From the NCBI GenBank assembly GCA_026397175.1, contig JAPLVK010000023.1, positions 1 through 55,637 on the forward strand: 55,637 nt of DNA, in the 5' to 3' direction. Below the pieces are notes generated by a model that worked only from the letters and a program-made list of their open reading frames with translations, was not told the origin of the DNA and did no database searches. Below, piece after piece: positions 1-55,637 of the stretch (positions within the stretch are counted from its first letter, which is position 1; every line of letters begins with the position of its first letter). Source of the stretch: Candidatus Berkelbacteria bacterium (lineage in GTDB: Bacteria > Patescibacteriota > UBA1384 > DTJR01). The translations under genes were made by a program, and so were the position numbers.

Positions 1-306
1 CAAGAAAATCCCGAAAGGATTCGGGATTTTATAAAAAAGATTGGTTCGAACTTCCGCATTGCCGACCGCACTTTGGTTTTGGATTTCAAAAATGCCTTTA
101 AAATTGCGGAAAAATACCAGGCCGAGGCGCGAAGCGCCGAGGCAACATCTTTCAATTTCGCTGAATGTAAAACTTGGCGGAGAGGGTGGGATTCGAACCC
201 ACGGATCCCTTGCGAGATCAACACATTAGCAGTGTGCTGCTATCGACCACTCAGCCACCTCTCCACTGGATACCTAATTTTCAAAAAATACACGTATCGA
301 GCGTAG
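1..306 (+). CDS. 3'-partial ORF entering from the left edge, product unknown. The frame stays open antisense across tRNA-Ser.
   Basis: Frame 1 is open from nt 1 to the TAG at 304-306. The first ~55 codons (QENPERIRDFIKKIGSNFRIADRTLVLDFKNAFKIAEKYQ...) look protein-like. The tail is simply the complement of the tRNA. Confidence 0.3.
   Translation, partial: QENPERIRDFIKKIGSNFRIADRTLVLDFKNAFKIAEKYQAEARSAEATSFNFAECKTWRRGWDSNPRIPCEINTLAVCCYRPLSHLSTGYLIFKKYTYRA
175..264 (-). tRNA. tRNA-Ser (anticodon GCU), class II with long variable arm, CCA encoded
   Basis: The reverse complement folds as GGAGAGG/CCTCTCC acceptor, GCTG-AGTGGTCGA-TAGC D arm, GCACA-CTGCTAA-TGTGT anticodon arm, a GATC...GATC variable arm, GTGGG-TTCGAAT-CCCAC T arm, then G-CCA. 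Confidence 0.92.
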
Positions 307-408
307 CTCGAATTAGCAGTCGTTTCAAGTTCCGCCCTTGAAACCTATCGACCACTCAGCCCAAGGCTGATCGGCCTAGGGCCGAAGCCACTCTCGCACT
401 CTTCCACA
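283..408 (-). ncRNA. Structured leader or sRNA upstream of tRNA-Ser containing tRNA-Ser-derived fragments (pseudo-tRNA)
   Basis: 17-nt identity to the tRNA D arm (345-361 vs 240-256) and 9-nt identity to the anticodon loop (312-320 vs 225-233). Three hairpins. TCGAGC-GTA-GCTCGA (297-311) followed by a T-run on the minus strand. Confidence 0.4.
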
Positions 409-414
409 GGAGTA

Positions 415-442
415 ATTATAACAAAATACTCAAAAAACTCAA
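415..442 (-). promoter_or_regulatory. sigma70-like promoter, TTGAGT-16 nt-TATAAT
   Basis: Minus-strand -35 at 442-437 and -10 at 420-415. It fires toward the pseudo-tRNA leader and tRNA-Ser. Confidence 0.55.
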
Positions 443-480
443 CCAATTGTCTTTGGGCAAAGTCCTATCTCTAACCAGCT

Positions 481-513
481 AAGCTCCCCGACGGATATAC
501 CGCCGGGGAGCTT
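481..513 (-). terminator. Hairpin after the amidohydrolase stop (weak T-tract)
   Basis: AAGCTCCCCG-13 nt-CGGGGAGCTT, 27 nt downstream of the stop at 540. Confidence 0.35.
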
Positions 514-539
514 GGAAGTTAGGACAAGGGGGGTCGTGA

Positions 540-1574
540 TCAGATGGCGGCAAAGACGCGTTGGTCTTCGGCGAGAGAACGGCGAGCGAACTCCCGATCA
601 ATGTTGTTGAGTTCTTCGCCGTGAGCGATCTTGTTCCAGATGTCCTCCTCGTAGAACCGAGTATCGTTGTAGACGCGCTCGAGTTCTCGGGCCAGGTCCA
701 CCCGCCGAGGGAGAGGGACGAAGATGTCTTCGATGTTGTCGGTGCCGAGGCGTAAAGGAACGCCGGCGACGATCAACTCGCGGACTCGGGCAATCGAGTT
801 GTGGGTCGGCGCACTGATCGGTCGTAGTTGGCGCATTGAGATGGCGGCGTGTGGGCAAACGATCACCCCGATTTTGTACTTGACAAGGTTCTCGACGAGG
901 CGACTGAATCTTGTCTCGTCGTACGCTGACGGTGAGATGACATGGACTGCCCAGACGGTCGGACCGCTGATCCCTTCGATCTTTGGTGCACCGAGCCAGC
1001 GCACCGCATCGATCAGCGTTTCGGTGCCACACTCCTGCGGATCGTTGGCCTGATCCACATGGATTTGCATCGGCAGGTGGTTTTCGTGGGCGATCTTAAA
1101 GAGCAGCTGGAGATGGCCGTCGAATCCGACAGTGTGTTCCGGCGCGCAGTCGCGTTCGGGCAATCCGACGAGAAACTGCGCCCGCTTAGCCGCTTCGCAA
1201 ATGAGCTCGTAGCGATCGGATCCGACTGTCTTGAACCCGAAGATCGGATAAGCGCCAACCTTCAGATCAAGTTCCGGGGCGAGTTCGGCTCGAAGCTTGA
1301 GCGCGGCGTCGAAAGCGACCAAGCCGATATCCGGCGAGGTGTCGGTGCAGGCCCAGACCTCTTTCTCGCCCGTGATCTTCTCTTCCAGAATTCCCTGCAT
1401 TCTCGCGTAGAGTTCGTCGGGCTTATACGCTGGCCCATTGTGGAGATCGCCGACGGCCTGCTGCTTGAGCGCGAGGGATGACTCCCTCACCTCTCTGACG
1501 GAACGCCCGGTGTGTTTCCAACACCCATCATCAGCGGTCCGTGCTCGATCCAAATGCACATGAGCGTCAATCAT
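540..1574 (-). CDS. Cytosine-deaminase-family (CodA-like) metal-dependent amidohydrolase, GC-rich island gene
   Basis: Motifs MIDAHVHLD (HxH), IHVDQANDPQ and GTDNIEDIFVPLP parallel CodA motifs. AGGAGG lies 8 nt before the ATG at 1574; the upstream TTG of the ORF track was rejected. Confidence 0.7.
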   Translation of the reverse strand: MIDAHVHLDRARTADDGCWKHTGRSVREVRESSLALKQQAVGDLHNGPAYKPDELYARMQGILEEKITGEKEVWACTDTSPDIGLVAFDAALKLRAELAPELDLKVGAYPIFGFKTVGSDRYELICEAAKRAQFLVGLPERDCAPEHTVGFDGHLQLLFKIAHENHLPMQIHVDQANDPQECGTETLIDAVRWLGAPKIEGISGPTVWAVHVISPSAYDETRFSRLVENLVKYKIGVIVCPHAAISMRQLRPISAPTHNSIARVRELIVAGVPLRLGTDNIEDIFVPLPRRVDLARELERVYNDTRFYEEDIWNKIAHGEELNNIDREFARRSLAEDQRVFAAI

Positions 1575-1610
1575 TTTGACTTTCCTCCTGTCCCTGGATT
1601 TCAAGGTACA

Positions 1611-1680
1611 AAAAAAATAACCCTGACGCCTAAATCATAGAACCGCTCCTTTCATTTGGCTTGGCGTGTGGTTATTTTTT
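1611..1680 (-). terminator. Long hairpin plus T8 after rplS
   Basis: On the minus strand, AAAAAATAACCACACGCC ... GGCGTCAGGGTTATTTTTTTT. Confidence 0.55.
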
Positions 1681-1694
1681 GCACTGCTATTAGT

Positions 1695-2213
1695 TTAAGC
1701 AGATGGCGGTTTGTTGTCAAGTGTAGTTAATTTTTCGCCCTTTTCTTCAACTTCTTCCTGACTTTCTTCGGCTATTTCTTCCGCATCTTCATTTTGATTT
1801 TTGGGATTTGCATTTTGAGATTCATCGCTTTCAGCGATGACCACATCCTCCCAAACCGTATCGTCTTTTTTCTCTTTTTTGAGCCGATTGGCTTTTTTGC
1901 CGATTAAGTTTCTGACATAGAAGAGTTTGGCGCGGCGAACTTTTGCCGATTTCAATTTCTCGATTTTGACAATTGATGGCAGATGAAGTGGGAAGGTTTT
2001 TTCGACTCCAACCCCGAGTGAAATCCTTCTAACTGTAAAACTGCCGTTAATGCCTTTCCCGTGTTGGTTTTTGATAATCAAACCCTCGAAAATCTGAATT
2101 CGCTCTTTGGCGCCTTCTCTGATTTTTTGATGAACTCTAACTCTGTCTCCGGCGCGAAGCTCGGGGACATTTTTTTTAAGCTGATGATGATTGTGGGTTA
2201 GATTAAGGTCCAT
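1695..2213 (-). CDS. rplS: 50S ribosomal protein L19 with acidic C-terminal extension
   Basis: [24 protein letters not shown]...[23 protein letters not shown]-like core, followed by ~55 extra acidic residues. Confidence 0.92.
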
Positions 2214-2228
2214 GATATAAATTTAAAA

Positions 2229-2726
2229 TTAATTTTTAATGCCGGTTTTCTTGCGTTCTTTGTTGATTTGGGGCATTTTGATCGGCTGCTCTTCTTTGAT
2301 AATTTTGCTTTCTGACTTTGCGTTTTTTGATTCTATATCTTCGGCAACTCTTTTTTCGATCACAATTTCTTCTTTTTTCTCAAGTTCTTTCTTAATATTG
2401 TTATTTTCCTCAACTTTTAACTTTTGACTTTTAACTTTTAACTTTGTTTCGCCAGAAACAACTGATACAAATTGCTTCGTCTTTTTGTTCGAATTGAAAT
2501 TTGTGTACAAAACTTTTTTAAAATTGACAATTCCGTCGCGAATAGCATAAAGAGTATCGTCTCCGCCTCGTTTTACGCCATCTGCTGGCATATAAAGCGT
2601 TCCGCGTTGCCTAATTATAATCTGACCACATTTGATTGGAGAACCACCAAAAATTTTGACGCCTAAGCGCTTTGATTCGGAATCCCTACCCAGTCGTGTT
2701 GTGCCTTTTGCTTTTGTATGAGCCAT
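2229..2726 (-). CDS. rpmA: 50S ribosomal protein L27 with Lys/Glu-rich C-terminal extension
   Basis: MAHTKAKGTTRLGRDSESKRLGVKIFGG...IIRQRGT core. The tail contains KLKVKSQKLKV, encoded by an aaagttaaaagt word repeat. Confidence 0.92.
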   Translation of the reverse strand: MAHTKAKGTTRLGRDSESKRLGVKIFGGSPIKCGQIIIRQRGTLYMPADGVKRGGDDTLYAIRDGIVNFKKVLYTNFNSNKKTKQFVSVVSGETKLKVKSQKLKVEENNNIKKELEKKEEIVIEKRVAEDIESKNAKSESKIIKEEQPIKMPQINKERKKTGIKN

Positions 2727-2774
2727 GCCGAACCTCCGGTTCGGAAAATCTAAATTCTAAATTCCAAATAGTTT

Positions 2775-2812
2775 TTACTTTATGAACTTTACAAACTTTT
2801 AACTTTACGAAC
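2775..2812. repeat. AT-rich word repeat, family B (aaagttcat / actttacaa)
   Basis: Same words as 33813-33851 and 36509-36606. Lies in the rpmA 5' UTR. Confidence 0.7.
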
Positions 2813-2828
2813 TCATTTGGCTTTTTAG

Positions 2829-2857
2829 ATATTAACAAAAAATTTTAAGGAGGTCAA
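2829..2857 (-). promoter_or_regulatory. rpmA promoter, TTGACC-17 nt-TAATAT
   Basis: Minus-strand -35 at 2857-2852 and -10 at 2834-2829. Confidence 0.55.
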
Positions 2858-2873
2858 GGGAATGCGCAAGCAA

Positions 2874-2902
2874 TTGACATTTTTCTCCAAATGCGCTATG
2901 TT
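2874..2902 (+). promoter_or_regulatory. Promoter of the GC-rich three-gene operon, TTGACA-17 nt-TATGTT
   Basis: Read directly from the sequence. Divergent from the rpmA promoter. Confidence 0.6.
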
Positions 2903-2955
2903 TTTGGGATCGTAAGATCTTTGAAAACTAGGAACAGAAAAAGGAGACAAAACAG

Positions 2956-3636
2956 ATGTTTAGTTATCCCGATGAAGTCGCAGCTTGTATGGAGAAAATA
3001 TGGGATCCTATCAAGCGGCTGATTGAATGGTTTGAAGTCATCAAAGGGGCGTCTCCAGTAACATTAACAAGACAGGGCATTTCGGCGGTTTACGCCGAAG
3101 TGCTGTTGGCGGGGATCGAGTTGGGTGAACTTAGGAAGTTGGTCGAAAAACTTCAGCCGGTTCCTGTTCCTCCGATCAGCGACGGAGTTCTTCGACTTGC
3201 CGAACAGATATGGGAGGACTTGGGGGAGGAAAAGAGGAAGCAATTTCTCGACAGTTTGGTGGACCCGATTTTTGCGGGGCAGAAAGTTGGCGAAGTATCG
3301 CCAATAGACGAACTCCTGCGTGATTCAGCCGAGCTGTTTTTTTCTACCCCATGCATCGGAGCACGCGGCGGCGAAAACCTGTTGATAGGTCTTCGAGTCA
3401 GGCAAGATATCAAGTTGCCGGACAGTTTCGAAGACTTCAAGGCGGAGTCAATAATGCGTCAAATTCGGGATACGAAAGTTAGAATCGGCACTATTCCGAC
3501 TGATCAGCTTGAGTTTGGCGACTATCATGGTTGTACTACGGCCGCCCTCAAAGGGGAGAACGGATCGCCGACCGAAGTACCTAGCGACATTGCGGTCCAA
3601 GAAGCCCAGGACGAAATCGCCCAACGCGGCGGATAG
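2956..3636 (+). CDS. Hypothetical protein (GC-rich island, gene 1 of 3)
   Basis: 226-aa ORF. AAGGAG lies 9 nt upstream of the ATG. No motif recognised. Confidence 0.7.
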   Translation: MFSYPDEVAACMEKIWDPIKRLIEWFEVIKGASPVTLTRQGISAVYAEVLLAGIELGELRKLVEKLQPVPVPPISDGVLRLAEQIWEDLGEEKRKQFLDSLVDPIFAGQKVGEVSPIDELLRDSAELFFSTPCIGARGGENLLIGLRVRQDIKLPDSFEDFKAESIMRQIRDTKVRIGTIPTDQLEFGDYHGCTTAALKGENGSPTEVPSDIAVQEAQDEIAQRGG

Positions 3637-3690
3637 TCCGCCTTATCAACTCGCAAACAAAAAACGGCAAAGCCAAGAAAAAGGTGAAAG

Positions 3691-4188
3691 ATGAACGAGA
3701 ATCTGCCGAAAGCATCGCCGATGGCCAACCAAGCCATTGGGGAACTTATAGCGGCAACGGTCCATGCGACCGTTTGCTCGATTCTAGAGAAAAACGGCAT
3801 GGCACCATGCTCTGTGGGTAGGCCTCATGTAAAGCTTGACGAAGAGTCCGTCATGAGTATGCTGGGTTGGGATGTTTTCTTCTATCATCCAGACAAACCC
3901 ACTAGAAGTATCAATATCATCTTCTATGTGCCAAAGAGTCCGTATTATTCTGAAGCGAAGCGGCGGGTAGAAGAACTGCTGTCTATGGTTCACGAAGGCG
4001 GATTCGTGTATCTCGATCTGCCCGAATGTATCTGCTTCAAACGACTCGAACGGTTCGGGGTTGATCTGGTTTACCACCAGAGCGAGGAAGCTGAAGTCAA
4101 AGAAGAAATCCTCCAACTCTTCGGCTGCTGCGGTGGCGCTTGCCATGAGGCAGAGGACACCGAACCACGCCGAAGCCGGACATGGTAG
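3691..4188 (+). CDS. Hypothetical protein (gene 2 of 3), Cys-rich C-terminus LFGCCGGACHE
   Basis: 165-aa ORF with a GGTGA SD. Same strand and composition as its neighbours. Confidence 0.65.
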   Translation: MNENLPKASPMANQAIGELIAATVHATVCSILEKNGMAPCSVGRPHVKLDEESVMSMLGWDVFFYHPDKPTRSINIIFYVPKSPYYSEAKRRVEELLSMVHEGGFVYLDLPECICFKRLERFGVDLVYHQSEEAEVKEEILQLFGCCGGACHEAEDTEPRRSRTW

Positions 4189-4245
4189 GACGCCTCGGCT
4201 AATCCGCCGAGCAATCAATAAACGGCAAAAGGAGAGAAACACACC

Positions 4246-4815
4246 ATGTGTGAAGTTGTGATTTCGAAAGCGCTTCGGGAACGCGCGATGGGCAAGATAG
4301 AGGATCCCGATCAAGTAAAGTCGGAGTTGATCGAGAATGTCTTGGAGGAACTAGTCCAACCCGAGGGACTAGATCTAAGGCGCTCGCAGGACGCGCGGCT
4401 AGGGGAGTATCTGCAGCAAAACTGCGATCTCGAGCTCTTTTATTTCGAGAGAGACGGTTGTCTGCGCGCTCGCTTAATGCCGAAAGCCCTAACTGAAGAT
4501 CTTGAGACGGTTTTGGGGCTTGATGTTGATACAGAGGAAGGTACGGCTAAAGTCATAAAAGTCCTCGAAGACCAAAACCGTACCCCCGCCAATCTCGCCG
4601 GAGTTGGCTTTGTGATTGATACCAGCCAATCCCCGCCGGTGGCCATGACACTGATGGAGGGAGTAGTGCTGGCCGATGCTAATTTCTTGAGCTTTGGGGA
4701 GTTTGTCAAGGCCATTTGTAGCGAGCTCAAGATTGAGCCGCCGGATCTAGCGCCTCTCTTTGAGTGTCTGAGTCAGCTGAAGCAGAAAATCAAAGAGGGA
4801 GCATCCGGTAGCTAG
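4246..4815 (+). CDS. Hypothetical acidic protein (gene 3 of 3)
   Basis: 189-aa ORF. AAGGAGAG lies 9 nt upstream of the ATG. Confidence 0.65.
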   Translation: MCEVVISKALRERAMGKIEDPDQVKSELIENVLEELVQPEGLDLRRSQDARLGEYLQQNCDLELFYFERDGCLRARLMPKALTEDLETVLGLDVDTEEGTAKVIKVLEDQNRTPANLAGVGFVIDTSQSPPVAMTLMEGVVLADANFLSFGEFVKAICSELKIEPPDLAPLFECLSQLKQKIKEGASGS

Positions 4816-4832
4816 GTAGACAACAAACAACA

Positions 4833-4886
4833 GGGCCACCCGTAGTCCCGCCATAGGCGCGGACGAAGGGTGGCCCTTTTTCTTTT
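4833..4886 (+). terminator. Intrinsic terminator of the three-gene operon
   Basis: GGGCCACCC (4833-4841) / GGGTGGCCC (4868-4876), followed by TTTTTCTTTT. Confidence 0.75.
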
Positions 4887-4916
4887 GGAAAAAAATGGTA
4901 AAAATAAGATGGTTGA

Positions 4917-5044
4917 ATAATGAATTACGAATAACGAATTACGAATGGGTTTGAAAATTAAAAATTGCAAAATTGAATGCCCGGAGGGCGAACCCGCATC
5001 CTGCGGGTGAGAAAATTGCAAAATTGAAAATTGTAAAATTATAA
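4917..5044. repeat. Composite AT-rich repeat: a family A arm, then family D arms (gaaaattg words) around a GC-rich hairpin core
   Basis: aatgaattacgaataacgaattacgaatggg, then gaaaattaaaaattgcaaaattgaa-[ACCCGCA-TCC-TGCGGGT]-gaaaattgcaaaattgaaaattgtaaaatt. Ends 1 nt before the dnaE ATG. Confidence 0.75.
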
Positions 5045-5045
5045 T

Positions 5046-8000
5046 ATGAATTTCACCCATCTCCACCTCCACACCCACTATTCTCTCCTTGACGGGCTAG
5101 GGAAACCCGAGGAGTTTATTTTAAGTGCCAAAGAAATGGGCATGAACTCGCTAGCTATCACCGATCACGGCGCCATGTACGGCGCAATCGAGTTTTACAA
5201 GGCAGCTAAAGCGGCGCAGATTAAACCGATTATCGGCGTAGAGGTCTATGTCGCGCCCCGATCATTAACTGACAAAATTTCAAAACTTGATTCTAGCCCG
5301 TACCACTTGATTTTGCTCGCTAAAAATCTTGAGGGTTATCAAAATTTGATGAAGCTAACCAGCATCGCTCATCTTGAGGGATTTTATTATAAGCCGCGCG
5401 TTGATAAAAAAATCCTTAAAAAATATTCAAACGGACTAATCGCATCTTCCGCTTGTCTTGCGGGGGAAATTCCACGCGCGCTTTTATCAAACGACGAGGA
5501 GATGGCGCAAAAAGCGCTTCTCGAATACCAAGAAATATTTGGCAAAGACAATTTCTATTTGGAGCTTCAAGATCATCCCGACATTAAAGATCAACAAATC
5601 GCCAACGAAGCCATCAAAAAATTGGCCCAAAAAACCCAAACGCCGCTCGTTGTAAGCTGTGATTCCCATTATGTAAAAAAAGAAGACCGTGAGGCGCATG
5701 ATGTTTTGGTCTGTGTGCAAACCGGCAAAACGGTTGATGATCCAAAAAGAATGACTTATGACGGCGATTTTTCGCTTCGCGACCCCAAAGAGCTGGCGGA
5801 GGTCTTTAAGGATGTTCCCGAAGCGCTAGAAAACACGCAAAAAATCGCCGATCAATGCAATCTCGAAATTAAATTTGGCGAAAACCTATTGCCCGATTTC
5901 CCGATTCCTTCAAAAAAATCGCCGGACGAATTTTTAAAAGACATTTGTCTGGTTGGTCTCAAAGAAAGATATCCCAAAGCAGACGAGAAAGAACAAAAAC
6001 AGTTGCTTGAGCGGCTTAATTACGAACTTTCGGTTATTAAAAAAATGGGTTTTGCCGATTACTTTTTGATTGTGGCCGATTATGTAAAATGGGCCAAAGA
6101 AAACGCAATTATGGTCGGTCCGGGCAGGGGCTCGGCCGCCGGTGCATTGGTTACATATTTGGCCTACATCACGGATGTTGATCCGATTCGCTACGGGCTG
6201 CTGTTTGAGAGATTCCTAAATCCCGATCGAATTGAAATGCCTGATATTGATCTTGATTTTGCCGATCATCGGCGCGCGCAGGTTTTACAATATGTTTCAA
6301 ATAAATATGGCGCAGATAAAGTGGCCGGCATTATTACTTTTGGAACAATGGCTGCGCGCGCCGCCATTCGCGACACCGGCCGCGCGCTGGGGATTTTGTA
6401 TGCGCAAGTAGATGCTATCGCCAAAATTGTCCCGCCGCCCCTGCAGGGCAAACACATTCCGCTATCAAAATCGATCGCAGAAAATAACGAGCTCAAAGAT
6501 GTTTATAAGCGCGATCCGCAAGCCAAGCGACTCTTGGATATGGCGACAAAGCTCGAAGGAACGGTGCGCCACGCCAGCCAGCACGCCAGCGCTTTCGTCA
6601 TAACTCGCGACGAGCTGCCTTGTTATGTGCCGCTCCAGAGCGCGCAAAAAGAAGGTGTTAGCCAAATCACCCAATATTCGATGTATCCGGTGGCCGAGCT
6701 CGGACTTTTAAAAATGGACTTTTTGGGACTTTCAAACCTGACCACGATCGAGCGAGCGCTTGAAATCATCGAAGCCGTCAATGGTGATAAAATTGATATT
6801 TTTAATCTTCCGCTTGATGACAAAAAATCATTTGCACTTTTAGGAAAAGCACAAACAGTCGGCGTGTTTCAATTTGAATCAAGCGGAATGCAACGCTACA
6901 TCAAGGAACTCAAACCGACTTCGATTGACGATATTGCCGTCATGGTGGCGCTTTATCGGCCCGGCCCGATGCAGTTTATTGATTCATTTATTGCGCGAAA
7001 AAATGGTCGGGAAAAAATTACATTTCCGCACGAGATGACAAAATCCGCGCTCGAGGTAACTTACGGCATTCCGGTTTATCAGGAGCAGGTGATGCAGATT
7101 TCAAAAGATATGGCCAATTTTACCGGCGGCGAGGCGGACAAACTTCGCAAAGCGATGGGCAAAAAAATCGCCAAATTGATGGCGGAAATGAAAGTTAAAT
7201 TTATTTCTGGCGCCGAAAAAAACGGTGTTTCGACCAAACAGGCCAACGAGGTTTTCGCCATGCTCGAGGATTTCGCCGCCTATGGCTTTAATAAGTCGCA
7301 CGCCGTTTGCTACGCCATGATTGCTTATCAAACCGCATATCTTAAGGCCAATTATCCCGAGTGTTTTATGGCCGCTTTGATGACCTCGGATTTAAACGAC
7401 ATTGACCGCATTGCTATTGAAATTGAGGAATGCGAGCGGATGAAAATTGATGTCTTGCCGCCCGATGTTAACGAGTCGTTTGTAGATTTTGGTGTGGTCA
7501 AGGAGTCGGGAAATATTCGCTTTGGACTGGGCGCGATCAAGGGGATTGGTGAAAATCCGGCCAGAATTATCGTCAAGGAAAGAAAGAAAAATGGGCCGTT
7601 TAAATCACTCGAGGATTTTGTGGATCGGATGATAAATTGCGAGGTGGACGGGGTCGGGGAGCGCATGATTTTAAATAAGAAGATCCTGGAGTCGCTGGCC
7701 AAATCAGGCGCGCTTGATAATTTTGCCGAGCGCGCGCAAATTTTAGCCGGCATGGAAATTATCACCAAGCGAATTCAAGACGCCTCAAAAGCCAAAAAAA
7801 CGGCGCAAATCGGGCTTTTTGGCGAAGTGCTGGCGGCCGATATTGAAATCGGGGGACTTGATTTGCCGCAAGTTGAACCGGCCACACAAGCGCAACGGCT
7901 CGCCTTCGAAAAAGAACATCTTGGCATTTATATTTCGGAGCATCCTTTGCGCGAAGTGGGCGAGATGCTAAAGCAGGCGGTTTCCCATCAAATCGGGGCG

Positions 8001-8636
8001 ATTGATTTGAATATGGACGGCAAAAGGGTGAAAATCGGGGGAATTTTGACCACGATTAAAAAAATCAACACCCGTTCCGGTCAGCCGATGGTTTTTGCAG
8101 GCATTGAGGATTTATCCGGAAAATCGGAGGTCTTGGTTTTTCCGAAATTGCTGCAGGAAAACGCCGAACTTTGGCAAAACGATAATATTTTGTTGGTTGA
8201 AGGAAAAATTTCGACCAAAGACAATCAAATTAAAATTCTAGCCGACAAGGCGGAAAAATTTGATGCGGAAAAAATTCAAAAAAATATGTCCAATGTACCA
8301 CAACACATGGTAACGGTTTCGGATGACGATGAAGTTGTCGAGATTGATTTATCCGATGAACCGGAGGCAAAAGTTGAAGAAGAAGTATTAAACGAAAAAT
8401 TCGCAAAAAACGAGTTATGTTTTGAAGATAACGGAGAGTTTAAAGTGATTTTGCCGAAGGGGACAAGCAAAGAAAAATTGGTTGAACTCAAAGAAATTTT
8501 CGAAAAATTCCCCGGGGAGTTGCCGGTGATCTTATATTACAAAAAAAATGGCAACTTCGACTCGGCAAGAACTAAAGTGCAAGTTAGTTCTGTAAAAGAG
8601 TTATTTGAGGAGATTAAGAAAGTTCTCGAGAAATAG
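5046..8636 (+). CDS. dnaE: DNA polymerase III alpha subunit
   Basis: 1196 aa. PHP domain HLHLHTHYSLLDG, polymerase core (GFADYFLIV, GPGRGSAAGALV, PDIDLDF) and an OB-fold tail. Confidence 0.97.
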   Translation: MNFTHLHLHTHYSLLDGLGKPEEFILSAKEMGMNSLAITDHGAMYGAIEFYKAAKAAQIKPIIGVEVYVAPRSLTDKISKLDSSPYHLILLAKNLEGYQNLMKLTSIAHLEGFYYKPRVDKKILKKYSNGLIASSACLAGEIPRALLSNDEEMAQKALLEYQEIFGKDNFYLELQDHPDIKDQQIANEAIKKLAQKTQTPLVVSCDSHYVKKEDREAHDVLVCVQTGKTVDDPKRMTYDGDFSLRDPKELAEVFKDVPEALENTQKIADQCNLEIKFGENLLPDFPIPSKKSPDEFLKDICLVGLKERYPKADEKEQKQLLERLNYELSVIKKMGFADYFLIVADYVKWAKENAIMVGPGRGSAAGALVTYLAYITDVDPIRYGLLFERFLNPDRIEMPDIDLDFADHRRAQVLQYVSNKYGADKVAGIITFGTMAARAAIRDTGRALGILYAQVDAIAKIVPPPLQGKHIPLSKSIAENNELKDVYKRDPQAKRLLDMATKLEGTVRHASQHASAFVITRDELPCYVPLQSAQKEGVSQITQYSMYPVAELGLLKMDFLGLSNLTTIERALEIIEAVNGDKIDIFNLPLDDKKSFALLGKAQTVGVFQFESSGMQRYIKELKPTSIDDIAVMVALYRPGPMQFIDSFIARKNGREKITFPHEMTKSALEVTYGIPVYQEQVMQISKDMANFTGGEADKLRKAMGKKIAKLMAEMKVKFISGAEKNGVSTKQANEVFAMLEDFAAYGFNKSHAVCYAMIAYQTAYLKANYPECFMAALMTSDLNDIDRIAIEIEECERMKIDVLPPDVNESFVDFGVVKESGNIRFGLGAIKGIGENPARIIVKERKKNGPFKSLEDFVDRMINCEVDGVGERMILNKKILESLAKSGALDNFAERAQILAGMEIITKRIQDASKAKKTAQIGLFGEVLAADIEIGGLDLPQVEPATQAQRLAFEKEHLGIYISEHPLREVGEMLKQAVSHQIGAIDLNMDGKRVKIGGILTTIKKINTRSGQPMVFAGIEDLSGKSEVLVFPKLLQENAELWQNDNILLVEGKISTKDNQIKILADKAEKFDAEKIQKNMSNVPQHMVTVSDDDEVVEIDLSDEPEAKVEEEVLNEKFAKNELCFEDNGEFKVILPKGTSKEKLVELKEIFEKFPGELPVILYYKKNGNFDSARTKVQVSSVKELFEEIKKVLEK

Positions 8637-8642
8637 AAGCAG

Positions 8643-8716
8643 CGAATTACGAATAACGAATTATGAATTATGAATGGGAATTCATTCTTAATTCGTAATT
8701 CATGATTCATAATTCG
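8643..8716. repeat. Family A AT-rich imperfect palindrome (gaattaYgaat / attcRtaattc words)
   Basis: Left arm cgaattacgaataacgaattatgaattatgaatggg pairs with right arm aattcattcttaattcgtaattcatgattcataattcg. A 33-nt stretch is identical to 38677-38709. Confidence 0.85.
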
Positions 8717-8725
8717 ATTTTGCAT

Positions 8726-8754
8726 TTGACTTGCCTTTTAAAAAGTGCTATTAA
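8726..8754 (+). promoter_or_regulatory. Promoter TTGACT-17 nt-TATTAA
   Basis: -35 at 8726-8731 and -10 at 8749-8754. Confidence 0.6.
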
Positions 8755-8761
8755 TAAAATA

Positions 8762-9621
8762 CTTGTAAAAGATCGTTGAAAAAAGGGAAGGGAGTGACCG
8801 CCTTTGGGCTAGTTAAGTCCGGCAAGCATGCGAGGGTGATCGGTTAGTCGACTTCCGCATAGTTGCTTTTTAGGGTTGATCCCTAGACCCAACTAGTGCA
8901 AAGCCATTCGGACCATAGAGTTCCCCGGTCATCTGTACCGTGCATCAGCGCGTTTGTCGCAACCAGCCGTTGTTCGCAGTAAACGCAGGACGGGACTAGA
9001 GGAAAAACCTGAAGGCAGTAAACTGTGCCGAGCTTCATCGGGACACCGATGAGGGCCGGCACGCCATCATCTTCATTGCGGGTTTTACTCGGACGAGCTT
9101 ATTCGGTTTGCAGAGGCGCCCTGCTGTGGGACATGTGGAAAAGAGTGTCGGTCTGCTGAACGCGGCGGATGTTAGCGCAGTGAATGCGGGGCGTCTCTGC
9201 TTTTGAATCTTCCCCAGTGGGGAAGGCCTGCTCCATCGCGGTCGCACCGGTCAAAGCTGCTCTGCTGCTTCCCCCGGCTGCAGAGCAGCCCAATCACAAC
9301 GCTCTCTGCCCTTGGGAGAGCTTGTCGCAAAGAGATCTTATCCCGCCTGATGGCGGGATAGGAAACACAACCAGGCCGGACCGCTCTCTCGCTCCCCTCT
9401 GCCGTACCCGCAAGCGCGAAGGGGGCGGTCCGGCCGCTATGACTCCTTTCCCGCTTGACAAAGCGGGAGATGTCGGATACAATGTACCCAGAAACCCTCC
9501 CTTTGACCCGTCGGGAGCGATCTTGTTCCACGGAAGATCGTCCCGACGAGACCATTCCTTGCCCCCCCTTGGGGGCAATTATCACCGGCCGGTTCGCACA
9601 GAACCGGCCGGCTTTCGTTTT
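8762..9621 (+). ncRNA. Large GC-rich structured RNA candidate (about 860 nt), class unknown
   Basis: Promoter and terminator bracket the unit. There is no protein-like ORF. Many perfect helices are present (9340-9359, 9374-9384/9425-9435, 9449-9468, 9514-9544, 9561-9576). Confidence 0.6.
9585..9621 (+). terminator. Intrinsic terminator
   Basis: CCGGCCGG - 11-nt loop - CCGGCCGG, followed by CTTTCGTTTT. Confidence 0.75.
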
Positions 9622-9630
9622 AAAATAGAA

Positions 9631-9701
9631 TCTAGAATTATGAATAATGAATTATGAATGGGAGTAGATTCGTAATTCGTAATTCAAAATTCGTAATTCA
9701 C
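9631..9701. repeat. Family A AT-rich palindrome
   Basis: gaattatgaataatgaattatgaatggg ... attcgtaattcgtaattcaaaattcgtaattc. Confidence 0.8.
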
Positions 9702-9783
9702 TCTTAGATTTCTCGACGGAGTTTACTCTAAACTTGCCGAAGGGCTCGAGATGACACAAGAAGTAGTTTGAGATGACAGAGAT

Positions 9784-11550
9784 CTATTTGACTTGAAATC
9801 CTCCCCACTCCACCATCGAGAAACCGGATCGCTCAAAGTGTGTCGTAGGGTTATAGGACGACTCAAGTTTTTCACTCATTGGTTTAAAAACCAGCCGGAT
9901 CCTATACACGCTGTCCGGTGTCGGATTGATATCAACCGGCTCAATTTTGTCAATTTCCGATCGTTCCATTAATCCAACCTGATAATATTTTGCCGCGGGT
10001 AATTTTTTAGACCAGAATTCGGCCATCTCGCGCGATTCCTTATCGTTTAGCGATAATTTTTTGCCCAAATCATTTAGCTCGTTTGATAAATTTTTTCCGT
10101 CCAAAACGACATAATTTTGGGGCATCTCGGGAATTGGTAACATGGCTTCGTAAAATAAATATGGATATTTTTTGAGCCCCGAGTAGATATTTCCGGATGG
10201 CATTGCCAAAACACTCCAACCGCTACTTTTATATTTTGGATCCGAAATGCTAATCCACCCAACCGGCGGATTTAATTTAACTTTAACCAAAGTTGGTTTT
10301 GTGGGATATAAATATATCGCTGGCTTTGATTCCGGCGTAAAGCCGCACCACGGGTCGGAAACAACCGGTTTTGACTCAAATTCAACCGCCGAAATTCCCA
10401 AGTTTGTATTTTTACCATCCGCCACGGGCAAGACCTTCGTTATCTTAGAGGCGATTTGCGGCGCATAAAGATATTTTTGGCCGTCTTTTTCAATTTGCAG
10501 CACGGGAGAACCTTCCGCATCGCCAGCGCCAACCTTCATGATTATCAACGACATCGCTTGGACATTTGACAAAAAGTCAGGCGATTTAATGTTGAAAACA
10601 TCGGGTTTGAGGTTTAATTGCTGATTATTTGAGATGTGGTTTTGTTCAAGATTGTTGCCGATTTTTCTAAAACTCGCCGTAAGCGGATTATTCTCATTGG
10701 TAAAATCAAACATTTTCTCGATATCATCTTTTTTGATTGAAGGATTTAGACCAATTATTTCTTGAAGTTTATCTTGCGTGATCGGGTCCAAAGTATCGGG
10801 CGGCATATTTTTGCGCCTTTGCTCCGACGCTTTTTTGATATCCTCGACAGATCCCCCAAGTTGTACTGCTTCTGCGACTAAATTCGGGTCGTCAACCGGT
10901 TGCAATTGTCCGCAATCGCCCAAAACATCTGTCAGGGAAAGTTGTGTTTTGTAGTTTCTGTCGGATTTTGTATCAAGAAGCGACAGCGAATTTTGCTGCA
11001 GGTAAACATCAAAGAAAACCACACCGTTTCCTTTTGTCTGCGGATTGGTTTTGGCTAAAAAGACGACATCGGCCGGTTCGGATTTGGGGGTCGAAACAAT
11101 GTTAATTTCTCGGAAATTTTTTCTTAAAATTTTAACCGGCGGCATATAGTCAGGGCTTTTGGTAGTCGCATCAAATTCTTCGCCCAGACAATCGGCCCGA
11201 TATGGTTTCAGAGCGTCATCTGTGTTGCACCTTACTCCTTCCGAGACCTTGCCCAAAGATATTGGGACTTCGCTTTGGATTAAAACATAAGTCAACGAAG
11301 TGTTTTTGTTTTTGTCGCTTTTATGGGTAAAATCAATCTGAACGGTTTTGGTTAAATCGGCTTGCACCGGCCAGCTTTGCCCCGTGTTACCCGCTGCCGA
11401 AGTCAGCGCTCCTTGGCTTGATGAACCGGTGCTTCCCGATGAGCCGCCACCCAAAGTCGTTGACCCGATTGGTGTACAGCCGGTTAACGCAATGCAAACC
11501 AAAATAGCCACAACTCCGAATAAAAACTTTTTGCCAATGTTTTTATTCAC
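9784..11550 (-). CDS. Large lipoprotein, function unknown
   Basis: A GTG start at 11550 gives [24 protein letters not shown]|C (lipobox). It overlaps the Clp ATPase stop (GTGAATAA). The longer ORF-track start lies inside the upstream gene. Confidence 0.7.
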   Translation of the reverse strand: MNKNIGKKFLFGVVAILVCIALTGCTPIGSTTLGGGSSGSTGSSSQGALTSAAGNTGQSWPVQADLTKTVQIDFTHKSDKNKNTSLTYVLIQSEVPISLGKVSEGVRCNTDDALKPYRADCLGEEFDATTKSPDYMPPVKILRKNFREINIVSTPKSEPADVVFLAKTNPQTKGNGVVFFDVYLQQNSLSLLDTKSDRNYKTQLSLTDVLGDCGQLQPVDDPNLVAEAVQLGGSVEDIKKASEQRRKNMPPDTLDPITQDKLQEIIGLNPSIKKDDIEKMFDFTNENNPLTASFRKIGNNLEQNHISNNQQLNLKPDVFNIKSPDFLSNVQAMSLIIMKVGAGDAEGSPVLQIEKDGQKYLYAPQIASKITKVLPVADGKNTNLGISAVEFESKPVVSDPWCGFTPESKPAIYLYPTKPTLVKVKLNPPVGWISISDPKYKSSGWSVLAMPSGNIYSGLKKYPYLFYEAMLPIPEMPQNYVVLDGKNLSNELNDLGKKLSLNDKESREMAEFWSKKLPAAKYYQVGLMERSEIDKIEPVDINPTPDSVYRIRLVFKPMSEKLESSYNPTTHFERSGFSMVEWGGFQVK

Positions 11551-13945
11551 TTGTTGCCTGTTCGGCCATTTTATCATTTGTCTCGTCTTGTTTTGTTTCA
11601 TCCCTAAGGAAATTTTGCTCCGTTTGATCTGTTGGTTTTTTCTCTTCCGGTTTTGGCGGTTGTGGTGCCGGATTTGCCTTTTCGTTATTATAAAAAATAA
11701 ATTTTTGATCCTTGTCCAAATCAACCAAAAGCGATTGATTTTCTTTGACGGTTTCTTTAATCATGAGCAATGATAGGGGATTTTCGATTTCGCGCTGAAT
11801 GATTCTGCGAAGCGGTCTGGCGCCGTAAACAGCGTCGTAGCCAATTTCGGCCAGCTTGAGTTTGGCTCGCTCTGAAATTTCAAGCGTAATTTTTTGCTCT
11901 TTCAGCAAGTCCTCGATATCTTTAATCATTACCGCGGCGATCTGGGCCATATCTTGTGGCCGAAGACCCCTGAAAGTTACGACTTCGTCAAATCGGTTTA
12001 TAAATTCCGGCCTAAATGTTTCAAGCAGTACATTCATTAGTTGCTTTTGCAGGTTTGGATCATCAATGTTTGATTTTTGAATCAGCTCTGTCCCGACATT
12101 TGAAGTGCAGATAATAATCGTGTTTTTAAAGTCAACCGTGCGGCCTTTATTGTCGGTTAAGCGCCCGTCATCTAGAATTTGCAGGAAAATGTTAAAAACA
12201 TCTTTGTGGGCTTTTTCGATTTCGTCAAATAAGACCACGGAATATGGGTTTTTCCTAACCGCTTCGGTCAGCTGCCCGCCTTCTTCGTAGCCGACATATC
12301 CCGGAGGCGCGCCGATCATTCTGGCGGTTGAGTTTTTCTCCATATATTCGCTCATATCAATGCGAACCATTTTATCTTCTTTACCGAACAAAACCTCGGC
12401 GAGGGTCTTGGCGAGCTGCGTTTTTCCAACGCCGGTTGGCCCCATAAAAATAAATGATCCGACCGGGCGTTTCGGGTTTTTTAGTCCCGCTCGATTTCGT
12501 CTGATGGCTTCGCAAATCACCTTGACCGCATTTTCTTGGTCAACCAAGCGCTTGTGAATTAAGTCCTCTAAATTCAACAAAACCGACGATTCGTCTTGGT
12601 CTAACTTTGTGATCGGAATGCCGGAGGTGGCCGAAACGATTTCTTTGACCAAATTAACCGTTACATCTCTGGGGTTAATATTTTTGAGCTCAATTTTTGA
12701 GCCGGCCTCGTCAATAACATCAATCGCTTTATCCGGCAGAAATCTGTCCGAAATATATCGCTCCGACAATTTAACGGCCGCTTCAACCGACTCTTCGGGA
12801 ATTTTAACCTTGTGGTGCTCTTCGTATTTTGATTTGATGCCGTTTAAAATCAAAATTGCTTGCTCGATTGTCGGCTCGTTGACCATCACTCGTTGGAATC
12901 TCCGCTCAAACGCGGCGTCTTTTTCGATATATTGGCGAAATTCCTTGATGGTGGTGGCGCCGATGGTTTGCATTTCACCTCGAGCCAAAGACGGTTTTAG
13001 GATATTGGCGGCGTCCAGTGAACCCTCGCCGGCTCCTGCGCCCATAATCGTATGTAACTCGTCAATAAACAAGATAATCGAGCCGGCCGCCGCCTTGATT
13101 TCTTTAATCACTTTTTCCAGTCGCTCTTCGAACTCGCCGCGGTGTTTGGCTCCGGCCACCATTAAGCTCAAATCGAGAATTAAAACCCGTTTGTTTTTTA
13201 GCTGATCCGGCACCTGCCCCGAAGCAATTTTTTGGGCGAGGCCTTCGACAATGGCCGTTTTTCCAACGCCCGCCTCGCCGATTAAAACCGGATTATTTTT
13301 GGTTCGCCTCGTTAGAATTTCCATCACCCGCTCGATTTCGGCGTCTCGGGCCAAAACCGGATCAAGCTGGCCCGCCTTGGCTTTGGCGGTTAAATCAATA
13401 GTGTATGTTTCAAGTTCCGATTTGGTCTGATGACCAGCATCGTTTTGGCCTTCCGTTTTTTTGTCTTCTTCGCCCGAACCCTCTTCGGTTTCCGATTCGG
13501 ATTTTTTAGCGAGTTCCTCGGCTGCTTTTTTGATTTTGTCCTCGTCAATTTTATTTTCTTGCAGCACTTTTGAGGCAACGGTTTTGTTGTCTTTGATTAT
13601 TTGCAAAATTACATGGTGGGGTTCGAGATAGTCCTTTTTTTCACTCTTGGCGATTTCGAGCGCTTTTTGAAAAAGTTCCATCGAGACGGAGGAAAATTCA
13701 CCTTGCCCGTGAAAATCGCCCCGCGGGACATCTTTAAAGACCTCGTCTTGAATTTTCTTGGCGTCCATTCCTGTGTGCTCAATTAAATTAAACCCGGATG
13801 GCGCTTCTAAAATCGCCAAGAAAATATGATCCGGATCAATATACGGAGAATTAAAAAGTTTGGCTTTTTCGACCGCGACTTTTAAGATCTCTAAAAGATC
13901 GGGTGAAAAATTAGTAAAAATATCGTCCGGATGCGTGATTAACAC
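11543..13945 (-). CDS. Class-I AAA+ Clp ATPase (ClpA/ClpC-type, two AAA modules, no long M-domain)
   Basis: Clp_N repeats, Walker A motifs GEAGVGKT and GPTGVGKT, and [12 protein letters not shown] start with a GGAGGGG SD. Confidence 0.9.
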
Positions 13946-13991
13946 TTGGCCCCTCCTTTTTTGCTCTGTTTTAAATTATACCACGAAACAT

Positions 13992-16511
13992 TTACATTTT
14001 TTTCAACTGATCTGGTCCTTCTGCCGGTTCTCCTTCTGCCGTCATCTCCATTTGATTTTGTTGGCTATCCGTTTTTTTCTTAACATCAATGTTAACCAAG
14101 TCATCCTCTTTTTCCGTTTCCTTTTTTGAGACCATTTCTTCGAGCGCTTCTTTGGCCGCTTTAAGTTTGGCTTTGACATATCTGACAATATCGGTGGCGT
14201 TATAATCGCTAACCATCATCAGAGGTAGGACCTCCTTGGTTTCCTCAAGCGCTTTCTTTTTTTGCTCAACTTGGGGCGAAATCAGACCGCTCAATACGCC
14301 CTCCAACTTTTTGACTTCGCTTTCAACCCATTCCTTTCTGCTTTTTCCCGCCGGCACCGGTGCTTCAAGAAAGTGCTTTTTCCACATCAATTTTGAATTT
14401 TGGAAGTCCTCGTCTTTTTCTAACTCATCGACAATTGAATCGGTGGCGTTTGACAAATTCTCGGCTGTCGGACTTTCCTGAAGTTTTGAGAGCTCTGCCA
14501 CAACCGCGCCTCCTTGTTCGAGCTCATCAAAGTTTTCGTCTCCGACTTTGCGTCCGGAATCAAGCACTTTTTTGAGCGCGGAATATTCTTGTTTCTCGCT
14601 TGCGTCGGCAATTTTTTCGGGATGGGCGAGTTTAAGGGCCGTTTGCGCTAAAAAGTTATTTTTGGCCAATTCCGATGGCTGGCTCATGGCCTGTTTGATT
14701 TCATTAATCGCCTTAACCGCGAGCGTGATTGTCATCTGGTTTGCGCCGCTTAATTTGTCTTGCGTTCTTGAGAGATAATCAAGCAAGGTCTTGTCCGGCA
14801 CCTTGTAGGTTTGTTGGAAAATTTTGGTGGACTGCTCGTCGCCCTGATAAATCGTGGTCAAATTTTTCTCAAAATTATTGAGGGAATTTTGATAGAGCTG
14901 ATCCGTAATGTTTGAAGATAAATAATGGGTCATATTTTTCGTAACGGCGTTATTCAAGGTTGCGGCGGTTTTGTCGCCCATGACGGATTTCATGTAAATG
15001 CTGTTTTTGATCGCGTCATATTTTTTCTGTTCGACTTTATCCGCGATCTGATCCGGATTTGAAATTTTATCAAAAACCTCTGCGGAATTTTGCAGTTTAT
15101 CTTTGTCTTGCTCGAGTCGTGAAAGCCGCGAAAGCTTGTTTTGGCTAGACGATGCCATCAATTCGCTGACATCAGGCAGGGCTCCCGCTTCGTGAATAAT
15201 TTGCGGAATTGACATTTTTTCGACAACCTTTGAGAAAATTGTCGTCGGCACATTTTTGGCGGCAGGAGTGCTGCCGGAGACAAAAGGAAGATTTTTTTGG
15301 CTGATTTCATGGGTTACAATTGGCCCGGGCGGGGTCTTGGGGCTTGGCGGCGGACTTCCATTTGTAATGTTTGAAAGATAATTCTTTAGAGCCGATTGAT
15401 TAAATGTATTGACGATTTTACTTCCGGCTTGAACCGAAAAAGTCATGATTATTCGCAAAAGTAAAAACGGCAAAATGATCGCTGCCCAAATCATCAAAAG
15501 AGCGATTAAATATCGGACGAAAGTGTCGGTTTCGGATAAATTGTTGCCCTTATCGTCTTTGCTGCTACCAATTTGTAATTTTCCACCCGTGACTCCCGGT
15601 GGCATCAAAATTATATTGGTACCCGACTCATAAGTATTGTCCGGTTTTCCGGTATCGTTGGTTCCGGTTTGCAAAGGAATGCCGCTTTTTCTGGTAACTC
15701 CGGCTGGTAAAAATGTCGGGGTGATTGAAGTTCGCTGCCAGATGTAGGGGACGGCGACCAAAAAAATGACAAAAAGCGGACCCAAGAAAAGAAAACGGCC
15801 AAATTCTCTAAGCCAAACAATCGCCACATTTCGAACGGCGCTAAAAGCAAGGCAAGGGAAAATAAGAGGGGAGAAAATGACTAAAAGCCATAAAATCACG
15901 ATTCTGAAGATCAAAACAGCCGCTATTGCGTAGTTTGTCCAAGTGGTTAATTTTACCAACATAAGGTTGGTATTGACCGATTCTTGCAGGTCGGTATTGG
16001 TATTTTTGAAGCCATGAAAGTCCTGATAATTAAAACTAACCGACAATAAGTCCTCTGCCTGAAGCGGCCTGACGGTTGGATTGCCCGCGGTGTCGTAAGT
16101 CGTGATTTTTAAAAATCTGGTTTGAAATTCGTCAGTCCATTTGATTGCGGAAACGGCAATATAAAAAGAAAAATAACTTAGCACAAAAGCCGCTAGCAGG
16201 ATAATAATTGTTCTTTTTTGCTCTTGTGCCCAACTGGCTTTCAAAATCATGCCGAAAGCCAAAATTACCAAAAGAACAAAAAGGATAATCGTGTTGAGGG
16301 TTACGATTTTTTGCCAAGCGCCCTTGATTGCCGTGCCGTTATCGGAAAATCCGGCATCTTTAAGCGTCAAAGCCCAATTTAAAATTTCGCGAGCCCTCGC
16401 GGCTGCTTTGCCAACGGCCGTAACGGTAGCATCGGGTTGGAAATCGGCAGCGTAGACCCGAGAAGTCGCAAACCCCGAAAACAACACGGAAAAAAAGACC
16501 ACAAACAACAA
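13992..16511 (-). CDS. Polytopic membrane protein with a long C-terminal soluble region, function unknown
   Basis: 839-aa ORF with several hydrophobic spans. AAAGGAGG at 16543-16550 suggests the true start may lie upstream, near 16538 (in-frame ATT). That start would give a signal-peptide-like MNAALKTKFLLFVV... Confidence 0.7.
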   Translation of the reverse strand: MLFVVFFSVLFSGFATSRVYAADFQPDATVTAVGKAAARAREILNWALTLKDAGFSDNGTAIKGAWQKIVTLNTIILFVLLVILAFGMILKASWAQEQKRTIIILLAAFVLSYFSFYIAVSAIKWTDEFQTRFLKITTYDTAGNPTVRPLQAEDLLSVSFNYQDFHGFKNTNTDLQESVNTNLMLVKLTTWTNYAIAAVLIFRIVILWLLVIFSPLIFPCLAFSAVRNVAIVWLREFGRFLFLGPLFVIFLVAVPYIWQRTSITPTFLPAGVTRKSGIPLQTGTNDTGKPDNTYESGTNIILMPPGVTGGKLQIGSSKDDKGNNLSETDTFVRYLIALLMIWAAIILPFLLLRIIMTFSVQAGSKIVNTFNQSALKNYLSNITNGSPPPSPKTPPGPIVTHEISQKNLPFVSGSTPAAKNVPTTIFSKVVEKMSIPQIIHEAGALPDVSELMASSSQNKLSRLSRLEQDKDKLQNSAEVFDKISNPDQIADKVEQKKYDAIKNSIYMKSVMGDKTAATLNNAVTKNMTHYLSSNITDQLYQNSLNNFEKNLTTIYQGDEQSTKIFQQTYKVPDKTLLDYLSRTQDKLSGANQMTITLAVKAINEIKQAMSQPSELAKNNFLAQTALKLAHPEKIADASEKQEYSALKKVLDSGRKVGDENFDELEQGGAVVAELSKLQESPTAENLSNATDSIVDELEKDEDFQNSKLMWKKHFLEAPVPAGKSRKEWVESEVKKLEGVLSGLISPQVEQKKKALEETKEVLPLMMVSDYNATDIVRYVKAKLKAAKEALEEMVSKKETEKEDDLVNIDVKKKTDSQQNQMEMTAEGEPAEGPDQLKKM

Positions 16512-16588
16512 AAATTTTGTCTTTAAGGCGGCGTTAATGTTCCTCCTTTTGTATATATTATAACTTTATTTTGGGAAAAAGGGAAAAA

Positions 16589-16677
16589 ATTAAACAATTG
16601 AACAATTAAACAATTTGTCAATTTTAGGATTTTGAATTCTTAATTGATTAATTGCCCAATTGAATAATTGATTAATT
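16589..16677. repeat. AT-rich word repeat, family C (aattgtttaattg / caattg words)
   Basis: taaacaattgaacaattaaacaatttgtcaatt ... ttaattgattaattgcccaattgaataattgattaat. Related to 40941-40983 and 46050-46121. Confidence 0.75.
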
Positions 16678-16682
16678 TTCAG

Positions 16683-16710
16683 TTGACAGGTTTCGAAAAT
16701 GTTTTATAAT
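16683..16710 (+). promoter_or_regulatory. Consensus promoter TTGACA-16 nt-TATAAT
   Basis: -35 at 16683-16688 and -10 at 16705-16710. Confidence 0.7.
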
Positions 16711-16716
16711 TAAACT

Positions 16717-17282
16717 AGCAGTAACAGCTGTAGTTCTTTGACTAAGACGAAAAGAAGGGAGGAAAGCCGAAGAAGAAATGAAACCGATGTGGATGTCTCT
16801 GGCCGCGTGAAGCATTTGGGGCTCATAGGTCGTAAAACAAGGCCGCATCTCGGGTCGCAAGAGTTGTCCCAACTGCATGAAGAGCTAGAAGCAAAGTTGC
16901 ACCGACGAAGAACCCAGCCCTGCTTGCAGAGCTGGGAAGAAAGGGCGTATGCGCATATGAACCGGTCGGCAGTCGTTCTGATGAGTGTGGAGGGCGTTGT
17001 CAGCTAGCTCTCGAATCGTAGCTTGCTGGCGAAACCTCTAAACCTGATCCGGCCTTGCCGGATCCAACGACTTCAACGGACAAGCGACGAAACGGCGCCC
17101 TCGGTGAGGCGCGCCGTTTCTGCACTAATCACGCATCGCCGTACCTTCCATCCATCCCACATATCGCTTTACCCGCAACTCTTTTTTTGTCTTCGCAACC
17201 CTGTCTTACATCCTGCAGCGCAGCGACATCGGGTTGTACAAGTGGGGGCGTTCCGAGCCATTCGGACGCCCCCCATTTTTTT
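16717..17282 (+). ncRNA. GC-rich structured RNA candidate (about 566 nt), class unknown
   Basis: Consensus promoter and a strong terminator. The only ORF is a TTG-started Arg/Glu-rich frame. Helices at 16913-16918/16931-16936, 17046-17064 and 17089-17098/17111-17120. Confidence 0.6.
17244..17282 (+). terminator. Intrinsic terminator
   Basis: GGGGGCGTTCCGA-loop-TTCGGACGCCCCC, followed by CATTTTTTT. Confidence 0.8.
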
Positions 17283-17457
17283 AGAAATTTAGAATTATGT
17301 CGATTTATCGCGAATCGTGATAGGAAACACACTAAAATGTGGTCTACATTTATTCCCGTAGCCCACATCTTCGATTTCACTCAGACCATGAGCGCAAGTC
17401 GAATGGATTTATCGTGTTTCCCCGTAGCCCACACTTCAGTGTGTTATAGAATTTAAT

Positions 17458-17919
17458 TTATGTCGGATTCTCGGGAGTTGGCGGGAGCGTAATTCCGCCG
17501 TCATTTTGTATCAGCGTGGCGGTCAAATAAGGACACGATTTATCGGTTCTGGTTTCAAGGCATTTCCAATATTTTATCGTTTGCGATAAATCAAGAGCAT
17601 TTAGTAAGTTAGCTGTGCCGGCCGTTTCGTCAACCAGATTATAATCGGCATTTACTTCTTTCCAATGGACAATTTCTGCGTTGATATCAAGACCATCCAC
17701 AATACCGTCGTCAATTGAATCGCCGGCAATTCGAGGGACAACTGGAACGGGCGGGTTCACTTGCGCCGCATTTATAGGCCTTATCGGTTTCGCCGGAGTC
17801 GGAGGCGTGGTGGAGTCGGCCGAGGGTTGGTTGGTATAAACAAAATAACTTAAAACCCCAACCAGAAGAACCAGTAAAATTGTCGAGGCAAAAGTAACGA
17901 AAATCGCTTTTTTACTCAT
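17458..17919 (-). CDS. Membrane-anchored protein with a dockerin/EF-hand-like Asp-rich motif
   Basis: N-terminal TM segment (AIFVTFASTILLVLLVGVL), a Pro-rich linker, and GDSIDDGIVDGLDIN. Confidence 0.55.
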   Translation of the reverse strand: MSKKAIFVTFASTILLVLLVGVLSYFVYTNQPSADSTTPPTPAKPIRPINAAQVNPPVPVVPRIAGDSIDDGIVDGLDINAEIVHWKEVNADYNLVDETAGTANLLNALDLSQTIKYWKCLETRTDKSCPYLTATLIQNDGGITLPPTPENPT

Positions 17920-18808
17920 TTTTTATATTGAACTTTAAATAAACGCTTGCGCCATTATTTGTCGGCAATAAATGCGCTCTTAAATATATTCTACCACTAA
18001 TTTTACTATCATTTGCAACAATTACAAATCGTTCTTGGGGCAGATTAAAGTGCGTCAGATTCAAATATTTATCAAGAAATTTTAAAACAATTGTTTTTGG
18101 AATTTTGCCCAAAGATTTTCTGGGTCTCGAGTAATAAATATCAATTTTTTCATTTTCGCCAAGCGAAAAACAAAAGTTATCCGCCCCTAGCATTGCGAGT
18201 TTCTTGATTAAAGATACAAAAATTTTTCCGTCAGGTGTCTGAATTTTTTTCGCTGCACCATTTTGATTTTTATTCGCTTCTTTTTGTTTGCGGGCGACTT
18301 TTAAAATTCGCTCGCGGATTTGCAGCTCAATTTTTTCTTTTTGAACTCTTGGCAAAATCGAAAGAGTTTTGAAGTTAAGTTTTACAGTACTCTTTTGGGG
18401 TTTTTCCGCAGTAATTGGTATCGAAACATCCTTGACTTTGATATGACTGATTTTTGTCTTTGCCTCTTTTTCTTTTTGCCTTTGCTCGAAATTTTGCTGT
18501 CGGATTTGCTCCGGCGACCTGCCCGCAAGTGTTGCCTTAAAATCCGGCATGCTTTTAAATTTTATTTCTCGGCTATTAAGCAATAACCGCGGCGTTTTAG
18601 TGCCGATCTGTTTAATAATCCGGCTTTTTCGCTCTATAATATAAAAATTGCCAAAGCCGTTTAATGTGACTCTGCCTCGTTCTTTTAGCAAATCACAAAT
18701 CGCCACATCCGCCTCAAGTAAAATATTCCTAACACGGCTCATGGGCAAATTTACCTGCCCACCAATCTTTTTAGCCATTTGAGTCCGGTTCGTAAAATTT
18801 ATTTCCAT
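17912..18808 (-). CDS. HU/IHF-family DNA-binding domain protein with a ~200-aa C-terminal extension
   Basis: N-terminus ...RVRNILLEADVAICDLLKERGRVTLNGFGNFYIIERKSR... resembles the Bac_DNA_binding fold. Confidence 0.65.
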   Translation of the reverse strand: MEINFTNRTQMAKKIGGQVNLPMSRVRNILLEADVAICDLLKERGRVTLNGFGNFYIIERKSRIIKQIGTKTPRLLLNSREIKFKSMPDFKATLAGRSPEQIRQQNFEQRQKEKEAKTKISHIKVKDVSIPITAEKPQKSTVKLNFKTLSILPRVQKEKIELQIRERILKVARKQKEANKNQNGAAKKIQTPDGKIFVSLIKKLAMLGADNFCFSLGENEKIDIYYSRPRKSLGKIPKTIVLKFLDKYLNLTHFNLPQERFVIVANDSKISGRIYLRAHLLPTNNGASVYLKFNIKNE

Positions 18809-18942
18809 TAAATATAGGATACCAGAAATAAATTAGACCTGCCTGCTACCGGGCAGGAATCGTAGACAAAATGCGGAAACAACATTAGTGTTGCATCAAT
18901 CATATATCACGAACAGCAAGAGGACAAAAGGTGAAATAGCAA

Positions 18943-19800
18943 TTATTTTAGAAATTTTGCCAATGATTTTGAGATCTCATCAGCATTAATTGTTTCCGAA
19001 AAATCTTTCCCGATCCAAATTTTTGAAGCAGCTGCTGCCTGAAAAACCATCCAATACATTCCGGAGCAAACAGTTGCGCCTTTTGCTTCGACATCGGAGA
19101 GAAACTTTGTTTTATATGGGTTGAAAATTGCATCAAAAAAATACTTCCCCTTAAGAGACTTAAACTTATCAAGAACATTTTGACTAACAATTGATTTTGT
19201 GAAGTTGGGCGACATCCCTACTGGCGTGGTATTAATTATGAAATTTGATTCGGAAATTAGCTTATACATATTTTTATCATTTAACTCGAAATACTCGATT
19301 TTGCTACCCGAAATATCACGGGAAATCTCTTTTGCTTGCTTTGTATCAATATTGATTATAGACAGATTTCTAGTTCGTTTGTAAACCTCGAAAATTACAG
19401 CCCTTGCTGCTCCTCCTGCGCCAATAACACAGACCTTTTCATCGCACCTAATTGGCTTAAGTTTTTTTTCAATTGCCTTAATTGCTCCGAATGCGTCCGT
19501 GTTGTATCCCTTTGTGATTGGGCCTTTGAATTTGATAGTATTTACCGCACCACATTTTATTGCCGATTCATCGAATTCATCGATAAATTTCATTACATCA
19601 ATTTTATAAGGCAGCGTGATATTAACACCGCAAAATCCAAGTGTTTCCAGGGCCGCTAGATACTGTGGAAGTATTTTTTTTGATTCAACATTGATTTTTA
19701 TATGACCATATTCAAATCCAAATTGTTCCCCGAGCATTCTAAATAGTTCGGGGGAAACACTGTGATCAACTGGTTTGCCTAGTAAGGCCGAATAAAGCAT
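18943..19800 (-). CDS. aroE: Shikimate dehydrogenase
   Basis: HSVSPELF, NITLPYK, GAVNTI, GYNTD and VIGAGGAARAV motifs. Confidence 0.85.
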   Translation of the reverse strand: MLYSALLGKPVDHSVSPELFRMLGEQFGFEYGHIKINVESKKILPQYLAALETLGFCGVNITLPYKIDVMKFIDEFDESAIKCGAVNTIKFKGPITKGYNTDAFGAIKAIEKKLKPIRCDEKVCVIGAGGAARAVIFEVYKRTRNLSIINIDTKQAKEISRDISGSKIEYFELNDKNMYKLISESNFIINTTPVGMSPNFTKSIVSQNVLDKFKSLKGKYFFDAIFNPYKTKFLSDVEAKGATVCSGMYWMVFQAAAASKIWIGKDFSETINADEISKSLAKFLK

Positions 19801-19802
19801 TT

Positions 19803-20345
19803 TTAATTTCTAATGTTTTTGAGTTCTACTAAATATTGTTTAGACAGATCTTTCCAAATTTGTTCATTCTTAATTTCTTTGGCAGACAAGCCAAGAAAGC
19901 ACTTTATTTTCCCTACAAGCTTTTTTCGGAATCCTATTCCTGTCGCCATTTTTATGTAAAAGCTATTAAAGTAAATATCGGCACACTTTAAAATTAAAGC
20001 ATCTTTGCCATATGATTTTACTCTCTTAAACATCTCTTTATATTTTCCATCCCAATCTTCAATGGATTGGTCGTAGGAAACGGATTTGACAAGATTTGCA
20101 ATATTATCACCGAATTCAGATTTAAGTTCGTGTTCTGTTACATCCGAATCCTCTAGAATATCATGCAAGATTGAAGCAATAATAATGTCCTCGGAGTACT
20201 CTTGCTCTAAAAGATAAAATGCTACTTGTAGTGAATGCAAAATTACCGGTTTGCTGTTGCGACCGCTTTTATTAATATTGGCAATTAAAAAACTTATCGC
20301 CTTTTCAATATTAGATGCGCTTTTTCTATCTATAATCTTATTCAT
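19803..20345 (-). CDS. HD-domain phosphohydrolase (RelA/SpoT-type HD_4-like)
   Basis: HSLQVAFYL...ASILHDILEDS. Start placed at MNKIIDRK; the upstream part of the ORF overlaps a hairpin. Confidence 0.7.
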   Translation of the reverse strand: MNKIIDRKSASNIEKAISFLIANINKSGRNSKPVILHSLQVAFYLLEQEYSEDIIIASILHDILEDSDVTEHELKSEFGDNIANLVKSVSYDQSIEDWDGKYKEMFKRVKSYGKDALILKCADIYFNSFYIKMATGIGFRKKLVGKIKCFLGLSAKEIKNEQIWKDLSKQYLVELKNIRN

Positions 20346-20411
20346 AATATAAAAATATAACATATTTAAATGCAAAACACCACGGTGTGGCTGTAGCATT
20401 TTGCGTAAGGC

Positions 20412-21362
20412 CTAACCGTGGCGCTGGAGATTAGCAATATAGTCCGCGACCAGGTGCACAGGTCCCGAAATATATTGCGGACTGGAGTTAAGCACGCCCT
20501 TGATAACTTGTTTTCTCATCTTGTAGAATTCCTCGCAATCAAGTGACGGGATATATCCCAGAAGCTCAAAGTTCGAGCCTCCAGTCATAACCGTACAAGT
20601 TGATCTTATGTAGCGAGAGAAATTCTCATTCAGGTAGAGACGAGTGACCAGAGTATCGGCAAAACAGGTGTGCAACTCCGTTTTTGTTTCGTCGACATGT
20701 AGCATGAAGGCGTTGCTGATATTGACTATACGATCTTCGGTTTCGACTCCGAGCTGTGTATGATCCACTTTCGTCTTGTCAAGCCAGCTATCACCACTGG
20801 CCGTGGGAAAGAGGTGCAACAAACGGGGCAAGTTTCTTGAGATCGACTCCCTGCGCAAGAAGAAAAACTTAGTTCCTCCTCGTGCGATAATGTTTCCTTG
20901 CCGTTCGCCTAGAATACACAAATCGTTAGCAACCAACCGTGCCGAGTGTTTTTGGCACAACTCGATTGCCAAAGTTGTTTTCCCGGATCCTTCTTTGCCA
21001 AGCAGCAAAACGCCCCGATTATCGATCGAGATACATGCAGCATGGGCGGTTAGATCACCTTGTAGTTGCCGTTGGACCTCAATTAGCGGGTAAGACAGAT
21101 AGAGAAGGGACTCGCCATCACGCATCATTTCCCATGGGTAGCGAACGATTACTTCTCCGGCAGAAAAGACGAGGTTCTCCTCGTGTGGTGAGTCAACATA
21201 TACTAACCGTGGCGTATTATCAATCTTTGCAGCTCGAGTAACCCTCATATCCGGTATATATGAATCCTTTGCAAGTGCGCAAAGGTTTGGATATAGGTCA
21301 ACACTGCTGACGAAGTTGATGATCGAGCCACAGGATTCTACTTGGCAGGTGTATCGTTTCAC
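20412..21362 (-). CDS. HPr-kinase C-terminal-domain-like P-loop protein
   Basis: HAACISIDNRGVLLLGKEGSGKTTLAIELCQKHSARLVANDL parallels the HprK catalytic-domain motif. GTG start 4 nt after the upstream stop. Confidence 0.65.
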   Translation of the reverse strand: MKRYTCQVESCGSIINFVSSVDLYPNLCALAKDSYIPDMRVTRAAKIDNTPRLVYVDSPHEENLVFSAGEVIVRYPWEMMRDGESLLYLSYPLIEVQRQLQGDLTAHAACISIDNRGVLLLGKEGSGKTTLAIELCQKHSARLVANDLCILGERQGNIIARGGTKFFFLRRESISRNLPRLLHLFPTASGDSWLDKTKVDHTQLGVETEDRIVNISNAFMLHVDETKTELHTCFADTLVTRLYLNENFSRYIRSTCTVMTGGSNFELLGYIPSLDCEEFYKMRKQVIKGVLNSSPQYISGPVHLVADYIANLQRHG

Positions 21363-21366
21363 TTTA

Positions 21367-22572
21367 TCATCGCCTCACAGAAGTACGATCAAGTACGGTT
21401 TGCAGATAGGTGTCCGACGAGAACACAAGGCCCATAAGGGCTTCGATTTCCTCGGCGGAAGCTTTCTTCTGCATATTGATGTTGACCAGCGGGGGCGAAA
21501 GCAAAGGAAACTTGTTCTTTGTCATCACGACGATGGTGCAGGCGGAGCCGAGTTGTTCGTAGATTCGTCTAGACAAAACTGCGGTCAGAGTACCGAGAAC
21601 CCTGCCAGTATGGTAAACAGGGTTTTTGCCATCCGGCGCTTCAACGGAGTGTTCTCGAAAGATCGAGATAACTCCTTGATTGGTGTTGCCGCGACCTACT
21701 ACGCCTTCTTCGCCACAGTCAATGCAGCTTCCGATAGCGAGTAAATAGTGATGGTAGCCGCCTCCGTTGTCAGGGTTAACCTTGACAGATCCCTTGTACC
21801 TTGTGCCAGAGAGGATAGATTTGCACTGTATTGCTAGTTTTTCCTCTACTGATCGGAGAGCTTCAACATACTCTTGCTGTGAACTTACTTTGGTACTGAT
21901 GACCGGAATACACAAAGTGATGTCCAGTTCGTCGCTTACCCTATTCACCATCACCTTAATGTCTTGACCAATATGGTCGTGTACTGGCACCCGAAAACCT
22001 TCTGGTCCTTGAGTCCAAAACGATTGTTCGAGTTCAAATGCACAGCGTTCGCCTAGTGTGGGGGGCCAGTGGGCAACGCAAACTGAAGTGTCATTGGCCC
22101 GTAGTGTCCCACTATTATACTCTGGTAAATCACTCACATCTCTCGGCTCGAACCAGTACGGTACCTTCGAATGCGTTGTCGAATTGCACTCCACGACCAA
22201 TTCGTTTTCGCAATCCAGATGCGGTAGTGTGTATCCGAGGTAGCGCTTGACAGCAGAGGTCTGGATGTAGGCCAGCGGAATTAGCTGACCGTTCATGGTG
22301 TTGCTTACTCGGCCGTTAATCTGGACCCGAATCGGCTTGACCATTTCTCTTTGACCGTAGTCTCTCCTGAACAGTCCAGCCCCTATGTAGAGTTTGTCCA
22401 CATTGTGATGTGGAATGGCTCCGAATTTGTCGAGACAGTACAATGAGTACGCTCTCGAAACTTCGTCAGCCAGTGCATCGGCAAGTGTGTCAGGATGACC
22501 AAGTCCTTTGCGTTCTACTATCTCAAGGGGTTGGCTTTCTGGGTTCCTCCAATTGTCGCTGATTCGTATCAC
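21367..22572 (-). CDS. Archaeal-type S-adenosylmethionine synthetase family protein
   Basis: EIVERKGLGHPD, ANDTS, GQDIKVM, GEEGVVGRGN and GKNPVYHTGR align with archaeal MAT (AdoMet_Synthase) motifs. GTG start with an AAGGAGG SD. Confidence 0.75.
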   Translation of the reverse strand: MIRISDNWRNPESQPLEIVERKGLGHPDTLADALADEVSRAYSLYCLDKFGAIPHHNVDKLYIGAGLFRRDYGQREMVKPIRVQINGRVSNTMNGQLIPLAYIQTSAVKRYLGYTLPHLDCENELVVECNSTTHSKVPYWFEPRDVSDLPEYNSGTLRANDTSVCVAHWPPTLGERCAFELEQSFWTQGPEGFRVPVHDHIGQDIKVMVNRVSDELDITLCIPVISTKVSSQQEYVEALRSVEEKLAIQCKSILSGTRYKGSVKVNPDNGGGYHHYLLAIGSCIDCGEEGVVGRGNTNQGVISIFREHSVEAPDGKNPVYHTGRVLGTLTAVLSRRIYEQLGSACTIVVMTKNKFPLLSPPLVNINMQKKASAEEIEALMGLVFSSDTYLQTVLDRTSVRR

Positions 22573-22575
22573 TAG

Positions 22576-23334
22576 TTAGCCCTCCTTCTTTGTCTGTGTA
22601 ATCAGTAGGTTTTGTATCGAAGCGTCATCGTCTTGCGTGAAATTCATTCCTCTGATGATCACAACCGGGATGCTCTCGTCTGCTTGTCCCATTAGAAGGG
22701 AAGCAGTCGCGGCAAGCTCATCTACGAGTGCGATAGTGCTGTTGGAGGGGTTGTCAAAGAGATCTCTTTGACTCCTGTTTTCCACATGGCGGATACCGGC
22801 AATACCGATTGCCATCCCGACTGAACCCTCTCTGTCCGAGCGCCCCATAGAGTCATTGATAATCACTGCTACTTTAGCTCCGGTTTTTTCAAAGATGGTC
22901 TGCCGGATCTTGCGAGCGCTCGCATCTGGGTCTCGGGGTAAAAGCACGACGATCTCTTTGTTGTGGAGAGCGACATTTGACCTGTCAACTCCCGATCCCG
23001 ACCCTATAAAGCCAAGTCGATGTCGCGTTACAACGGTTTTGCCTTTAACCAGAATTACTTCGGTACTTTCGTCAAGATAAACCTGGCAAAGACGAGCGTC
23101 TCTACCGGTTTGCTCGGCGAGTTGCCGGGCATGTTTCGTAGGAACGATTTGGGCTAGATTGACTGTTGCACCCTCTGCTTTCGAAACAATCTTCTGGGCA
23201 ACAACTAGGACATCGTTGTCGTGAACAGAATACCCTTCGGTCTTAGCGGCCTCGTGAATGAGCATTCCCAAATCGCTACCCTCGATAACTAGAGGAATGC
23301 CTGGGACAGCGCGTACAGATAATTCCCTTACCAT
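22576..23334 (-). CDS. CofE-like (F420-0:gamma-glutamyl ligase family) protein
   Basis: VVAQKIVSKAEG, GVDRSN, LLPRDPDASA, INDSMGRSDREGSVGMAIGIAGI and LMGQADESIPVVIIRG. Confidence 0.75.
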   Translation of the reverse strand: MVRELSVRAVPGIPLVIEGSDLGMLIHEAAKTEGYSVHDNDVLVVAQKIVSKAEGATVNLAQIVPTKHARQLAEQTGRDARLCQVYLDESTEVILVKGKTVVTRHRLGFIGSGSGVDRSNVALHNKEIVVLLPRDPDASARKIRQTIFEKTGAKVAVIINDSMGRSDREGSVGMAIGIAGIRHVENRSQRDLFDNPSNSTIALVDELAATASLLMGQADESIPVVIIRGMNFTQDDDASIQNLLITQTKKEG

Positions 23335-23448
23335 TGATAGCTCTCCTTTGTAATGGTATTGTACAACTCAAAGTAAAAAAACAATGTCAAAGTACAAGGT
23401 GTTATTGTACCACGCTGGCTTTTATAATCAACTAATATTGTCATAATT

Positions 23449-24570
23449 ATGAAAGAGAAGATTGCAGTATGCATACCGACCCTTAACGAGGCGTCTACGA
23501 TTGTCGATACATTGACGAGAATAGATCGAGGCCTGCACAAATATTTTAAAGAATATGAGAACTTTATTGTTAACGCGGACAATAATAGTAAGGACAAGAC
23601 GAAATTCAACTTTTTTGATACACCGACTGATTCTCGTAAAATATATATAGGCACTGGAAACTATGGTAAAGGCAATAATCTTTTATCTTTTTTTAATTTT
23701 TGTAAAGAAAATAATATAAATTACGCAGCAACAATAGATAGCGATGTAAAAACCGTAGAGCCAGAGTGGGTTAAAAAATTAATTGACCCACTAACCGCAG
23801 GTGACGCCGATTATGTTACGCCTGTCTACGAAAGAAACAGGTTTGAGGGAAGTACAACCAATCACTTCGCTTTTCCGATGATTTTTGCATTTTTTGGTGA
23901 CTGCGTAAGGCAACCTATAGCCGGTGATTTTGCTTTTAACAAAAAATATATCAATCATGTCCTAGCCAAAAAAATTTTAAAATCTACTCGAGATTACGGA
24001 ATAGATATTTTTATGACCATACACGCTCTAGGTGGGGGCTTTTCTATTAAAGAGGTTAATCTTGGAAAGAAGATTCATAGTCCGAGTTTTACTAAAATAG
24101 AATTTATGCCACAGCAAGTAATAGAGTCAGGATTGGAAGCCATCAGCCAGTATGAACCACGAAATTATAATCATAAAATTGTAAAAATTAAAACGAAAAG
24201 ATGTATACACCCATCCAGGAAATTTTCTCATGCAGAAAAAGCCAAAAAATTACTTAACGGATGTTTGAAGAATCTCGAGTTAAATCAACAGAGATTCGAA
24301 AAAATTATTCCCGGATCTCAAGCAGAAATTAACTATCTTTTAAATTTTGGTAATGCAGGGAATGATAGTTGGCCGTTTCTACTCTGTAAAGCTATTGATC
24401 AGACCAGAAAGAAATCAAATTATAAAGCGATCAGCTTAGTTTTGGCACAAATCTCATTGGCTCGAACAATCATAATTTGGCTAAAATCGAGGAAACTTTC
24501 CGCAAATGAGGTAGAAAACGAGATTGCCAGGCAAGCAATTTCCACTCGAAGGTATATACGCTCTCATTAA
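23449..24570 (+). CDS. Family-2 glycosyltransferase (GpgS/MpgS-like N-terminus)
   Basis: KIAVCIPTLNEASTIVDTL and DSDV (DxD-like). AT-rich, divergent from the CofE-like gene. Confidence 0.7.
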   Translation: MKEKIAVCIPTLNEASTIVDTLTRIDRGLHKYFKEYENFIVNADNNSKDKTKFNFFDTPTDSRKIYIGTGNYGKGNNLLSFFNFCKENNINYAATIDSDVKTVEPEWVKKLIDPLTAGDADYVTPVYERNRFEGSTTNHFAFPMIFAFFGDCVRQPIAGDFAFNKKYINHVLAKKILKSTRDYGIDIFMTIHALGGGFSIKEVNLGKKIHSPSFTKIEFMPQQVIESGLEAISQYEPRNYNHKIVKIKTKRCIHPSRKFSHAEKAKKLLNGCLKNLELNQQRFEKIIPGSQAEINYLLNFGNAGNDSWPFLLCKAIDQTRKKSNYKAISLVLAQISLARTIIIWLKSRKLSANEVENEIARQAISTRRYIRSH

Positions 24571-24654
24571 GCAATATCCAAAAACGATATTGGCGTTGAA
24601 TTAATCATGCATCATGAATGCCAAGTTTATAATGGTCGTCTACTATCAACTTAA

Positions 24655-25058
24655 TCAAATAGGGGTTACTCTAATAAACATACTGAAAGGTACTGCCAAT
24701 AACGCTGCGAGCGCAACCCATCTCGCGATATCAAGACGATTGATTTGAATCAAGGATATTACTACGGTTGCGTAAACCCAAGGAGTCAAATAGTCAAATC
24801 CTATTGCTGCTCCAGCAAGTGAAGAAACTACAGCATAAAGGATAAGTAGCAAAATTAGCCAAATACTATTTTGTGGATAATAAAATCCATTCGAACTGCC
24901 ATAGCAAGAAATAAAAATGCGAAGAGAGAGCCCGAGAGATATGGTGTCGCGTAAGTGTCATCATGGATAGTTTGCAAGAGAAGAGAGGTAACTATAAATA
25001 AAATAATCGCAACTCGCTAAAATATCTTAAAAACTTTTTTCTCTTTTTCTGTATTCAT
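24655..25058 (-). pseudogene. Degraded small membrane-protein gene (in-frame TAG plus a frameshift)
   Basis: AAGGAGG-ATG at 25058 gives MNTEKEKKVFKIF-TAG-RVAIILFIV...IHKIVFG-TAA. The hydrophobic reading then continues in another frame as the 65-aa ORF 24655-24852. Confidence 0.45.
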
Positions 25059-25098
25059 TTTCTCCTCCTTAAATATCTCGATAGATAAAAATGGTTTT

Positions 25099-25221
25099 TT
25101 ACTGTATTACTGCTGTTTGGGCGGTGGGTTTGTTGGGTTTTTGCTCAGTATGGTAGCCGACGGAGTAGGAGTCAACGGTTGGAGTAGAAACTCCGTCAGT
25201 ATTTGAAAGTGTTGTTTCGAT
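25099..25221 (-). repeat. Orphan copy 3 of the 3' end of gene 26957-27994
   Basis: Encodes IETTLSNTDGVSTPTVDSYSVGYHTEQKPNKPTAQTAVIQ*. Begins 2 nt after the hicA stop. Confidence 0.85.
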
Positions 25222-25223
25222 AA

Positions 25224-25457
25224 TTATTTTATCTTCTTTAAAATTTCGGTGTATTTCTCAACAGAAATTTCCAAAATTCTCAAGTTATTTTTAATAACAA
25301 AAACTGGAAGCGATCTATAGGTTGGCAATACTATCGGTCTTTTGAGCCCTGCTCGTTCATAAATTCTATGGCTTCCTTTTTGCCTTACAAATTCACATTC
25401 GACAAACAAGAGGAATTTTTCAAATTCCTTCCATTTGATCGCCGTAACTTTTGGCAT
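25224..25457 (-). CDS. hicA: HicA-family mRNA interferase toxin
   Basis: 77 aa with FEKFL...VRQKGSHRIYER...LPTY. Confidence 0.8.
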   Translation of the reverse strand: MPKVTAIKWKEFEKFLLFVECEFVRQKGSHRIYERAGLKRPIVLPTYRSLPVFVIKNNLRILEISVEKYTEILKKIK

Positions 25458-25458
25458 T

Positions 25459-25743
25459 TCACGCTTTTAGAGCGAGCGAAAATTTTTTGGTTTGATGTGA
25501 GATCTCGGTTGGTGGAAACCAATTTGAATCGGTCTTTTTCCAACCCAGGGAAGTCAAGACATCATTCATTGTTCCCTTGCGGTCTAATTCCTCAAAAAAT
25601 ATTTCGGTGGATTCTTCAAACATTTTATGCGCTCTTTCGATTGAACTGGCACAAGTTGATAAATCAAGCACGGGAGAATAAGCGACAAAATCGTCGCCTT
25701 CCTTAAAAATTGAAACCGGAATTGAAAAATAAATGTTTTTCAT
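25459..25743 (-). CDS. hicB: HicB-family antitoxin (UPF0150 fold)
   Basis: 94 aa with PVSIFKEGDDFVAYSPVLDLSTCASSIERA. One-nt gap to hicA. Confidence 0.75.
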   Translation of the reverse strand: MKNIYFSIPVSIFKEGDDFVAYSPVLDLSTCASSIERAHKMFEESTEIFFEELDRKGTMNDVLTSLGWKKTDSNWFPPTEISHQTKKFSLALKA

Positions 25744-25801
25744 AAGTTTATAGTACTAAATAAGAACAAAATTGCAATATTTTCGACTTACGATGTCAAT
25801 T

Positions 25802-25839
25802 TTCTGCCACTTGAACGCGATCGCGTTCAAGTGGCAGAA
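25802..25839. repeat. Perfect 38-bp palindrome with a GCGATCGC centre
   Basis: TTCTGCCACTTGAACGCGATCGCGTTCAAGTGGCAGAA. It abuts the -35 (TTGACA) of the hicBA promoter. Confidence 0.9.
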
Positions 25840-25885
25840 TGTGAATAATAAGACGAGTTCATTTTGAATTGAGAACTTAAAAAAA

Positions 25886-26026
25886 TTACTGAACCACAGC
25901 AGTGATAGCAGTAGGTTTGTTGGGTTTTTGCTCAGTATGGTAGCCGACGGAGTAGGAATCAACGGTGGGGGTAGAAGCACCATCGGTATTAGAGAGTGTT
26001 GTCTCGACTTGGAAATATCTGTATTT
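25886..26026 (-). repeat. Orphan copy 2 of the 3' end of gene 26957-27994
   Basis: Encodes KYRYFQVETTLSNTDGASTPTVDSYSVGYHTEQKPNKPTAITAVVQ*. Begins about 22 nt after the hepT stop. Confidence 0.85.
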
Positions 26027-26048
26027 AATATGCTTAAATAAACAAGTG

Positions 26049-26411
26049 CTACCGTTTGCTTGTAATGCCAAATTCGTTTTCCAGTATTTTTGATAACTGT
26101 TTTTCCAGTTGTGGTGTATGAATGGTAATTGTACCCCAAACACCTTTTAGATCAACTCCGAAATAATCGTGTATCAAAACATCACGCATACCGGCGGCTT
26201 TTTTCCACTCAACTTCCGGATGAGCTTTTTTGAAATCAGAACTGACTCGCTTTGCCGCTTCGCCAATTATTTCGAGCTGACGGATGACCGCACTTTGCAT
26301 GTAAATGTTATCAAGAAAATGTTCCTTGCCTGCCTTGCCACGAAAAGCACTGATATTATTCGCGGCCTCCAACATGTGCTCGAGAAAAAGTTGGTTATTA
26401 TTTTTTGGCAT
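26049..26411 (-). CDS. hepT: HepT (DUF86) RNase toxin
   Basis: Rx4H motif in MRDVLIHDY. 14-nt overlap with the upstream NTase gene. Confidence 0.8.
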   Translation of the reverse strand: MPKNNNQLFLEHMLEAANNISAFRGKAGKEHFLDNIYMQSAVIRQLEIIGEAAKRVSSDFKKAHPEVEWKKAAGMRDVLIHDYFGVDLKGVWGTITIHTPQLEKQLSKILENEFGITSKR

Positions 26412-26703
26412 ATATAATTTTCATGGTTTTGTGAACTTCGGTTTTCATTTTTGGATTAAGTCCGGATTCAGTTATTACATCAACGGGAGAATCAAGTTTT
26501 TTTTCTAAATTGTTTTTAATGTCAACAAGGTCATAGAGAGAGTACTCTTTTTTCGGGTCGAAATTAAGCAAGAAGTCGTAATCACTGTTGATTCGCGCCT
26601 GATTTTTTGCTCGGGAACCAAAAATCGCCGCGCTCACAACACCATGTTTGGTAAGCAGCGGAATAACTTTAATCCTTAATTGTTCTAACTCTTTGTCGCT
26701 CAT
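26398..26703 (-). CDS. mntA: MntA minimal nucleotidyltransferase antitoxin
   Basis: FGSRAKNQARINSDYDF (GS-x10-DxD). Confidence 0.8.
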   Translation of the reverse strand: MSDKELEQLRIKVIPLLTKHGVVSAAIFGSRAKNQARINSDYDFLLNFDPKKEYSLYDLVDIKNNLEKKLDSPVDVITESGLNPKMKTEVHKTMKIIYAKK

Positions 26704-26790
26704 ATTGAGTGAATTATATCACATTTTTTGAACTTTACATCTCGGCAAAGCCAAAGCTCTAGGTTGATATTTCTACAAAAAAACATAACT

Positions 26791-26824
26791 TTGCGCAAAT
26801 TGTCCGATCGGACAATTTGCGCAA
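26791..26824. repeat. Perfect 34-bp palindrome with a CGATCG centre
   Basis: TTGCGCAAATTGTCCGATCGGACAATTTGCGCAA. Confidence 0.9.
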
Positions 26825-26881
26825 GAATATAAGTATTTTATACCTTATGAGGAATTGGGGATATAGAATTTTTGATTGTTT

Positions 26882-26915
26882 TTGCGCATTTCTGGCGATC
26901 GCCAGAAATGCGCAA
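26882..26915. repeat. Perfect 34-bp palindrome with a GCGATCGC centre
   Basis: TTGCGCATTTCTGGCGATCGCCAGAAATGCGCAA. Same TTGCGCA...TGCGCAA ends as 26791-26824. Confidence 0.9.
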
Positions 26916-26956
26916 TAAGTTGATAAATTCAATAAATAAAACAAAAGAGAACTTTA

Positions 26957-27994
26957 TTATTGTATTACTGCGGTTTGGGCGACGGGTTTATTAGGTTTCT
27001 GTTCCGTGTGATAGCCGATGGAATAAGAGTCAACAGAGGGGCCAATAGTTGGAGGACAAGGAATTTCTGAACCCGGACCATCGAAGCAATGTCGCAAATC
27101 GTTACCGTTATCACTCCTGGAAAGAGTCGTTTCTACTTGTAGATACCGGTATTTTGTTTCGCCGGAGCGAGAAGTAACTAATCCAGAAATATCTAAAGCA
27201 TTTCCCGATGTTGGAGTTTGTACTGCCGACCAAGGATCAGTCCAATCAGTTCCATTTACCGATGATCTGAATCTATATGTTACTGCAGTATTAGCCGGAA
27301 CAGTTTCAGTTGGAGTAAATGTCTGCCACTGCCAGAAGTTTGTGCCGCCGTCGATTTGAGTTGCGGCAGTGGTGTGGGTACCAGGAGCAGTCGGGGGATA
27401 AAATTCTATCTCGTCAAAAAACAATGATGTAGAATACGCAGGAGTTACGCTAATTCGGACATATCTGTAAGTCATGTTGGCTGAGCCGCATCCGCCACAG
27501 TGCCAAAGACCGTCAGGTCCACCCGGAAAATGCTCATAAATTGCCGTCCAATCCGTTTCATTTGTGGATCCATAAATACTTACATCTCCTATACTTGATC
27601 CAACAAATTCATAGAAATATACACAACTGAGCTGACGATTTCCGCCAAAATCAATTTGCCAGTAGAATGGATCGCCTGTTGTTCCCATAAAAGCAGTGCT
27701 AAGATTTGCATCAACAAGGTTTAATTTAGTTGAATCAAACTTAGAGGCCGTAACTGTCATTCCCGAGGTGTCAATCTTGGGGGGAGGCAGTTGGGAAATG
27801 TTTAACGAACCCGATGACGATTCAATATTGCTTGAAACTCCAGCACTCCAATCCGAAGAGGACGATAATATTTGCGATGCGTTGCTAGCATGTACGGCAA
27901 TCTTTTGTTTAGATTTCCAAAAATATTGAACACCAGGAACAAAAGCAACAACCAAAACTATGATTATTACAAATCTTAAAACTTTATTTTTCAC
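26957..27994 (-). CDS. Secreted discoidin (F5/8 type C)-domain protein
   Basis: N-terminal TM/signal sequence. FYWQIDFGGNRQLSCVYF...YRYVRISVTP...FFDEIEFY, followed by a beta-rich domain. GTG start. Confidence 0.7.
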   Translation of the reverse strand: MKNKVLRFVIIIVLVVAFVPGVQYFWKSKQKIAVHASNASQILSSSSDWSAGVSSNIESSSGSLNISQLPPPKIDTSGMTVTASKFDSTKLNLVDANLSTAFMGTTGDPFYWQIDFGGNRQLSCVYFYEFVGSSIGDVSIYGSTNETDWTAIYEHFPGGPDGLWHCGGCGSANMTYRYVRISVTPAYSTSLFFDEIEFYPPTAPGTHTTAATQIDGGTNFWQWQTFTPTETVPANTAVTYRFRSSVNGTDWTDPWSAVQTPTSGNALDISGLVTSRSGETKYRYLQVETTLSRSDNGNDLRHCFDGPGSEIPCPPTIGPSVDSYSIGYHTEQKPNKPVAQTAVIQ

Positions 27995-28014
27995 AATTTT
28001 ATAATAACACTTTG

Positions 28015-28055
28015 GAGTAAAATAATCAGGGGCTCTCGAACGTGTCGAGAGCCCC
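28015..28055 (-). terminator. Intrinsic terminator of the GC-rich gene 28079-28645
   Basis: GGGGCTCTCGA-5 nt-TCGAGAGCCCC, followed by a T-rich run on the minus strand. Confidence 0.7.
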
Positions 28056-28078
28056 GGATTGACGATCAGCCACTCAGG

Positions 28079-28645
28079 TTACTTCGCGTAGAACATCCGC
28101 AGGGACAGCTTGATCTTGCCCTGCTCGGGAAGCTCTACGGTCAGCGAGCCGAATACGGCTGCTCGCTGGAACATCTCGTCTCCGTTGCCCTGCAGTGCGC
28201 GGATCACGACCCCGGTCGTATCCCCTGGTTCCAGCAGCACCCTCCCCTGATCACGCTTGAGGACAATAAGATCGGGGAAGGTTCTATCAAAGCAGGTAGA
28301 CGCGGGAGGCTCGTACTTGAAACACCACGCGAGGCCAGTGTAAGCATGCTGCGGTATCGCACGCCTGGAGACTCCGCCGTTGAATCGCAGGGTTCCTAGA
28401 TCAAGTACCGCAGACCTTGATCTTAACCCCTTGCGTTCTTCCTCCTCCACGGTGGATACGGCCGAGTCGTGCTTCTGGTCGTCGTTAAGGTTCTCATACC
28501 CCTCCGGCAGACGACCAGCGTGCGACCTCTCAAAAGCCTGAACAACCGGGTCGCTTGTGAGCGGTGGCGGCTTGGGGGTGGTCAACGCCAAACAGACCAA
28601 GGCCGCCGCGACTACGATCAGGATTGCAATCGTGAGTTTAGACAT
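28079..28645 (-). CDS. Membrane-anchored or secreted hypothetical protein (GC-rich island)
   Basis: ATG at 28645 with AAGGAG 9 nt upstream. MSKLTIAILIVVAAALVCLALT signal anchor. Confidence 0.7.
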   Translation of the reverse strand: MSKLTIAILIVVAAALVCLALTTPKPPPLTSDPVVQAFERSHAGRLPEGYENLNDDQKHDSAVSTVEEEERKGLRSRSAVLDLGTLRFNGGVSRRAIPQHAYTGLAWCFKYEPPASTCFDRTFPDLIVLKRDQGRVLLEPGDTTGVVIRALQGNGDEMFQRAAVFGSLTVELPEQGKIKLSLRMFYAK

Positions 28646-28832
28646 TGGGACAACTCCTTGTGCCGCGGTTAGCGGTGTGGAATAACTGCTACTCGTTAGC
28701 TGCACTCAAGCCGGCCACGAGATTTCGTACTATCTCTGTACTATCAAGGAACTACGCGAACTGCTTAGGTTTCGCCGGCTCGATGGCCGCTGAAACCCAA
28801 ACCCCGTTGAACGGGGCACAGCAGATCGGACA

Positions 28833-28861
28833 AATATACCATCTTGACACCTGTTTGTCAA
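28833..28861 (-). promoter_or_regulatory. Promoter TTGACA-17 nt-TATATT with a ~180-nt leader
   Basis: The -35 lies inside the palindrome TTGACAcctgttTGTCAA (28845-28861). The leader contains CCCCGTT-CAA-CGGGG followed by TTTGGGTTT. Confidence 0.55.
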
Positions 28862-28917
28862 TGGTTCGGCAAGGTTCATTCATTTGACAAGCTCACCACA
28901 GGTGGTTCGACTCGCTG

Positions 28918-28946
28918 TTGCTTACTCACCACGGGTGTGCTATACT
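28918..28946 (+). promoter_or_regulatory. Promoter TTGCTT-17 nt-TATACT
   Basis: Read directly from the sequence. Drives the short unit below. Confidence 0.45.
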
Positions 28947-28952
28947 TGAAGC

Positions 28953-29017
28953 AGAATCACGACGAGAGGGCACGCCCAAGGGTTAGTCCGAGGGATACTC
29001 CCTCTCTTTTCTTTTAC
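28953..29017 (+). ncRNA. Candidate ~65-nt sRNA
   Basis: The promoter is followed by a GC-rich segment ending in GAGGG-ATACT-CCCTC and TCTTTTCTTTT. Confidence 0.35.
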
Positions 29018-29079
29018 CCGTTTTTAATCCTAGCTTATTCTTCATTTCGTTTATATAAACAAAATATTCTCTGAACTCT

Positions 29080-29541
29080 CTAAGTAGCGCAGAATATCTT
29101 CTGGGGTTTGAAACAATAATTTTGTAAAGCTTTTTTGTTTTTCTGCCAGTGCTGTATTAGGCAATAAAAATCGCCATCTCCGGAAACAATTATGGCTCTA
29201 TCATAATTTGCCCATTCGATCATCGAATGAAGCACCAACTCTGCATCAATGTTACCTTTTGTAAAACTTTCTTTATTCTTGCGGTATTTTAGGGTTGGTT
29301 TGAAAATAAGTTTATAACCGTATTTTTCAAGCGATTTATATAGATCCTGATTTTTCTCGATGTAGCCAATAAAAATAAATGCCTTTTCGACTCTAAATCT
29401 ATCTTTAAGCCAAACACGAAATTTCTGAAAATCTAACTTCCAGCCCAAATCGCGAATGGCAAGGTTAAGATTCTGGCTATCTATAAAGGCGTAGTTTTTG
29501 GGATTTTTAGTCCGAGTGCGGAGTTTGGCTTTTGTTCGCAT
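29080..29541 (-). CDS. NYN-domain (LabA/DUF88-like) putative RNase
   Basis: YAFIDSQNLNL...GNIDAELVL...DRAIIVSGDGDFYCLI. ATG at 29541; the longer ORF runs into the repeat. Confidence 0.7.
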   Translation of the reverse strand: MRTKAKLRTRTKNPKNYAFIDSQNLNLAIRDLGWKLDFQKFRVWLKDRFRVEKAFIFIGYIEKNQDLYKSLEKYGYKLIFKPTLKYRKNKESFTKGNIDAELVLHSMIEWANYDRAIIVSGDGDFYCLIQHWQKNKKALQNYCFKPQKIFCAT

Positions 29542-29565
29542 AAGAAGATTATAGCAAAAAACAAG

Positions 29566-29666
29566 AATCGAATTACGAAGTACGAATAATGAATTACGAA
29601 TAATCGAGATTTTTCGTAATTCACCCATGATTCGTTATTCATAATTCTAAATTCGATCCCCAGATT
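29566..29666. repeat. Family A AT-rich palindrome
   Basis: aatcgaattacgaagtacgaataatgaattacgaataatcg ... cgtaattcacccatgattcgttattcataattctaaattcgat. Confidence 0.8.
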
Positions 29667-29717
29667 TGCTTTTTTGGGGTTTTTGTTGTCATATAATAAG
29701 TACTATTAATAACGACT

Positions 29718-31178
29718 ATGGCAACACTTTATCGAAAATACCGGCCGCAATTATTTAAGGATATTATCGGCCAAGATCACATTGTCAAAACGCTCCAAAA
29801 AGCGCTCGAAAACGATCGCTTGGCGCACGCATATTTATTTTGCGGCCCGCGCGGGGTTGGCAAAACCACAATTGCGCGGATTTTGGCCAAAGCCGCCAAT
29901 TGCTTGGACGCAAAAAATCGGCCCTGTGGAAAATGCAAAAATTGCCTGGCAATCGCGCAAGGGAAATTTATTGATTTAATCGAAATTGACGCGGCCTCAA
30001 ACCGAGGAATTGACGAAATCCGCGATCTTCGCGACAAAATCCAATTTGCGCCAAATATCGGCAAATATCGCGTTTATATTATTGACGAAGTGCACATGTT
30101 GACGCGCGAGGCCTTTAACGCGCTTTTAAAAACGCTCGAGGAGCCGCCCGCTCACACCATTTTTATTTTTGCCACGACCGAGATTCACAAAGTTCCCGAA
30201 ACGGTTATTTCCAGATGTCAGCGATTTGATTTTCATCTCGGGAAAAGCGCGCTGGTTGAGAAGTCCATCAAGCAAATTGCAAAGTCCGAAAAATTTAAAC
30301 TTTCGGATGATGTTTTGCGATTGATCGTAAAGGCGAGCGGCGGGTCATATCGCGACGCGCAGTCGCTTTTAGATCAGCTTTCGCCATATCTTGCCAAAGG
30401 CGAAATTACTCTTGCCGAGGCCCTAAAAATTTTAAATCTGGCGGCTTTAGAGCAGCTCATTGAGTTTATTGATATTTTAAAATCAAACGATCAAAAAAAA
30501 GCGATCAGTTATCTACAAAATTTGCGCGAGCGGGGTGTTGACTTTGCCGAATTTGTGAATATGCTAATTGCAAAGGTCAGGGAAGAGTTAATTGAAAAAA
30601 TCCAGGCGGGCGATGACTTAAGCTGGCACCAGATTACATTGCATCGTCTGATCGCGGCGGCGTTAGAGTCAAAATCATCGCCGATTGATACCTTGCCTTT
30701 AGAGCTTGCGGTTTTAGATATTTGCGAGGGGGAAGGCGGCGAAGATATCAAACAGGAGTCAAAACCCCAGCAAGATGCCCCCTCAAAAATTTCTGAAATT
30801 CCAAAAGATGATTTGGCCGAGGATAAAAAAATTGAGTCGAAACTTGATTTTAAGGAGGAAAAAAAAGAACCGGCAAAAACCGATCAAAAGAAATTGACGC
30901 AAATTTCCGCCGATCAAAGAAAAGCGATTATCGAAACCATTGCCACCAAAAACAAAACATTTGGCTCGCTGCTTGAAACCACCGAGTGGATTTTAGAGGG
31001 AGATCGCCTCGTAATTTTAGCCGGCTTTAATTTTCACAAAGACAAAATTATGGAGAAAAAAAATTATTCAACTTTAAAAAGTGAAGTGGAAAATGCGATG
31101 AATTGCGAGGTTGATTTGATTTGCAAAATTAAAGGGAAAGAAGATATCGCCGAAGACATCGGCAGCGTTTTTTTCTAA
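29718..31178 (+). CDS. dnaX: DNA polymerase III gamma/tau subunit
   Basis: YRPQLFKDIIGQDHIV, GPRGVGKTT, a CGKCKNC zinc module, DEVHML and SRCQRFDF. Confidence 0.93.
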   Translation: MATLYRKYRPQLFKDIIGQDHIVKTLQKALENDRLAHAYLFCGPRGVGKTTIARILAKAANCLDAKNRPCGKCKNCLAIAQGKFIDLIEIDAASNRGIDEIRDLRDKIQFAPNIGKYRVYIIDEVHMLTREAFNALLKTLEEPPAHTIFIFATTEIHKVPETVISRCQRFDFHLGKSALVEKSIKQIAKSEKFKLSDDVLRLIVKASGGSYRDAQSLLDQLSPYLAKGEITLAEALKILNLAALEQLIEFIDILKSNDQKKAISYLQNLRERGVDFAEFVNMLIAKVREELIEKIQAGDDLSWHQITLHRLIAAALESKSSPIDTLPLELAVLDICEGEGGEDIKQESKPQQDAPSKISEIPKDDLAEDKKIESKLDFKEEKKEPAKTDQKKLTQISADQRKAIIETIATKNKTFGSLLETTEWILEGDRLVILAGFNFHKDKIMEKKNYSTLKSEVENAMNCEVDLICKIKGKEDIAEDIGSVFF

Positions 31179-31185
31179 AAAAAAT

Positions 31186-33813
31186 ATGGCCAAACAAAAC
31201 GAGGCGGTTAAATTGCCGCCACAAAATTTGGAAGCGGAGCAAGCGGTTTTGGGCGCGATTTTAATAGATAAAGACGCGCTTTATAAAATTGCCGAACTCT
31301 TGCAGCCCGATGATTTTTATCGCGACGATCATCGCGAGATTTTTTCGGCCATGTTGGGGCTTTTTGAAAAAAGATCGCCGATTGACCTCGTCACCTTAAC
31401 CGACGCTCTTCGCAAAAATAAAAAACTCGATATGGCCGGCGGCGCAACCTATTTGACCCATTTGGCCAACAGCACTTTATCTTCGGCTCATATCACTAAA
31501 CACGCCGAAATCGTTTCCGAAAAAGGAATTTTGCGCCGGCTGATTAAGGCGGCGACGCAGATGATCGAGGACAGCTATTCGGAAAGAGACGAAATTCCGA
31601 TGATTCTTGATCGTTCGGAGCAGGTTTTGTTTGCCGTTTCACAAAAATTTGCGACTGATAAATTTATAGCGGTTAAAGATGTGCTGGCGGAAACATTTGA
31701 CCGCATCAACGAACTTCACGAAAATCGCGGGCAGCTGCGGGGCATCGCATCCGGGTTTAAGGGACTTGATAATTTGCTAGCCGGTTTTCAGAGATCGGAT
31801 TTAATTATTATCGCGGCGCGGCCTTCGATGGGAAAAACCGCGTTGGCACTAAATATTGCTTGCCACGCCGCCGCCAAAGAAAAAATCCCGGTTGGCGTTT
31901 TTTCTCTTGAAATGAGCCGCGACCAGTTGGTAGATCGTCTTTTGACCATGGAGGCGGGGATTGACTCGTGGCGGCTTCGAACCGGAAATTTGCGCGAGGA
32001 TGATTTTTCGAAATTAAACTACGCCATGGGGGTATTGTCAGAAGCGCCTCTTTACATTGATGATTCCGCGCTACTTTCGGTCATGGACATCAGAGCTAAG
32101 GCAAGGCGGTTGCAAGCCGAAAGCGGGCTGGGGCTGGTGATTGTTGATTATTTGCAGTTAATGGAATCAGCTCATCGCGGATATGGTGAAATCAACCGAG
32201 TTCAGGAGGTCTCTGATATTTCCCGAGGTCTTAAAGCCCTTGCGCGCGAACTCAATGTTCCGGTTATTGCGCTTTCGCAGCTTTCGCGCGCCGTTGAGTC
32301 CAGACATCCCAAAATTCCCCAGCTCGCCGACCTTCGTGAGTCAGGATGTCTGGCAGGCGACACCTTAGTTTTTGACGCCCGAACTGGGTTGATGAAAAAA
32401 ATCGCCGATCTTGAAGGTGAAAAAAAATTCAAGTGTGCCGGAGCCGATGACAAAAATAGAATAACACCTCAAAGCGCGTCAAAAGTATTTTGCACAGGGA
32501 CTAAAGAGGTTTATCTTTTGACTTTATCAAGTGGCAAACAAATTAAAGCAACAGGCAATCACAAATTCAAAACTATAGATAGTTGGGAACGACTGGATTC
32601 TTTAAACGGAGGTGATTTTATTGCAACAGCCAGAAATGTCATTGACCATGAGTTAAAAGTTGATGTTTCCGATAATAAATTGATTGTACTGGCGCATTTA
32701 ATCGGAGATGGTTGTTATCTTAAAAAGCAGCCATTGCATTACACAAATGCCGACCAATTATGTTTAGCGGCTGTCAACAAAGCTGCGGCAGAAGAATTTG
32801 GTACCAAAAACCGATTGGTGCAACAAGAAAATTGGTATCATCTATATCTTTCAGCAAACGAACCGCTCGCGCGAGGCCGAAGAAATCCGATTGTAAAATG
32901 GTTTGATGAAGAACTTGCGATTTTCGATCAACGATCGGGAGAAAAAAATATTCCAGACATCGTTTTTCGGCTGTCCAAGAAAAAATTAGCTTTATTTTTG
33001 AAATATTTGTTTGCAACTGACGGCGGTTTGACCAAATCCGCAGGGCAGTGGCGCTTGCATTATGCATCGAAAAGCCGAACCTTGATTGAGGGTCTGCAGC
33101 ACCTTCTTTTGAGGTTCGAAGTTTTTTCGATTATTAAACAAAACAGGAAAAAGGGGTATGCAACGGTTTACGATTTACAGATTACAGGTAAAGAAAATCA
33201 ACTTAAGTTTTTGAATCAGATCGGAATTTTCGGCGCAAAAGAGGCAAATGTTCAAAAAGCAATCAAGGAGTTGAGCCAGATTACGGCAAATACAAATATT
33301 GATGTGATTCCCAAACAAATCTGGGACAAGATAAAAAATAAGCTCAAGGAACGCGGGATAAATGGTCGCGATTTTCATAAAATGATGGGGTGGGCTTATA
33401 GCGGGACGCAAAGATATAATAATGGAATATCGAGAGTGCGGCTTGAAAAAATCGCTAAGACCTTAAAAGATCAAGAATTACATGATTTTGCACAGTCCGA
33501 TGTTTTTTGGGAAAAAATTGTCTCGATAGAAAAATGCGGTGTCGAGAAGGTTTATGATATAACGGTGCCCAGCGTTCATAATTTTGTGGCAAATAATGTT
33601 GTGGTGCATAACAGCATCGAGCAAGATGCAGATGTGGTGATGTTTATATACCGAGAAGAATATTATGATCCGGAGACCGAGAAAAAGAATATTGCTCAAA
33701 TCATGATCAAAAAACATCGAAATGGCCCGATTGGGGACATTGATCTATTTTTCAGCCCAGAATTTAGCCGCTTTTCGACGATAGAAAAGAGAATTCCAGA
33801 AGCAGGGGAATAA
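31186..33813 (+). CDS. dnaB: Replicative DNA helicase DnaB interrupted by an intein
   Basis: PPQNLEAEQAVLGAIL, GFKGLDNL, ARPSMGKTA, then ...ADLRESG|C...HN|SIEQDADVV... and KHRNGPIG. Confidence 0.95.
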   Translation: MAKQNEAVKLPPQNLEAEQAVLGAILIDKDALYKIAELLQPDDFYRDDHREIFSAMLGLFEKRSPIDLVTLTDALRKNKKLDMAGGATYLTHLANSTLSSAHITKHAEIVSEKGILRRLIKAATQMIEDSYSERDEIPMILDRSEQVLFAVSQKFATDKFIAVKDVLAETFDRINELHENRGQLRGIASGFKGLDNLLAGFQRSDLIIIAARPSMGKTALALNIACHAAAKEKIPVGVFSLEMSRDQLVDRLLTMEAGIDSWRLRTGNLREDDFSKLNYAMGVLSEAPLYIDDSALLSVMDIRAKARRLQAESGLGLVIVDYLQLMESAHRGYGEINRVQEVSDISRGLKALARELNVPVIALSQLSRAVESRHPKIPQLADLRESGCLAGDTLVFDARTGLMKKIADLEGEKKFKCAGADDKNRITPQSASKVFCTGTKEVYLLTLSSGKQIKATGNHKFKTIDSWERLDSLNGGDFIATARNVIDHELKVDVSDNKLIVLAHLIGDGCYLKKQPLHYTNADQLCLAAVNKAAAEEFGTKNRLVQQENWYHLYLSANEPLARGRRNPIVKWFDEELAIFDQRSGEKNIPDIVFRLSKKKLALFLKYLFATDGGLTKSAGQWRLHYASKSRTLIEGLQHLLLRFEVFSIIKQNRKKGYATVYDLQITGKENQLKFLNQIGIFGAKEANVQKAIKELSQITANTNIDVIPKQIWDKIKNKLKERGINGRDFHKMMGWAYSGTQRYNNGISRVRLEKIAKTLKDQELHDFAQSDVFWEKIVSIEKCGVEKVYDITVPSVHNFVANNVVVHNSIEQDADVVMFIYREEYYDPETEKKNIAQIMIKKHRNGPIGDIDLFFSPEFSRFSTIEKRIPEAGE
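32347..33612 (+). mobile_element. DnaB intein (422 aa) with a LAGLIDADG homing-endonuclease domain
   Basis: Cys1 in CLAGDTLV, block B ATGNHKF, LAHLIGDGCY and LKYLFATDGG, C-terminal NNVVVHN followed by Ser+1. Removing it leaves a 453-aa DnaB. Confidence 0.9.
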
Positions 33814-33930
33814 AAGTTCATAAAGTTAAAAGTTTGTAAAGTTCATAAAGTCAGAACCGAATTATGAATTTTTTTGAAAATTGAAAATTGTAAAATTGAT
33901 TGAAAATTTTAAATTCTAAATTAAAAATTG
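33813..33930. repeat. Composite AT-rich word repeats (families B, A, D)
   Basis: aaagttcataaagttaaaagtttgtaaagttcataaagt; cgaattatgaatt; gaaaattgaaaattgtaaaattgattgaaaatt. Confidence 0.75.
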
Positions 33931-33996
33931 TTATTTATTGAACCTTATCTTGCCTCGACCATCAAGGTATTTTGACAATTTAAAAACACAGGGGGC

Positions 33997-34026
33997 TTGA
34001 CAAAGTTATATAACTTGTGTTATGAT
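33997..34026 (+). promoter_or_regulatory. Promoter TTGACA-18 nt-TATGAT (a second TTGACA lies at 33972)
   Basis: Read directly from the sequence. Confidence 0.55.
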
Positions 34027-34062
34027 ATATATGTCGGATTAAGAAGGAGGGGAAAGTACTCA

Positions 34063-34197
34063 TTGGACAATTTAGACAATTACTCCGCCTTGATCAGACA
34101 CTTGCACCTTAGCATGAAACTCGTGAGTACAGCAAAAATCATATCTATCTTAGGGAATGCACAGCGTTTCTTAGGAGAACTCAACGACTTTTGCTGA
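34063..34197 (+). CDS. Possible 44-aa small protein (TTG start), or part of a ~240-nt ncRNA
   Basis: AAGGAGG at 34044-34050 lies 12 nt before the TTG. The unit has its own promoter and terminator. The coding call is weak. Confidence 0.3.
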   Translation: MDNLDNYSALIRHLHLSMKLVSTAKIISILGNAQRFLGELNDFC

Positions 34198-34202
34198 AGG
34201 AA

Positions 34203-34280
34203 AGAGCGCATGAAGGAGCGGTACATAATTTAAAAAATTTATAACCGATTACTCCTATGTACATGCGCTCTTTTGTATTT
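34203..34280 (+). terminator. Long interrupted hairpin plus T-run upstream of murJ
   Basis: AGAGCGCAT...GTACAT / ATGTAC-ATGCGCTCT, followed by TTTTGTATTT. Confidence 0.65.
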
Positions 34281-34341
34281 AAACTAATTTAGCTTTGTAA
34301 GCCATCTTTAGTTTTTAATCTTCTTCTGCTACTATCAGAGT

Positions 34342-35901
34342 ATGTTTCGGGCGATTAAAAACATATTTGCAAAAGAAAATTCGGTAAAAGGCGCGAGTAT
34401 GATTTTGGTTATCACTCTGGCGCTTTCTAATATTCTCGGAGTAATTCGAGATCATTTTTTGGCAAGCAAAATTCCGACCGACCGACTCGATATTTATTTC
34501 GCCGCTTTTCGACTGCCCGACCTCATCTTCAATGTTTTGATTTTGGGCTCGATCGCCGCTGCGTTTGTGCCGGTTTACTCCACATATCTGCGCGAAGAAG
34601 GCGACAAAAAAGCCACCGAGTTGGCCCAGGCCACAATGACCGTTGGCGTAACCGTCATCGCCGCCGCACTCGCGGTTCTTTTCTTCCTGATGCCTTATGT
34701 CATTTATTTGCTTGTCCCGAGTTTTGACATTGCCAAGCGCCAAGAAACCGTTATATTGGCCAGATGGCTTTTGATTTCTCCGCTTTTCTTTACGATTTCT
34801 TATTTTTTGGGCGGAGTTCTAAACTCGCACAAAAGGTTTTTGGCCTATTCTATCGCACCGCTAATCTATAATCTTTCAATTATTGTTGCGGTTTTCTTTT
34901 TTGCCGATCGCCTCGGCGTAAAAGCAGCGGTTTACGGAGTAATAATCGGCTCGGCGCTGCATATGCTAATTCAGCTTCCTTCGGCCTTTAAACTCGGATT
35001 TAGGTTCAAATTTATTTTTGATTTGGCAAACATCGGCGTTAAAAAAATTATCAAATTGATGGTTCCCCGCGCGATCGGTCTTGGCGCAAACCAGATTTTG
35101 TTGGTGGCTTACACCAGTTTTGCTTCTGCCTTTGCCGGCGGAATCGCCGTTTATAATTTTGCCGACAATATCCAAACCGTGCCTTCGGTGATTTTTGGAA
35201 ACTCTTTTGCCATGGCCGTTTTTCCGACTTTGGCCGGACTTTCTTTGTCTATAACAAAAGACAGAGATGAATTTCAGAGATTTTTTACAAAAACCCTACG
35301 AGCGGTCACTTTCTTTTTGGTTCCTTCAACGGCGATGCTGATTTTGCTTCGCGCGCAAATTATCAGAATCATTTTGGGTTATGGATTTTTTGGCTGGTCC
35401 GACACCAAAACCGCGGCCGCGACCTTGGGATTTTTTGCTTTAAGCATTATTGCCCAGGGTTTGATCCCGCTTTTGGCCCGAAGTTTTTACGCCATGCACG
35501 ACACCAAAACACCAATGTACTCGAGTATAATTGCAATTTTGACGAGCATAATTTTGGGATTTGTTTTTACTCGTTTGGCCACTGGCGCGGTCGGCGGCGT
35601 CTCATCTTTGGCGCTGGCGTTTACAATCGGCAGCTGGCTCAATTTCGCCCTGCTGGTTTATTTTCTTAACCGACAAGTTGATTTCGACTGGAATAACCTG
35701 ATCACATTCATTTTTAAAGTTGTTCTTTTGACTGCGGTGATGGCAACTGTTATGCAGATCGCCAAAAATGTTACGGCAAATTTGGTTGATATTGACCGCG
35801 TTCGATTTTTGGCTTTGCAAATTTTGGTGGCGCTGATTGTCGGAGCGGGAACTTATCTTGGGCTTGCTTGGTGGCTTGAATTTGAGGAAGTGAAGTCATG
35901 A
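34342..35901 (+). CDS. murJ: Lipid II flippase MurJ (MviN family)
   Basis: 519 aa, about 14 TM segments, N-terminal ...LSNILGVIRDHFLASKIPTDRLDIYFAAFRLPD.... Confidence 0.88.
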   Translation: MFRAIKNIFAKENSVKGASMILVITLALSNILGVIRDHFLASKIPTDRLDIYFAAFRLPDLIFNVLILGSIAAAFVPVYSTYLREEGDKKATELAQATMTVGVTVIAAALAVLFFLMPYVIYLLVPSFDIAKRQETVILARWLLISPLFFTISYFLGGVLNSHKRFLAYSIAPLIYNLSIIVAVFFFADRLGVKAAVYGVIIGSALHMLIQLPSAFKLGFRFKFIFDLANIGVKKIIKLMVPRAIGLGANQILLVAYTSFASAFAGGIAVYNFADNIQTVPSVIFGNSFAMAVFPTLAGLSLSITKDRDEFQRFFTKTLRAVTFFLVPSTAMLILLRAQIIRIILGYGFFGWSDTKTAAATLGFFALSIIAQGLIPLLARSFYAMHDTKTPMYSSIIAILTSIILGFVFTRLATGAVGGVSSLALAFTIGSWLNFALLVYFLNRQVDFDWNNLITFIFKVVLLTAVMATVMQIAKNVTANLVDIDRVRFLALQILVALIVGAGTYLGLAWWLEFEEVKS

Positions 35902-36518
35902 TGACAAAAAAAGAAGAAGATAAAGAATTTTATCGCGATCTAGACAAGTCGAAAAAACCAAAAAGTTCTTGCAGTCCGTTGAGCTTCATTATTTTGATGG
36001 TATTGGTTTTGATTTTAGCCGAGGTTTTGCTTTTTGCTTTTTCTAAATCCATCAAAAATTCTGCAATTCCACAAGACGCAACCACACTTTCGCAAAGATC
36101 GGACTTGGGGTTTGTTAAAATCCCCACGGTAGAAAATTCAGATCGGGGATTTCAGGTAGTGATTTCGGAGGGGGTTTTGTGCTCCAAAATCGCATTGTCT
36201 CAAAATCATCCGGCATCAGATTATTCCTGCAAAATTTCTCAAGACGGAATCGAAATTTCTGGGAAAATCGTCTCATTTTTGCCACGCAACACGAAAGTAA
36301 CGATCGTCCCAAAAGTGCAAAACGATCAGCTTAAACTCGACATCACCAAAGCGCAGATCGGTTCAATTACAATTTTAAAATTTCTGACTTCCTCTATATC
36401 GGGGGTGTTAAATGATGCCCTGCTTAAGGATGTTCCCGAACTTAAATCGGCGAAAGTGACGAGAGTTAATATGGAGGAGGGAATTATGATAGTATGGGCA
36501 GAAAAAGTAAGTTCGTAA
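35898..36518 (+). CDS. Membrane-anchored hypothetical protein
   Basis: 206 aa with one N-terminal TM segment. ATGA overlap with the murJ stop. Confidence 0.65.
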   Translation: MMTKKEEDKEFYRDLDKSKKPKSSCSPLSFIILMVLVLILAEVLLFAFSKSIKNSAIPQDATTLSQRSDLGFVKIPTVENSDRGFQVVISEGVLCSKIALSQNHPASDYSCKISQDGIEISGKIVSFLPRNTKVTIVPKVQNDQLKLDITKAQIGSITILKFLTSSISGVLNDALLKDVPELKSAKVTRVNMEEGIMIVWAEKVSS

Positions 36519-36606
36519 AGTAAAAAGTTCATAAAGTTCATAAAGTAAGTGCATAGCATTTTTATCTACTTTATAAACTTTACAAACCTTATGAACTTTA
36601 TAACTT
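36509..36606. repeat. Family B AT-rich palindrome
   Basis: agttcgtaaagtaaaaagttcataaagttcataaagtaag pairs with ctactttataaactttacaaaccttatgaactttataact. Confidence 0.8.
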
Positions 36607-36612
36607 AAATAT

Positions 36613-36795
36613 ATGAATATTCGCAATTTCTGTATTATCTCCCATATAGATCACCCCACACCGTTCCTTACTGTGAAACCTGCCCGCAGATGCTACGCAT
36701 CAGGCGTTGCAGGCGGGCGGATTACATCCTGTTATCACAGTGCGTCAGGTTGCGGGGCGGGACTCATACAACTAATGTTTGTGGAGATCTTGTGA
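36613..36795 (+). other. Duplicated lepA 5' end (42 nt) fused to a 137-nt GC-rich insert. Forms a 60-codon uORF whose TGA overlaps the lepA GTG.
   Basis: 36613-36654 encodes MNIRNFCIISHIDH, the same peptide as 36792-36833, with 6 substitutions that are all synonymous. GTGA start/stop overlap at 36792-36795. Confidence 0.8.
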
Positions 36796-38666
36796 ACATT
36801 AGAAACTTCTGTATTATCTCCCATATAGATCATGGCAAGTCGACGCTGGCCGATCGGCTTTTGGAGATCACGGAAACGGTTGAAAAGAGAAAAATGCAGG
36901 ATCAGATTTTAGACAACATGGAATTAGAGCGCGAACGCGGGATCACAATTAAATTACAACCGGTGCGCATGCTGTGGAAGCCAAAACAAACGGAAATATC
37001 AAATCCCAAATCTCAAGCTCCAAATAAATCTCAAATCCCAAATTTTGAAAATTGTGACATTGAAAATTCATTGTCCCGCGAAGCGGGATCGGCTTCTGGC
37101 CGAAAAATTGAAAATTGTAAAATTGAAAATTTAGATTCAGTTCAGTACGAACTGAATCTAATAGATACTCCCGGACATGTAGATTTTACTTACGAGGTTT
37201 CAAGATCGCTGGCAGCTGTCGAGGGCGCGATTTTGCTGGTTGACGCAACCCAAGGGGTTCAGGCGCAGACGCTGGCCAATCTGGAATTAGCCAAAAAAGC
37301 CGGCCTGGTGATAATTCCGGCGATTAATAAAATTGATTTACCCGAAGCCCGCCCCGAAGAAGTTGCCTTTGAAATCGCCGATATTTTAAATTGCGATTTA
37401 GACGACATTTTATTTATTTCGGCTAAAACGGGAGAAGGTGTCGAGAAATTAATCGAAAATATTATCGAGAAAATTCCGCCGCCAAAGGTCAATTCATCCA
37501 AATTTGCCCGAGCGCTTGTGTTTGATTCTTTTTATGATGATTATCGGGGTATTGTGGTTTTCGTCAGAGTCATGGATCAAGAGTTTAAAAAAGGCGACGA
37601 AATTACTCTTGTCAGACAAAAGAAAACGACTCAAATCAGCGATTTGGGCCGAATTGAGCTCTCCTTAAAGAGCGACGAAAAACTTGAAGCGGGAGAAATC
37701 GGTTATTTTGTAACGACATTTAAAGAGGTCGCGGAGGCGAGGGTCGGCGAGACCGTGGCTTTAAAAAGCGAAGCAAGCGAAGTTGAACTTTTAGAGGGCT
37801 ACAAAGAGCCGCGGCCGATGGTTTATGCCGAAATGTATACAAACTCCGGCGATGACTACGCTCGGCTGCGCGACGCGCTTTCCAAATTAAAGCTGTCCGA
37901 TTCTTCGATTACTTACGAGCCGACATCATCTCAAGCGTTCGGGTTTGGTTTTCGGCTGGGATTTTTGGGGCTACTCCATTTGGAAATTGTTAAAGAACGG
38001 CTCGAACGCGAGTATGATCTGGAGTTAATTATCACCACGCCGACGGTAGATTTTCAAAAAAACGCGCAAGGGGAATTTGAGGAGCCGTGGGTTAAAATTG
38101 AAATCATCACGCCGAAGGATTATTTGGGGTCGGTGATTTCACTACTTCAGGAAAGGCGCGGTGAGCAGGTTGATATTAAACATTTGGAAGAAAAAGTGCT
38201 GATTCATTACGAAATTCCGCTGTCTGAAATTATCGTTGATTTTTACGACAAAATTAAATCGGTTACTCGCGGTTATGGCTCTCTAAATTACGAGCTGATC
38301 GGTTGGCGCAAATCGGACTTGGTCAAACTTGATATTATGATCGCCGGCGAAGCTATAGATGCATTTTCGAGGATGGTTTATCGCGGATTTGTCGAAAGAG
38401 TTGCCAGACAAGCGGTCGAAAAGTTAAAGGAATTTGTGCCCAGACAAAATTTTGAAGTTAAAATCCAGGCGGCTGTGGGAGGAAAAATTTTAGCAAGCGA
38501 GCGGATTTCGCCGTTTAGAAAAGATGTAACCGAAAAACTCTATGGCGGTGATGTCACCAGAAAAAGAAAATTGCTCGAAAAACAGAAAAAAGGCAAAAAA
38601 AAGATGGCAACCGTTGGGAGAGTAGAACTTCCAACGGATGTTTTTGTGAAATTGTTGAAATACTGA
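36792..38666 (+). CDS. lepA: Elongation factor 4 (LepA)
   Basis: NIRNFCIISHIDHGKSTLADR, DTPGHVDF, NKID, and the LepA C-terminal domain. GTG start with GGAG 6 nt upstream. The upstream ATG at 36690 lies in the GC-rich insert. Confidence 0.93.
   Translation: MNIRNFCIISHIDHGKSTLADRLLEITETVEKRKMQDQILDNMELERERGITIKLQPVRMLWKPKQTEISNPKSQAPNKSQIPNFENCDIENSLSREAGSASGRKIENCKIENLDSVQYELNLIDTPGHVDFTYEVSRSLAAVEGAILLVDATQGVQAQTLANLELAKKAGLVIIPAINKIDLPEARPEEVAFEIADILNCDLDDILFISAKTGEGVEKLIENIIEKIPPPKVNSSKFARALVFDSFYDDYRGIVVFVRVMDQEFKKGDEITLVRQKKTTQISDLGRIELSLKSDEKLEAGEIGYFVTTFKEVAEARVGETVALKSEASEVELLEGYKEPRPMVYAEMYTNSGDDYARLRDALSKLKLSDSSITYEPTSSQAFGFGFRLGFLGLLHLEIVKERLEREYDLELIITTPTVDFQKNAQGEFEEPWVKIEIITPKDYLGSVISLLQERRGEQVDIKHLEEKVLIHYEIPLSEIIVDFYDKIKSVTRGYGSLNYELIGWRKSDLVKLDIMIAGEAIDAFSRMVYRGFVERVARQAVEKLKEFVPRQNFEVKIQAAVGGKILASERISPFRKDVTEKLYGGDVTRKRKLLEKQKKGKKKMATVGRVELPTDVFVKLLKY
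36991..37131 (+). repeat. Family D repeat element with a GC hairpin core, inserted in frame in the lepA G-domain
   Basis: Encodes ...NPKSQAPNKSQIPNFENCDIENSLSREAGSASGRKIENCKIENL.... The DNA has the same arm/core architecture as 4951-5044. Confidence 0.75.
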
Positions 38667-38674
38667 AAACAAGA

Positions 38675-38752
38675 CCGAATTACGAATAACGAATTATGAA
38701 TTATGAATTAATACTTATCCATTCATCATTCAAAATTCATAATTCAAGATTC
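38675..38752. repeat. Family A AT-rich palindrome
   Basis: cgaattacgaataacgaattatgaattatgaatt ... attcatcattcaaaattcataattcaagattc. Confidence 0.85.
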
Positions 38753-38816
38753 TATCTTCAATGAGGGCTTGATGGCCCCGCTTTTTAGGGCGGGGCCATG
38801 TGTGGTTGGGGAGCGG

Positions 38817-39212
38817 CTAAGGCAGGTGCTGTTTGCACCAATCGTGGGCCGCTCGGATGACATCGTACCAAGGAGAGTCGTGTGGTACTTCGTAGGCGAT
38901 ACCACCATCGAAGTAGAAGAGGCGGCGATCGCCGTGGAGTATGAGCTCGGCGGTTTTGTTGACGATCACACTCTCGAGCAACTCGCGAATCGTGATCGTC
39001 TTCGGTTCGGCGTGAGGGAGGGTGATGCTGGGGCCTCGCTTTGCGTTTATACCCAGAAGCACGCAAAGGTCGAGCGGGAAGATCTCGCAATGCGGCGCGC
39101 GTCCCAGGGTTTTCTCGAGTCCCTTTTCCCCGCCAAACTCGCCTTTGAGCCACTCGCCAAGCTGCCTCGCCGTTGAAATTACCGGCTTCGTCTTGATCTG
39201 ATCGAGGGCCAT
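38817..39212 (-). CDS. Hypothetical protein (single-gene GC-rich island)
   Basis: 131 aa. AAAGGAGGG lies 7 nt before the ATG. Has its own consensus promoter. Confidence 0.7.
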   Translation of the reverse strand: MALDQIKTKPVISTARQLGEWLKGEFGGEKGLEKTLGRAPHCEIFPLDLCVLLGINAKRGPSITLPHAEPKTITIRELLESVIVNKTAELILHGDRRLFYFDGGIAYEVPHDSPWYDVIRAAHDWCKQHLP

Positions 39213-39254
39213 TTCGCACCCTCCTTTCTTAAGATGTCAAACAAAACTATCGTC

Positions 39255-39283
39255 ATTGTAGGGTCTTATTTTCAGCTTGTCAA
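39255..39283 (-). promoter_or_regulatory. Promoter TTGACA-17 nt-TACAAT
   Basis: Minus-strand -35 at 39283-39278 and -10 at 39260-39255. Confidence 0.65.
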
Positions 39284-39357
39284 ATTTTATTTTCTGGCCA
39301 TCGTTTTGTTCTTATGATTCCATTTTGCTAATCTTGTGCGGGTATCGTGCTATGATT

Positions 39358-39436
39358 GTGAATTATGAATCTTGAATTACGAATTATGATTTATTTGATT
39401 TTATTCATAATTCATTATTCGTAATTCATAATTCGA
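39358..39436. repeat. Family A AT-rich palindrome
   Basis: gtgaattatgaatcttgaattacgaattatgat ... attcataattcattattcgtaattcataattcg. Confidence 0.85.
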
Positions 39437-39451
39437 TGCTATGATTAAATC

Positions 39452-39988
39452 ATGCTCTTTCTAATTTTTCTCGATTTTATCTGGTCTGTCTCGGCTTTTA
39501 TCTACGATTGGTCGAAATTTGCCACAATTCCGTGGTTTGTTCTGCCGTTTGTTGTTATTTGCCCGATTTATCCTTTGCTTTTGGCAATCGTGTGGATTAA
39601 AATTTTCAAGAAAAAAAATCCAAATCAATATCTGTTTACCTTCGCCACAATTCCAAGCATGATTTTTGGGTTGTTGGCCCTGATTTATTATCCGGTTGCG
39701 ATGTTTTATCAGGGATTTTCTTTAAATGCCTTTGGCCAGATTTTTTGGGTTTTGTTTTATTCTATCCAGGCCTGGTATCTTTTTTTCAAATATAAAACAT
39801 CAACCCTGCCGATTATTTTAGTGCTTTTTTATCTTTCGATTAAATTTTTTATTGATTATAAATATCTGACCTTCGGCTATCTTGATTTTTCAAATATTCC
39901 GCGAGTTCTAATTTTATATTTTACGATTATCGCTGTATCGGTTGCTTTTTGTCTTGGTACTCTTGCAATTTTTAGGAGAAAAAGCTAG
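39452..39988 (+). CDS. Polytopic membrane protein (DUF1405-like)
   Basis: 178 aa with about 5 TM segments. The family assignment is from memory of the motif pattern only. Confidence 0.65.
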   Translation: MLFLIFLDFIWSVSAFIYDWSKFATIPWFVLPFVVICPIYPLLLAIVWIKIFKKKNPNQYLFTFATIPSMIFGLLALIYYPVAMFYQGFSLNAFGQIFWVLFYSIQAWYLFFKYKTSTLPIILVLFYLSIKFFIDYKYLTFGYLDFSNIPRVLILYFTIIAVSVAFCLGTLAIFRRKS

Positions 39989-40031
39989 AATTCGATCAGT
40001 ATTGTACATTATGTTCAGGAGATGATGCCTC

Positions 40032-40388
40032 GTGGCACTAAAACTGTCTTTCGAAGAACTCTGCAAGATGGGTCTTGTGGGGCGCAAAGTCGTGTGCCGG
40101 ATTGGGCGACGGGAGTATCGCTTCTGGGTAGGCGATCAAAGGGTTTCGAAACGGGTAGGGCTCGTGCTAGAGTGCGACCCGAGGCGGAAAACACCCGAGG
40201 CAGACCGCCGGGTTGGCAAAAGACGGTTTCGGCTGCTAGAGCCGCACAAGCGTCACGGCGCCTTCTTTGTCCATGGCGACTTCGTGATTGAGCGTCGGGG
40301 CAATCTGATTGTCTGCGTTCCTCCTGCGAGGAAGAGGGGGAGCCGGAAGAAGGCACGCCATGTCGTCGTCATCGTCCTTCGGGATTAG
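40032..40388 (+). CDS. Small basic hypothetical protein (GC-rich island)
   Basis: GTG start 10 nt after AGGAG. It is the only protein-like frame. Followed by the terminator at 40412-40464. Confidence 0.45.
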   Translation: MALKLSFEELCKMGLVGRKVVCRIGRREYRFWVGDQRVSKRVGLVLECDPRRKTPEADRRVGKRRFRLLEPHKRHGAFFVHGDFVIERRGNLIVCVPPARKRGSRKKARHVVVIVLRD

Positions 40389-40411
40389 TCCGGGGGACAT
40401 CTCTTTCATAG

Positions 40412-40464
40412 GCCGCGTTTCCAAGCTCACACATTGTGAAATTGGGACGCGGCTCTTTCTTTTT
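40412..40464 (+). terminator. Intrinsic terminator
   Basis: GCCGCGT-28 nt-ACGCGGC, followed by TCTTTCTTTTT. Confidence 0.55.
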
Positions 40465-40470
40465 AAAAAT

Positions 40471-40848
40471 TTAGTTTTGCTCGCTAACGCGTGGTGCCAA
40501 GCGGATGATTACCTTAAACTTTCGCTGCTCGCCGTTAGCATCTTTGATTTCGTCGGTCTGATTTTTGGCATAATATTCCATCAACTCTACGGACAAAATT
40601 TCTCTTAAAGTATTTATTTCGTCTAAATTTGCTTTGATGTCCTCGACTAATTTCTGATTGCCCTCTTCGGACAAAAGTTCATCTTTGAGCCGTTTTTTTC
40701 TTTTGTTCAGCTCTTTGGATTGCTGCGCAACTTTTTGATATTCCAAATCGTTCTCCAAAACCGACTTAATCATTTCTTTTGATTTGCGGTTTTCTTCTTC
40801 TAAGTCCTCGACAATTTTAATTCTTTCTCTAACCACCGATAAATCCAT
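40471..40848 (-). CDS. Coiled-coil hypothetical protein
   Basis: 125 aa, Lys/Glu-rich with a heptad-like pattern. Confidence 0.6.
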   Translation of the reverse strand: MDLSVVRERIKIVEDLEEENRKSKEMIKSVLENDLEYQKVAQQSKELNKRKKRLKDELLSEEGNQKLVEDIKANLDEINTLREILSVELMEYYAKNQTDEIKDANGEQRKFKVIIRLAPRVSEQN

Positions 40849-40940
40849 AAGACCTCCGTTTAATAAATCTAAAATTATAAATTCTAAGGCAGGAAAATTA
40901 TATCAATAAATTTATGCAAAAGAAAAAAAGAGATTTTTCT

Positions 40941-40983
40941 AATAATTGCCAAATTGTTCAATTGCCTAATTGTTTAATTAATG
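40941..40983. repeat. Family C AT-rich word repeat
   Basis: aataattgccaaattgttcaattgcctaattgtttaattaatg. Confidence 0.75.
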
Positions 40984-40986
40984 ATA

Positions 40987-41014
40987 TTGACTTCTTCTGT
41001 TATTCTGCTACACT
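40987..41014 (+). promoter_or_regulatory. Promoter TTGACT-16 nt-TACACT
   Basis: Read directly from the sequence. Confidence 0.55.
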
Positions 41015-41071
41015 CAAGGGCCAAGAATTGAAGGAAAATTCTTGAGAACATTTCTAGAAAGGGCAAAAACG

Positions 41072-41437
41072 ATGCCCAAGGTACTGATTGTCGAGGATCA
41101 TGACGAGGTTGCCAGGACGGTTGGGGTGGTTATCGAGGGATTCAACGGGTGGTCGGTCGAGCGGGAAATTGATGTCGCGAAAGCGATTGAGCGGCTCCGC
41201 TCGGGCGAGTTCGACTGCGTTCTTGCCAACATGGGGAAGAGAAACCCCATGAACGGCAACGCCGCGACCATCCTGAAGGCGCAAACCGGCGTCCCGGTGA
41301 TCGTAATCACGGGCGGACTCCGGAAGAGCTTGGATGCGCTCGCCCCGCTTAAACCGGCCGTTATTTTGCAGAAGCCCTTCGACAAGAGCACGCTTTTCCT
41401 CGCTCTGGTGGCGGCCTGCCCCGCCGACAAGCTGTAG
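41072..41437 (+). CDS. Stand-alone receiver-domain protein lacking the phospho-acceptor Asp (pseudo-receiver)
   Basis: KVLIVEDHD, then CVLANMG where CheY has vISDwnMP (Asn in place of Asp57), then VIVITGG and ILQKPF. Confidence 0.7.
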   Translation: MPKVLIVEDHDEVARTVGVVIEGFNGWSVEREIDVAKAIERLRSGEFDCVLANMGKRNPMNGNAATILKAQTGVPVIVITGGLRKSLDALAPLKPAVILQKPFDKSTLFLALVAACPADKL

Positions 41438-41461
41438 CTCGACTGCTCCCGTCCCAAATCT

Positions 41462-41503
41462 AAGGCACTTTGGAGACCTCAATCCAAAGTGCCTTTTGCT
41501 TTT
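41462..41503 (+). terminator. Strong intrinsic terminator
   Basis: AAGGCACTTTGGA-8 nt-TCCAAAGTGCCTT, followed by TTGCTTTT. Confidence 0.8.
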
Positions 41504-41514
41504 AATTTAGCAAC

Positions 41515-42060
41515 TTAGACCTTGTAAAAATAAACTTTTGTAATTCTTTTGCAATTTTGCAAGGGTTTTGAAAGATACGGTTTATGGTTTTTAAATTGAA
41601 ACCCGAGAGAACAAATAATCGTCCCTGGCCTTGCCGCAGAAAAAACCATTGGCTCAATTTCTCTTAAAATCTTATCAAAAAGATAGAGATAGATAATATC
41701 GGCCTTTTTGATCTCATTTTTCGCTTTTCTAGCATCGCCAAAATAAATCTTTACATTTTTGGTATGGCCAGAAAATAAAACATTTAACTTGGATTTAAGA
41801 TAGGCGAAAGGGGAGACCTCGAACCCAATCCCTTGTGCGCCATAATTTTTAGCGGCAATTATCAAACTTCTGGCATCCCCGCATCCTAAATCCAAAACAA
41901 TTTGTTCTTTTTTAATTTTGGCCAACTTAAATATCTCGCCGATCAATCTCGAGTCAGCATAAACGGCCGGCGCGCCGCAGGCCAACGCAATTATGCCGGA
42001 AATACTCCAAACAAAAACAAAAAGAGCGAGTAACAAAAAGGAGACATCTAAATAGATCAT
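41515..42060 (-). CDS. Class I SAM-dependent methyltransferase with an N-terminal TM segment
   Basis: VLDLGCGDARSLIIAA...GIGFEVSP (motif I / post-I). Confidence 0.75.
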   Translation of the reverse strand: MIYLDVSFLLLALFVFVWSISGIIALACGAPAVYADSRLIGEIFKLAKIKKEQIVLDLGCGDARSLIIAAKNYGAQGIGFEVSPFAYLKSKLNVLFSGHTKNVKIYFGDARKAKNEIKKADIIYLYLFDKILREIEPMVFSAARPGTIICSLGFQFKNHKPYLSKPLQNCKRITKVYFYKV

Positions 42061-42668
42061 TCTTGGGAGCGTGGACTTGAACTTGAATCGTGATCCTGAT
42101 AGTCATGCGGCAAATTGAGTGCCGTTTCTTCTTTATCTTCTTTGACTAACTTAATAACTTTTTCGATCAATGTTTTAGGATCATCGTCATAAACTATTTT
42201 TGGATTTGGCCGATTGCATTCGGCGACGATTTCCTTAATTTCATCAGCGATCCCGCCTGTTCCCGTTAAAATCCCGATCGGTTTGTGATCCTCAAAAGCG
42301 ATTGTAAATTCGTTGAGAGTTCCGATCCGCCCGCAGACGGTGATAATAGCATCGGAGCTTCGTGTCAAAAGAAGATTTCGGCCCGAATAGCCAAAACCGG
42401 TATAAGTAATAATGTCAAATTGGTCAATCGGCAGCTTATATTTTTTGACATGTTCTAGCTCGGTGGCGGCGGGCGATATACCGATCGAGAAGCCCTTTTC
42501 TTTCTTACACCCTACCGCTGCCCAGTAGGGTACGCCGATTGTGGCGCCCGTTACAACGACGCCGTTTTGACGCACGATTTCACGGCCTAATTCTTCGGTT
42601 TTTTCTTTGGCGTCCGGCGCGCAATCACCGGTTTCTGCTGCCCCCGAAACACAAATCTTATACTTCAT
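42057..42668 (-). CDS. LOG/TIGR00725-like Rossmann-fold protein
   Basis: KICVSGAA...VVVTGATIGVP...AIITVCGRIGTLNEF. ATG at 42668 with an AAAGG SD. Confidence 0.65.
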   Translation of the reverse strand: MKYKICVSGAAETGDCAPDAKEKTEELGREIVRQNGVVVTGATIGVPYWAAVGCKKEKGFSIGISPAATELEHVKKYKLPIDQFDIITYTGFGYSGRNLLLTRSSDAIITVCGRIGTLNEFTIAFEDHKPIGILTGTGGIADEIKEIVAECNRPNPKIVYDDDPKTLIEKVIKLVKEDKEETALNLPHDYQDHDSSSSPRSQE

Positions 42669-42742
42669 GATTGCCTTTCTATAAAATTTACTTTGTATTT
42701 TAAATTTGGTAATTGTCTTTGAATCTTGTGTCAACAAACAGT

Positions 42743-42822
42743 GAATTACGAATTTAGAATTACGAATTATGAATGGACTTCAATATTTTAATTATCATTC
42801 TTAATTCTTAATTCATGATTCG
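42743..42822. repeat. Family A AT-rich palindrome
   Basis: gaattacgaatttagaattacgaattatgaatgg ... attcttaattcttaattcatgattcg. Confidence 0.8.
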
Positions 42823-42833
42823 GTTTTCAGAAA

Positions 42834-44192
42834 CTATATCTCCACCTCTTCCCCTTCTTTCGGAATCACCGTTTCTACTCCTTGTTCATCTTTTATCATA
42901 CTCGATAAAACCCGTTTTGATTTATCCTCACCGTGGACAATAAAACATTTTTTGACGCCTTGAATTTTAGAAAGCCAGTATTTTAGCTTCGGCTGATCGG
43001 CGTGAGCGGAATAAGCATCAATAATTTCGACTCTTGCCGCCACCGGCACTTGCTCGCCTTTAATTCTAACCGAGTGTGTCCCATCTTTTAGCATCCGTCC
43101 CATTGTTCCGGTAACTTGATAACCGATAATCAATAGCACCGTGCTAGAAACCGGCAAAAATCTTCTTTCGTGAAAAACGATTCGTCCGCCGTTTGACATT
43201 CCGGAGCCGGCGATGATGATTTTAGACGAAGCATCTTGATCGAGCTGACGCGATTCGTTTGCATCGGGAGTAAATTTTAATCCGGGAAAATTGAAAAGAT
43301 CATCCCCGCTTTTGATCTGACTTTCCGCCTCCGTGTCAAAGTCCTCGGGAAATTTTTTATAAATCTCGGTCGCTTTTATCGCTAAAGGCGAGTCAATAAA
43401 AACCGGAATTTGCGGAATTTTTTTACTTTCAAAAAGTGAGTTGAGCTCGTACAAAATTTCCTGCGTTCTCTCGAGCGCAAAAGACGGCATCAACAAGACC
43501 CCGTTTTGTTTGACGACATCTTCGATAATTTGCGCAAGGCGGATTTTGCGCTGATCTGACGGCTCGTGGATTCGGTCGCCGTAGGTTGATTCCATCACAA
43601 CGAAATCGGCTTTTTCGATAAAATCCGTGTCGCGCAAAACGGGAACCGGCGGATTGCCCAGATCGCCGGAGAAAATAATCGTTTTGCCCTCAGCTTCGAT
43701 TTCGATAATTGCAGAGCCCAAAATATGCCCGGCGTCGTAAAACTTTATCTCGATGCCCTCGGCCGGCTGAAACACTTCATAATAATCGTGTGGCTCAAAC
43801 AAATTGACGGCAGATAAAACATCACTTTGCTCAAACAACGGCTCTTGGCCCAAATCATCAGCCGTGTTTTTCATCAACTTGCAGGTGTCTTCTAAAAAAA
43901 TCTGCGCAAAACCGGCCGTCGGCTTGGTCGAGTAGATCTTGCCGTGAAAGTCCTGTTTGCACAAAAGTGGAAAGCGGCCGATATGATCAATGTGCGAATG
44001 AGTGGCGATTGCAAAATCAATTTCTTGGGGATTATACGGCAGCTTGTTCCAGTTTTTAATTTCCGTTTCGCGAGGGCCCTGAAACAGCCCGCAATCAACC
44101 ACAAATTTAACCGTTTTTCCAGCCGAGTTTACCTCGACCAAAAAATTCGATCCTGTTACTTCCTCCGTCGCGCCGCAAAAAGAAATACGCAT
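42834..44192 (-). CDS. MBL-fold beta-CASP RNA-metabolising hydrolase
   Basis: THSHIDHIGRFP (HxHxDH), ...AGHILGSA..., ESTYGDR and AYSAHADQ. Confidence 0.8.
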   Translation of the reverse strand: MRISFCGATEEVTGSNFLVEVNSAGKTVKFVVDCGLFQGPRETEIKNWNKLPYNPQEIDFAIATHSHIDHIGRFPLLCKQDFHGKIYSTKPTAGFAQIFLEDTCKLMKNTADDLGQEPLFEQSDVLSAVNLFEPHDYYEVFQPAEGIEIKFYDAGHILGSAIIEIEAEGKTIIFSGDLGNPPVPVLRDTDFIEKADFVVMESTYGDRIHEPSDQRKIRLAQIIEDVVKQNGVLLMPSFALERTQEILYELNSLFESKKIPQIPVFIDSPLAIKATEIYKKFPEDFDTEAESQIKSGDDLFNFPGLKFTPDANESRQLDQDASSKIIIAGSGMSNGGRIVFHERRFLPVSSTVLLIIGYQVTGTMGRMLKDGTHSVRIKGEQVPVAARVEIIDAYSAHADQPKLKYWLSKIQGVKKCFIVHGEDKSKRVLSSMIKDEQGVETVIPKEGEEVEI

Positions 44193-44240
44193 TAAATGCT
44201 CCTTAAATACTTATCAATATTTATCAATTTTCAATATTTA

Positions 44241-44621
44241 TCATTTAATTTTAGAATTTTCATTTAAAGAGGTTACGATTTTTTGAAAAATTAGATTTAA
44301 TTCGTGCGCCTCTTGCCATAGTATATCAACTTTTTCTATGTTTACTGTTGATTTAATTACTTTCAGCCAATATTTAGTTTCCTGACTCTCTTTTTTGCAG
44401 ATATAAATCTTGTTTCTAAAGTCCTTTTTGGAACAGGAATTGTTTGCTTCTACATAATTTGCACCAATACTCGAAGCAGATCGAATAAGCTGTATAAGCA
44501 TTGGGTAAAGCATCCTATCTTTCTCGTATAATTTACAAAAAACTAACACATTTTTAGAAAAATTAATCGTTCTTTCTTCTAGATCGAAAGTTTTTTTCAT
44601 TTTGTTTGATAATTGATTCAT
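44241..44621 (-). CDS. Four-helix-bundle protein (23S rRNA intervening-sequence protein / Avd-like family)
   Basis: FDLEERTINFSKNV...LIRSASSIGANYVEANN..SKKDF.NK..ICKKESQETKYWL. Confidence 0.75.
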   Translation of the reverse strand: MNQLSNKMKKTFDLEERTINFSKNVLVFCKLYEKDRMLYPMLIQLIRSASSIGANYVEANNSCSKKDFRNKIYICKKESQETKYWLKVIKSTVNIEKVDILWQEAHELNLIFQKIVTSLNENSKIK

Positions 44622-44672
44622 TGAAAATTAAATGGAAATTGAACTTTGAAAATTGATAAGTATTGCACTGTC

Positions 44673-45416
44673 TTATTCCTTACTTCCCGCCTTATCTTTC
44701 AGCTCTTCTTCTACTATTCCAATAATCCGAAGAGCTGAACTCGTCCCGAGCCGCGTGGCTCCTGCCTCGATCATCGCCTTGGCTTGATCGAATGTATGAA
44801 TTCCGCCTGACGCTTTTACGCCGAGCTCCGAGCCAACCGCTTCGCGCATAATTTTGATGTCTTCCGGGGTTGGAACGCGTGGGCCATATCCAGTTGATGA
44901 CTTCACAAACGCCGCGCCGGCCGATTTAGCCCGTTTACACGATTCGATCAATTCTTCTTTGGTTAAAAACCCGATTTCCATAATCACTTTTAGTTTAACC
45001 GGCGCGATCGCCTCGACAATTTGGTGAATCTCCTCTTGTACAAATTCAAAATTTCCTTCTTTGACGGCGCCGATATTTTGGACCATATCAATTTCGGTTG
45101 CGCCGTCTTTAATCGCGGTTTTACCTTCGTTAATTTTCTCTTGCGTCGTCGTAAACCCAAACGGAAATCCAATGACACAGATGATAGCTGGTTTTTTGTT
45201 GTCGTCCCGATCTCCGTTATTGTCATCTCGAGCTTGTCGAGAGATCTCCCCCAGTTCCTCCGCAGCAATTTTGACCCGATACGGCGTAACGCAAACGGAG
45301 TGAAACTTATATTTTATCGCCTCTTGGCAGAGTTCTTTAATATCTTCTTCGGTCGCATCCGCTTTGACATTGGTGTGATCAATATATTTACAAATACTAG
45401 TTCGCGATATCTCCAT
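44673..45416 (-). CDS. deoC: Deoxyribose-phosphate aldolase
   Basis: IDHTNVKADAT, VCVIGFPFG, ATEIDMV, FVKSSTGY (Schiff-base Lys region) and VKASGGI. ATG at 45416 with a GAGG SD. Confidence 0.85.
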   Translation of the reverse strand: MEISRTSICKYIDHTNVKADATEEDIKELCQEAIKYKFHSVCVTPYRVKIAAEELGEISRQARDDNNGDRDDNKKPAIICVIGFPFGFTTTQEKINEGKTAIKDGATEIDMVQNIGAVKEGNFEFVQEEIHQIVEAIAPVKLKVIMEIGFLTKEELIESCKRAKSAGAAFVKSSTGYGPRVPTPEDIKIMREAVGSELGVKASGGIHTFDQAKAMIEAGATRLGTSSALRIIGIVEEELKDKAGSKE

Positions 45417-45484
45417 TTTTGACCTCACAAATTAAGTTTTTTACTCTTCTTAATCTTATCTCGTGTCCGGTTGTTGTCAAACAT

Positions 45485-45525
45485 TTTTTATCAAATCAAA
45501 ACGGCTCCGCCGAGGCGGAGCCGTT
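45485..45525 (-). terminator. Intrinsic terminator
   Basis: AACGGCTCCG...CGGAGCCGTT, followed by TTGATTTGAT on the minus strand. Confidence 0.65.
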
Positions 45526-45550
45526 GAGCTGACCCAAAAAGTTGGGGAGT

Positions 45551-45970
45551 TCACCGGATCTCGACGCGGTAGGCATCGGACCAGGAGAGCTCGATGGTTT
45601 CGCCGTTCCAGCAGGAAACGAGCGAGACCAGAACGAAGAGCCAGGCCTTGCCCGGCTTGAGGGGGCGAACAACTGACCCATCAACCAGTAAGACGGACGG
45701 GTCGGAAGAGGCGAGAGTGATCTGGGCGGCGGCCGGAGTGGCGCGGTCTTTGAAGCAACCGCCGCGCAGTTCCTTCCACTGAATGACGGGATGAATCGCG
45801 ATCGAAGTTCTTGCGAGCGCGACACCGCCCACGATTCTCGCGCCTTCGAGGCGCGAATACGGGAAGTCGGCCGAGATGCACGAGCTATTATAGCTCGTGC
45901 GCTGCATCTCGGCTGATGCGAGAGAAAGTGATACGACGATGAGTGTGATGACAACAATTACCCTAAACAT
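45551..45970 (-). CDS. Small secreted protein with a possible Big_2-like Ig domain (GC-rich island)
   Basis: ATG at 45970 after GAGGTG. MFRVIVVITLIVVSLSLASA signal peptide. ITLASSDPSVLLVDGSVVRPLKPGKAWLFV. Confidence 0.65.
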   Translation of the reverse strand: MFRVIVVITLIVVSLSLASAEMQRTSYNSSCISADFPYSRLEGARIVGGVALARTSIAIHPVIQWKELRGGCFKDRATPAAAQITLASSDPSVLLVDGSVVRPLKPGKAWLFVLVSLVSCWNGETIELSWSDAYRVEIR

Positions 45971-46017
45971 GTGTGTCGCACCTCGCGTGTTTTTTTCTGT
46001 CAACGATCTAGCCCGAA

Positions 46018-46045
46018 ATGATACTCTAAAATAGCAAAAAGTCAA
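46018..46045 (-). promoter_or_regulatory. Promoter TTGACT-16 nt-TATCAT
   Basis: Minus-strand -35 at 46045-46040 and -10 at 46023-46018. Confidence 0.55.
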
Positions 46046-46049
46046 GAAC

Positions 46050-46121
46050 AATAATTGAGCAATTAGGCAATTTGTCAATTCCACAATTGTTTAATTGCTA
46101 AATTGATAAATTGTTTAATTA
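46050..46121. repeat. Family C AT-rich word repeat
   Basis: aataattgagcaattaggcaatttgtcaattccacaattgtttaattgctaaattgataaattgtttaatt. Confidence 0.75.
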
Positions 46122-46174
46122 TTTCTTCTTGAATTTAAATCAAAATCAGTTTAACCTAAAGATAGGTAGCAAAT

Positions 46175-46897
46175 ATGCTTATATTTTTTGGAATTTTGGC
46201 TTTTGTGGCGACTCTCTTGGGCGGATTATTCGCGCTTCGCTTCAAGGATAAACTCCATCTGATTTTGGGCTTCTCCGCTGGAGCGGTTTTGGGTGTGGCG
46301 TTATTTGATTTGCTGCCCGAATCAATCGAACTAGCCAAAAACAGCTACCAGACATCGTTTATTGCAACCCTAATCGGCATTGGATTTGTAATATTTTTAA
46401 TTCTCGATCGTATGTTTTTAATCCACGGCCATTGCGAAGATGGAAACTGCGAAAACGAGAAACACAAGTCCGGTTTTCACGGCGCGCTGACTTTGGCGGT
46501 TCACAGTTTTTTAGACGGCTTTGGTATCGGGCTGGCGTTTAAGGTTTCGCCGGCCGTCGGAATCATTGTTGCCGTGGCGGTTTTAGCACATGATTTTTCG
46601 GACGGCATAAATACGGTCAATTATATTTTAAAAAATAAGGGTCGGTCAAAAACCGCTTTTTCATGGTTGATTATTGATGCGCTGGCTCCCGTTTTGGGAA
46701 TTTTAGCGACATTTTTCTTTACTATTTCGCAAAGTACGCTCGGTCTAATTTTGGCCGTATTTTGCGGCTTCTTCCTATATATTGGCGCGAGCGATCTTTT
46801 ACCCGAAAGCCACCACCGCCACCCCAGAGCCCTAACAACCGTCATGACTATTGTGGGTATGGCCGTCATCTACACCGCAATTAAATTGGCGATGTAA
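46175..46897 (+). CDS. ZIP-family divalent metal transporter
   Basis: 240 aa, about 8 TM segments, HSFLDGFGIG and LAHDFSDG, His-rich loop HGHCEDGNCENEKH. Confidence 0.8.
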   Translation: MLIFFGILAFVATLLGGLFALRFKDKLHLILGFSAGAVLGVALFDLLPESIELAKNSYQTSFIATLIGIGFVIFLILDRMFLIHGHCEDGNCENEKHKSGFHGALTLAVHSFLDGFGIGLAFKVSPAVGIIVAVAVLAHDFSDGINTVNYILKNKGRSKTAFSWLIIDALAPVLGILATFFFTISQSTLGLILAVFCGFFLYIGASDLLPESHHRHPRALTTVMTIVGMAVIYTAIKLAM

Positions 46898-47000
46898 ACT
46901 ATTGTCTTCAAGAAACGGTTGATTTTGGTTCAAAATTAAGCTATAATTTTTCTTGGTTTCAAGCCAGTTGTTTTTGTTTTAATAATAATTGTGAATCAAT

Positions 47001-47075
47001 GGGCCGTTAGCTCAGTGGTAGAGCGTCACCCTTTTAAGGTGAGCGTCGTGGGTCCGAATCCCACACGGCCCTCCA
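47001..47075 (+). tRNA. tRNA-Lys (anticodon UUU), CCA encoded
   Basis: GGGCCGT/ACGGCCC acceptor, GCTC-AGTGGTA-GAGC, TCACC-CTTTTAA-GGTGA, GTGGG-TCCGAAT-CCCAC, then T-CCA. Confidence 0.92.
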
Positions 47076-48584
47076 GCTTCCAGTTGTTATAATTATATGG
47101 TTTGAAGTTAGTTTATTGGTTTGAGCAAAATTATAATCAGGAAACAGTTCCGTATAAAGTTTGGTCGGAACTGCTTTTTTGATTTTGCGGTCTTTTACTT
47201 CAATTTCCTCCCAGAATAGATTTAGATATGAACGCTTGAGTTCTTCAGGGGCCTCTCTATAAGCATTGCCAATGTTATTTCCCATTTGAACTAATCTCTC
47301 AAAAAGAAGAACATTCTCTTTTCTTCCGACTTCCAGCTTCGCGAGCTCATCATTAACATCCTTTATCTCCTTCTCAGCGTCGCGAGAAAGCCTTTGATAT
47401 ACCTCAAGGGGTATTTCTCTGTCTGCAAATTGAATTTCCGCGTTATGAAGCCTTTGCTCAAGTTTTTCTTTTCTAATATTGAGAATACGCCTCTCCTCAC
47501 TAACTTTTTTGTGCGATCGCCCTATAATCTCTTTGGCCTTCTCAATAATCTCAAGAATAAATTTGTCTGGTAATTTGAGGTTATCAAATAAATTTTCAAC
47601 CTGCTTCTCTAAAGCTGACACCTCAATATTTTGCTTTTTGTTGCTATGTTTTGCGGATGGACAATGATAATAGGACTTCTTGTTGGTATGATGCTCTGCC
47701 GTGTACTTATGTCCACAAATTGCGCAGCGAACAAATCCTCTTACTATAAAAGAAAACTTTCTAGATCTATCTGCTCCGCGATTATGCTCCAAGAATACTT
47801 TCTGGCACTGATCAAAGAGATCTTTAGTGATGAGGGGCTTGTGATTGCCCATCTTCTCTTCTCCTGCGAATCTCATAAATCCATAATAAAATGGATTTTT
47901 TAAAATTCTCGCAAATTCTGCACGCGAAACCCTTTTCCCCTTTTTTGTGACTAATCCCATCTTAAAAAGTTTGTCATTAATCTTCTCTGCTCCATATAAA
48001 CCTGTCGCAAACATTTCAAATGCTTTTTTAATTAAAGGTCCCTTTTCTGGATGAATTTCAATAATTCTCTCGGGTTTTTTATCGGTTCCGATATTGTTGT
48101 TTAAGAAACCTAGCGGTGCTTCCCTAGGGTACCAGCCATCCCGAAACTTTTCTTGCATAGACTTCAAAACCTTTCTTCCCGTAATTTCCGATTGAAATCC
48201 ATTAATACCAGCTACAATTAGATCAACCAGATTGCCCTCTGGAGTGTCCTCGCTTAATGATGGCTGATTAACTGCAATTATCTTAGTTCCTGCCTGCTTA
48301 AGTATCGCTTTGATCTGAAGGTGGTCTGTAGGGTTTCGCGCTAGCCGATCTGTGTCAAAAACAAGGAGGGAGTCAATATCCTTCTTTTGACATCTTGCGA
48401 TTGTGTCTGTTAAGGCCACTCTTCTCATATTTGTTGCACTTCGGCCACCATCTTCAAAAACTCCTTCTACATCATAGCCATTATCTTTCGCATACCTTCT
48501 GCAAATTTTTATTTGGTCTCCAATTGAGCGACCCTCATCAACCTGTCGCTTTGTGCTGACACGCGCGTAAATTAAGCACTTCAC
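47034..48584 (-). CDS. Large serine recombinase (integrase)
   Basis: MKCLIYARVSTKRQ (catalytic Ser), DRLARN, recombinase domain, CAICGHKY...YYHCPS zinc ribbon, coiled coil. GTG start. The last 14 codons are the complement of the tRNA-Lys 3' half. Confidence 0.88.
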   Translation of the reverse strand: MKCLIYARVSTKRQVDEGRSIGDQIKICRRYAKDNGYDVEGVFEDGGRSATNMRRVALTDTIARCQKKDIDSLLVFDTDRLARNPTDHLQIKAILKQAGTKIIAVNQPSLSEDTPEGNLVDLIVAGINGFQSEITGRKVLKSMQEKFRDGWYPREAPLGFLNNNIGTDKKPERIIEIHPEKGPLIKKAFEMFATGLYGAEKINDKLFKMGLVTKKGKRVSRAEFARILKNPFYYGFMRFAGEEKMGNHKPLITKDLFDQCQKVFLEHNRGADRSRKFSFIVRGFVRCAICGHKYTAEHHTNKKSYYHCPSAKHSNKKQNIEVSALEKQVENLFDNLKLPDKFILEIIEKAKEIIGRSHKKVSEERRILNIRKEKLEQRLHNAEIQFADREIPLEVYQRLSRDAEKEIKDVNDELAKLEVGRKENVLLFERLVQMGNNIGNAYREAPEELKRSYLNLFWEEIEVKDRKIKKAVPTKLYTELFPDYNFAQTNKLTSNHIIITTGSWRAVWDSDPRRSP

Positions 48585-49054
48585 TTGGCCCCTTCTCTTG
48601 CGATTTTAGCAGCTCGGATGCCTGCTGATATTTTTTGGCCATGCACTTTTGATTGATAATGGCCTACCGATGCGATGATCAGGTCAATCATTTTGCTTTC
48701 AGGCGTTTCATCATCACCCATTAATTGCCCAATAGAAATTATCTTTGTCCCAACTTTTGCAAGTGATATTCTGAGATTGATATAATCCTCAAAATTTCTT
48801 ACTAATCTATCCATACCTTGAACAATAATGGCAGAGATATCCTTCTCTTCTTGGCATTTTGCAATCAGATTGCTAAGGCCTGGCCTCTTAATGTTGTTTG
48901 CATCTTGTCTTACATCCTGGAAAACTCCTGCGACTGAATATCCGCAACTTTCAGAGAACTTCTTACACTCTTTAACTTGATTAATAAGGGATTTGTTCGG
49001 CCCATTATAACTTTGCATATCACCTTTTACTCTTGTGTAGATTAAGCACTTCAT
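48581..49054 (-). CDS. Resolvase-catalytic-domain paralogue lacking the nucleophilic Ser
   Basis: MKCLIYTRVKGDMQS (Lys where the Ser is expected) and GMDRLVRN. Its stop overlaps the integrase GTG (GTGA). Confidence 0.7.
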   Translation of the reverse strand: MKCLIYTRVKGDMQSYNGPNKSLINQVKECKKFSESCGYSVAGVFQDVRQDANNIKRPGLSNLIAKCQEEKDISAIIVQGMDRLVRNFEDYINLRISLAKVGTKIISIGQLMGDDETPESKMIDLIIASVGHYQSKVHGQKISAGIRAAKIAREGAK

Positions 49055-49116
49055 TTTATATCTCCAATTAATTTAATTATATGTTGTCTTCCTCCAAGAA
49101 TAAACCCGTAATTTGA

Positions 49117-49674
49117 CTATGGACCTCTTCTCTTAATAACATCACCGATTGACTCAATCCCTCTGTGAATTCTAGTGTTTTTATTGTCTTTAATACTGTA
49201 TTTACTCTCGGTTGGGCTCTTCTGTTGGTTGGTTACTTTTTTGGGAACACCGAAGTTGCCTAATTGGCCACTAATTACTTCCTTTTTAGGACTTTGGAGG
49301 TTTCTACTCAATACTCTTAATAATGTTTCTCGCGCGACAGACTTGTCAGGCATTGCCCACTCAAATGAATTGATATTGAGTTTGACCATTTTAATTTCTT
49401 GTATCCAAACAACCACCCCCTTGCCTGCAAGTGATTGAATAGTTTCTTTTATGTGTGGCAAACCGATACCCGATATTTTGGAAATCTCTGACTGGCTAAT
49501 CTTACAATTGTGCGATGATCTATTGCGGTTAACCCCAATGGTGAGCCTAACAATGATGTTAAGCACTTTATGCTCTCTAAGCGTAAAATTTGAAAATAAA
49601 ATATCTTCAAATATCTTATTCTGGATTTGTAGAAATCCGCCTCTGATGTTCATCTTCATTTGCTTTCTGTTCAA
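49117..49674 (-). CDS. Replication initiator with a lambda-O-like N-terminal DNA-binding domain
   Basis: FTLREHKVLNIIVRLTIGVNRN...KISQSEISKISGIGLPHIKETIQSLAGKGVV parallels LTKRQFKVLLAILRKTYGWNK...ITDSQLSEITKLPVKRCNEAKLELVRMNII of lambda O. Confidence 0.65.
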   Translation of the reverse strand: MNRKQMKMNIRGGFLQIQNKIFEDILFSNFTLREHKVLNIIVRLTIGVNRNRSSHNCKISQSEISKISGIGLPHIKETIQSLAGKGVVVWIQEIKMVKLNINSFEWAMPDKSVARETLLRVLSRNLQSPKKEVISGQLGNFGVPKKVTNQQKSPTESKYSIKDNKNTRIHRGIESIGDVIKRRGP

Positions 49675-49783
49675 TTTTAATTTGTTCTAAAAATAGCTCC
49701 GCCAGGCGATAGGCAAGATTATCCGAACCTTCGGCGTATTGAGTATCTCCTGTTAATTTTTGTGACTCTTCAGAATTCATTTT

Positions 49784-50119
49784 TTATCTTGTAGTTATCT
49801 TGTTCCCAAGTTAACTGACTTTACTTTTTCACTTATCCTGTAGTTATCCTGTTTTCAGGATAATTTTTAATGACTTGTTATTGACTTGTTTTAAGTCAAT
49901 CTTGCGATAAATGGATTGGCTTGTTTTTGAAATGTTTGTAGGCCAAATTTCATTACTTGTTTATTACTTGTTATCAAGAAGTGTCTTACTCATTTGCGAT
50001 ATGTTTTCGGTGCTCAACTGGCCCACTATTTTTCATCCTGTTTTCAACCTGTTTTAGGTTGAACTTATCTGAAATATTATTTTTTCATATCCTGTTTATA
50101 TCCTGTTATCAGGATATAG
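49784..50119. repeat. Iteron array (putative replication origin / Rep operator)
   Basis: Six modules, each with two tandem 11-bp direct repeats and, in five of the six, an inverted copy. Examples: TTATCCTGTAG TTATCCTGTTT TCAGGATAA (49833-49863) and ATATCCTGTTT ATATCCTGTTA TCAGGATAT (50087-50117). Confidence 0.7.
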
Positions 50120-50129
50120 ATTTTGATGA

Positions 50130-50378
50130 TCAATCCCCGTAAATCCTACTTTTAAGGACTCGGAGATTTTCAAAATATCTTCTTGCACTAACTTCCAACC
50201 TGTCGGAAAGGTAATCTTCTGTAGAAAGTTGTATTCCTTCCGACATATCAAAAATAAAAACAACCCTCTTGGGGTTTGCCTTATCTATCATCTTTAATTC
50301 AAAACCAGCGGTAACTAATGCTGCACAGCAACCTAGGTCAGAAGATTTATAGTAATTTTGTTTATTTGTGATTTTCAT
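50130..50378 (-). CDS. Small DUF5659-like protein
   Basis: MKITNKQNYYKSSDLGCCAALVTAGFELKMIDKANPKRVVFIFD...RYFENLRVLKSRIY. Family recalled from the motif pattern. Confidence 0.55.
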   Translation of the reverse strand: MKITNKQNYYKSSDLGCCAALVTAGFELKMIDKANPKRVVFIFDMSEGIQLSTEDYLSDRLEVSARRYFENLRVLKSRIYGD

Positions 50379-50481
50379 TTTGGTCTCTACTATATATGGT
50401 GAATTTTCGCCAAAAATAAAAAATCCCAAACATTAACAGGTTGGAATAATCAAAAATAATTAACTATTCTGCATAGACAAT

Positions 50482-51462
50482 TCAGCGGTTGGGGAAATCA
50501 TCAGCAGTGTACACCTCGGGCGTTTGTTCTTTCCAACTCTCTTGAATGCCCATGGGATCATCAATGTCCTCCTCATCTACTAATTGTTCAAGGCGAGTGA
50601 TAATCACAAAGCGTGTCTTATAAAGTCTTTCTCTTTTGTAATCATAAAAGGGATCTGAATCTATACCAAAAAAGAATTGTAATTTATCAGTTAGGAGCTG
50701 CTTTTGCTTCATAATTTGGTCTTTCACCTTGGTTGGAATCTTGGGGTTGTCCCAAGCTATTTCTCCACCGTGTTCAGACAGAATCTTTAATATTGTCCAT
50801 TGAAAAACAGGCTTACAATTTCTCTTGTCTTGAAAACCCATTACAGCGAAATTACACAAAAATGCTTTTTGCTTACCAATTTTTATTAGTACATCTTCTC
50901 CCGTCTTGAATTTTATTGTTATTGCTTCCCATCTAGTCCCTGGCGGTAAGCTGATTGAGTGATTATCCTTGTATGTGTTTTTCTGGTTGGATAAGTATTC
51001 TAGGTATTTTATCCTGGCTGCTTCAATTTTCAGATCTAGCGCTTCTGATCTTTTTTTCACTAATCCTTTATAGTTATCAATTGATTTATCTATCAATTTC
51101 AACACTCTCGCAGTATTGTTGTCTACCTTGCTAGTCTCTTTCCTCGCACCGCTTGATCTTTGGTCTAGCTTACTTAAAAAATTTAGAAATTCATTTTTGA
51201 AGCTATCTAACTGAAATTCAATAATCTGGAAATTGCCGATTATATTTTCTGGAAAATTAGGGAAGCTGGTTCGCAGACCTTCAAATCCTTCTTCTTGTAG
51301 CACCTCCTCGGCTCTATCTAGGAGGGTCATATAGCAAAGGTTAATTCCCCTATCTGGGATCATTACACCTCCTGCATAAACTACCTCAAGCATTTCAAGC
51401 AGTTTGCGAGTAACTATTTCAAGCCAGAATTTTTTATAAGAAAAGGAATATTTATTATTCAT
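50482..51462 (-). CDS. Hypothetical protein
   Basis: Long ORF. The ATG at 51462 is preferred over the TTG at 51480. No motif recognised. Confidence 0.6.
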   Translation of the reverse strand: MNNKYSFSYKKFWLEIVTRKLLEMLEVVYAGGVMIPDRGINLCYMTLLDRAEEVLQEEGFEGLRTSFPNFPENIIGNFQIIEFQLDSFKNEFLNFLSKLDQRSSGARKETSKVDNNTARVLKLIDKSIDNYKGLVKKRSEALDLKIEAARIKYLEYLSNQKNTYKDNHSISLPPGTRWEAITIKFKTGEDVLIKIGKQKAFLCNFAVMGFQDKRNCKPVFQWTILKILSEHGGEIAWDNPKIPTKVKDQIMKQKQLLTDKLQFFFGIDSDPFYDYKRERLYKTRFVIITRLEQLVDEEDIDDPMGIQESWKEQTPEVYTADDFPNR

Positions 51463-51499
51463 TGTAATTTTAATCTTCAACTATTTTATACACTACCAG

Positions 51500-51526
51500 T
51501 TGAATTTACACCAGTAAGGATATAAT
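51500..51526 (+). promoter_or_regulatory. Promoter TTGAAT-15 nt-TATAAT
   Basis: Read directly. The alternative -10 TAATAT gives a 17-nt spacer. Confidence 0.5.
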
Positions 51527-51533
51527 ATTAAAG

Positions 51534-51665
51534 CTGTCTGGACCGCTATAAAGTTTTTCTTAATGAAAGACCTAAGATGGTTGCGCCAATAGAAGGGCAA
51601 CCATCCGAAATCAGTAGGCACAACCTATTGCGGTCCAGACAACCTAGGGTGGTTGTCCTTTTTTG
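51534..51665 (+). promoter_or_regulatory. Structured 5' leader with a terminator (riboswitch- or attenuator-like)
   Basis: 11-bp P1 GTCTGGACCGC (51536-51546) / GCGGTCCAGAC (51630-51640). Inner hairpin GATGGTTGC/GCAACCATC (51576-51605). Terminator GACAACC-6 nt-GGTTGTC followed by CTTTTTT (51638-51664), which shares 3 nt with P1. Confidence 0.45.
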
Positions 51666-51686
51666 TATAAATAAAAGGGAGTTAAT

Positions 51687-52142
51687 ATGGAAGATGAAAT
51701 AATCAAAGAAGCAAAAGGAGTAACAGGCCAACTGTTACTTTATAAAACAAAGGTTGTGATAAAGAGGAGGGGTGTAATTTCTTTTATGAATCATGGGATC
51801 AAGGGAGACAAGGAGATACCGATAAGGAATATTACATCAATCCAATTTAAGAGAGCAGGGATGATCAATGGGTATATTCAATTTGGCATCACTGGCTCAA
51901 TAGAGAGCAAGAAGGGAATATTAGCTGCCCAGAGTGATGAGAACACAGTTGCTTTTAACACATGGCAACAGGGGCCATTCAATGAAATAAAGCAGATTTT
52001 AGATGAGAGGGTGAATAGAGAAGAGGCTCAAGGCTCATTTTCTGAAGCTGAAGAAATAGAAAAATTTCACAAATTACACAAACAAGGAATTATTACAAAG
52101 GAAGAATTTGAAACCCAAAAGAAAAAGATTTTAGGGCTATAG
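51687..52142 (+). CDS. PH-like (DUF4429-like) domain protein with a C-terminal SHOCT domain
   Basis: C-terminus EIEKFHKLHKQGIITKEEFETQKKKILGL matches the SHOCT pattern. AAGGGAG SD. Confidence 0.7.
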   Translation: MEDEIIKEAKGVTGQLLLYKTKVVIKRRGVISFMNHGIKGDKEIPIRNITSIQFKRAGMINGYIQFGITGSIESKKGILAAQSDENTVAFNTWQQGPFNEIKQILDERVNREEAQGSFSEAEEIEKFHKLHKQGIITKEEFETQKKKILGL

Positions 52143-52210
52143 AGTAGTATTGTATTTAAAATTGTTAAAAAAGGTATACAATTCACTCCCAAAGGTATAA
52201 ATAACAATAA

Positions 52211-53008
52211 ATGCTGATGAAAATGAAAAAAGAAGAAAAACCATTGCTCAAAAGAATTAAGAAATACTTATTTATTGGTTGTGGCATAGTAGCAGGTTTA
52301 TTTCTGACTATTATAATCATTGCCATGATAATTCCCGAAAAACCTTCTGTTCAAATTAAAAGTATAAAAAATGACGCTGTAATAACAGATGAAAGCCTAG
52401 AGATTAAAGGGAAGTATGCAGTAGTTGATTCGGTAAAAGTTAACAGTGAAGATGCTGGTCTTAATAAAAGCAAAAGAGAATTCTCAAAGTTCATTAAATT
52501 GACTCCTGGGGATAACATAATTAAGGTTGAAGGAATTAAAGAGGGAAAATCAGAAGCATCTCAAGAAATAAAAGTATATTTTGATTTAGAGGGTAAGCTT
52601 TATCAGGAGAAATTAGAGGCAGAAAAGAAGGCCGATGAGGATGAGCTTAAAGAGCGAGGCAGAATGCCCAACTATGAGGTTGTAAGGAAAGAAAATATAG
52701 ATAATGGGTTTTCGGCAATAATTTATATTGATGAGAATGAGGTCAGAGACTATTCGGTTAGCAATGCAATCAAAGATTTTCGCAGTAAAGATGAGAATAA
52801 AAAAACTAAAGTGATTTCGCTACTTATCTTCTCCAAGAATGACAAAAGTGAGATTGAAGCTACACTAGAAAAGGATTCCGATAAAAGCACTCTTCAAAAG
52901 GTTAGCGATAAGGGTAGAGGTGATTATGAGAAGAATGATAAAGATGAGAGTTTATTCTATTTTCCAGCTGGATTTCAAGGTGAAAAATTAGCTTTGGAGG
53001 TTAAATAA
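52211..53008 (+). CDS. Membrane-anchored hypothetical protein
   Basis: 265 aa with an N-terminal TM segment (YLFIGCGIVAGLFLTIIIIAMII). Confidence 0.6.
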   Translation: MLMKMKKEEKPLLKRIKKYLFIGCGIVAGLFLTIIIIAMIIPEKPSVQIKSIKNDAVITDESLEIKGKYAVVDSVKVNSEDAGLNKSKREFSKFIKLTPGDNIIKVEGIKEGKSEASQEIKVYFDLEGKLYQEKLEAEKKADEDELKERGRMPNYEVVRKENIDNGFSAIIYIDENEVRDYSVSNAIKDFRSKDENKKTKVISLLIFSKNDKSEIEATLEKDSDKSTLQKVSDKGRGDYEKNDKDESLFYFPAGFQGEKLALEVK

Positions 53009-53928
53009 TGAAATCAAAATATTCATTGTTGTTTGTTGTCTTGTTTGCCTGTGTCTTGTTCTTCTCAACAACAGTTTATGCCCATCCTGGAAGGACTGAC
53101 GCTAATGGATGCCACACCTGTAAGACAAACTGTACCGAGAAGTATGGTTTGCAGTATGGCGAATACCATTGCCATAACAGTGGCTCAACCAGTTCTGACT
53201 CTTCGGGTTCTGGTAGTTCTGAAACAAAAAGCACGCCTAAGACAACCCCTAAGCCCTCTACTCCTACACCCGCTTCTACGCCAACGCCAGAAAAGGTAAA
53301 GACCTCAAAACTTATAAATAAGCTTGCAAAAGATAAAGGTGCGAATAAAGATGTAATTCTTGCTGACCTTGTTCTCAAAGAGATTAATAATAGCAAGACA
53401 TCTCAAACAACAAAGACTCTAGATACTTCAAAGCCAAGTTATTCCGAACCAAAATCAGAGAAGCAAAATGGTTCAGATGTGAAGTTCTATAGTGTTATTT
53501 CTGTTACTGATGGTGACACAATCAATGTTAATATTGATGGCAAAAAAGAGAAGGTAAGGTTATTGGCAATTGATACTCCAGAGACTAAAGATCCAAGAAA
53601 AGCGGTTCAATGTTTTGGAGATAAAGCATCCCAGAAAATGCAGGAACTGGTCAGTGGTAAATACATTAAACTTGAGAAGGATACAACACAACCAGACAGA
53701 GATAAATATGGTAGGTTGCTTCGCTATATCTACTTAGAAGATGGAACTAATGTAAACGCTGAAATGGTAAAGCAGGGTTTTGCTTTCGCTTATACAAATT
53801 ATCCAACTGCTCAATTAGATGCTATGAGAAATTTTGAGAAAAGTGCCAGGGAAAGTAATCAGGGTTTGTGGGGCTCTTGTACAATAGGTCAGAATGGTTC
53901 CTACAGAAGCACAAATCCAGTTAATTAG
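53008..53928 (+). CDS. Secreted YHYH-motif / staphylococcal-nuclease (thermonuclease) fusion protein
   Basis: Signal peptide. HPGRTDANGCHTC...YGEYHCH. Ser/Thr/Pro linker. VTDGDTINV...VRLLAIDTPET...GRLLRYIY...NAEMVKQGFA. Confidence 0.8.
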   Translation: MKSKYSLLFVVLFACVLFFSTTVYAHPGRTDANGCHTCKTNCTEKYGLQYGEYHCHNSGSTSSDSSGSGSSETKSTPKTTPKPSTPTPASTPTPEKVKTSKLINKLAKDKGANKDVILADLVLKEINNSKTSQTTKTLDTSKPSYSEPKSEKQNGSDVKFYSVISVTDGDTINVNIDGKKEKVRLLAIDTPETKDPRKAVQCFGDKASQKMQELVSGKYIKLEKDTTQPDRDKYGRLLRYIYLEDGTNVNAEMVKQGFAFAYTNYPTAQLDAMRNFEKSARESNQGLWGSCTIGQNGSYRSTNPVN

Positions 53929-53944
53929 GTATAATTAATGCAAT

Positions 53945-54685
53945 ATGAAACAAAAAGGGACTAATATGAAAAATAAAAAGAGCAAAGTTCTCTTGGTAGT
54001 GGTTTCTGCGGTTGCGGTTCTTATTTTAATGGGAGCAATAGTGCTATTCTTTTTCCCTATTTATTCAATTTCGGGAAAGCTTATTGATTCAGATACAAAC
54101 AAATCAATGGAGGGAATTGAGATGTCGCTAGGTATGAGAAAAGTTAAGACATCAAACCAAGGAGATTTTACAGTTAAGAATATTGGCAAAAATAATCCTT
54201 TAATAGCTAATCTTCCTAAAGAATATGAAAAATCTGAGACTAAAATTGATTACAATTTGTCTAAAAAATCAGGGCTATTTGTTAAAAAAGTATCCATTGA
54301 TGCAAAAGCAAACCCAAATCAAGAAGAGAGAATAAAGAGAGTAAGGACAGCAGTTGAGGAGCTAATGAATGATACTAAATTTGGCAAATCTGATGCTGAA
54401 TATGACGCTCTACACCCAGATTGCCAAAAAACAATCTCCAAGGAAGATTTTATAAAGCAAAGAAAGGATGATACCTCTGGACTATCAATGACTGATTTTA
54501 AAATAGGAAATATTAAATTTCTTGATTCTTGGAAATTTGATAAGACAGGCGTTGAGTATAAAAATGTGGCGGAAGCAGAAACAACATACACTTTACAGCT
54601 ATTGGGTATGACGCAACCATTAAACAAGTTAACCCACTATGTGAATGTAGATGGAAAGTGGAGATGTTTCTGGTCTAAGGACTAA
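53945..54685 (+). CDS. Membrane-anchored hypothetical protein
   Basis: 246 aa with an N-terminal TM segment. Confidence 0.6.
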   Translation: MKQKGTNMKNKKSKVLLVVVSAVAVLILMGAIVLFFFPIYSISGKLIDSDTNKSMEGIEMSLGMRKVKTSNQGDFTVKNIGKNNPLIANLPKEYEKSETKIDYNLSKKSGLFVKKVSIDAKANPNQEERIKRVRTAVEELMNDTKFGKSDAEYDALHPDCQKTISKEDFIKQRKDDTSGLSMTDFKIGNIKFLDSWKFDKTGVEYKNVAEAETTYTLQLLGMTQPLNKLTHYVNVDGKWRCFWSKD

Positions 54686-54739
54686 TTATTGTCAGTGATA
54701 GAATATCTTGGTAACTCTTTACTGTAAAATGAGATTATT

Positions 54740-55637
54740 ATGGCGAATAAAGTTGGTAGAAATGACCCATGTTCTTGCGGAAGCGGCAAAAAATATAAAA
54801 AGTGTTGCATGAATATTGTGAAGCATGAAATATTACATACTTTAGTAAAAACCTCCGATTTGGGGTCTGCCGATCCCTTTATAGCGAGGATGTATATGCA
54901 GATTTTTGAAATCAGAGATTTAATATTTCCGACAGATAAAGACCGAAGAGAATTTGATGAATATTACACTCCCGTCCTTCAAAATTTAATGGAGGCAAGA
55001 TTAGTAAAAGATAGGTGTGTTGAGCTAGTTAATAAACATAGGCAAGATCTCAAAAGCGGAAAGGTTACAAGGGTTGAAAACAAAACCTTGACTGTTATGG
55101 AATCTATAGATGACAATTTGAACATCTGGTTTAAAGATTTTTTTATTAGGGGATATATTGCCAATCAGAATATCATCAGGCTAGCAAAATTTATTGGCTT
55201 CAAGATCTCTTTTATTTTCAAAAATGATCAAGATTTTGATGAAGAAAGTAAAAAGTTTCTCAAGAACAATCCTAATGGTGGAATGAAATTTTTAGTAGAT
55301 ATGGTGAGTAAAGATAGAAAAGAATGGTTCTCTCAGTTTGTTGAAATTCGGACTAAGATTGAGCATTCTGGTTTTCAAGTGCCATGTTTACAATATCGCA
55401 TCAATGAGAAAAGTGAACCAATAGCGCTGGAACCGACTTTCGGCGAAATGGATATTGAATCTTATATTGATTTAATGTGGAATAATCTTTTTCCATTCTG
55501 CGAAGATGTAATAGTCTTTCTATTGTCCTCAAAGCTACCTGAAGAATTTGCAGTTAAACATATACCTGTATCAGCTAGGGAAAAAAGTAAACCGATCAGG
55601 TATGTTGTAGTCCCAAAATCAGACATACCACCAGAAG
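54740..55637 (+). CDS. SEC-C-motif protein, 3' end beyond the window (not in the ORF track)
   Basis: ATG at 54740 gives [24 protein letters not shown] read the frame through to nt 55637 without finding a stop. Confidence 0.7.

Follow-up and report, generated by a model that had tools for sequence, protein, structure and literature searches.

Morons are defined by a promoter and a terminator of their own combined with a deviant GC content (PMC3594210). In Patescibacteria, genomic islands and transferred genes make up as much as 13% of the genome; most transfers have Patescibacteria as both donor and recipient, and the genes gained include some of nucleotide metabolism (PMC12455944). The window analyzed here, the whole stretch of 55,637 nucleotides from a Candidatus Berkelbacteria contig, contains eleven GC-rich blocks (I1 to I11), most of which resemble phage morons in architecture, with own promoter, SD and terminator; they bring their own promoters, whereas integron cassettes do not. 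With moderate confidence, we read the blocks as a flexible accessory compartment of a Berkelbacteria-like CPR chromosome, in which a persistent GC-rich class is housed in slots.

Composition of the GC-rich blocks

All eleven blocks listed in an earlier note on this DNA were recovered at the same positions, both in a sliding-window profile and by objective segmentation, and the compositional difference it described is present once GC and GC3 are computed. Compared with the 400 bp on either side, the units have a GC content of 0.49–0.60 against 0.32–0.48 in the flanks. Seven are compact protein units, two (I3 and I4) are ORF-free and hairpin-dense, I5 is a three-gene operon and I7 a leader element; domain searches and singleton clusters bear out that the products are mostly orphan or accessory. 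The elevation is only mild in I2 and I5 (0.49–0.52), and segmentation also finds similar values (0.50–0.52) in unlisted stretches within the conserved genes of DnaE, ClpB, DnaB and RNase J.

In 400-bp windows across the genome, GC varies with a standard deviation of 0.059, where binomial sampling would give about 0.025, so that the blocks exceed chance. The Berkelbacteria-like genome (1.0 Mb, 41.6% GC) contains 148 islands amounting to 10.7% of it, and the GC3 distribution of its genes has a main mode at about 0.38 with a separate shoulder at 0.57–0.66, which confirms the GC-rich blocks as a genome-wide minority compositional class. Further GC-rich genes in the same genome are PurL-, PurM- and PurH-like, GuaA, PyrF and TrpRS. 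PurH is 0.00–0.10 GC-richer than its flanks at 19/19 CPR loci examined, and a generic effect of this kind may account for part of the GC excess seen in enzyme genes.

Expression signals

Strong sigma-70-like consensus matches were found for most islands, in agreement with the promoters, SD sites and terminators claimed before; promoter and terminator calls are consensus matches only, that is, patterns and not transcripts. The top promoter matches in the window are those of I4 (12/12) and of I8, I6 and the interior of I3 (11/12), and four of the six best belong to islands; I1, I2 and I11 reach 10/12, I9 and I10 9/12, the latter with an extended -10. The strongest terminators in the window are those of I3, I6, I10 and I11, weaker ones belonging to I2, I9 and I8, whereas that of I4 was read straight from the sequence. 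Of 71 near-consensus promoters genome-wide, 13 aim into an island border, against a background of 5% (p = 5e-5). Since a match of at least 11/12 occurs in only about 9% of islands genome-wide, the window is an unusually tidy sample. Judged by these signals, the islands would be transcribed autonomously. The region of I8 from the -35 box to the ATG is nearly invariant between two relatives, synonymous sites there being near saturation.

Slots with persistent GC-richness

The order L19-L27-[slot]-DnaE is kept in 5/5 family genomes and DnaE-[slot]-153aa-HU in the four whose contig extends past DnaE; the slots are GC-rich in 5/5 and 4/4 cases, respectively, and every slot present has a GC content of 0.50–0.62. 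In the window the L27|DnaE slot is occupied by I2 (2874–4885, + strand; GC 0.512 over 2956–4815, flanks 0.37/0.45), which comprises three small acidic orphan ORFs (2956–3636, 3691–4188 and 4246–4815) with strong SDs, preceded by a TTGACA-17-TATGTT promoter at 2874 and followed by a weak terminator-like hairpin at 4865–4879. These ORFs have no Pfam or NCBIfam match, and I2a gave one marginal match in 1.84 billion representatives and none in viral contigs. Directly downstream of dnaE, I3 (8727–9620, + strand; GC 0.579 over 8765–9616, flanks 0.37/0.41) is an ORF-free, hairpin-dense unit of about 850 nt with a promoter-like TTGACT-17-TATTAA at 8727, an internal promoter match at 9455 and a terminator at 9585–9611. 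The GC1/2/3 signature of coding sequence is absent from all its frames, its minimum free energy is -391 against -321 ± 7 kcal/mol (z = -9.7), and an Rfam search returned no match. I4 (16683–17290, + strand; GC 0.540 over 16718–17285, flanks 0.43/0.47), the 153aa-side edge of the DnaE|153aa slot, spans about 570 nt and is likewise ORF-free; it has a perfect TTGACA-16-TATAAT promoter, a GC-stem/T7 terminator and a fold z of -2.2, and neither an Rfam match nor a BLAST relative among 150 class genomes was found.

GC-rich content stands at the slot positions of I2 and I3 in the relatives, but homology of this content to I2, I3 or I4 is not detectable. The L27|DnaE slot ORFs of the five family relatives are GC-rich and of similar size and orientation, and ORF-free GC-hairpin segments lie at the I3 position in 4/4 family relatives that reach the DnaE|153aa slot. 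This constancy favours an explanation in which native lineage-specific genes and RNAs have always resided in the slots, homology being lost by fast evolution and GC kept by a local force (GC-biased gene conversion in spacers prone to recombination, or selection that favours stable, structured transcripts), with no horizontal transfer at all. A link between recombination and GC3 is documented in bacteria (PMC4450053), and the tetranucleotide signature of the islands is close to that of the backbone (correlation 0.76–0.79). We hold such a purely vertical history to be possible, if rather unlikely.

Two further islands speak for it. I8 (38762–39285, - strand; GC 0.578 over 38817–39212, flanks 0.42/0.33) encodes a 131-aa orphan (38817–39212) with a TTGACA-17-TACAAT promoter, an AGGAGG SD and a GC-stem terminator. 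Its single homologue (73%) lies in a syntenic close relative with a LepA that is 94.7% identical; in this pair I8 has a dS of 0.69, a dN/dS of 0.26 and a GC3 of 0.71/0.66, against a dS of 0.98 and a GC3 of 0.43/0.42 for LepA. I8 has plainly been inherited vertically over a dS of about 0.7, co-diverging with its neighbours, and its dN is about 5-fold above that of LepA, so that homology would vanish at family distance. I5 (20412–23334, - strand; GC 0.490, flanks 0.35/0.36) is an operon of only 0.475–0.50 GC, encoding a CofE-like ligase (22576–23334), an archaeal-type SAM synthetase (21367–22572) and an HprK-like P-loop protein (20412–21362), with the Pfam domains PF01996, PF01941 and PF07475. 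It is syntenic in the family relative G006 (HD | HprK-like, 51% | MAT remnant | GT), where the region has a GC content of 0.49–0.53 against 0.30–0.39 in the flanks, and the adjacent HD protein has the same identity of 51% as the HprK-like protein.

Against a purely vertical history, a profile built from the relatives' L27|DnaE slot proteins did not retrieve the I2 proteins above decoys, which leaves their orthology unproven, and PurH, like other metabolic genes rich in GC, has a patchy distribution and no close relatives in the family. Moreover, the relative L023 (backbone 60–75% aa identity), collinear over 29.7–45.4 kb, lacks I8, I9, I10 and I11 and carries at those positions other small genes of different size with a GC3 of 0.52–0.56. 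I9 (39963–40460, + strand; GC 0.588 over 40032–40388, flanks 0.35/0.32) encodes a 118-aa basic orphan (40032–40388; GTG start, AGGAG SD) followed by a terminator-like hairpin at 40374–40398 and a second hairpin at about 40412–40455 read directly from the sequence; the protein forms a singleton cluster, with an AlphaFold model of low confidence. I10 (40987–41500, + strand; GC 0.601 over 41072–41437, flanks 0.34/0.40) encodes a 121-aa stand-alone receiver domain (41072–41437; Pfam PF00072 and NCBIfam) between a TTGACT-16-TACACT promoter with TG and a terminator at 41462–41495; judged by eye, Asn appears to stand in place of the phospho-acceptor Asp. I11 (45495–46046, - strand; GC 0.590 over 45551–45970, flanks 0.44/0.42) encodes an orphan of about 139 aa (45551–45970) with a signal-peptide-like N-terminus, its promoter (TTGACT-16-TATCAT) lying at 46045–46018 and its terminator at 45525–45500. 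To these orphans is added I6 (28025–28865, - strand; GC 0.567 over 28079–28861, flanks 0.40/0.33), which encodes 188 aa (28079–28645) with an N-terminal hydrophobic segment behind a promoter with TG (28861–28833) and a GC-rich leader of about 190 nt, and ends in a terminator at 28055–28029; a search of 161 class genomes gave no homologue of it. In the orphans I2, I6, I8, I9 and I11, turnover and fast in-situ divergence are indistinguishable. The collections hold no whole genome of the same genus, so that insertion boundaries are approximate.

Lateral mobility of I1

The island that departs from vertical descent is I1 (540–1574, - strand; GC 0.587, flanks 0.48/0.41), a 344-aa amidohydrolase related to cytosine deaminase, with a GC3 of 0.70, an AGGAGG SD and a promoter match at 1720–1692. 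It matches NCBIfam PRK06886 and cytosine-deaminase entries, and 750 homologues were found. The gene is patchy (15/401 phylum genomes, 0/7 family genomes) and its clade, at 57–75% identity, occupies five different loci. The I1 protein shares 74% identity with a copy in a genome with which RecA shares 69%, enolase 45% and DnaG 38%, whereas two relatives with backbones 85–96% identical, far closer to each other than to the genome of the window, have syntenic copies that are just 69.5% identical. This patchiness, the five loci and a divergence discordant with the backbone point to lateral exchange, which among the islands is demonstrated for I1 only. The clade has a GC content of 0.56–0.60 in all seven hosts, 0.12–0.17 above the flanks; homologues at 45% identity or less have the GC of their own genome.

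In the accessory compartment that we favour, islands would be restricted to certain slots, each lying between core genes that are collinear and richer in AT, such as L19-L27 | DnaE | 153aa-HU and LepA | 178TM | LDcluster4-RNaseJ-DeoC |, among others. Most units would be moron-like: whether it holds a single gene, a short operon or many hairpins and no ORF, each brings a sigma-70-type promoter, a strong SD and an intrinsic terminator, signals that would make it expressible wherever it lands while leaving its neighbours undisturbed. Slot contents would turn over, in part by lateral exchange in the CPR gene pool and in part by very fast divergence, probably through recombination within or close to the conserved flanks, and across the family the slots would stay in place and remain GC-rich. 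Candidate forces that may keep islands GC-rich are recombination-linked GC-biased conversion, ongoing exchange in a GC-rich mobile pool, and selection for stable RNA.

Donor, repeats and assembly

The earlier note had interpreted the islands as foreign cassettes acquired repeatedly at intergenic repeat sites, possibly from a partner or host organism richer in GC, or else as the work of an unrecognised capture mechanism. The sharp compositional contrast, the own promoters and terminators and the orphan or accessory products agree with it, and it is supported in part by the lateral marks of I1 and by island positions that vary among relatives. We nonetheless regard this explanation, taken as recent import at the AT-rich palindromes, as unlikely. 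Of the closest I1 homologues examined, none lies on a contig that is GC-rich throughout, and 5/5 are in AT-rich CPR-type contexts. Tetranucleotide correlations of the islands are 0.71–0.74 with CPR relatives and 0.37–0.41 with E. coli, a single unrelated control that gives 0.36–0.41 with any set. I5, and I8 relative to the close relative, are syntenic with host-like divergence, and GC persists in I1, I5 and I8 over near-saturated or saturated divergence; together with the GC-rich slots of the family, this makes GC-richness a stable property of a gene class, one that does not mark its members as recent arrivals from a GC-rich host.

The repeats lead in the same direction. A family-A AT-rich hairpin (8640–8718, no strand assigned) consists of four GAATTAY heptads, a loop and four inverted heptads, with further copies at 9625–9702, 38675–38760, 39355–39436, 42738–42830 and 4915–4946. 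Genome-wide there are 63 AT-rich hairpin elements in four families, 21 of which lie within 200 bp of an island against 10.5 ± 2.9 expected, a modest enrichment of about 2-fold. The adjacency to such repeats noted before stands for I3 and I8, the only islands bracketed on both sides by family A, but does not extend to most others, as only 20 of 148 islands have an element within 200 bp. The close relative speaks against insertion at repeat sites, since I8 is kept in place there and its flanking hairpins are exchanged for unrelated palindromes; turnover is faster in the repeats than in the islands. The hairpin copies on the two sides of an island do not resemble each other more closely than those found elsewhere, and in 8/10 units no shared border motif or direct repeat exceeds chance, which, with the units' own promoters, argues against a cassette-capture mechanism.

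The genome is a 27-contig metagenome-assembled genome with independent junction evidence for I6 and I8–I11 only, but it is very improbable that the islands are chimeras or stem from contaminating reads of community members richer in GC, given that the stretches 26884–33850 and 38679–47037 recur, collinear and 100% identical, in Logan contigs of at least six runs (two accession series), which reproduce these junctions exactly (I11 in contig L014), that similar islands occupy the same slots of independently assembled relatives, and that expression signals sit precisely at island edges.

The lepA leader element

I7 (36614–36833, + strand; GC 0.547 over 36655–36791, flanks 0.42/0.42) is not a cassette but belongs to the lepA leader, where it represents one copy of a structured element that is conserved. 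This element, X, is GC-rich and about 100 nt long, carries a nested 39-nt hairpin Y and has no Rfam match. The first 13 lepA codons occur twice, as synonymous copies on either side of I7, which creates a 61-codon uORF, the stop of which overlaps the true GTG start of lepA. The core of X, with covarying stems, is present in 29 of 162 class genomes.

Base composition and reality of the GC-rich blocks

Contig C24, which the window covers in its entirety (55.6 kb), belongs to a genome of 1.01 Mb in 27 contigs, estimated to be 93% complete and with an overall GC content of 41.6%. Its SSU rRNA is bacterial and carries an insertion. The nearest named relatives of its DnaE, at 69–70% identity, are MAGs labelled Candidatus Berkelbacteria, candidate division WS2 or 'uncultured Saccharibacteria', and the top named match of the amidohydrolase from the first GC-rich island is also from Berkelbacteria; the genome is therefore that of a Berkelbacteria-like member of the Patescibacteria/CPR. 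An archaeal origin, considered on account of the archaeal-type MAT and CofE genes, is ruled out by the bacterial SSU rRNA. As read from a greedy ORF map, the window has an ordinary chromosomal backbone (L19, L27, DnaE, ClpB, HU-like, AroE, DnaX, an intein-bearing DnaB, MurJ-like, LepA, RNase J/beta-CASP and DeoC).

The earlier note had described eleven GC-rich blocks, and GC profile and segmentation recover every one of them where it had placed them (I1–I11, numbered from left to right, from I1 at 540–1574 to I11 at 45551–45970). Unit GC is 0.54–0.60 in nine blocks and 0.49–0.51 in I2 and I5, with flanks at 0.32–0.48; the standard deviation of GC over 400-bp windows (0.059 vs. about 0.025 expected) reveals a heterogeneity far above sampling noise. 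Genome-wide, 148 islands (at least 300 bp, at least 54% GC) account for 10.7% of the genome, and gene GC3 has a mode near 0.38 with a separate shoulder at 0.57–0.66. The units thus deviate in composition from their host genome, as genomic islands do. No similarity among the islands was found, and they are not copies of one element.

GC-rich genes elsewhere in the genome, on contigs C2, C3, C20 and C21 (e.g. C2:13513–15120, C3:7690–9324, C3:119127–122003, C20:116745–117491 and C3:67562–68560), include PurH, GuaA, PurL-like, PurM-like, PyrF, a PlsY-dehydrogenase fusion and TrpRS, that is, nucleotide-biosynthesis and translation functions that are unusual or patchy in CPR. PurH is GC-richer than its flanks by 0.00–0.10 in all 19 CPR loci examined, and a modest excess of GC over the flanks may be a generic property of enzyme genes.

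Contents of the islands

The blocks are heterogeneous, comprising protein units, ORF-free units, one operon and one leader element. I1 encodes an amidohydrolase related to cytosine deaminases, and I2 consists of three orphan ORFs of acidic type. The orphans of I6 and I11 are small and have a hydrophobic or signal-like N-terminus, those of I8 and I9 are small and soluble, and I10 is a stand-alone receiver domain in which Asn, judged by eye, takes the place of the phospho-acceptor Asp. I5 is a tight operon of CofE-like, archaeal-type MAT and HprK-like genes, and I3 and I4 are free of ORFs. The supposition that the products are mostly orphan or accessory is thereby confirmed. At 90% identity, the protein-unit products are singletons among about 15 billion proteins. 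I2a gave one marginal match among 1.84 billion representatives and no relative in viral contigs, the I6 protein has no homologue in 161 class genomes, and a single homologue was found for I8, whose 5' UTR had no match in an exact-pattern scan of JGI metagenomes. The AlphaFold models reach a pLDDT of 44 for I9 and 49 for I8. In G006, a relative of the same family, the I5-type operon has decayed (L092 = G006:C3, ~7700–9200 of the fetched stretch; L004:1501–2031): the HprK-like gene has stayed intact, the archaeal-type SAM synthetase is reduced to its last ~190 residues, at the C-terminus, and CofE was not detected.

I3 and I4 contain no reading frame with the GC1>GC2<GC3 signature seen in the coding islands. 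The predicted fold of I3 is far more stable than those of its shuffles (−391 vs. −321±7 kcal/mol); that of I4 is better only modestly (z = −2.2). GC-rich structural RNA genes are well known from AT-rich genomes, including rRNA, tRNA and the large noncoding RNAs OLE, GOLLD and ROOL. I3, and less clearly I4, resemble them in being ORF-free from promoter to terminator, GC-rich, strongly folded and kept in position across the family. They differ in matching no Rfam family, and sequence conservation between relatives is not detectable, so that covariation support is lacking. The Rfam 15 covariance models were run on I3, I4, I7 and the corresponding slots of relatives at gathering and sensitive thresholds, and the sole matches were spurious miRNA-like ones to AT-rich hairpins. 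BLAST of I4 against 150 class genomes gave no match. RNase P, considered for I4 because of a GGAGGAAAGCC motif, was rejected: no RNase P model scored at E ≤ 1, and the spacing of the motif is wrong.

Expression signals

The description of the islands as plug-in transcription units is borne out at the level of consensus matches to promoters and terminators. The best promoter matches in the window belong to I4 (12/12) and to I3 (internal), I6 and I8 (11/12), followed by I1, I2 and I11 (10/12) and by I9 and I10 (9/12, I10 with a TG extension). The strongest terminators end I3, I6, I10 and I11, and weaker ones are found at I2, I9 and I8; that of I4 was identified by direct reading of the sequence. 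Over the whole genome, 13 of the 71 near-consensus promoters are directed into the border of an island, vs. 5% in the background of weak matches (p = 5e-5); such a promoter is present at only about 9% of islands. In I8 the region from the −35 box to the ATG is nearly invariant between this genome and a close relative, though synonymous sites are near saturation, which constitutes indirect evidence that the expression signals of I8 are functional.

Comparison of the slots with relatives

L023, a JGI contig whose backbone proteins are 60–75% identical to those of the window, is collinear with it over 29.7–45.4 kb, in the order DnaX-DnaB-MurJ-x-LepA-[ ]-178TM-[ ]-LDcluster4-RNaseJ-DeoC-[ ]. I8, I9, I10 and I11 are absent from it and are replaced with unrelated small genes having a GC3 of 0.52–0.56, vs. 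0.35–0.40 for its own backbone. Among five genomes of the same family (DnaE 69–76% identical), the arrangement L19-L27-[slot A]-DnaE is kept in all five, and DnaE-[slot B]-153aa-HU in all four whose contig extends past DnaE; slot A is the L27|DnaE interval, occupied here by I2, and slot B the DnaE|153aa interval, with I3 and I4 at its edges here. In each of the five relatives slot A holds 0.85–2 kb of GC-rich ORFs (0.50–0.62 GC) with the coding signature and an I2-like orientation; slot B, where covered, holds 0.5–1 kb of GC-rich, ORF-free sequence with long GC hairpins, like I3. No similarity of the slot contents to I2, I3 and I4 or to each other was detectable by blastn, tblastx, blastp or profile search with decoys. 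A recurring N-terminal motif, seen by eye and taken as a possible sign of homology between slot-A proteins, was lost in the profile search with decoys. Across the family, slot positions and GC-richness are thus conserved and the sequences are not.

In the window, slot B is split by a 6.7-kb block, 646aa-ClpB-839aa (9784–16511, minus strand, 0.43–0.45 GC), which separates I3 from I4. This block was not found in the stretches fetched around dnaE from the five family relatives, and the slot measures only 0.8–1.9 kb in the four that cover it; the DnaE|153aa slot is therefore also a site of rearrangement. Presence and absence between conserved flanks, a mark of genomic islands which the earlier note had wished to see checked, is found for I8–I11 in the comparison with L023, yet I8 is retained in the close relative and I5 in G006.

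We consider it fairly probable that the islands form the accessory compartment of this genome, a set of autonomous, moron-like units lying in fixed slots between core genes, whose contents would be turned over by lateral exchange within a CPR pool, as exemplified by I1, by very fast divergence, as exemplified by I8, or by both.

Vertical descent and lateral exchange

The I8 homologue lies at the same position on a short contig of the close relative, in which LepA is 94.7% and the 178TM protein 83% identical. With a dS of 0.69 and a dN/dS of 0.26, vs. 0.98 and 0.04 for LepA, I8 is thus a gene under selection, and one that has diverged in step with the backbone. Its GC3 in the two genomes is 0.71/0.66, vs. 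0.43/0.42 for LepA, and a simple two-state argument suggests that an unconstrained excess should have approximately halved over that distance. I5 is syntenic in G006, where the HprK-like protein is 51% identical, exactly as the neighbouring HD protein, and where the segment has 0.49–0.53 GC vs. 0.30–0.39 in its flanks.

Of 401 phylum genomes 15 carry the I1 gene, and the seven family genomes all lack it. Its close clade (57–75% identity) occurs in six further contexts at four further loci, always with 0.56–0.60 GC, 0.12–0.17 above the flanks, and keeps a GC3 of about 0.64–0.70 down to 57% identity; family members at or below 45% identity, in other CPR genomes, match the GC of their own genome. 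Two relatives whose backbones are 85–96% identical carry syntenic I1 copies that are just 69.5% identical. Between the study genome and those two relatives DnaG, enolase and RecA are 38–69% identical, yet the I1 copy, at another locus, is 74% identical. The divergence of I1 is thus discordant with that of the backbone, which indicates exchange or replacement; since the closest copies examined all lie in AT-rich, CPR-type contexts, this exchange appears to have occurred within CPR. PurH shows a similar patchiness: 62 of 401 phylum genomes have it but no family genome does, and its best match is 41% identical. Patescibacteria have gained nucleotide metabolism by horizontal transfer, mostly from other Patescibacteria (PMC12455944), with which the GC-rich nucleotide-metabolism genes found here agree.

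The main rival reading is purely vertical, a local force keeping fast-evolving slot genes GC-rich; identity and dS comparisons, in which I8 and I5 diverged like their neighbours and I1 did not, fit it for the former and not for the latter, and we hold it to be possible, though doubtful. Candidates for a force that would keep this class of units GC-rich are GC-biased conversion linked to recombination (PMC4450053), ongoing exchange inside a GC-rich mobile pool and selection favouring stable transcripts. Somewhat less likely still, a stable two-compartment composition might characterize this CPR family, with a core drifting towards AT and fixed intergenic slots that are hypervariable but actively kept GC-rich. 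The GC-richness would then be made locally and not inherited from a donor, either through GC-biased gene conversion at recombination hot spots that would also drive gene turnover, or through selection for nuclease-resistant, strongly expressed transcripts. If true, this would amount to an isochore-like organisation in an ultra-small bacterial genome, and composition-based detection of horizontal transfer would systematically misdate or misassign CPR genes.

Proposed foreign import and capture at AT-rich repeats

The earlier note had proposed that the islands were acquired at intergenic AT-rich repeats, possibly from a GC-richer host or partner, or alternatively that they form an unrecognised cassette-capture mechanism. 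The compositional signature was compared by correlating Markov-corrected tetranucleotide z-scores, with E. coli as a single unrelated control. The coefficients are 0.87 between islands, 0.85 within the backbone, 0.76–0.79 between islands and backbone, 0.71–0.74 between islands and CPR relatives, and 0.36–0.41 between any set and E. coli. The islands thus share the signature of this genome and its relatives, and no foreign oligonucleotide signature, such as marks genomic islands, was seen. Together with the persistence of GC-richness in I8, I5 and the I1 clade, this argues against a recent import from a remote GC-rich source.

The AT-rich elements form four families of short-unit hairpins, of which a BLAST census with exemplar elements counted 63 in the genome and 13 on this contig. 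In family A, a loop separates four GAATTAY heptads from four heptads in inverted orientation (8640–8718, 9625–9702, 38675–38760, 39355–39436 and 42738–42830); families B to D are found at 16588–16682, 40940–40988, 46045–46128, 2770–2818, 33814–33930, 36509–36615 and 4950–5045. The tandem units are GAATTAY, CAATTG/AATTG, AAAGTTCAT and GAAAATTG. At I4 and I10, family B abuts the −35 box of the promoter on its upstream side; at I11 it lies slightly upstream of the promoter.

The proposed proximity of islands and repeats holds in part: 21 of the 63 hairpins lie within 200 bp of an island, vs. 10.5±2.9 expected at random, and I3 and I8, the only islands with hairpins on both sides, are bracketed, but a mere 20 of the 148 islands have a hairpin nearby. 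Hairpins occur between ordinary backbone genes too. The other 8 of 10 units show no flanking direct or inverted repeats above the shuffle null, and attC-type imperfect inverted repeats shared at island borders were not found. Left and right hairpin copies were also considered as insertion scars, but the pair around one island shows no greater similarity than copies from other sites do. The close relative retains I8, with unrelated palindromes in place of the hairpins that flank it here. This distribution and the replacement around I8 indicate that the hairpins are independent, fast-turnover intergenic elements, which share spacers with the islands but do not act as capture sites. A recent foreign donor combined with capture at repeats is improbable, notwithstanding the deviating composition and the excess of hairpins near islands. 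An origin of the blocks in assembly error is highly improbable: Logan assemblies from at least six runs are 100% identical to and collinear with 26884–33850 and 38679–47037, and I6 and I8–I11, the islands out of the eleven that this independent junction support covers, are therefore not chimeras.

Relation to known systems

For the accessory compartment favoured here, a close parallel is provided by phage morons (HK97/HK022; Juhala/Hendrix; review PMC3594210), which have their own promoter and factor-independent terminator. The units of the window have both according to consensus scans, the promoter and 5' UTR of I8 being conserved in the relative, and like morons they are single genes or short units of accessory or unknown function, flanked by genes whose presence and order are conserved in relatives (PMC3594210). 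Unlike morons, they are carried by the backbone of a cellular chromosome (ribosomal proteins, DnaE, DnaX/DnaB, LepA) and not by a phage or prophage, their neighbours being L19, L27, DnaE, ClpB, DnaX, DnaB, LepA and RNase J; they exceed their surroundings in GC, some are old and vertically inherited (I8, I5), and two are ORF-free. Nor are they clean 'additions': the flanking core genes are collinear in relatives, but the slots are filled in every relative with other small GC-elevated units.

Flexible genomic islands at conserved loci are a concept of marine-bacterial pangenomes, and the units share with them a variable content at fixed positions between core genes. In Patescibacteria, genomic islands, islets and individually transferred genes are documented, and resemble the present units in their atypical composition, a share of about 10% of the genome, accessory, gap-filling or unknown genes, and exchange mostly within CPR (PMC12455944). 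The units differ from genomic islands in their size (0.4–2 kb, usually one gene) and in their borders: none of the 11 has an adjoining integrase or flanking direct repeats, and I1 alone adjoins a tRNA gene (tRNA-Ser). No recombinase was found among the island ORFs, and the integration hallmarks (tRNA target, integrase, flanking direct repeats) do not characterize the islands. Moreover, their GC-richness outlasts arrival, so that composition does not date the event. Integron cassettes are likewise small, mostly single-gene accessory units of unknown function, serially arranged as in the region of I8–I11; however, an integron array is made of promoterless cassettes in one orientation downstream of intI/Pc, and the units here carry predicted promoters and terminators of their own and are spread over both strands, with core genes in between. 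Scanning of the ORFs revealed no integron integrase.

Patescibacteria were already known to carry genomic islands and to exchange genes horizontally, so that the phenomenon as such is not novel. The accessory compartment proposed here would illustrate concretely how accessory genes are accommodated in a streamlined genome of the symbiont type, about one tenth of a tiny genome consisting of compact, moron-like units, predicted to be self-expressing, in fixed slots between core genes. Atypical GC is here not equivalent to recent or foreign, the same genes or slots being GC-rich across near-saturated or saturated divergence, which calls for caution in composition-based transfer calls and in MAG decontamination in CPR. 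For expression studies, the units also offer a set of orphan proteins and of candidate structured RNAs that have strong predicted native promoters.

I7 and other elements

I7, listed in the earlier note among the GC-rich islands, is not a cassette. The first 13 codons of lepA are present there in two synonymous copies, and a structured element some 100 nt long lies between them. This element X has a core with covarying stems and is present in 29 of 162 class genomes. The core reads CUUACUGYRAAAC-GGAUUACAUCC-UGUUAUYRCAGUG with a closing stem CCCCGCAC...GUGCGGGG, and compensatory changes occur in three stems. Sites are found at 36614–36833 of the window, elsewhere in the study genome (G000:C21:15543–15705 and G000:C3:45945–46050) and at loci L061–L078, with one to five copies per carrier genome, upstream of start codons or beside tRNA genes. 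Two copies here, at lepA and at the C21 gene, part synonymous duplicates of the first 13 codons of the downstream gene. Nested within the window copy, at 36679–36717, lies a 39-nt GC-rich hairpin repeat, CCTGCCCGCAGATGCTACGCATCAGGCGTTGCAGGCGGG, with other copies at G000:C7:14478–14516, C15:10942–10982 and C20:98339–98386; its length is a multiple of three, so that the frame of the lepA upstream ORF is kept.

DnaB (31186–33813) contains a LAGLIDADG-domain intein in a product of 866 aa, and the intein-less DnaB of L023 has 458 aa. In two metagenomic genomes with backbones of 85–96% amino acid identity, comparison of L008:3553–6040 with L005:5080–6290 reveals a GC-rich insert between PPDK and enolase, made of a 537-aa ORF at 0.54 GC and a FabA-like gene at 0.51 GC; here GC islands are clearly polymorphic for presence and absence within a sister lineage. 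Finally, the DnaB|MurJ spacer (33997–34300) contains an 11/12 promoter match, TTGACA-18-TATGAT, that includes a TG extension; behind it come a strong SD (AAGAAGGAGGGG) and about 300 nt without a listed ORF of at least 70 aa; this stretch, which is not GC-rich, may encode a small protein or an sRNA.

Follow-up and report, generated by a model that had tools for sequence, protein, structure and literature searches.

What kind of element is the GC-rich block (positions 8760-9621) that lies directly downstream of the 3′ end of dnaE in a Berkelbacteria-like CPR genome? Throughout, positions refer to the window, the whole 55,637-nt stretch of DNA that we analyzed. An earlier sequence-only reading took the block for a stand-alone structured RNA of about 860 nt, in the size class of GOLLD, OLE, and ROOL. 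We asked whether its signals, coding potential, fold, and relatives fit such an RNA or another kind of element.

Signals, coding potential, and fold of the block

The block sits between two convergent genes, dnaE and a 646-aa open reading frame (ORF). Every feature listed by the sequence-only reading was found where it had been placed. As that reading held, the block is richer in GC than its surroundings (0.57 across 8845-9651 versus 0.424 for the whole window) and has an AT-rich palindrome on each side. The left palindrome begins 5 nt past the dnaE stop codon. Together, the two form an 84-nt direct repeat with 79% identity, in which 7-nt tandem units make up the inverted arms. The same palindromes bound a second GC-rich cassette at 38785-39219. 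We rejected the window's other GC-rich islands as sister RNAs: six of them encode proteins, and each has its own promoter and terminator.

A promoter-like sequence, P1, and a strong intrinsic terminator bracket the block, as had been proposed (Table 1). P1 has a TG one base upstream of its TATTAA. A consensus scan omitted it because its -10 hexamer has an A at position 6, and listed the overlapping TTGCCT-18-TAAAAT. Nine of the 11 pairs in the terminator stem (9585-9611) are G-C; its loop is 5 nt long, and CTTTCGTTTT follows as the tail. Two further signals had been overlooked. One is an internal promoter, P2, which is closer to consensus than P1, has its -35 hexamer in the loop region of the hairpin at 9449-9468, and aligns with the promoter of a mini-unit in two related loci, L032 and L026. 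The other is a terminator-like helix followed by a U-run, which could be a partial internal terminator. A predicted sigma-70-type promoter, a putative Rho-independent terminator, the lack of an ORF, and an intergenic position are what would be expected of a stand-alone, terminator-ended sRNA gene.

Table 1. Features of the block and its flanks, in window coordinates
Feature	Position	Strand	Description
Left AT-rich palindrome	8641-8718	none	CGAATTA x4.7, then inverted ATTCATA x4.6 (7-nt tandem units)
P1, promoter-like	8726-8754	+	TTGACT, 17-nt spacer, TATTAA; read from sequence
Upstream hairpin string, ~700 nt	8760-9454	+	~12 mostly local GC-clamped stem-loops, from the fold; non-coding; no homologue found
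Example stem-loops of the string, first part	8857-8899, 9011-9068, 9110-9200, 9209-9225, 9256-9289		
Example stem-loops of the string, second part	9296-9325, 9336-9363, 9374-9435, 9447-9470		
Recurring hairpin module	9025-9071	+	Hairpin GUGCCGAGCUUCAUCGG-GACA-CCGAUGAGGGCCGGCAC, then G-CCAUCAUC; the only module of the block that recurs in relatives
Helix 3′ arm and UUUUGAAU	9186-9208	+	15-bp helix, 9110-9124 with 9186-9200
P2, internal promoter	9455-9483	+	TTGACA-17-TACAAT, 11 of 12 consensus positions
Nested ~130-nt sRNA (predicted)	9490-9621	+	P2 to terminator; z -6.6
Intrinsic terminator	9585-9621	+	CCGGCCGGUUC-GCACA-GAACCGGCCGG, then CUUUCGUUUU
Right AT-rich heptamer palindrome	9633-9700	none	Direct repeat of the left palindrome

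The block contains two long frames (9184-9657 on the forward strand and 9172-9585 on the reverse strand), neither of them protein-like, in keeping with the sequence-only reading. Period-3 power was 2.0 in the block versus 7.5-57 in the GC-rich genes of the window, and all 300-nt windows of the block fell below the 95% level of shuffled sequences. Neither strand contains a Shine-Dalgarno (SD)-led ORF of at least 10 codons, and a Pfam search of the long frames gave no match. Searches of protein databases with the 157-aa frame returned no credible relative, and an exhaustive HMMER search with the 137-aa frame returned no meaningful one; its sole match, a repetitive surface protein with 24-30% identity per repeat, was dismissed. 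The block therefore lacks the codon periodicity, the start led by a ribosome-binding site, and the homologues that mark a protein-coding gene or pseudogene. That it encodes one or more small proteins, as some islands in relatives do, is most improbable: a TTG-initiated 23-codon frame begins near its 5′ end, at 8777, but there is no SD-led ORF or period-3 signal, and the long frames run across hairpins and the terminator.

The dense packing of hairpins withstood comparison with shuffled sequences. The block has five perfect GC-rich hairpins with stems of 7 bp or more, whereas 200 shuffles averaged 0.16 and never exceeded 2, a roughly 30-fold difference in density; the entire window holds 15, these five included. 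The five helices named in the sequence-only reading (9340-9359, 9374-9384 with 9425-9435, 9449-9468, 9514-9544, and 9561-9576) are real. Minimum free energy (MFE) z scores were -8.0 (sense) and -6.6 (antisense), with stability exceeding the shuffle mean by 70 and 48 kcal/mol, respectively. Coding controls mostly scored between 0 and -2, with one at -5.7, although these values are rough (shortened sequences and 15 shuffles). The fold resembles beads on a string, with about 15 local hairpins and few irregular junctions: the MFE was -374 kcal/mol when pairs were capped at 200 nt versus -392 kcal/mol unrestricted, about 95% of the folding energy coming from local hairpins. Short G-poor linkers separate the stem-loops of the upstream string (linkers across the block are 14% G), and the hairpin loops are UGAU, GACA, CCUU, AGU, and GCACA. 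The block contains no tandem or direct repeats, and we rejected a CRISPR or TIGR-type guide array on that ground.

Known RNA families and the RNase P question

By eye, the block could not be assigned to a known RNA class, and covariance models gave the same answer. We searched Rfam 15 with the window, the block, two sub-windows, the loci of 13 relatives, and unit b of locus L058, using gathering and E-value thresholds. For the window and block there was no family, RNase P, GOLLD, ROOL, OLE, HEARO, and raiA included; across all searched sequences, the matches were only to tRNAs or due to chance. For the block with its flanks, the only matches were to microRNA models and fell on the AT palindromes. 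Neither ARAGORN nor Rfam detected a tmRNA or tRNA in the block.

Homologues were equally elusive. Searches of 61 retrieved loci with blastn and nhmmer found none for the block body, as did Smith-Waterman alignment with shuffles. Plasmid and phage collections yielded no relative, and an exact look-up of DnaE gave no matching record. The block body was conserved in none of about 35 related loci examined and had no homologue in relatives whose DnaE is 69-77% identical. The sequence-only reading had held that a lack of conservation among relatives would speak against it. As no homologue was detected, neither conservation nor covariation backs the large RNA, which counts against a conserved giant RNA class.

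Could the block be a highly expanded and diverged RNase P RNA? The words UUAAG(U)CCGGC (8813-8823) and ACAGAAC-CG-GCCGGCUU (9598-9614) could pair as a P4 helix of 8 bp in which one U is bulged, a pairing seen at none of the other loci scanned, and GCAGUAAACUGUGCCGAGCUU (9015-9036) resembles the CR-III/P5 region of E. coli M1 RNA. Such divergence is on record: Lui et al. (2021; PMC8172020) report RNase P RNAs that have extended helices and fall below Rfam thresholds in 10 of the 35 circular CPR genomes. Like these, the block belongs to a CPR bacterium, escapes Rfam at the usual thresholds, and contains the word ACAGAA and sequences complementary enough for a P4-like helix with a bulged U. Unlike them, it failed the RNase P models (RF00010 and RF00011) even in tiny search windows, with no match at E ≤ 10 in 1151-, 301-, and 71-nt searches that did list other-family matches of 9.6-12.7 bits. 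No P2 helix could be obtained by manual threading, and the canonical order of P1-P2-P3 and the P5/P7-P10 cruciform was not recovered. What would be the 3′ strand of P4 doubles as the 3′ arm in the 11-bp terminator hairpin, and a fold constrained to contain P4 was 38 kcal/mol less stable. The other RNase-P-like words lie inside local perfect hairpins (the CR-III/P5 candidates in the 17-bp hairpin at 9025-9062), and CCGG palindromes raise the odds of chance complementarity. An essential single-copy gene should have orthologues in relatives, yet at this site the closest ones carry either a 150-nt unit or no unit at all. Since no model scored, no P2 was found, the putative P4 3′ strand lies in the terminator stem, and the site is not conserved, we rejected an RNase P identity, which is very improbable.

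The dnaE-downstream site in other Berkelbacteria

Across Berkelbacteria, the site downstream of dnaE is a hypervariable hot spot. It contains either nothing (L001, L040, L031, L035, and L059) or GC-rich units of 150-1000 nt, some with small ORFs, that cannot be aligned; in L061, most of unit b has been lost. Despite their differing bodies, the units share near-consensus promoters, terminators made of a stem plus UUUCGUUUU, structure on the sense strand, and a "hairpin + (G)CCAUCAUC" module that recurs among them. The L029 island pairs an SD-led ORF of 55 aa with about 430 nt of hairpins, and the islands of L052, L055, L039, and L028 similarly have an SD-led small ORF followed by a hairpin-rich 3′ region. 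L029 was considered as an 800-nt homologue, as it contains GGUAAGUCCGG and a similar 3′ hairpin, but was rejected: it carries the 55-aa ORF and is 43% identical to the target, no better than we would expect by chance. Gain, loss, and truncation of units among close relatives fit dispensable or even neutral DNA.

When strand energies were compared, 14 of 16 such islands proved more stable on the sense strand (Wilcoxon p = 1.5e-4), and G-U pairs across the islands number 308 on the sense versus 195 on the antisense strand. The energy comparison replaced a count of G-U versus A-C mismatches, as strictly defined stems had very few mismatches. In a unit shared by one sub-clade (L054b, L058b, and L060b), helices are kept through compensatory changes, which 21 of 85 predicted pairs show; this is covariation at the level of the class. 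A covariance model of the unit's conserved core matched those three loci only and not the window. Between L032 and L026, a hairpin loop is inverted (GGCGAA versus TTCGCC), which shows that DNA-level palindrome dynamics also act at the site.

The best-conserved word of the block is the 14-mer GGCACGCCATCATC, which lies within the recurring module. It was matched with at most three mismatches in 7 of 16 islands, compared to a shuffle maximum of 3-5. Over 6.5 kb of islands, the sense strand contains ATCATC eight times and the antisense strand not at all, and AUCAU was observed nine times in linkers, where 1.1 occurrences were expected. The motif usually lies directly 3′ of a hairpin.

Only the end of the block resembles the ~150-nt unit of the nearest relatives, whose DnaE is 76% identical. 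The predicted nested sRNA matches the L032/L026 unit in position, promoter type, and layout, and its centroid structure is a clean set of three hairpins. It consists of a single-stranded 5′ end (AGAAACCCUCCCUUUGACC), hairpins at 9509-9548 and 9559-9578, the linker UUAUCA, the terminator hairpin, and a U-rich tail. Its sequence similarity to L032 is weak (z 2.2; 19 of 500 shuffles scored at least as high). Its 5′ end contains a single-stranded CCCUCCC, and CCCUCC is found near the 5′ end of the L032/L026 unit, where the C-rich stretch of L026 is predicted to be paired internally. That the C-rich segment serves as an anti-SD seed is a weak idea, because CCUCC and GGAGG are equally frequent in the islands (23 each) and SD sequences are present in only about a third of the window's genes.

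Competing explanations and known systems

A single giant ornate RNA, representing a new large-RNA class comparable to GOLLD, ROOL, and OLE, is an improbable explanation of the block. Its ~860-nt length, lack of an ORF, strongly negative z score, own promoter and terminator, and lack of a match to any known family fit this idea, and its size class and strong predicted structure are like those of GOLLD, ROOL, OLE, HEARO, and raiA. However, conservation does not extend past one genome, and the body is not conserved in the related loci. The nearest relatives carry only the short unit, P2 divides the transcription unit, and the fold is almost wholly made of simple, perfect local hairpins rather than a conserved multi-junction architecture. 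What stands of the sequence-only reading is a non-coding unit with its own promoter and terminator and sense-favored structure; one ~860-nt ornate RNA is not supported. There is a real but minority chance that the block is what remains, without function or in decay, of a GC-rich cassette gained by horizontal transfer, in which the ORF has been lost and debris of UTR hairpins and a terminator is left. GC-rich cassettes that each have a promoter and terminator are numerous in the window and its relatives, six of those here being the protein genes, and islands at the same site in relatives have SD-led small ORFs followed by hairpin-rich 3′ regions. Rapid gain and loss at the site, and the palindromes shared with the cassette at 38785-39219, point the same way. 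Decay is nevertheless hard to reconcile with the absence of any trace of a decayed frame or of period-3 in any 300-nt window, or with two long frames that found no credible protein relative. A z score of -8 and a 30-fold excess of perfect hairpins would be unexpected for decaying coding DNA, the sense-strand stability bias points to selection on RNA, and two near-consensus promoters and a perfect terminator have been kept.

It is also unlikely that the block functions as DNA, with its palindrome cluster insulating transcription or replication between dnaE and the 646-aa ORF or serving as a recombination substrate, and any RNA incidental. Its position between convergent genes, the direct copies of a palindromic repeat on both flanks, the DNA-level loop inversion between L032 and L026, and an antisense strand that also folds well (z -6.6) are consistent with such a role. 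Yet the sense strand is favored both in stability (14 of 16 islands) and in G-U pairs, the AUCAUC motif is strand-specific (eight versus none), and dedicated promoters point into the block. Like REP/BIME- or attC-type cassettes, the block and the 38785-39219 cassette are bounded by copies of a ~75-nt palindromic repeat; unlike them, the flanking repeats are AT-rich heptamer arrays without attC core sites, the window encodes neither an integrase nor a RAYT or transposase, and the islands of relatives mostly lack these repeats.

The explanation that we tentatively prefer is an orphan, lineage-specific locus for a trans-acting structured non-coding RNA, either a base-pairing sRNA or a decoy, at the hypervariable hot spot downstream of dnaE. 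Rather than a conserved giant ornate RNA, the block is a series of local stem-loops, specific to its lineage and quick to evolve, whose end contains a predicted nested small RNA. From the sequence signals, transcription would start at P1 and at the stronger P2 and end at the single terminator, yielding a long RNA of ~860 nt and a nested three-hairpin sRNA of ~130 nt. In the nearest relatives the sRNA module occurs by itself, so it probably occupied the site first, and the ~700 nt of stem-loops upstream of it would have accumulated in this lineage. The product may act as a stable regulatory RNA in trans, with hairpins giving nuclease resistance and short G-poor single-stranded segments providing contact sites for target RNAs or an RNA-binding protein. 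Candidate contact segments are the 5′ CCCUCCC and the post-hairpin motifs GCCAUCAUC, CCAAUCAC, and UUAUCACC. A base-pairing sRNA or decoy of this kind could gain or lose modules freely from lineage to lineage.

Such an RNA would have partial parallels. Like the protein-sponge sRNAs of the CsrB/RsmZ family and CrcZ, the block has a stand-alone promoter and intrinsic terminator, a string of stem-loops, and a short recurring single-stranded motif that persists while module number and stem sequences vary between lineages. However, the motif is (C)CAUCAUC or AAUCAC located 3′ of hairpins, rather than GGA in loops or A-rich CA motifs; in the target, an AUCAYC-type motif accompanies only three of about 15 hairpins; and 860 nt is about twice the size of CsrB and CrcZ. 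The block lacks the many GGA or ANGGA motifs in loops and linkers that define Csr/Rsm RNAs, so only the architecture is analogous. The nested module, with its single-stranded CCCUCCC, two hairpins, and terminator, resembles sRNAs that base-pair through C-rich seeds (such as RoxS/FsrA and the UCCC-motif sRNAs of Firmicutes). Those sRNAs target SD sequences, whereas SD use is partial in the host genome and CCUCC is not enriched over GGAGG in the islands.

The reduced genomes of CPR bacteria are thought to have little regulation; if transcribed, the block would be among the very few candidate regulatory RNAs described for them. The wider pattern may prove more useful than the single locus. In an AT-rich genome, a conserved site beside dnaE turns over GC-rich mini-genes equipped with promoters and terminators, both structured RNAs and small ORFs, and the site offers a tractable place to study the birth of new RNA genes. 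For genome scans, the locus cautions that a GC-rich, hairpin-dense, ORF-free block is not necessarily a conserved giant RNA and that RNase-P-like words can arise by chance from CCGG-rich hairpins.

The hairpin module also resembles helix 45 of 16S rRNA with the GAUCACC that follows it. This element of the rRNA is bound by the KH domain of the GTPase Era. One speculative and improbable extension is that the Berkelbacteria hot spot rapidly builds and rebuilds RNAs from "hairpin + (G)CCAUCAUC / AAUCACC" modules, and that these RNAs serve as decoys with many binding sites for a factor that recognizes a stem-loop followed by AUCAYC. In that case, the target would be an exceptionally large example, titrating a protein of ribosome biogenesis or RNA processing.

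Structure and coding potential of the block

The GC-rich block directly downstream of dnaE had been read from sequence as a candidate ~860-nt giant structured RNA in the GOLLD/OLE/ROOL size class. The signals described for it hold up: the promoter-like site P1 (TTGACT-17-TATTAA), an intrinsic terminator with an 11-bp stem and a U-rich tail, a GC content of 0.57 versus 0.424, two long Pro/Arg/Gly/Ser-rich frames, all five named helices, and AT-rich palindromes at both flanks, composed of 7-nt tandem units and forming a direct repeat of 84 nt on either side. Our promoter scan, which requires the -10 hexamer to end in T (position 6), gives an overlapping weaker site in place of P1.

The structure of the block exceeds chance. 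The minimum free energy of the sense strand is -392 kcal/mol (z = -8.0 against shuffles; antisense z = -6.6), and perfect GC hairpins of 7 bp or more number five in the block (0.16 expected), which is one-third of the total for the 55.6-kb window. Because limiting pairs to 200 nt costs little (-374 versus -392 kcal/mol), the RNA, as folded, would be essentially a string of ~15 local hairpins and short linkers, the latter G-poor (14% G versus 37% in stems). A terminator scan also found an internal helix followed by a U-run, at which part of the P1 transcripts may terminate.

As the sequence-only reading had stated, the block is non-coding. The period-3 power of its GC signal is 2.0, versus 7.5-57 in six GC-rich genes elsewhere in the window, and every 300-nt sub-window falls under the 95% shuffle level. 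We found no Shine-Dalgarno-led ORFs of at least 10 codons on either strand of the block, no Pfam match for either long frame, and no protein relatives of the long plus-strand frame. An exhaustive HMMER search with the long minus-strand frame returned a single match, a repetitive surface protein (24-30% identity per repeat), which we set aside as a composition or repeat artifact. The block could not previously be assigned to a known class, and no Rfam 15 family matches it at gathering or E-value thresholds; ARAGORN found nothing over the block.

The dnaE-downstream spacer in relatives

For comparison, we fetched ~35 loci around DnaE relatives (L-numbers). Most share the order dnaE, variable spacer, ~130-aa gene and HU-like gene (both minus strand), and dnaX; the window spacer carries an inserted block of a 646-aa ORF, a Clp-like gene, and an 839-aa ORF. 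This spacer is a hot spot whose content differs between loci. L001, L040, L031, L035, L056, and L059 have none; elsewhere it is ~150 nt long in L032 and L026 and ~200 nt in L053; GC-rich and 400-1000 nt long in L002, L003, L004, L028, L029, L039, L041, L052, L055, and L057; and occupied by two tandem units (a and b) in L054, L058, and L060. Nearly all units come with a sigma-70 promoter close to consensus and with a terminator of the stem-plus-UUUCGUUUU kind, and their bodies align neither with the target block nor, across clades, with each other. With ~150 nt in the nearest relatives and unalignable bodies, the target is not a conserved giant RNA; the part of the earlier claim that stands is that it is most likely a non-coding RNA locus.

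Unit turnover is fast. L061 has lost most of unit b, though its unit a and that of L060 share 90% identity. L032 and L026 are 97% identical downstream of dnaE, yet stems are re-registered and one hairpin loop is inverted (GGCGAA versus TTCGCC, stem kept), which is a signature of recombination or template switching across an inverted repeat.

Several units contain Shine-Dalgarno-led small ORFs (see table; also L039 and L028). Some peptides of the L029, L052, and L055 islands are hydrophobic (e.g., MRKLLTLLVLALALLANVAIG and MSSWFLLAAILVLCARYV...), and these ORFs could encode small membrane or toxin-like peptides; hairpin-rich 3′ regions follow these ORFs. ORF-free units fold far better than shuffles, with z about -19 for L002, -12 for L036, and -8 for L054b, versus mostly 0 to -2 (one at -5.7) for GC-rich coding controls, all rough values from 15 shuffles.

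Two results are evidence that structure counts in the RNA itself. The sense fold is more stable than the antisense fold in 14 of 16 islands (Wilcoxon p = 1.5e-4), and G-U pairs number 308 in sense versus 195 in antisense folds. For the target the gap between strands is 22.7 kcal/mol, while the shuffle means of the two strands are only 3.5 kcal/mol apart. In the second units of L054, L058, and L060, 21 of 85 predicted pairs show compensatory changes among the three sequences, with helices kept. A covariance model of their core matches those three loci only, and theirs is a different RNA from the target. Its conserved core reads GCGCACUCGUACCUU...UUUUCG..GCAGG..GUCUUGUGGGCACCGUACUGG; it lacks an Rfam match, is limited to one Berkelbacteria sub-clade, and is mostly deleted in L061.

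A recurring module, a candidate nested small RNA, and the identity of the locus

The best-conserved word of the block, GGCACGCCATCATC (9058-9071), is matched with at most three mismatches in 7 of 16 other islands (shuffle maximum 3-5). The islands, 6.5 kb in all, contain ATCATC 8 times in sense and 0 in antisense and ATCAT 12 times versus once, and AUCAU lies in predicted linkers 9 times versus 1.1 expected. The motif, mostly directly 3′ of a GC hairpin, takes the forms (G)CCAUCAUC, CAAUCAUC, AAAUCAC, and UUAUCACC, and it follows a hairpin in the window and in L002, L003, L029, L034, L054a, L057, and L061. Within the window, its exact 9-mer occurs in the target only. This hairpin-motif module is the sole feature common to units that are otherwise unrelated, and it suggests that they share a ligand or a signal for processing.

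Within the block, the promoter scan also lists TTGACA-17-TACAAT, which agrees with the consensus at 11 of 12 positions. The transcript predicted from this internal promoter has a 19-nt single-stranded 5′ end with CCCUCCC, two hairpins, and the terminator, and folds with a clean centroid structure (z = -6.6). Its layout, promoter, and position are those of the ~150-nt unit after dnaE in the nearest relatives, L032 and L026, with which it shares a GUCGGG...CCCGAC-type outer stem and an ACGAGA-type linker; similarity by sequence alone is weak (z = 2.2). Because layout, promoter, and position match, the locus can be read as a composite, in which ~700 nt of lineage-specific hairpins, with P1 as their promoter, would precede a small-RNA module that probably occupied the site first.

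Our leading reading, held tentatively, is that the target is an orphan trans-acting structured RNA locus. Short single-stranded contact motifs would be displayed by its stable hairpins, and the locus would yield two products, a nested sRNA of ~130 nt and a longer RNA that takes in the hairpin string. The strongest competing reading is that a GC-rich cassette is decaying here and that its hairpins are remnants; the small-ORF units at the same spacer in relatives and the fast turnover of units are consistent with this reading, which we nonetheless consider unlikely. DNA-level roles, a true giant RNA, and small proteins receive lower weights.

So does RNase P RNA. Lui et al. (PMC8172020) report RNase P RNAs from CPR bacteria that are diverged, helix-extended, and under Rfam thresholds, and UUAAG(U)CCGGC (8813-8823) could pair with ACAGAAC..GCCGGCUU (9598-9614) as a P4 resembling that of RNase P, bulged U included, a pairing found in the window block alone among all fetched loci. 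However, RNase P models score nowhere, even in 301-nt and 71-nt searches that list matches of 9.6-12.7 bits to other families; the putative 3′ strand of P4 is one half of the terminator stem; and the P2 of RNase P could not be drawn. We therefore did not uphold this identity. Forcing P4 costs 38 kcal/mol, the remaining RNase P-like words are held within local perfect hairpins, and in the nearest relatives the site spans just 150 nt, making even a diverged form very improbable.

Host and other elements of the window

Gene content is of chromosomal type (L19, L27, dnaE, a ClpC/ClpB-like ATPase, and an HU-like protein). Since the best DnaE matches in a search of 5.8 billion sequences are only 69-77% identical, and those with names are all labeled Candidatus Berkelbacteria or Patescibacteria, the source organism is, by DnaE identity, a CPR bacterium without a close sequenced relative. 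At five gene starts (5046, 23449, 26957, 50482, and 53945, dnaE included), a TATAAT-like hexamer directly precedes the start codon without a Shine-Dalgarno sequence, which suggests that leaderless mRNAs are frequent; GGAG or GAGG lies within 20 nt of the start at only 13 of 40 mechanical starts of the window. Some Berkelbacteria dnaE genes (L039, L040, and L041; DnaE match ~4.7 kb) carry an intein-type insertion absent from the window dnaE; DnaE proteins with such insertions include P0011, P0037, and P0039 (1572-1580 aa, PF14890). In L055, a gene for a reverse transcriptase of 445 aa (RVT_1) lies ~1.6 kb upstream of dnaE; the window has no equivalent.

Six other GC-rich islands were ruled out as sister RNAs of the target: each is a protein gene that has a near-consensus promoter and a terminator of its own and shows strong codon periodicity. 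They resemble cassettes acquired by horizontal transfer. Their GC content is 0.54-0.57 in a 42% GC genome, and two have signal-peptide-like N termini.

Coordinates of features in the window and in fetched loci
Feature	Position	Strand	Remark
dnaE	5046-8636	+	Pfam-typical DnaE; one side of block
P1	8726-8754	+
Target block	~8760-9621	+
Motif sites in target	9063-9071; 9291-9297; 9579-9586		n = 3
Helix and U-run	9186-9208
Internal promoter	9455-9483	+
Predicted small transcript	9490-9621	+
Terminator	9585-9621	+
646-aa ORF	9784-11724	-	convergent with dnaE; other side of block
GC-rich gene islands	424-1642; 27990-28771; 38726-39277; 39984-40477; 41027-41532; 45442-46023
Amidohydro_3 match	540-1604		weak
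Receiver-domain protein	41072-41437		PF00072, E 1.4e-7
Second GC-rich unit	16683-17275
AT-rich palindromes (~75 nt)	8641-8718; 9633-9700; 29570-29654; 38677-38752; 39360-39434; 42743-42821
Partial palindromes	4915-4946; 16627-16646
Sub-clade RNA (~340-480 nt)	L054 8367-8850; L058 7601-8062; L060 6750-7120		several helices with compensatory changes
Small ORFs	L029 5193-5360; L052 4468-4533, 4723-4887; L055 6988-7140		55; 21, 54; ~52 aa
Inverted loop	L032 7699-7732		versus L026, alignment columns 70-104
Reverse transcriptase	L055 50-1387	-

A second stand-alone GC-rich unit (GC 0.55, z = -2.8) has a perfect consensus promoter (TTGACA-16-TATAAT), a hairpin followed by ..CUAAUCACG, and a terminator (GGGGGCGTTCCGAGCCATTCGGACGCCCCCC and a T-run). 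It contains an open frame of ~70 codons (period-3 power 6.7) without an obvious RBS and adjoins a 153-aa gene, the position of the relatives' dnaE-downstream units.

The palindromes, built of GAATTAT/ATTCATA heptamers, are all intergenic; they might act as bidirectional terminators or be mobile repeats of REP-like type. One pair encloses the target and another the GC-rich gene at 38785-39219, and similar elements occur in L004 and L008.

Follow-up and report, generated by a model that had tools for sequence, protein, structure and literature searches.

Surveys of long GC-rich intergenic regions in AT-rich genomes (GC-IGR surveys) have uncovered ncRNA genes, and accept a motif only where covariation is seen across multiple representatives (PMC6429828, PMC8632094, PMC11109978). 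The locus described herein, designated unit B, differs in being a single representative, where such surveys require several. With regard to individual large RNAs, ROOL (RF03087), GOLLD and OLE resemble unit B in their order of length (approximately 570–600 nt for ROOL and OLE), and in having no adjacent cis-regulated gene.

Unit B was identified in a stretch of 55,637 nt (the window), which is a core chromosomal segment of an AT-rich (42 % GC), CPR/Patescibacteria-like bacterium. The window encodes DnaE, ClpC, an HU fusion, AroE, an archaeal-type AdoMet synthase, L19 and L27, as well as DnaX, an intein-bearing DnaB, MurJ, LepA and an RNase J-like protein. Within the HU fusion (17912–18808) an HU-family DNA-binding domain is joined to a C-terminal extension of approximately 200 aa, and the DnaB helicase (31186–33813) is split by an intein that contains a homing endonuclease domain of LAGLIDADG type. 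The RNA biology of candidate-phyla-radiation bacteria is almost unknown and, if transcribed and functional, unit B would be among very few candidate regulatory RNAs in these organisms.

Expression signals and coding potential of unit B

Unit B is located between two minus-strand genes, being divergent from a VirB6/TrbL-like gene of 839 aa and convergent with a gene of 153 aa, from which its end is separated by 175 nt. The 839-aa membrane protein (13992–16511) belongs to a family in which some members carry a TrbL/VirB6 domain. The sequence-only reading of this DNA had proposed a perfect promoter at 16683–16710, and this is borne out: the plus-strand sigma-70 type element TTGACA-16-TATAAT matches the consensus at 12 of 12 positions, and a consensus scan reveals no other perfect match on either strand of the 55.6 kb, where 0.01 would be expected from shuffles. 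Transcription would begin near 16717 and, with an end at 17282, the transcript would span 566 nt, in agreement with the length of about 566 nt first put forward. The strong terminator that had been claimed is likewise present on the plus strand (17240–17282), and consists of a GC-rich stem, GGGGGCGUUCCGA-GCCAU-UCGGACGCCCCC, with 12 pairs, one bulged U and a 5 nt loop, followed by U7 at 17276–17282. Its predicted fold has an energy of −24 kcal/mol (z = −4.5), and its omission from the list of a consensus terminator scan is probably owing to the bulge.

The GC-richness noted for the unit also holds (55 % for the body, compared to 42 % for the whole window), as does the lack of a following plus-strand gene that had argued against a 5′ leader, with the next such gene beginning only at 23449. 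The hallmarks of an intrinsically terminated sigma-70 transcription unit, i.e. −35 and −10 hexamers with a spacing of 16–18 nt, and a GC hairpin with a U-run, are thus all found in the sequence. Collectively, these signals support the view that unit B forms a GC-rich, ORF-free unit of plus-strand transcription that is complete in itself, and not a 5′ leader. The occurrence of a perfect promoter together with a terminator in a compact genome would further suggest that there is selection on its expression.

The term ORF-free requires some qualification. It stands in the sense that the open frames are no longer than chance, as the longest open stretch has a P of 0.66 against dinucleotide shuffles; it does not stand in the sense that a TTG-started, Arg/Glu-rich frame is the only ORF present. 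Several ORFs of 68–133 codons overlap the unit on both strands, with the 89-aa TTG frame (16738–17007, plus strand) being joined by four others, at 17023–17292 and 17055–17456 on the plus strand, and at 16672–16878 and 17129–17380 on the minus strand. Purine content is 0.60–0.63 at each of the three codon positions. Stops are fewest in a frame that has a single one in 192 codons (P = 0.058, dinucleotide shuffles). Only one start in the unit, the ATG at 16778, has an SD-like sequence nearby (GGGAGG, 16757–16762), and this opens a plus-strand ORF of 10 codons, MKPMWMSLAA, which is closed by a TGA at 16808–16810. The distance from GGGAGG to this ATG is 15 nt, compared to 7–10 nt in the neighbouring island genes.

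Three-nucleotide periodicity for the whole body of unit B reaches z = 1.7, with values of −0.7 and 1.7 for its halves and at most 1.5 in any 150-nt window. By comparison, each of 10 control genes, namely nine ORFs of GC-rich islands plus the 153-aa gene next to unit B, displays strong periodicity, at z = 3.6–27.5; the other non-coding unit of the window, unit A, which is considered below, returns z = 0.0. A Pfam search with all six frames of unit B produced no match, and a full HMMER search with the 89-aa frame against 1.84 G representatives yielded no credible relative. The single match to this frame, at E = 1.7 × 10−4, involves a protein that is internally repeated 4-fold, and was considered fortuitous. 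A six-frame pseudo-protein of the unit similarly found no match amongst 5.8 G protein clusters by word index, although this is a weak test as the ORFs of the unit are absent from that collection. With no periodicity, ORFs of chance length and no relative in protein or Pfam searches, both a protein-coding gene and a recent pseudogene were rejected, and we conclude that the body of unit B does not encode protein, leaving just a slight chance of a micro-peptide.

Predicted structure and known RNA families

The sequence-only reading had regarded unit B as a large structured RNA, and this claim is not supported by folding analyses. The full unit has z values of −2.7 (plus strand) and −2.6 (minus strand), with much of this owed to the terminator; without it, the body returns −1.28 and −1.85, respectively. 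The plus-strand value falls amongst those of the GC-rich islands that encode proteins (−0.7 to −3.2), and unit A, at z = −7.4, is far beyond it. An excess of perfect hairpins is seen in unit B (P = 0.003), but this does not discriminate, as a coding island equals it. The 5′ half has a z above 0 (+1 to +1.8), with the first 270 nt folding worse than shuffles (z = +0.2 to +1.8 in 150-nt windows).

This 5′ region comprises a purine-rich arm (16740–16985, plus strand), defined by skews and 150-nt folding windows, which contains GAAG/GAAGAA repeats and in which both GC and AT skews are positive. Towards its 3′ end is the hairpin CCCAGC.CUGC/GCAG.GCUGGG (16913–16936, plus strand; p = 0.94, −14.7 kcal/mol, z = −2.4), which a consensus scan lists as a minus-strand terminator-like site. 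Adjacent to the arm, folding of the plus strand predicts a domain of three hairpins (16985–17125), located at 16988–17040, 17046–17064 (8 bp) and 17089–17120 (10+4 bp). As a block of 141 nt, this domain has an energy of −65.3 kcal/mol (z = −4.3) and pair probabilities of 0.93–0.999, whilst sliding windows of 150 nt across it give z = −4.6 to −2.9, the strongest of these surpassing all of approximately 90 control windows from coding islands (minimum −3.5). The three helices that had been named from the sequence (16913–16936, 17046–17064 and 17089–17120) were all recovered, with pair probabilities of 0.94–0.999. Beyond the domain is a pyrimidine-rich 3′ arm (17125–17240, plus strand), for which pair-probability folding predicts a hairpin at 17195–17237 (p = 0.99), as well as a long-range helix between UUUGUCUU (17186–17193) and AAGACGAA (16744–16751) that would close the molecule (p = 0.86).

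The layout of unit B is therefore that of an essentially unstructured, purine-rich 5′ arm of approximately 250 nt, a three-hairpin domain, a pyrimidine-rich 3′ arm and a terminator. By these predictions, the approximately 140 nt at 16985–17125, about a quarter of the unit, is the sole part of the body that clearly folds above chance. A generic large structured ncRNA, with stability over most of its length, was accordingly rejected as a description, since this segment alone is significant. Unit B would thus be better viewed as a transcript with a structured domain of some 140 nt plus a terminator, and is not demonstrably a large, globally folded RNA.

Comparison with Rfam 15 at gathering thresholds returned only two tRNAs for the whole window. 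At E ≤ 10 with relaxed filters across 16500–17500, there were no matches inside 16717–17282, and only low-complexity matches in the AT-rich array upstream. No covariance-model match was obtained for ROOL, GOLLD, OLE, raiA, HEARO or any other Rfam 15 family. That unit B is not a housekeeping RNA, a hit to which would have refuted the first reading, is upheld by Rfam and ARAGORN alike: tmRNA, marked by a tRNA-like domain and a tag reading frame, was found by neither, and RNase P, 6S and SRP RNA have no Rfam match even at E ≤ 10. The conserved cores of the latter are the P4 helix and CR regions, the central bubble and domain IV, respectively. With respect to RNase P, the sequence GGAGGAAAGCC resembles the CR-I element only superficially. 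A hammerhead ribozyme was also rejected, because the intervening sequence between CUGAUGA (16975) and GAAA (17030), both of which are present, cannot form stem II beside the core, and Rfam has no match for this ribozyme in unit B. A TIGR array was rejected as well. In such arrays, 36-nt units that bear edge and loop repeats, and dual spacers, follow one another in tandem beside a Nop-domain Tas protein (PMC12045711). The body of unit B has no tandem repeats, the array upstream of it has an 8-nt period and precedes the promoter, and no Nop-domain protein is found amongst the neighbours. Finally, a DGR template was dismissed, as no template/variable pair emerged when unit B was compared by blastn with unit A and the remainder of the window. 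Unit B is, on this basis, in no described large RNA class.

GC-rich islands, flanking repeats and relatives

Unit B does not stand alone in its composition, as the window contains about nine small islands of 53–59 % GC between the core genes of a 42 % GC genome. These are located at 428–1613, 2956–4892, 8784–9647, 16774–17287 (unit B), 28001–29007, 38731–39249, 40010–40471, 41046–41525 and 45454–45992. Most of them are complete genes, each served by a promoter and terminator of its own, and encode an amidohydrolase (540–1574), three ORFs (2956–4815), a lipoprotein-like product (28079–28645), ORFs at 38817–39212 and 40032–40388, a CheY-like receiver (41072–41437) and a small secreted protein (45551–45970). 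CPR and DPANN homologues of the amidohydrolase island are likewise GC-rich within AT-rich contigs. In approximately 30 kb of sequence from relatives no GC-rich islands were found. Another small transcript may be encoded at approximately 28925–29012 on the plus strand, where TTGCTT-17-TATACT is followed by GAGAGGG...CCCUCUC and a U-rich tail; this possible RNA of some 60 nt is divergent from the GC-rich 5′ UTR (approximately 190 nt) of the lipoprotein-like gene at 28079–28645.

Two of the islands are non-coding, units A and B. The suggestion that two such units within 8 kb are unusual is thereby left unsupported, as they are just the non-coding members of a set of about nine. Unit A (8726–9621) is like unit B in that it is GC-rich and ORF-free, displays no periodicity, and has a promoter, a purine-rich GGGAAGGGAG leader, a strong terminator and flanking AT-rich hairpins. 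It is unlike unit B in being far more structured (z = −7.4 compared to −1.3), in possessing an internal near-consensus promoter, and in its sequence. Indeed, unit B has no blastn similarity to unit A or to other parts of the window and is not a repeat, and the alignment that had been proposed thus shows no shared family. Unit A contains six separate perfect hairpins and has no Rfam match; its internal promoter, TTGACA-17-TACAAT (9455–9483), precedes the terminator at 9585–9611, and unit A may be two RNAs, of approximately 600–700 and 130 nt.

Parallels in organization are also found with two of the coding islands. The promoters of unit B and the 839-aa gene, which are divergent, are separated by an AT-rich array of CAATT cores (16586–16679), which a repeat scan shows to have an 8-nt periodicity, and which forms an imperfect inverted repeat (hairpin z = −2.7). 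The CAATT module gives 15 matches, compared to 0.01 expected, and the form AATTGCCY-AATTG...TTGAC also precedes the promoters of two coding islands, at 40944–40980 and 46052–46121. The module directly abuts the TTGAC −35 element in three GC-rich units: unit B, the CheY-like receiver and the small secreted protein. This suggests a common UP element or regulator site. The islands at 41046–41525 and 45454–45992 share with unit B the CAATT/AATTGCCY module, a similar leader length, a GC-rich body and a terminator of their own; they differ in having clear ORFs with strong periodicity (z = 7.9–14.3) and, in one case, a Pfam receiver domain, neither of which is found in unit B. A GTDB scan with the CAATT-array pattern was uninformative, matching only generic 8-nt microsatellites in many phyla.

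Repeats also occur on the other side of unit B. The spacer that runs from its terminator to where the convergent 153-aa gene stops (17283–17457), characterized by repeat scan and folding, carries CCCGTAGCCCACA twice, 66 nt apart, with a related GTAGACCACA on the opposite strand and three motifs of CGATTTATCG type, and a long hairpin is predicted across 17310–17455 (z = −3.9). This segment is missing from relatives. Whether it belongs to unit B is uncertain, and it could serve the 153-aa gene as a 3′ UTR element, or be a cluster of protein-binding sites. The window also has another family of AT-rich repeats that form hairpins, GAATTAYGAAT/ATTCRTAATTC, found at 4922–4944, 8644–8715, 9635–9699, 29570–29647, 33859, 36481, 38677–38745, 39360–39427 and 42743–42765; its hairpins flank both unit A and the 38731–39249 island on either side, and appear in other intergenic spaces as well. 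The approximately 30 kb from relatives holds neither CAATT arrays nor GAATTAYGAAT hairpin arrays, with only an isolated match to the hairpin motif.

The same organism was found in seven other samples, and two contigs from independent assemblies of other samples, L001 and L003, span unit B intact at 99.8–100 % identity. A single difference, G17097C, separates the window from L001 over 11.5 kb and is found in L003 also. It is situated in the GGCGCC palindrome of the 10-bp hairpin at 17089–17120, where it would create a C–C mismatch and the loss of one pair; either genuine polymorphism or an error of assembly could account for it. Beyond this organism, the nearest relatives found have ClpC at 82.6 % identity and the neighbouring gene at 66–67 %. 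In the two closest, the order is HU, a 147/149-aa gene, an 832/870-aa gene and ClpC, all co-directional, and at the site of unit B there are 195–500 nt of unrelated AT-rich spacer, compared to 946 nt in the window. As these relatives retain the flanking genes but not unit B, the latter is a lineage-specific insertion.

No comparable unit was seen at loci where the neighbouring gene has 66, 58 or approximately 38–40 % identity. Searches of all 139 fetched loci by nhmmer and tblastx revealed no homologue of unit B, nor did blastn in distant mode against phage and plasmid collections, or three scans of viral contigs. Twelve patterns back-translated from two frames, covering 12 sites of unit B, had no match in two scans of JGI metagenome contigs, and a GTDB scan with the neighbouring 839-aa protein returned no relatives and was uninformative. 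The anticipated conservation of unit B was thus not seen, either at the syntenic site of relatives or elsewhere, as far as these tools reach, which is to homologues of approximately 85 % nucleotide identity or above; distant structural homologues lie beyond them. Lack of conservation had been named in the first reading as grounds for refuting its proposal and, within this reach, the stronger claim of a large structured RNA fails.

Competing readings and comparison with known systems

Unit B may well be a lineage-specific gene for a non-coding RNA of approximately 566 nt, which is the reading that we favour, albeit tentatively. It is based on a unique promoter, a strong terminator and a module common to two bona fide genes; on a body with no periodicity, chance-level ORFs and no protein or Pfam similarity in any frame; on a domain at 16985–17125 whose z of about −4.5 is more extreme than that of every coding-island control window; and on the presence of the unit, intact and one base apart, in two independent spanning assemblies. 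Against this, the want of a homologue means that covariation or conserved structure lend no support, relatives with 83 % ClpC identity do not have unit B at the same site, and the folding z of the whole body is unremarkable. In addition, the sole polymorphism in 11.5 kb falls within unit B and breaks a pair of its best hairpin, and no candidate target stands out in the window, where a duplex search with 48 translation-initiation regions performed no better with unit B than with its shuffled counterparts.

The main rival to this is that unit B is a transcribed but functionless relic of an acquired coding cassette, in which the promoter, SD leader, ATG and terminator have been kept whilst the frame has decayed. 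We consider this unlikely, yet deserving of serious attention, as the unit has the layout of the 41046–41525 and 45454–45992 islands (CAATT module, promoter, leader of approximately 50–60 nt and start codon), with GGGAGG and an ATG at the expected distance from the transcription start but only 10 codons thereafter. A frame interrupted just once across 192 codons (P = 0.058), folding akin to that of coding islands, absence from relatives, and an only SNP (G17097C) that disrupts a hairpin all fit such a relic. It is less easily reconciled with the complete loss of periodicity from every 150-nt window, with a nearly open frame that has neither SD sequence nor ATG, or with the lack of any protein relative (5.8 G clusters by word index, 1.84 G representatives by HMMER with the 89-aa frame, and Pfam); moreover, decay this thorough should have eroded the 12/12 promoter and the terminator too. 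If a frame is instead still in use, unit B would be an mRNA with a long structured 3′ UTR, and its very small protein would be MKPMWMSLAA, of 10 residues, or else the product of the 89-aa TTG frame. This seems decidedly improbable: highly charged proteins give weak periodicity, which could mask a real frame, and GGGAGG is upstream of the ATG at 16778, but the 15 nt between them departs from the 7–10 nt of neighbours, the TTG frame has no SD sequence, and its sole, marginal match is the internally repeated protein. ORF length at chance level and a 3′ UTR of 470 nt, which would be unusual, also argue against it.

Two further explanations were considered. Unit B might be mainly cis-acting, with the inserted, opposing promoter interfering with transcription or providing an antisense insulator, and the RNA itself being irrelevant. 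The arrangement in relatives accords with this, as their HU, 147/149-aa, 832/870-aa and ClpC genes are co-directional with 195–500 nt between the second and third, precisely where the window has unit B inserted in the opposite orientation. Such a role is nevertheless improbable, as a GC-rich body of 566 nt with a dedicated, efficient terminator exceeds what interference needs, and, with a stop 175 nt before the convergent gene, antisense overlap would arise solely by read-through of the terminator. Alternatively, unit B could be the first member of a widespread class of large folded RNAs, in the manner of ROOL, GOLLD and OLE, whose relatives are below search sensitivity. Size, GC-richness relative to the genome, a stand-alone promoter and terminator, and the three-hairpin domain are in keeping with this, but predictions leave half of the molecule unstructured, folding as a whole has a z of −1.3, Rfam has no match at E ≤ 10, syntenic relatives do not possess the unit, and neither twelve degenerate patterns in JGI metagenomes nor searches of the other collections gave a match, making this very improbable indeed. 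A bolder version of the ncRNA-gene reading, in which units A and B found new ncRNA classes in an uncultured CPR-like lineage, and B is a long trans-acting RNA within a small regulon of acquired, CAATT-driven, GC-rich cassettes, with its purine-rich arm as the functional surface, is also rather doubtful.

Returning to unit B as a lineage-specific ncRNA gene, its RNA would be made at a high level and be co-regulated with the two coding islands that carry the CAATT module, those of the CheY-like receiver and the small secreted protein. It would act in trans via its accessible purine-rich arm, by base-pairing or protein binding, whilst the three-hairpin domain and terminator would confer stability. 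Convergent transcription into the operon of the HU and 153-aa genes may, in addition, limit read-through to the downstream VirB6-like gene. If true, this would link an RNA gene to a distinctive promoter module common to acquired genes. As a single-lineage orphan without comparative support, unit B is of value mainly as a lead for metatranscriptomics; the broader pattern, of GC-rich, self-contained islands between the core genes of an AT-rich genome and missing from relatives, may be of more interest.

In comparison to known systems, unit B is unlike ROOL, GOLLD and OLE in that it has no covariance match, no evident complex fold across the molecule and no conservation, and also in that it belongs to a different host group and is without the gene or prophage contexts that characterize them. 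Its length exceeds by far that of typical trans-acting sRNAs (50–300 nt). Orphan, species-specific sRNA and ncRNA genes with a sigma-70 promoter and an intrinsic terminator, in turn, are like unit B in being stand-alone and intergenic, with a GC content above that of the genome; both signals are their own, they contain no ORF, and hairpins form locally. Unit B is thus an orphan of a familiar kind, a candidate stand-alone bacterial ncRNA gene, rather than an evidence-supported new class.

Follow-up and report, generated by a model that had tools for sequence, protein, structure and literature searches.

Restriction-modification (R-M) gene complexes are known to insert with long target duplications (Nobusato et al. 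2000; Furuta, Abe and Kobayashi 2010, PMC2853133). Insertion of these addiction modules generates direct target duplications of 46–47 bp in strain comparisons and of about 400 bp (397–423 bp) in a repeat screen, involves no mobility gene and has been found for the most part in competent species; its mechanism is unknown, and the repeats have been proposed to serve amplification and release (PMC2853133). Toxin-antitoxin (TA) modules occupy small spots on chromosomes and behave there as selfish, autonomous units (PMC13617665). Integration of e14 or phage 21 at icd leaves the 3′ pseudogene icdC (Hill et al. 1989; PMC13626634), CIMEs with tandem accretion have been described in streptococci at the 3′ ends of fda or tRNA genes (Pavlovic 2004; Bellanger 2011; reviewed in PMC5704250), and plasmid dif (pdif) sites of Acinetobacter, imperfect XerC/D sites of 11-6-11 layout, flank each module and alternate in orientation (PMC13141974, PMC6449649). 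In the ultra-small Berkelbacteria bacterium studied here, two TA pairs lie in tandem where a surface lectin gene ends, and this array may be a tandem TA example of insertion with long target duplication, a kind known for R-M genes.

The window, i.e. the whole stretch of DNA analysed, spans 55,637 nt. On its complement strand, the intact lectin gene (26957-27994), which ends in VDSYSIGYHTEQKPNKPVAQTAVIQ followed by the stop codon, precedes in order palindromes, mntA-hepT, a 47-codon orphan tail, a palindrome, a HicB-like gene with hicA and a 41-codon orphan tail. Orphan tail 1 (25886-26026, complement strand, 47 codons including the stop) reads KYRYFQVETTLSNTDGASTPTVDSYSVGYHTEQKPNKPTAITAVVQ and lacks its own start codon in context, while orphan tail 2 (25099-25221, complement strand, 41 codons including the stop) reads (I)ETTLSNTDGVSTPTVDSYSVGYHTEQKPNKPTAQTAVIQ and its 3′ flank continues into native downstream genes. 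All the array features located by an earlier note on this DNA are present: three tail copies with a TA pair between each, which a repeat search of the window returned as one three-copy direct-repeat family of 122 nt (orphan 1 and the intact end are 83% and 61% identical to orphan 2, respectively); orphans that begin within about 25 nt of a toxin stop codon (22 nt from the hepT stop at 26049-26051 and 2–3 nt from the hicA stop at 25224-25226); a near-identical core common to both orphans (46 identical nt); and a longer variant in the intact gene. The last, functional copy (26957..27154, complement strand), given as KYRYLQVETTLS ... VIQ and stop in the alignment of the three copies, has a loop lengthened by 19 codons between its last two strands. 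The repeats on both sides of each TA operon, here and at a second locus on contig C20, are 122–141 nt long, above the 30 bp used as threshold. The inserts measure 0.8–1.1 kb, well under 20 kb, and hold nothing but a TA pair with its promoter and palindromes, with no transposase or integrase. As the earlier note had also remarked, no integrase or recombinase gene was found in the array or its flanks; the genome encodes one tyrosine recombinase (C21), and serine recombinases elsewhere, the nearest about 21 kb off. When the 46-aa tail was searched against all six frames of the complete 1.0-Mb genome, orphan 2 was recovered with E = 8.6e-21 and three other full-length genes at 1e-22 to 1e-23; these matches are far beyond chance.

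The first operon consists of mntA (26398..26703, complement strand), which codes for a putative nucleotidyltransferase antitoxin (Pfam Polbeta, 4.5e-14; NTP_transf_2, 4.4e-11), and hepT (26049..26411, complement strand), which codes for a putative HEPN RNase toxin (Pfam HepT-like, 4.8e-26), the two genes overlapping by 14 nt. Against the NCBIfam models MntA_antitoxin and HepT_toxin, they scored 50.7 and 42.4 bits, respectively, both under the equivalog cut-off of 60; the motifs GS...DYD (GS..DxD) and RDVLIH (Rx4H) can be read from the respective sequences. With a nucleotidyltransferase gene followed by a HEPN toxin gene in one operon and Pfam matches above the cut-offs, mntA-hepT is predicted to be a type VII TA system. 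In the second operon, hicA (25224..25457, complement strand) codes for the HicA toxin domain of HicAB TA systems (Pfam HicA_toxin, PF07927, E = 1.3e-7, 32.1 bits versus a cut-off of 27). The gene upstream (25459..25743, complement strand) codes for a putative antitoxin of 94 aa that is HicB-like by position only. It had no match in Pfam, NCBIfam or the PDB, and its single-sequence AF2 model (pLDDT 49) was too poor for use. Its homologues are found in Berkelbacteria at 70–97% identity, and some distant ones (45–52% identity) bear the JGI name HicB family; because there was no profile or PDB match, we based the label hicB on gene position and these JGI names.

DNA similarity to other Berkelbacteria delimits a hicBA unit running from promoter to stop codon (25220..25780, complement strand). 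Units with 78–83% DNA identity to it stand at unrelated loci of other Berkelbacteria, in at least four contexts, where the similarity ends sharply at the promoter and stop codon and the lectin tail is absent, showing that the operon is portable alone, without the tail. The nearest relative of hepT (76% aa identity) has as its 3′ neighbour a GC-rich ORF of the type that precedes each lectin paralogue here. TA clusters of the same genome on C21 and C26 have neither gene-end repeats nor palindromes.

The gene at 26957..27994 (complement strand) codes for a predicted membrane-anchored lectin of 345 aa with an N-terminal TM helix, a CBM32/F5-F8 type C head (Pfam F5_F8_type_C, E = 3e-10) and a conserved C-terminal module of ~125 aa. 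The best Foldseek domain matches of its AF2 model (pLDDT 84) are CBM32 modules (TM 0.78–0.82); in this model, the tail consists of strands 284–293 and 320–330 and a disordered stretch of the last 15 aa. The lectin is one of four paralogues in the genome that have unrelated heads (15–35% identical) and a common C-terminal module (last ~125 aa 80–100% identical, 80–87% at the DNA level). Four genes with a nearly identical C-terminal module of ~375 nt would provide many homologous landing pads, which makes the lectin gene a plausible target.

A second paralogue (C20:4986-6961) has the same layout, with the gene followed by palindromes, a different hicBA (a third TA operon), a decayed orphan tail and a palindrome. 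The C10 paralogue has neighbours as at C20, without TA operon or orphan; this paralogous locus is the sole "empty" analogue, as neither 61 relatives nor the family yielded an orthologous locus. A 15-codon orphan tail lies beside a GIY-YIG element in a related genus. The tail copies are mosaics of each other and of the paralogue tails. The first ~100 nt of orphan 1 are close to the functional tail of C20 (74 nt with 1 mismatch; 89% over 113 nt), its middle 46 nt are those of orphan 2, and its end is unique. C20-type sequence stands on both sides of mntA-hepT, namely palindrome P1 with 11 nt of flank (98% identical to the C20 copy) on one side and a C20-type tail on the other, while the right half of the functional tail of the present locus (C24), which includes the 19-codon insert, is only ~75% like C20. 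Overall, the tail copies are 61–83% identical, with ~80% of the differences at third codon positions, and the tail protein is conserved (2–4 aa differences).

The serial insertion proposed in the earlier note stands in part. Its TA operons as inserted units and its orphans as real tail copies find support in the recurrence of the layout at C20 and in the orphan tail of another genus. Its claim that each cassette brought a replacement terminus does not agree with the tail-less hicBA units elsewhere or with the different 3′ neighbour of the closest hepT relative, and a single insertion site is contradicted by orphans that start at codons −46, −41 and about −39 (the two orphans here and that of C20), leaving no single crossover core. 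Joints made by homologous or illegitimate recombination would fit these differing starts better than one att core.

We give about an even chance to the reading that the array arose by insertion with long target duplication, was built and shuffled by host homologous recombination between the tails, and is stabilised by TA addiction. Two TA operons would have been inserted within the lectin gene end, each becoming bracketed by direct repeats of the last 41–47 codons, so that the lectin would keep its full reading frame and two untranslated tail stubs would remain. Host homologous recombination between tail copies, rather than a dedicated integrase, would drive the process either by a Campbell-type single crossover between the resident tail and a stub linked to incoming TA DNA, or by gap repair that copies a "tail-TA-tail" slot of one paralogue into another. 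Once installed, the TA pair would penalise loss of the cassette via recombination between the flanking repeats. The founding junctions are poorly explained, since three toxin stop codons lie 0–25 nt from stubs that start within a 32-nt span, which random ends would not produce. Nor does a simple, recent Campbell integration starting from today's C20 allele fit well, as it predicts a C20-like right half of the C24 tail. Target duplication in situ followed by neutral decay does not fit the divergence of the copies and its third-position bias, which point to donor-derived tails or to later gene conversion from paralogues. The lack of gene-end repeats around the TA clusters on C21 and C26 likewise counts against the preferred reading.

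We consider it unlikely that the array consists of decayed integrative elements joined in tandem by CIME-like accretion. Larger elements would have been placed in the lectin 3′ end by a large serine recombinase or by the genome's only Xer-like enzyme, in cis or in trans, and each would have carried a replacement tail as e14 does at icd; the second would have integrated into the functional att copy, and deletions would have left only the self-protecting TA pairs. A duplicated gene 3′ end with the ORF restored is what classically marks e14 at icd/icdC (PMC13626634), and recombinase-less tandem att-flanked arrays have been described as CIMEs resulting from decay and accretion (PMC5704250). Every tail copy here has its own 3′ UTR, followed in two of the three by a palindrome of a different type, in two other Berkelbacteria (L065 and L066) a large serine recombinase lies 1.5–2 kb from hicBA homologues, and the genome contains eight resolvase-domain matches. 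However, the recombinase is missing from the array and its neighbourhood, the three orphan start positions leave no common core, the hicBA unit occurs elsewhere without a tail, and no autonomous element with this tail as att site was found in 61 related genomes. For lack of an array recombinase, and given the differing starts and a copy identity of 61–83%, we did not classify the locus as a site-specific 3′-end element of the e14/icd type or as a CIME.

It is rather improbable that the conserved tail is itself an integrase-free attachment site, a "tail slot" in which TA operons would behave like integron cassettes moved by host recombination. Breaks beside or inside the tail, arising at the perfect palindromes 41–45 nt downstream or through GIY-YIG elements that target the tail, like the one inserted in a tail in the related genus, would be repaired from another tail copy, thereby copying the cassette behind that copy. 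If so, cassettes would hop among the four paralogues and between strains, and the heavy synonymous recoding of the tails would be selected as resistance to cutting or further recombination.

That the orphans are remnants of tandem paralogues, i.e. that three lectin genes once stood in a row with TA operons between them and deletions spared only the last 41–47 codons of genes 2 and 3, seems to us quite improbable. Tandem paralogues do exist in relatives (two adjacent genes in G006; two tails 1.1 kb apart in ADurb.Bin212), the GC-rich ORF that follows the closest hepT relative is of the lectin-preceding kind, the orphans diverge in a coding-type, third-position manner, and each has its own UTR, orphan 1 also its own palindrome. 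Yet three independent deletions (two here and one at C20) would be needed, all starting at most 25 nt from a toxin stop codon, and neither the heads nor the GC-rich ORFs upstream of them have left a trace. We hold decay less likely mainly because the ends of three independent remnants fall inside the same 32-nt span of a ~1-kb gene; constraint at the nucleotide level cannot account for such a common endpoint, as synonymous sites vary freely between copies.

The genome contains 35 CGATCG-centred palindromes, all intergenic; three of them, perfect and with arms of 14–17 bp, lie in the array. I4 (26879..26918, TTGCGCATTTCTGG type), 42 nt past the lectin stop codon, has identical copies on C7 and C26. 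P1 (I6; 26791..26824, TTGCGCAAATTGTC type), upstream of the mntA promoter, has identical copies on both sides of the C20 TA cassette and another on C26, and precedes both mntA-hepT at C24 and hicBA at C20 with the same 11-nt flank. I3 (38 nt, 25802..25839), 45 nt past the orphan 1 stop codon and touching the −35 box of the hicBA promoter, is of a stem type unique in the genome. All five PaaX_M-domain genes adjoin a palindrome, three between a matching pair and two with a single copy, and such genes lie directly 3′ of the C20 array and 3′ of the "empty" C10 paralogue. We nonetheless judge it very improbable that the palindromes are recombination sites for PaaX/Cas2-like proteins that captured the cassettes, the tails being passengers between sites: no palindrome follows orphan 2, most palindromes lie 20–100 nt past unrelated genes with no cassette near, none accompany the TA clusters on C21 and C26, and these proteins have no known catalytic activity.

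The genome is a 27-contig metagenome-assembled genome, and the 141-nt overlaps of its contig ends suggest assembly at k = 141. The longest exact repeats at the locus are only about 46–75 nt, shorter than this k, which argues that the array was assembled soundly. Several segments are 100% identical in independent assemblies of other samples: Logan L032, which starts within I3, backs I3 and matches at 100% hicBA, orphan 2 and the stretch downstream of them, L031 backs P1, mntA-hepT and the start of orphan 1, and six contigs, all breaking within I4, back the lectin gene and I4. Contigs of six other samples end at 25156, the entry to the core common to both orphans, where a k = 31 graph is forced to branch if both are present. 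In view of this agreement, and although in L031 a C20-type right half follows hepT and the left part of orphan 1, and although the I4-to-P1 spacer and the link from the right part of orphan 1 to I3 were found only in the contig analysed here, a chimera of strain variants with one cassette each, chained via the common tail repeat, is hardly credible.

Three further candidates were rejected. An integron does not fit the only tyrosine recombinase being on C21 or palindromes that are perfect, upstream of the operons and absent after cassette 2. A diversity-generating retroelement (DGR) was discarded because no more than 11 of 21 mismatches involve an adenine in either copy and the differences follow codon position 3; the genome's own DGRs are on other contigs. 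The likeness to polymorphic-toxin arrays drawn in the earlier note fails because the conserved tail, two beta-strands and a disordered peptide, encodes no toxin.

Orphan cdiA-CT/cdiI or rhs-CT/immunity arrays resemble the present locus in that 3′ fragments of the main gene stand downstream, in tandem with small gene pairs, and retain homology that permits recombination with the main gene. Here, however, the tail is conserved and is not a toxin domain, and the gene pairs are generic TA systems instead of cognate immunity genes. The pdif modules of Acinetobacter plasmids are similarly small, often TA pairs, and lie beside short palindromic sites with a 6-bp centre (PMC13141974, PMC6449649); in contrast, the palindromes here are perfect, are members of a family that is spread over the genome and linked to mini-PaaX genes, and do not bracket the second cassette. 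Like e14 at icd, the insertions occupy the 3′ end of a protein gene that stays intact, with a displaced C-terminal fragment at the far end, and recombination between two copies would delete the element; e14 is nevertheless about 15 kb long, with its own integrase and a defined att core, against inserts of about 1 kb with variable repeat starts. With CIMEs, the array shares recombinase-less units with att-like flanking repeats in tandem at a gene 3′ end, and a proposed origin in decay followed by serial integration, but CIMEs have a precise att site in common with a known ICE and its integrase, and neither a partner element nor a core site was found here. As in R-M insertions, an addiction-type module of few genes, with no mobility gene, is flanked by long direct target repeats (about 46 to 420 bp) that often overlap a gene 3′ end. 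The locus differs from these in its cargo of TA operons, in its two tandem insertions with three repeat copies, in its target, the conserved tail of a four-member gene family, and in repeats that are mosaic and diverged at third positions instead of near-identical, the empty-site comparison being to the C10 paralogue only.

The array is read on the minus strand and begins with an intact lectin gene (26957-27994), whose 42-nt 3′ untranslated region (UTR) leads to I4 (26879-26918), the first of three perfect palindromes centred on CGATCG. After a 57-nt spacer and the second palindrome, P1 (26791-26824), come mntA (26398-26703) and hepT (26049-26411), which overlap by 14 nt, and, 22 nt beyond hepT, orphan tail 1 (25886-26026), a dead copy of the lectin gene's last 47 codons including the stop. 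A further 45 nt separate this tail from the third palindrome, I3 (25802-25839), which abuts a TTGACA box and precedes a 94-aa gene coding for a putative HicB-like antitoxin (25459-25743), hicA (25224-25457) and, after a gap of 2-3 nt, orphan tail 2 (25099-25221; 41 codons). Native small genes lie downstream of orphan tail 2. All three tail copies belong to a single direct-repeat family: over 122 nt, orphan tail 1 and the intact end share 83% and 61% identity, respectively, with orphan tail 2, and a six-frame search of the whole genome with the tail as query gave E-values of 1e-20 to 1e-27. Coordinates, repeat family and six-frame search thus bear out the layout described in the earlier note, a gene end present three times with toxin-antitoxin (TA) pairs between the copies, in every detail except 'hicB'. 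Of the pair named hicB-hicA, hicA stands; the 94-aa protein has no profile support and owes its name to its position and to the names of its homologues. Its predicted model was too poor for a structure search, and designer PPR proteins proposed as PDB relatives were dismissed as matches with no aligned stretch. Sites found by a promoter and terminator scan were no commoner than in shuffled sequence, and exact-protein look-ups of the junction-spanning open reading frames (ORFs) matched nothing.

Contig C24, the window, belongs to a 1.0-Mb genome assembled in 27 contigs (93% complete), assigned to Candidatus Berkelbacteria by its protein neighbours, whose contig ends overlap by exactly 140-141 nt, the signature of a de Bruijn assembly with k = 141; the longest exact repeats among the tails measure ~46-75 nt. 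Segments of the array recur at 100% identity in independent Logan assemblies of other runs. The lectin gene, its UTR and I4 are covered by six Logan contigs, every one of which breaks within the palindrome, while L032 spans I3, hicBA, orphan tail 2 and 900 nt downstream, and L031 spans P1, mntA-hepT and the start of orphan tail 1. Six further Logan contigs enter from the downstream GT2 gene and end at 25156, which lies one base plus 30 inside the 46-nt core common to both orphans; a graph with k = 31 must branch at this point if both orphans exist. Two segments are seen in the window contig alone: the spacer between I4 and P1, and the stretch linking orphan tail 1's right part to I3. At positions 740-943 of L031 (Logan ERR15302224), the sequence behind hepT is the left part of orphan tail 1 joined to a right half and a 3′ UTR of the type found at the lectin paralogue on contig C20. 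This join might reflect a genuine alternative junction, such as a cassette sitting in the C20 slot, a circle or an inversion, or equally a graph artefact, since orphan tail 1 and the C20 tail have a 41-nt stretch in common, longer than Logan's k of 31, and the graph cannot pair the flanks; we rejected it as ambiguous proof of an alternative junction.

The lectin protein carries an N-terminal transmembrane helix, a CBM32 / F5-F8 type C head (Pfam E = 3e-10; Foldseek TM 0.78-0.82 to CBM32 modules) and a C-terminal beta module that matched no Pfam family. Four members of the family are encoded in the genome (C24; C20:5897-6961; C10:8898-9932; C14:4820-6574). Their heads are unrelated (15-35% identity), that of the C14 paralogue being repeat-rich and Kelch-like in appearance when judged by eye, and their last ~125 aa share 80-100% identity (80-87% for the DNA). 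In the AF2 model (pLDDT 84), the duplicated piece comprises the last two strands (284-293 and 320-330), the loop linking them and a disordered 15-aa C-terminus, and a lone orphan tail is predicted to be unable to fold. An unusual feature of the functional C24 tail is the presence of 19 additional codons in the loop between the last two strands. Upstream of each paralogue, both here and in relatives, lies a GC-rich ORF (~55% GC compared to ~42% for the genome; window 28079-28705, C20:7116-8242, C10:7582-8814 and C14:3557-4767) coding for a protein with an N-terminal transmembrane helix and no Pfam family, the C14 product being prepilin-like.

Two other loci share this organization in part. On C20, 44 nt separate the paralogue from a copy of P1, beyond which lie another palindrome, a hicB-hicA pair unlike that of the array (Pfam E = 3.9e-9 and 4e-19), a decayed orphan tail split by a 66-nt hairpin element (C20:5125-5183), a second P1 and a PaaX/Cas2-like gene. 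In G007, a genome of a related genus, an element bounded by inverted repeats and carrying a GIY-YIG gene (Pfam E = 1.9e-14) lies at positions 1653-1982 of locus L019 (G007:C27), with an intact tail on one side and, on the other, an orphan made up of the last 15 codons (E = 0.002). This element shares its inverted repeat, CCCCCACACCA, with the insert in the C20 orphan tail; the repeat also bounds an 82-nt element at C6:15845-15926. This recurrence therefore identifies the tail of the lectin family as a repeated site of insertion with duplication, and the earlier note's description of serial insertion at the 3′ end of the gene is a fair one. On C10, the paralogue precedes a palindrome and a homologous PaaX/Cas2-like gene with neither TA pair nor orphan, making it an 'empty', albeit paralogous, analogue. 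The family was found in 11 of 61 related genomes, among which the sole short-frame tail fragment sits at a contig edge. Loci combining a TA pair and an orphan were found neither in the metagenome scan, which returned only distant relatives (28-35% identity), nor among the Berkelbacteria and allied loci of the genome scan (40-67%), and a search for the empty site by synteny yielded none, the flanking GT2 gene having no orthologue in the family. Elsewhere in the window (36613-36833), a GC-rich hairpin insert of 137 nt, beginning CCCCACACC, lies between two copies of the opening 14 codons of lepA; the copies look synonymously recoded, a terminus duplication of the same kind at a 5′ end.

The TA operons also occur away from lectin genes. 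The hicBA unit (25220-25780) has counterparts with 78-83% DNA identity in no fewer than four other Berkelbacteria contexts, the similarity starting at the -35 box and stopping 2-4 nt past the hicA stop codon, and the lectin tail is absent from all of the contexts compared (L061-L066, G006 and G039). A third gene follows hicBA in two contexts, and a large serine recombinase lies 1.5-2 kb off in two others. In L061 (5001-5815) and L068 (1538-2355), from two other Berkelbacteria, a conserved third gene of 96-97 aa, absent here, begins 2 nt after the stop of the same hicB-like/hicA pair. For the C20 hicBA pair, units from two further genomes match at 71%, with the similarity confined to the coding region. 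Behind the closest hepT (76% aa identity) lies a GC-rich ORF and no tail. Since hicBA and the closest hepT both occur without a tail, the TA operons are portable alone and the tail is no fixed part of them; the claim that each cassette brought its own terminus is thus not supported. The analogy with polymorphic-toxin arrays is not supported either. We also rejected a rule by which every TA pair in the genome would be inserted with a gene-end duplication, as TA clusters on C21 and C26 lack gene-end repeats. On C21 (32720-35150), a second mntA-hepT pair and a gene for a 493-aa HATPase_c_3 protein lie between two perfect direct repeats of 38 nt, with a hicA-like gene alongside.

Three other origins of the array were considered. 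The cassettes could be decayed elements that a recombinase had placed and that came to form a tandem series, e14/icd and CIME being the analogues. Consistent with the earlier remark that no integrase is visible, we found no recombinase gene in or beside the array; the genome codes for one tyrosine recombinase (C21) and has eight resolvase-domain matches, two of which, in open frames of 523 and 163 aa, adjoin one another at 48135-49045 of the window, some 21 kb away from the array. Contig C14 (6.8 kb) holds a further serine recombinase beside the Kelch-headed lectin paralogue.

Alternatively, the orphans could be the remains of tandem paralogues decayed in place, and tandem genes of this family are indeed present in relatives.

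The two orphans differ at 21 positions, 17 of which are third codon positions (15 synonymous versus 3 non-synonymous codons), and other pairs of tail copies show a similar excess, a pattern typical of divergence under selection on the protein and not of neutral decay of a duplicate in situ. The differences possibly stem from distinct functional genes or alleles, or from later gene conversion by the four functional paralogues. The first ~100 nt of orphan tail 1 resemble the functional C20 tail (a 74-nt stretch with 1 mismatch; 89% identity over 113 nt), the following 46 nt match orphan tail 2 exactly and the last 28 nt are unique, and C20-type sequence lies on both sides of mntA-hepT, P1 and 11 flanking nt matching the copy downstream of the C20 gene at 98%. 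From this patchwork, conversion or crossing-over among the tail copies is evident. Because synonymous sites are free to vary, the orphans lack constraint at the nucleotide level and are therefore unlikely to be retained for a function in cis. A template/variable repeat pair of a diversity-generating retroelement was rejected, as the mismatches are not adenine-specific. At least five candidate retroelements of that type, called by eye from ORF translations, occur elsewhere in the genome (C3:88359-92976, C20:15319-17985, C20:100226-101737, C26:34513-37570 and C11:19540-23671), each with a reverse-transcriptase-like ORF, an Avd-like ORF and repeats of 105-130 nt (maximum 262 nt) at the 3′ ends of target genes. 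At C3:66915-67550, a 155-aa gene lies between two identical 76-nt repeats.

Capture of the cassettes driven by the palindromes is the third of these origins. The palindromes may promote breaks or act as insulators; we found no evidence that they serve as crossover sites. The genome contains 35 perfect or near-perfect palindromes centred on CGATCG with arms of at least 14 nt, all intergenic and typically 20-100 nt past a stop codon. One lies 41-45 nt after each intact lectin tail and after orphan tail 1, and none follows orphan tail 2. A palindrome adjoins each of the five PaaX_M-domain (PaaX/Cas2-like) genes (Pfam E = 1e-20 to 6e-24), three of the genes being bracketed by a matching pair and two having a single copy; sites linked to this family include the three in the array as well as C20:4257-5853, C10:9973-10747 and C3:59875-60593. 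Integron attC or pdif sites were rejected, as the palindromes are perfect, occur throughout the genome in association with mini-PaaX genes and do not follow the second cassette. Perfect palindromes of 120 nt (C20:115505-115624) and 80 nt (C7:14546-14625), with nested CGATCG centres, are unusually long for a bacterial chromosome.

We favour insertion with long target duplication, and propose that host homologous recombination between tail copies would build and shuffle the array, either through one crossover involving a tail stub attached to TA DNA or by gap-repair copying of a tail-TA-tail slot between paralogues; addiction to the TA pair would then disfavour loss via the repeats. The weak point is the founding junction, where three different toxin stops abut tail stubs starting within 32 nt of one another, which no model explains well.

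How TA pairs enter and spread in chromosomes without a mobility gene is an open question, and to our knowledge the only route described is 'insertion with long target duplication', documented for restriction-modification genes, without a mechanism. The present locus is unusually informative, with two tandem insertions, a third at a paralogue, an empty paralogous site and visibly recombining repeats, all in a compact natural system within a 1-Mb genome having very few recombinases. It raises two testable ideas: that host homologous recombination on the tail of a multi-copy gene suffices to move addiction cassettes, and that addiction itself keeps repeat-flanked inserts that would otherwise be deleted. 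As for known systems, the association of palindromes with PaaX_M genes resembles in layout that of REP elements with RAYT genes. In its published definition, insertion with long target duplication involves an addiction module flanked by direct repeats of more than 30 bp, with no gene for mobility (PMC2853133). The layout of the array falls within this definition; for the accompanying empty-site comparison, no orthologous locus was found in 61 relatives or in the family, C10 offering a paralogous analogue. We read the array as a new variant of this known, mechanistically unexplained kind of insertion.
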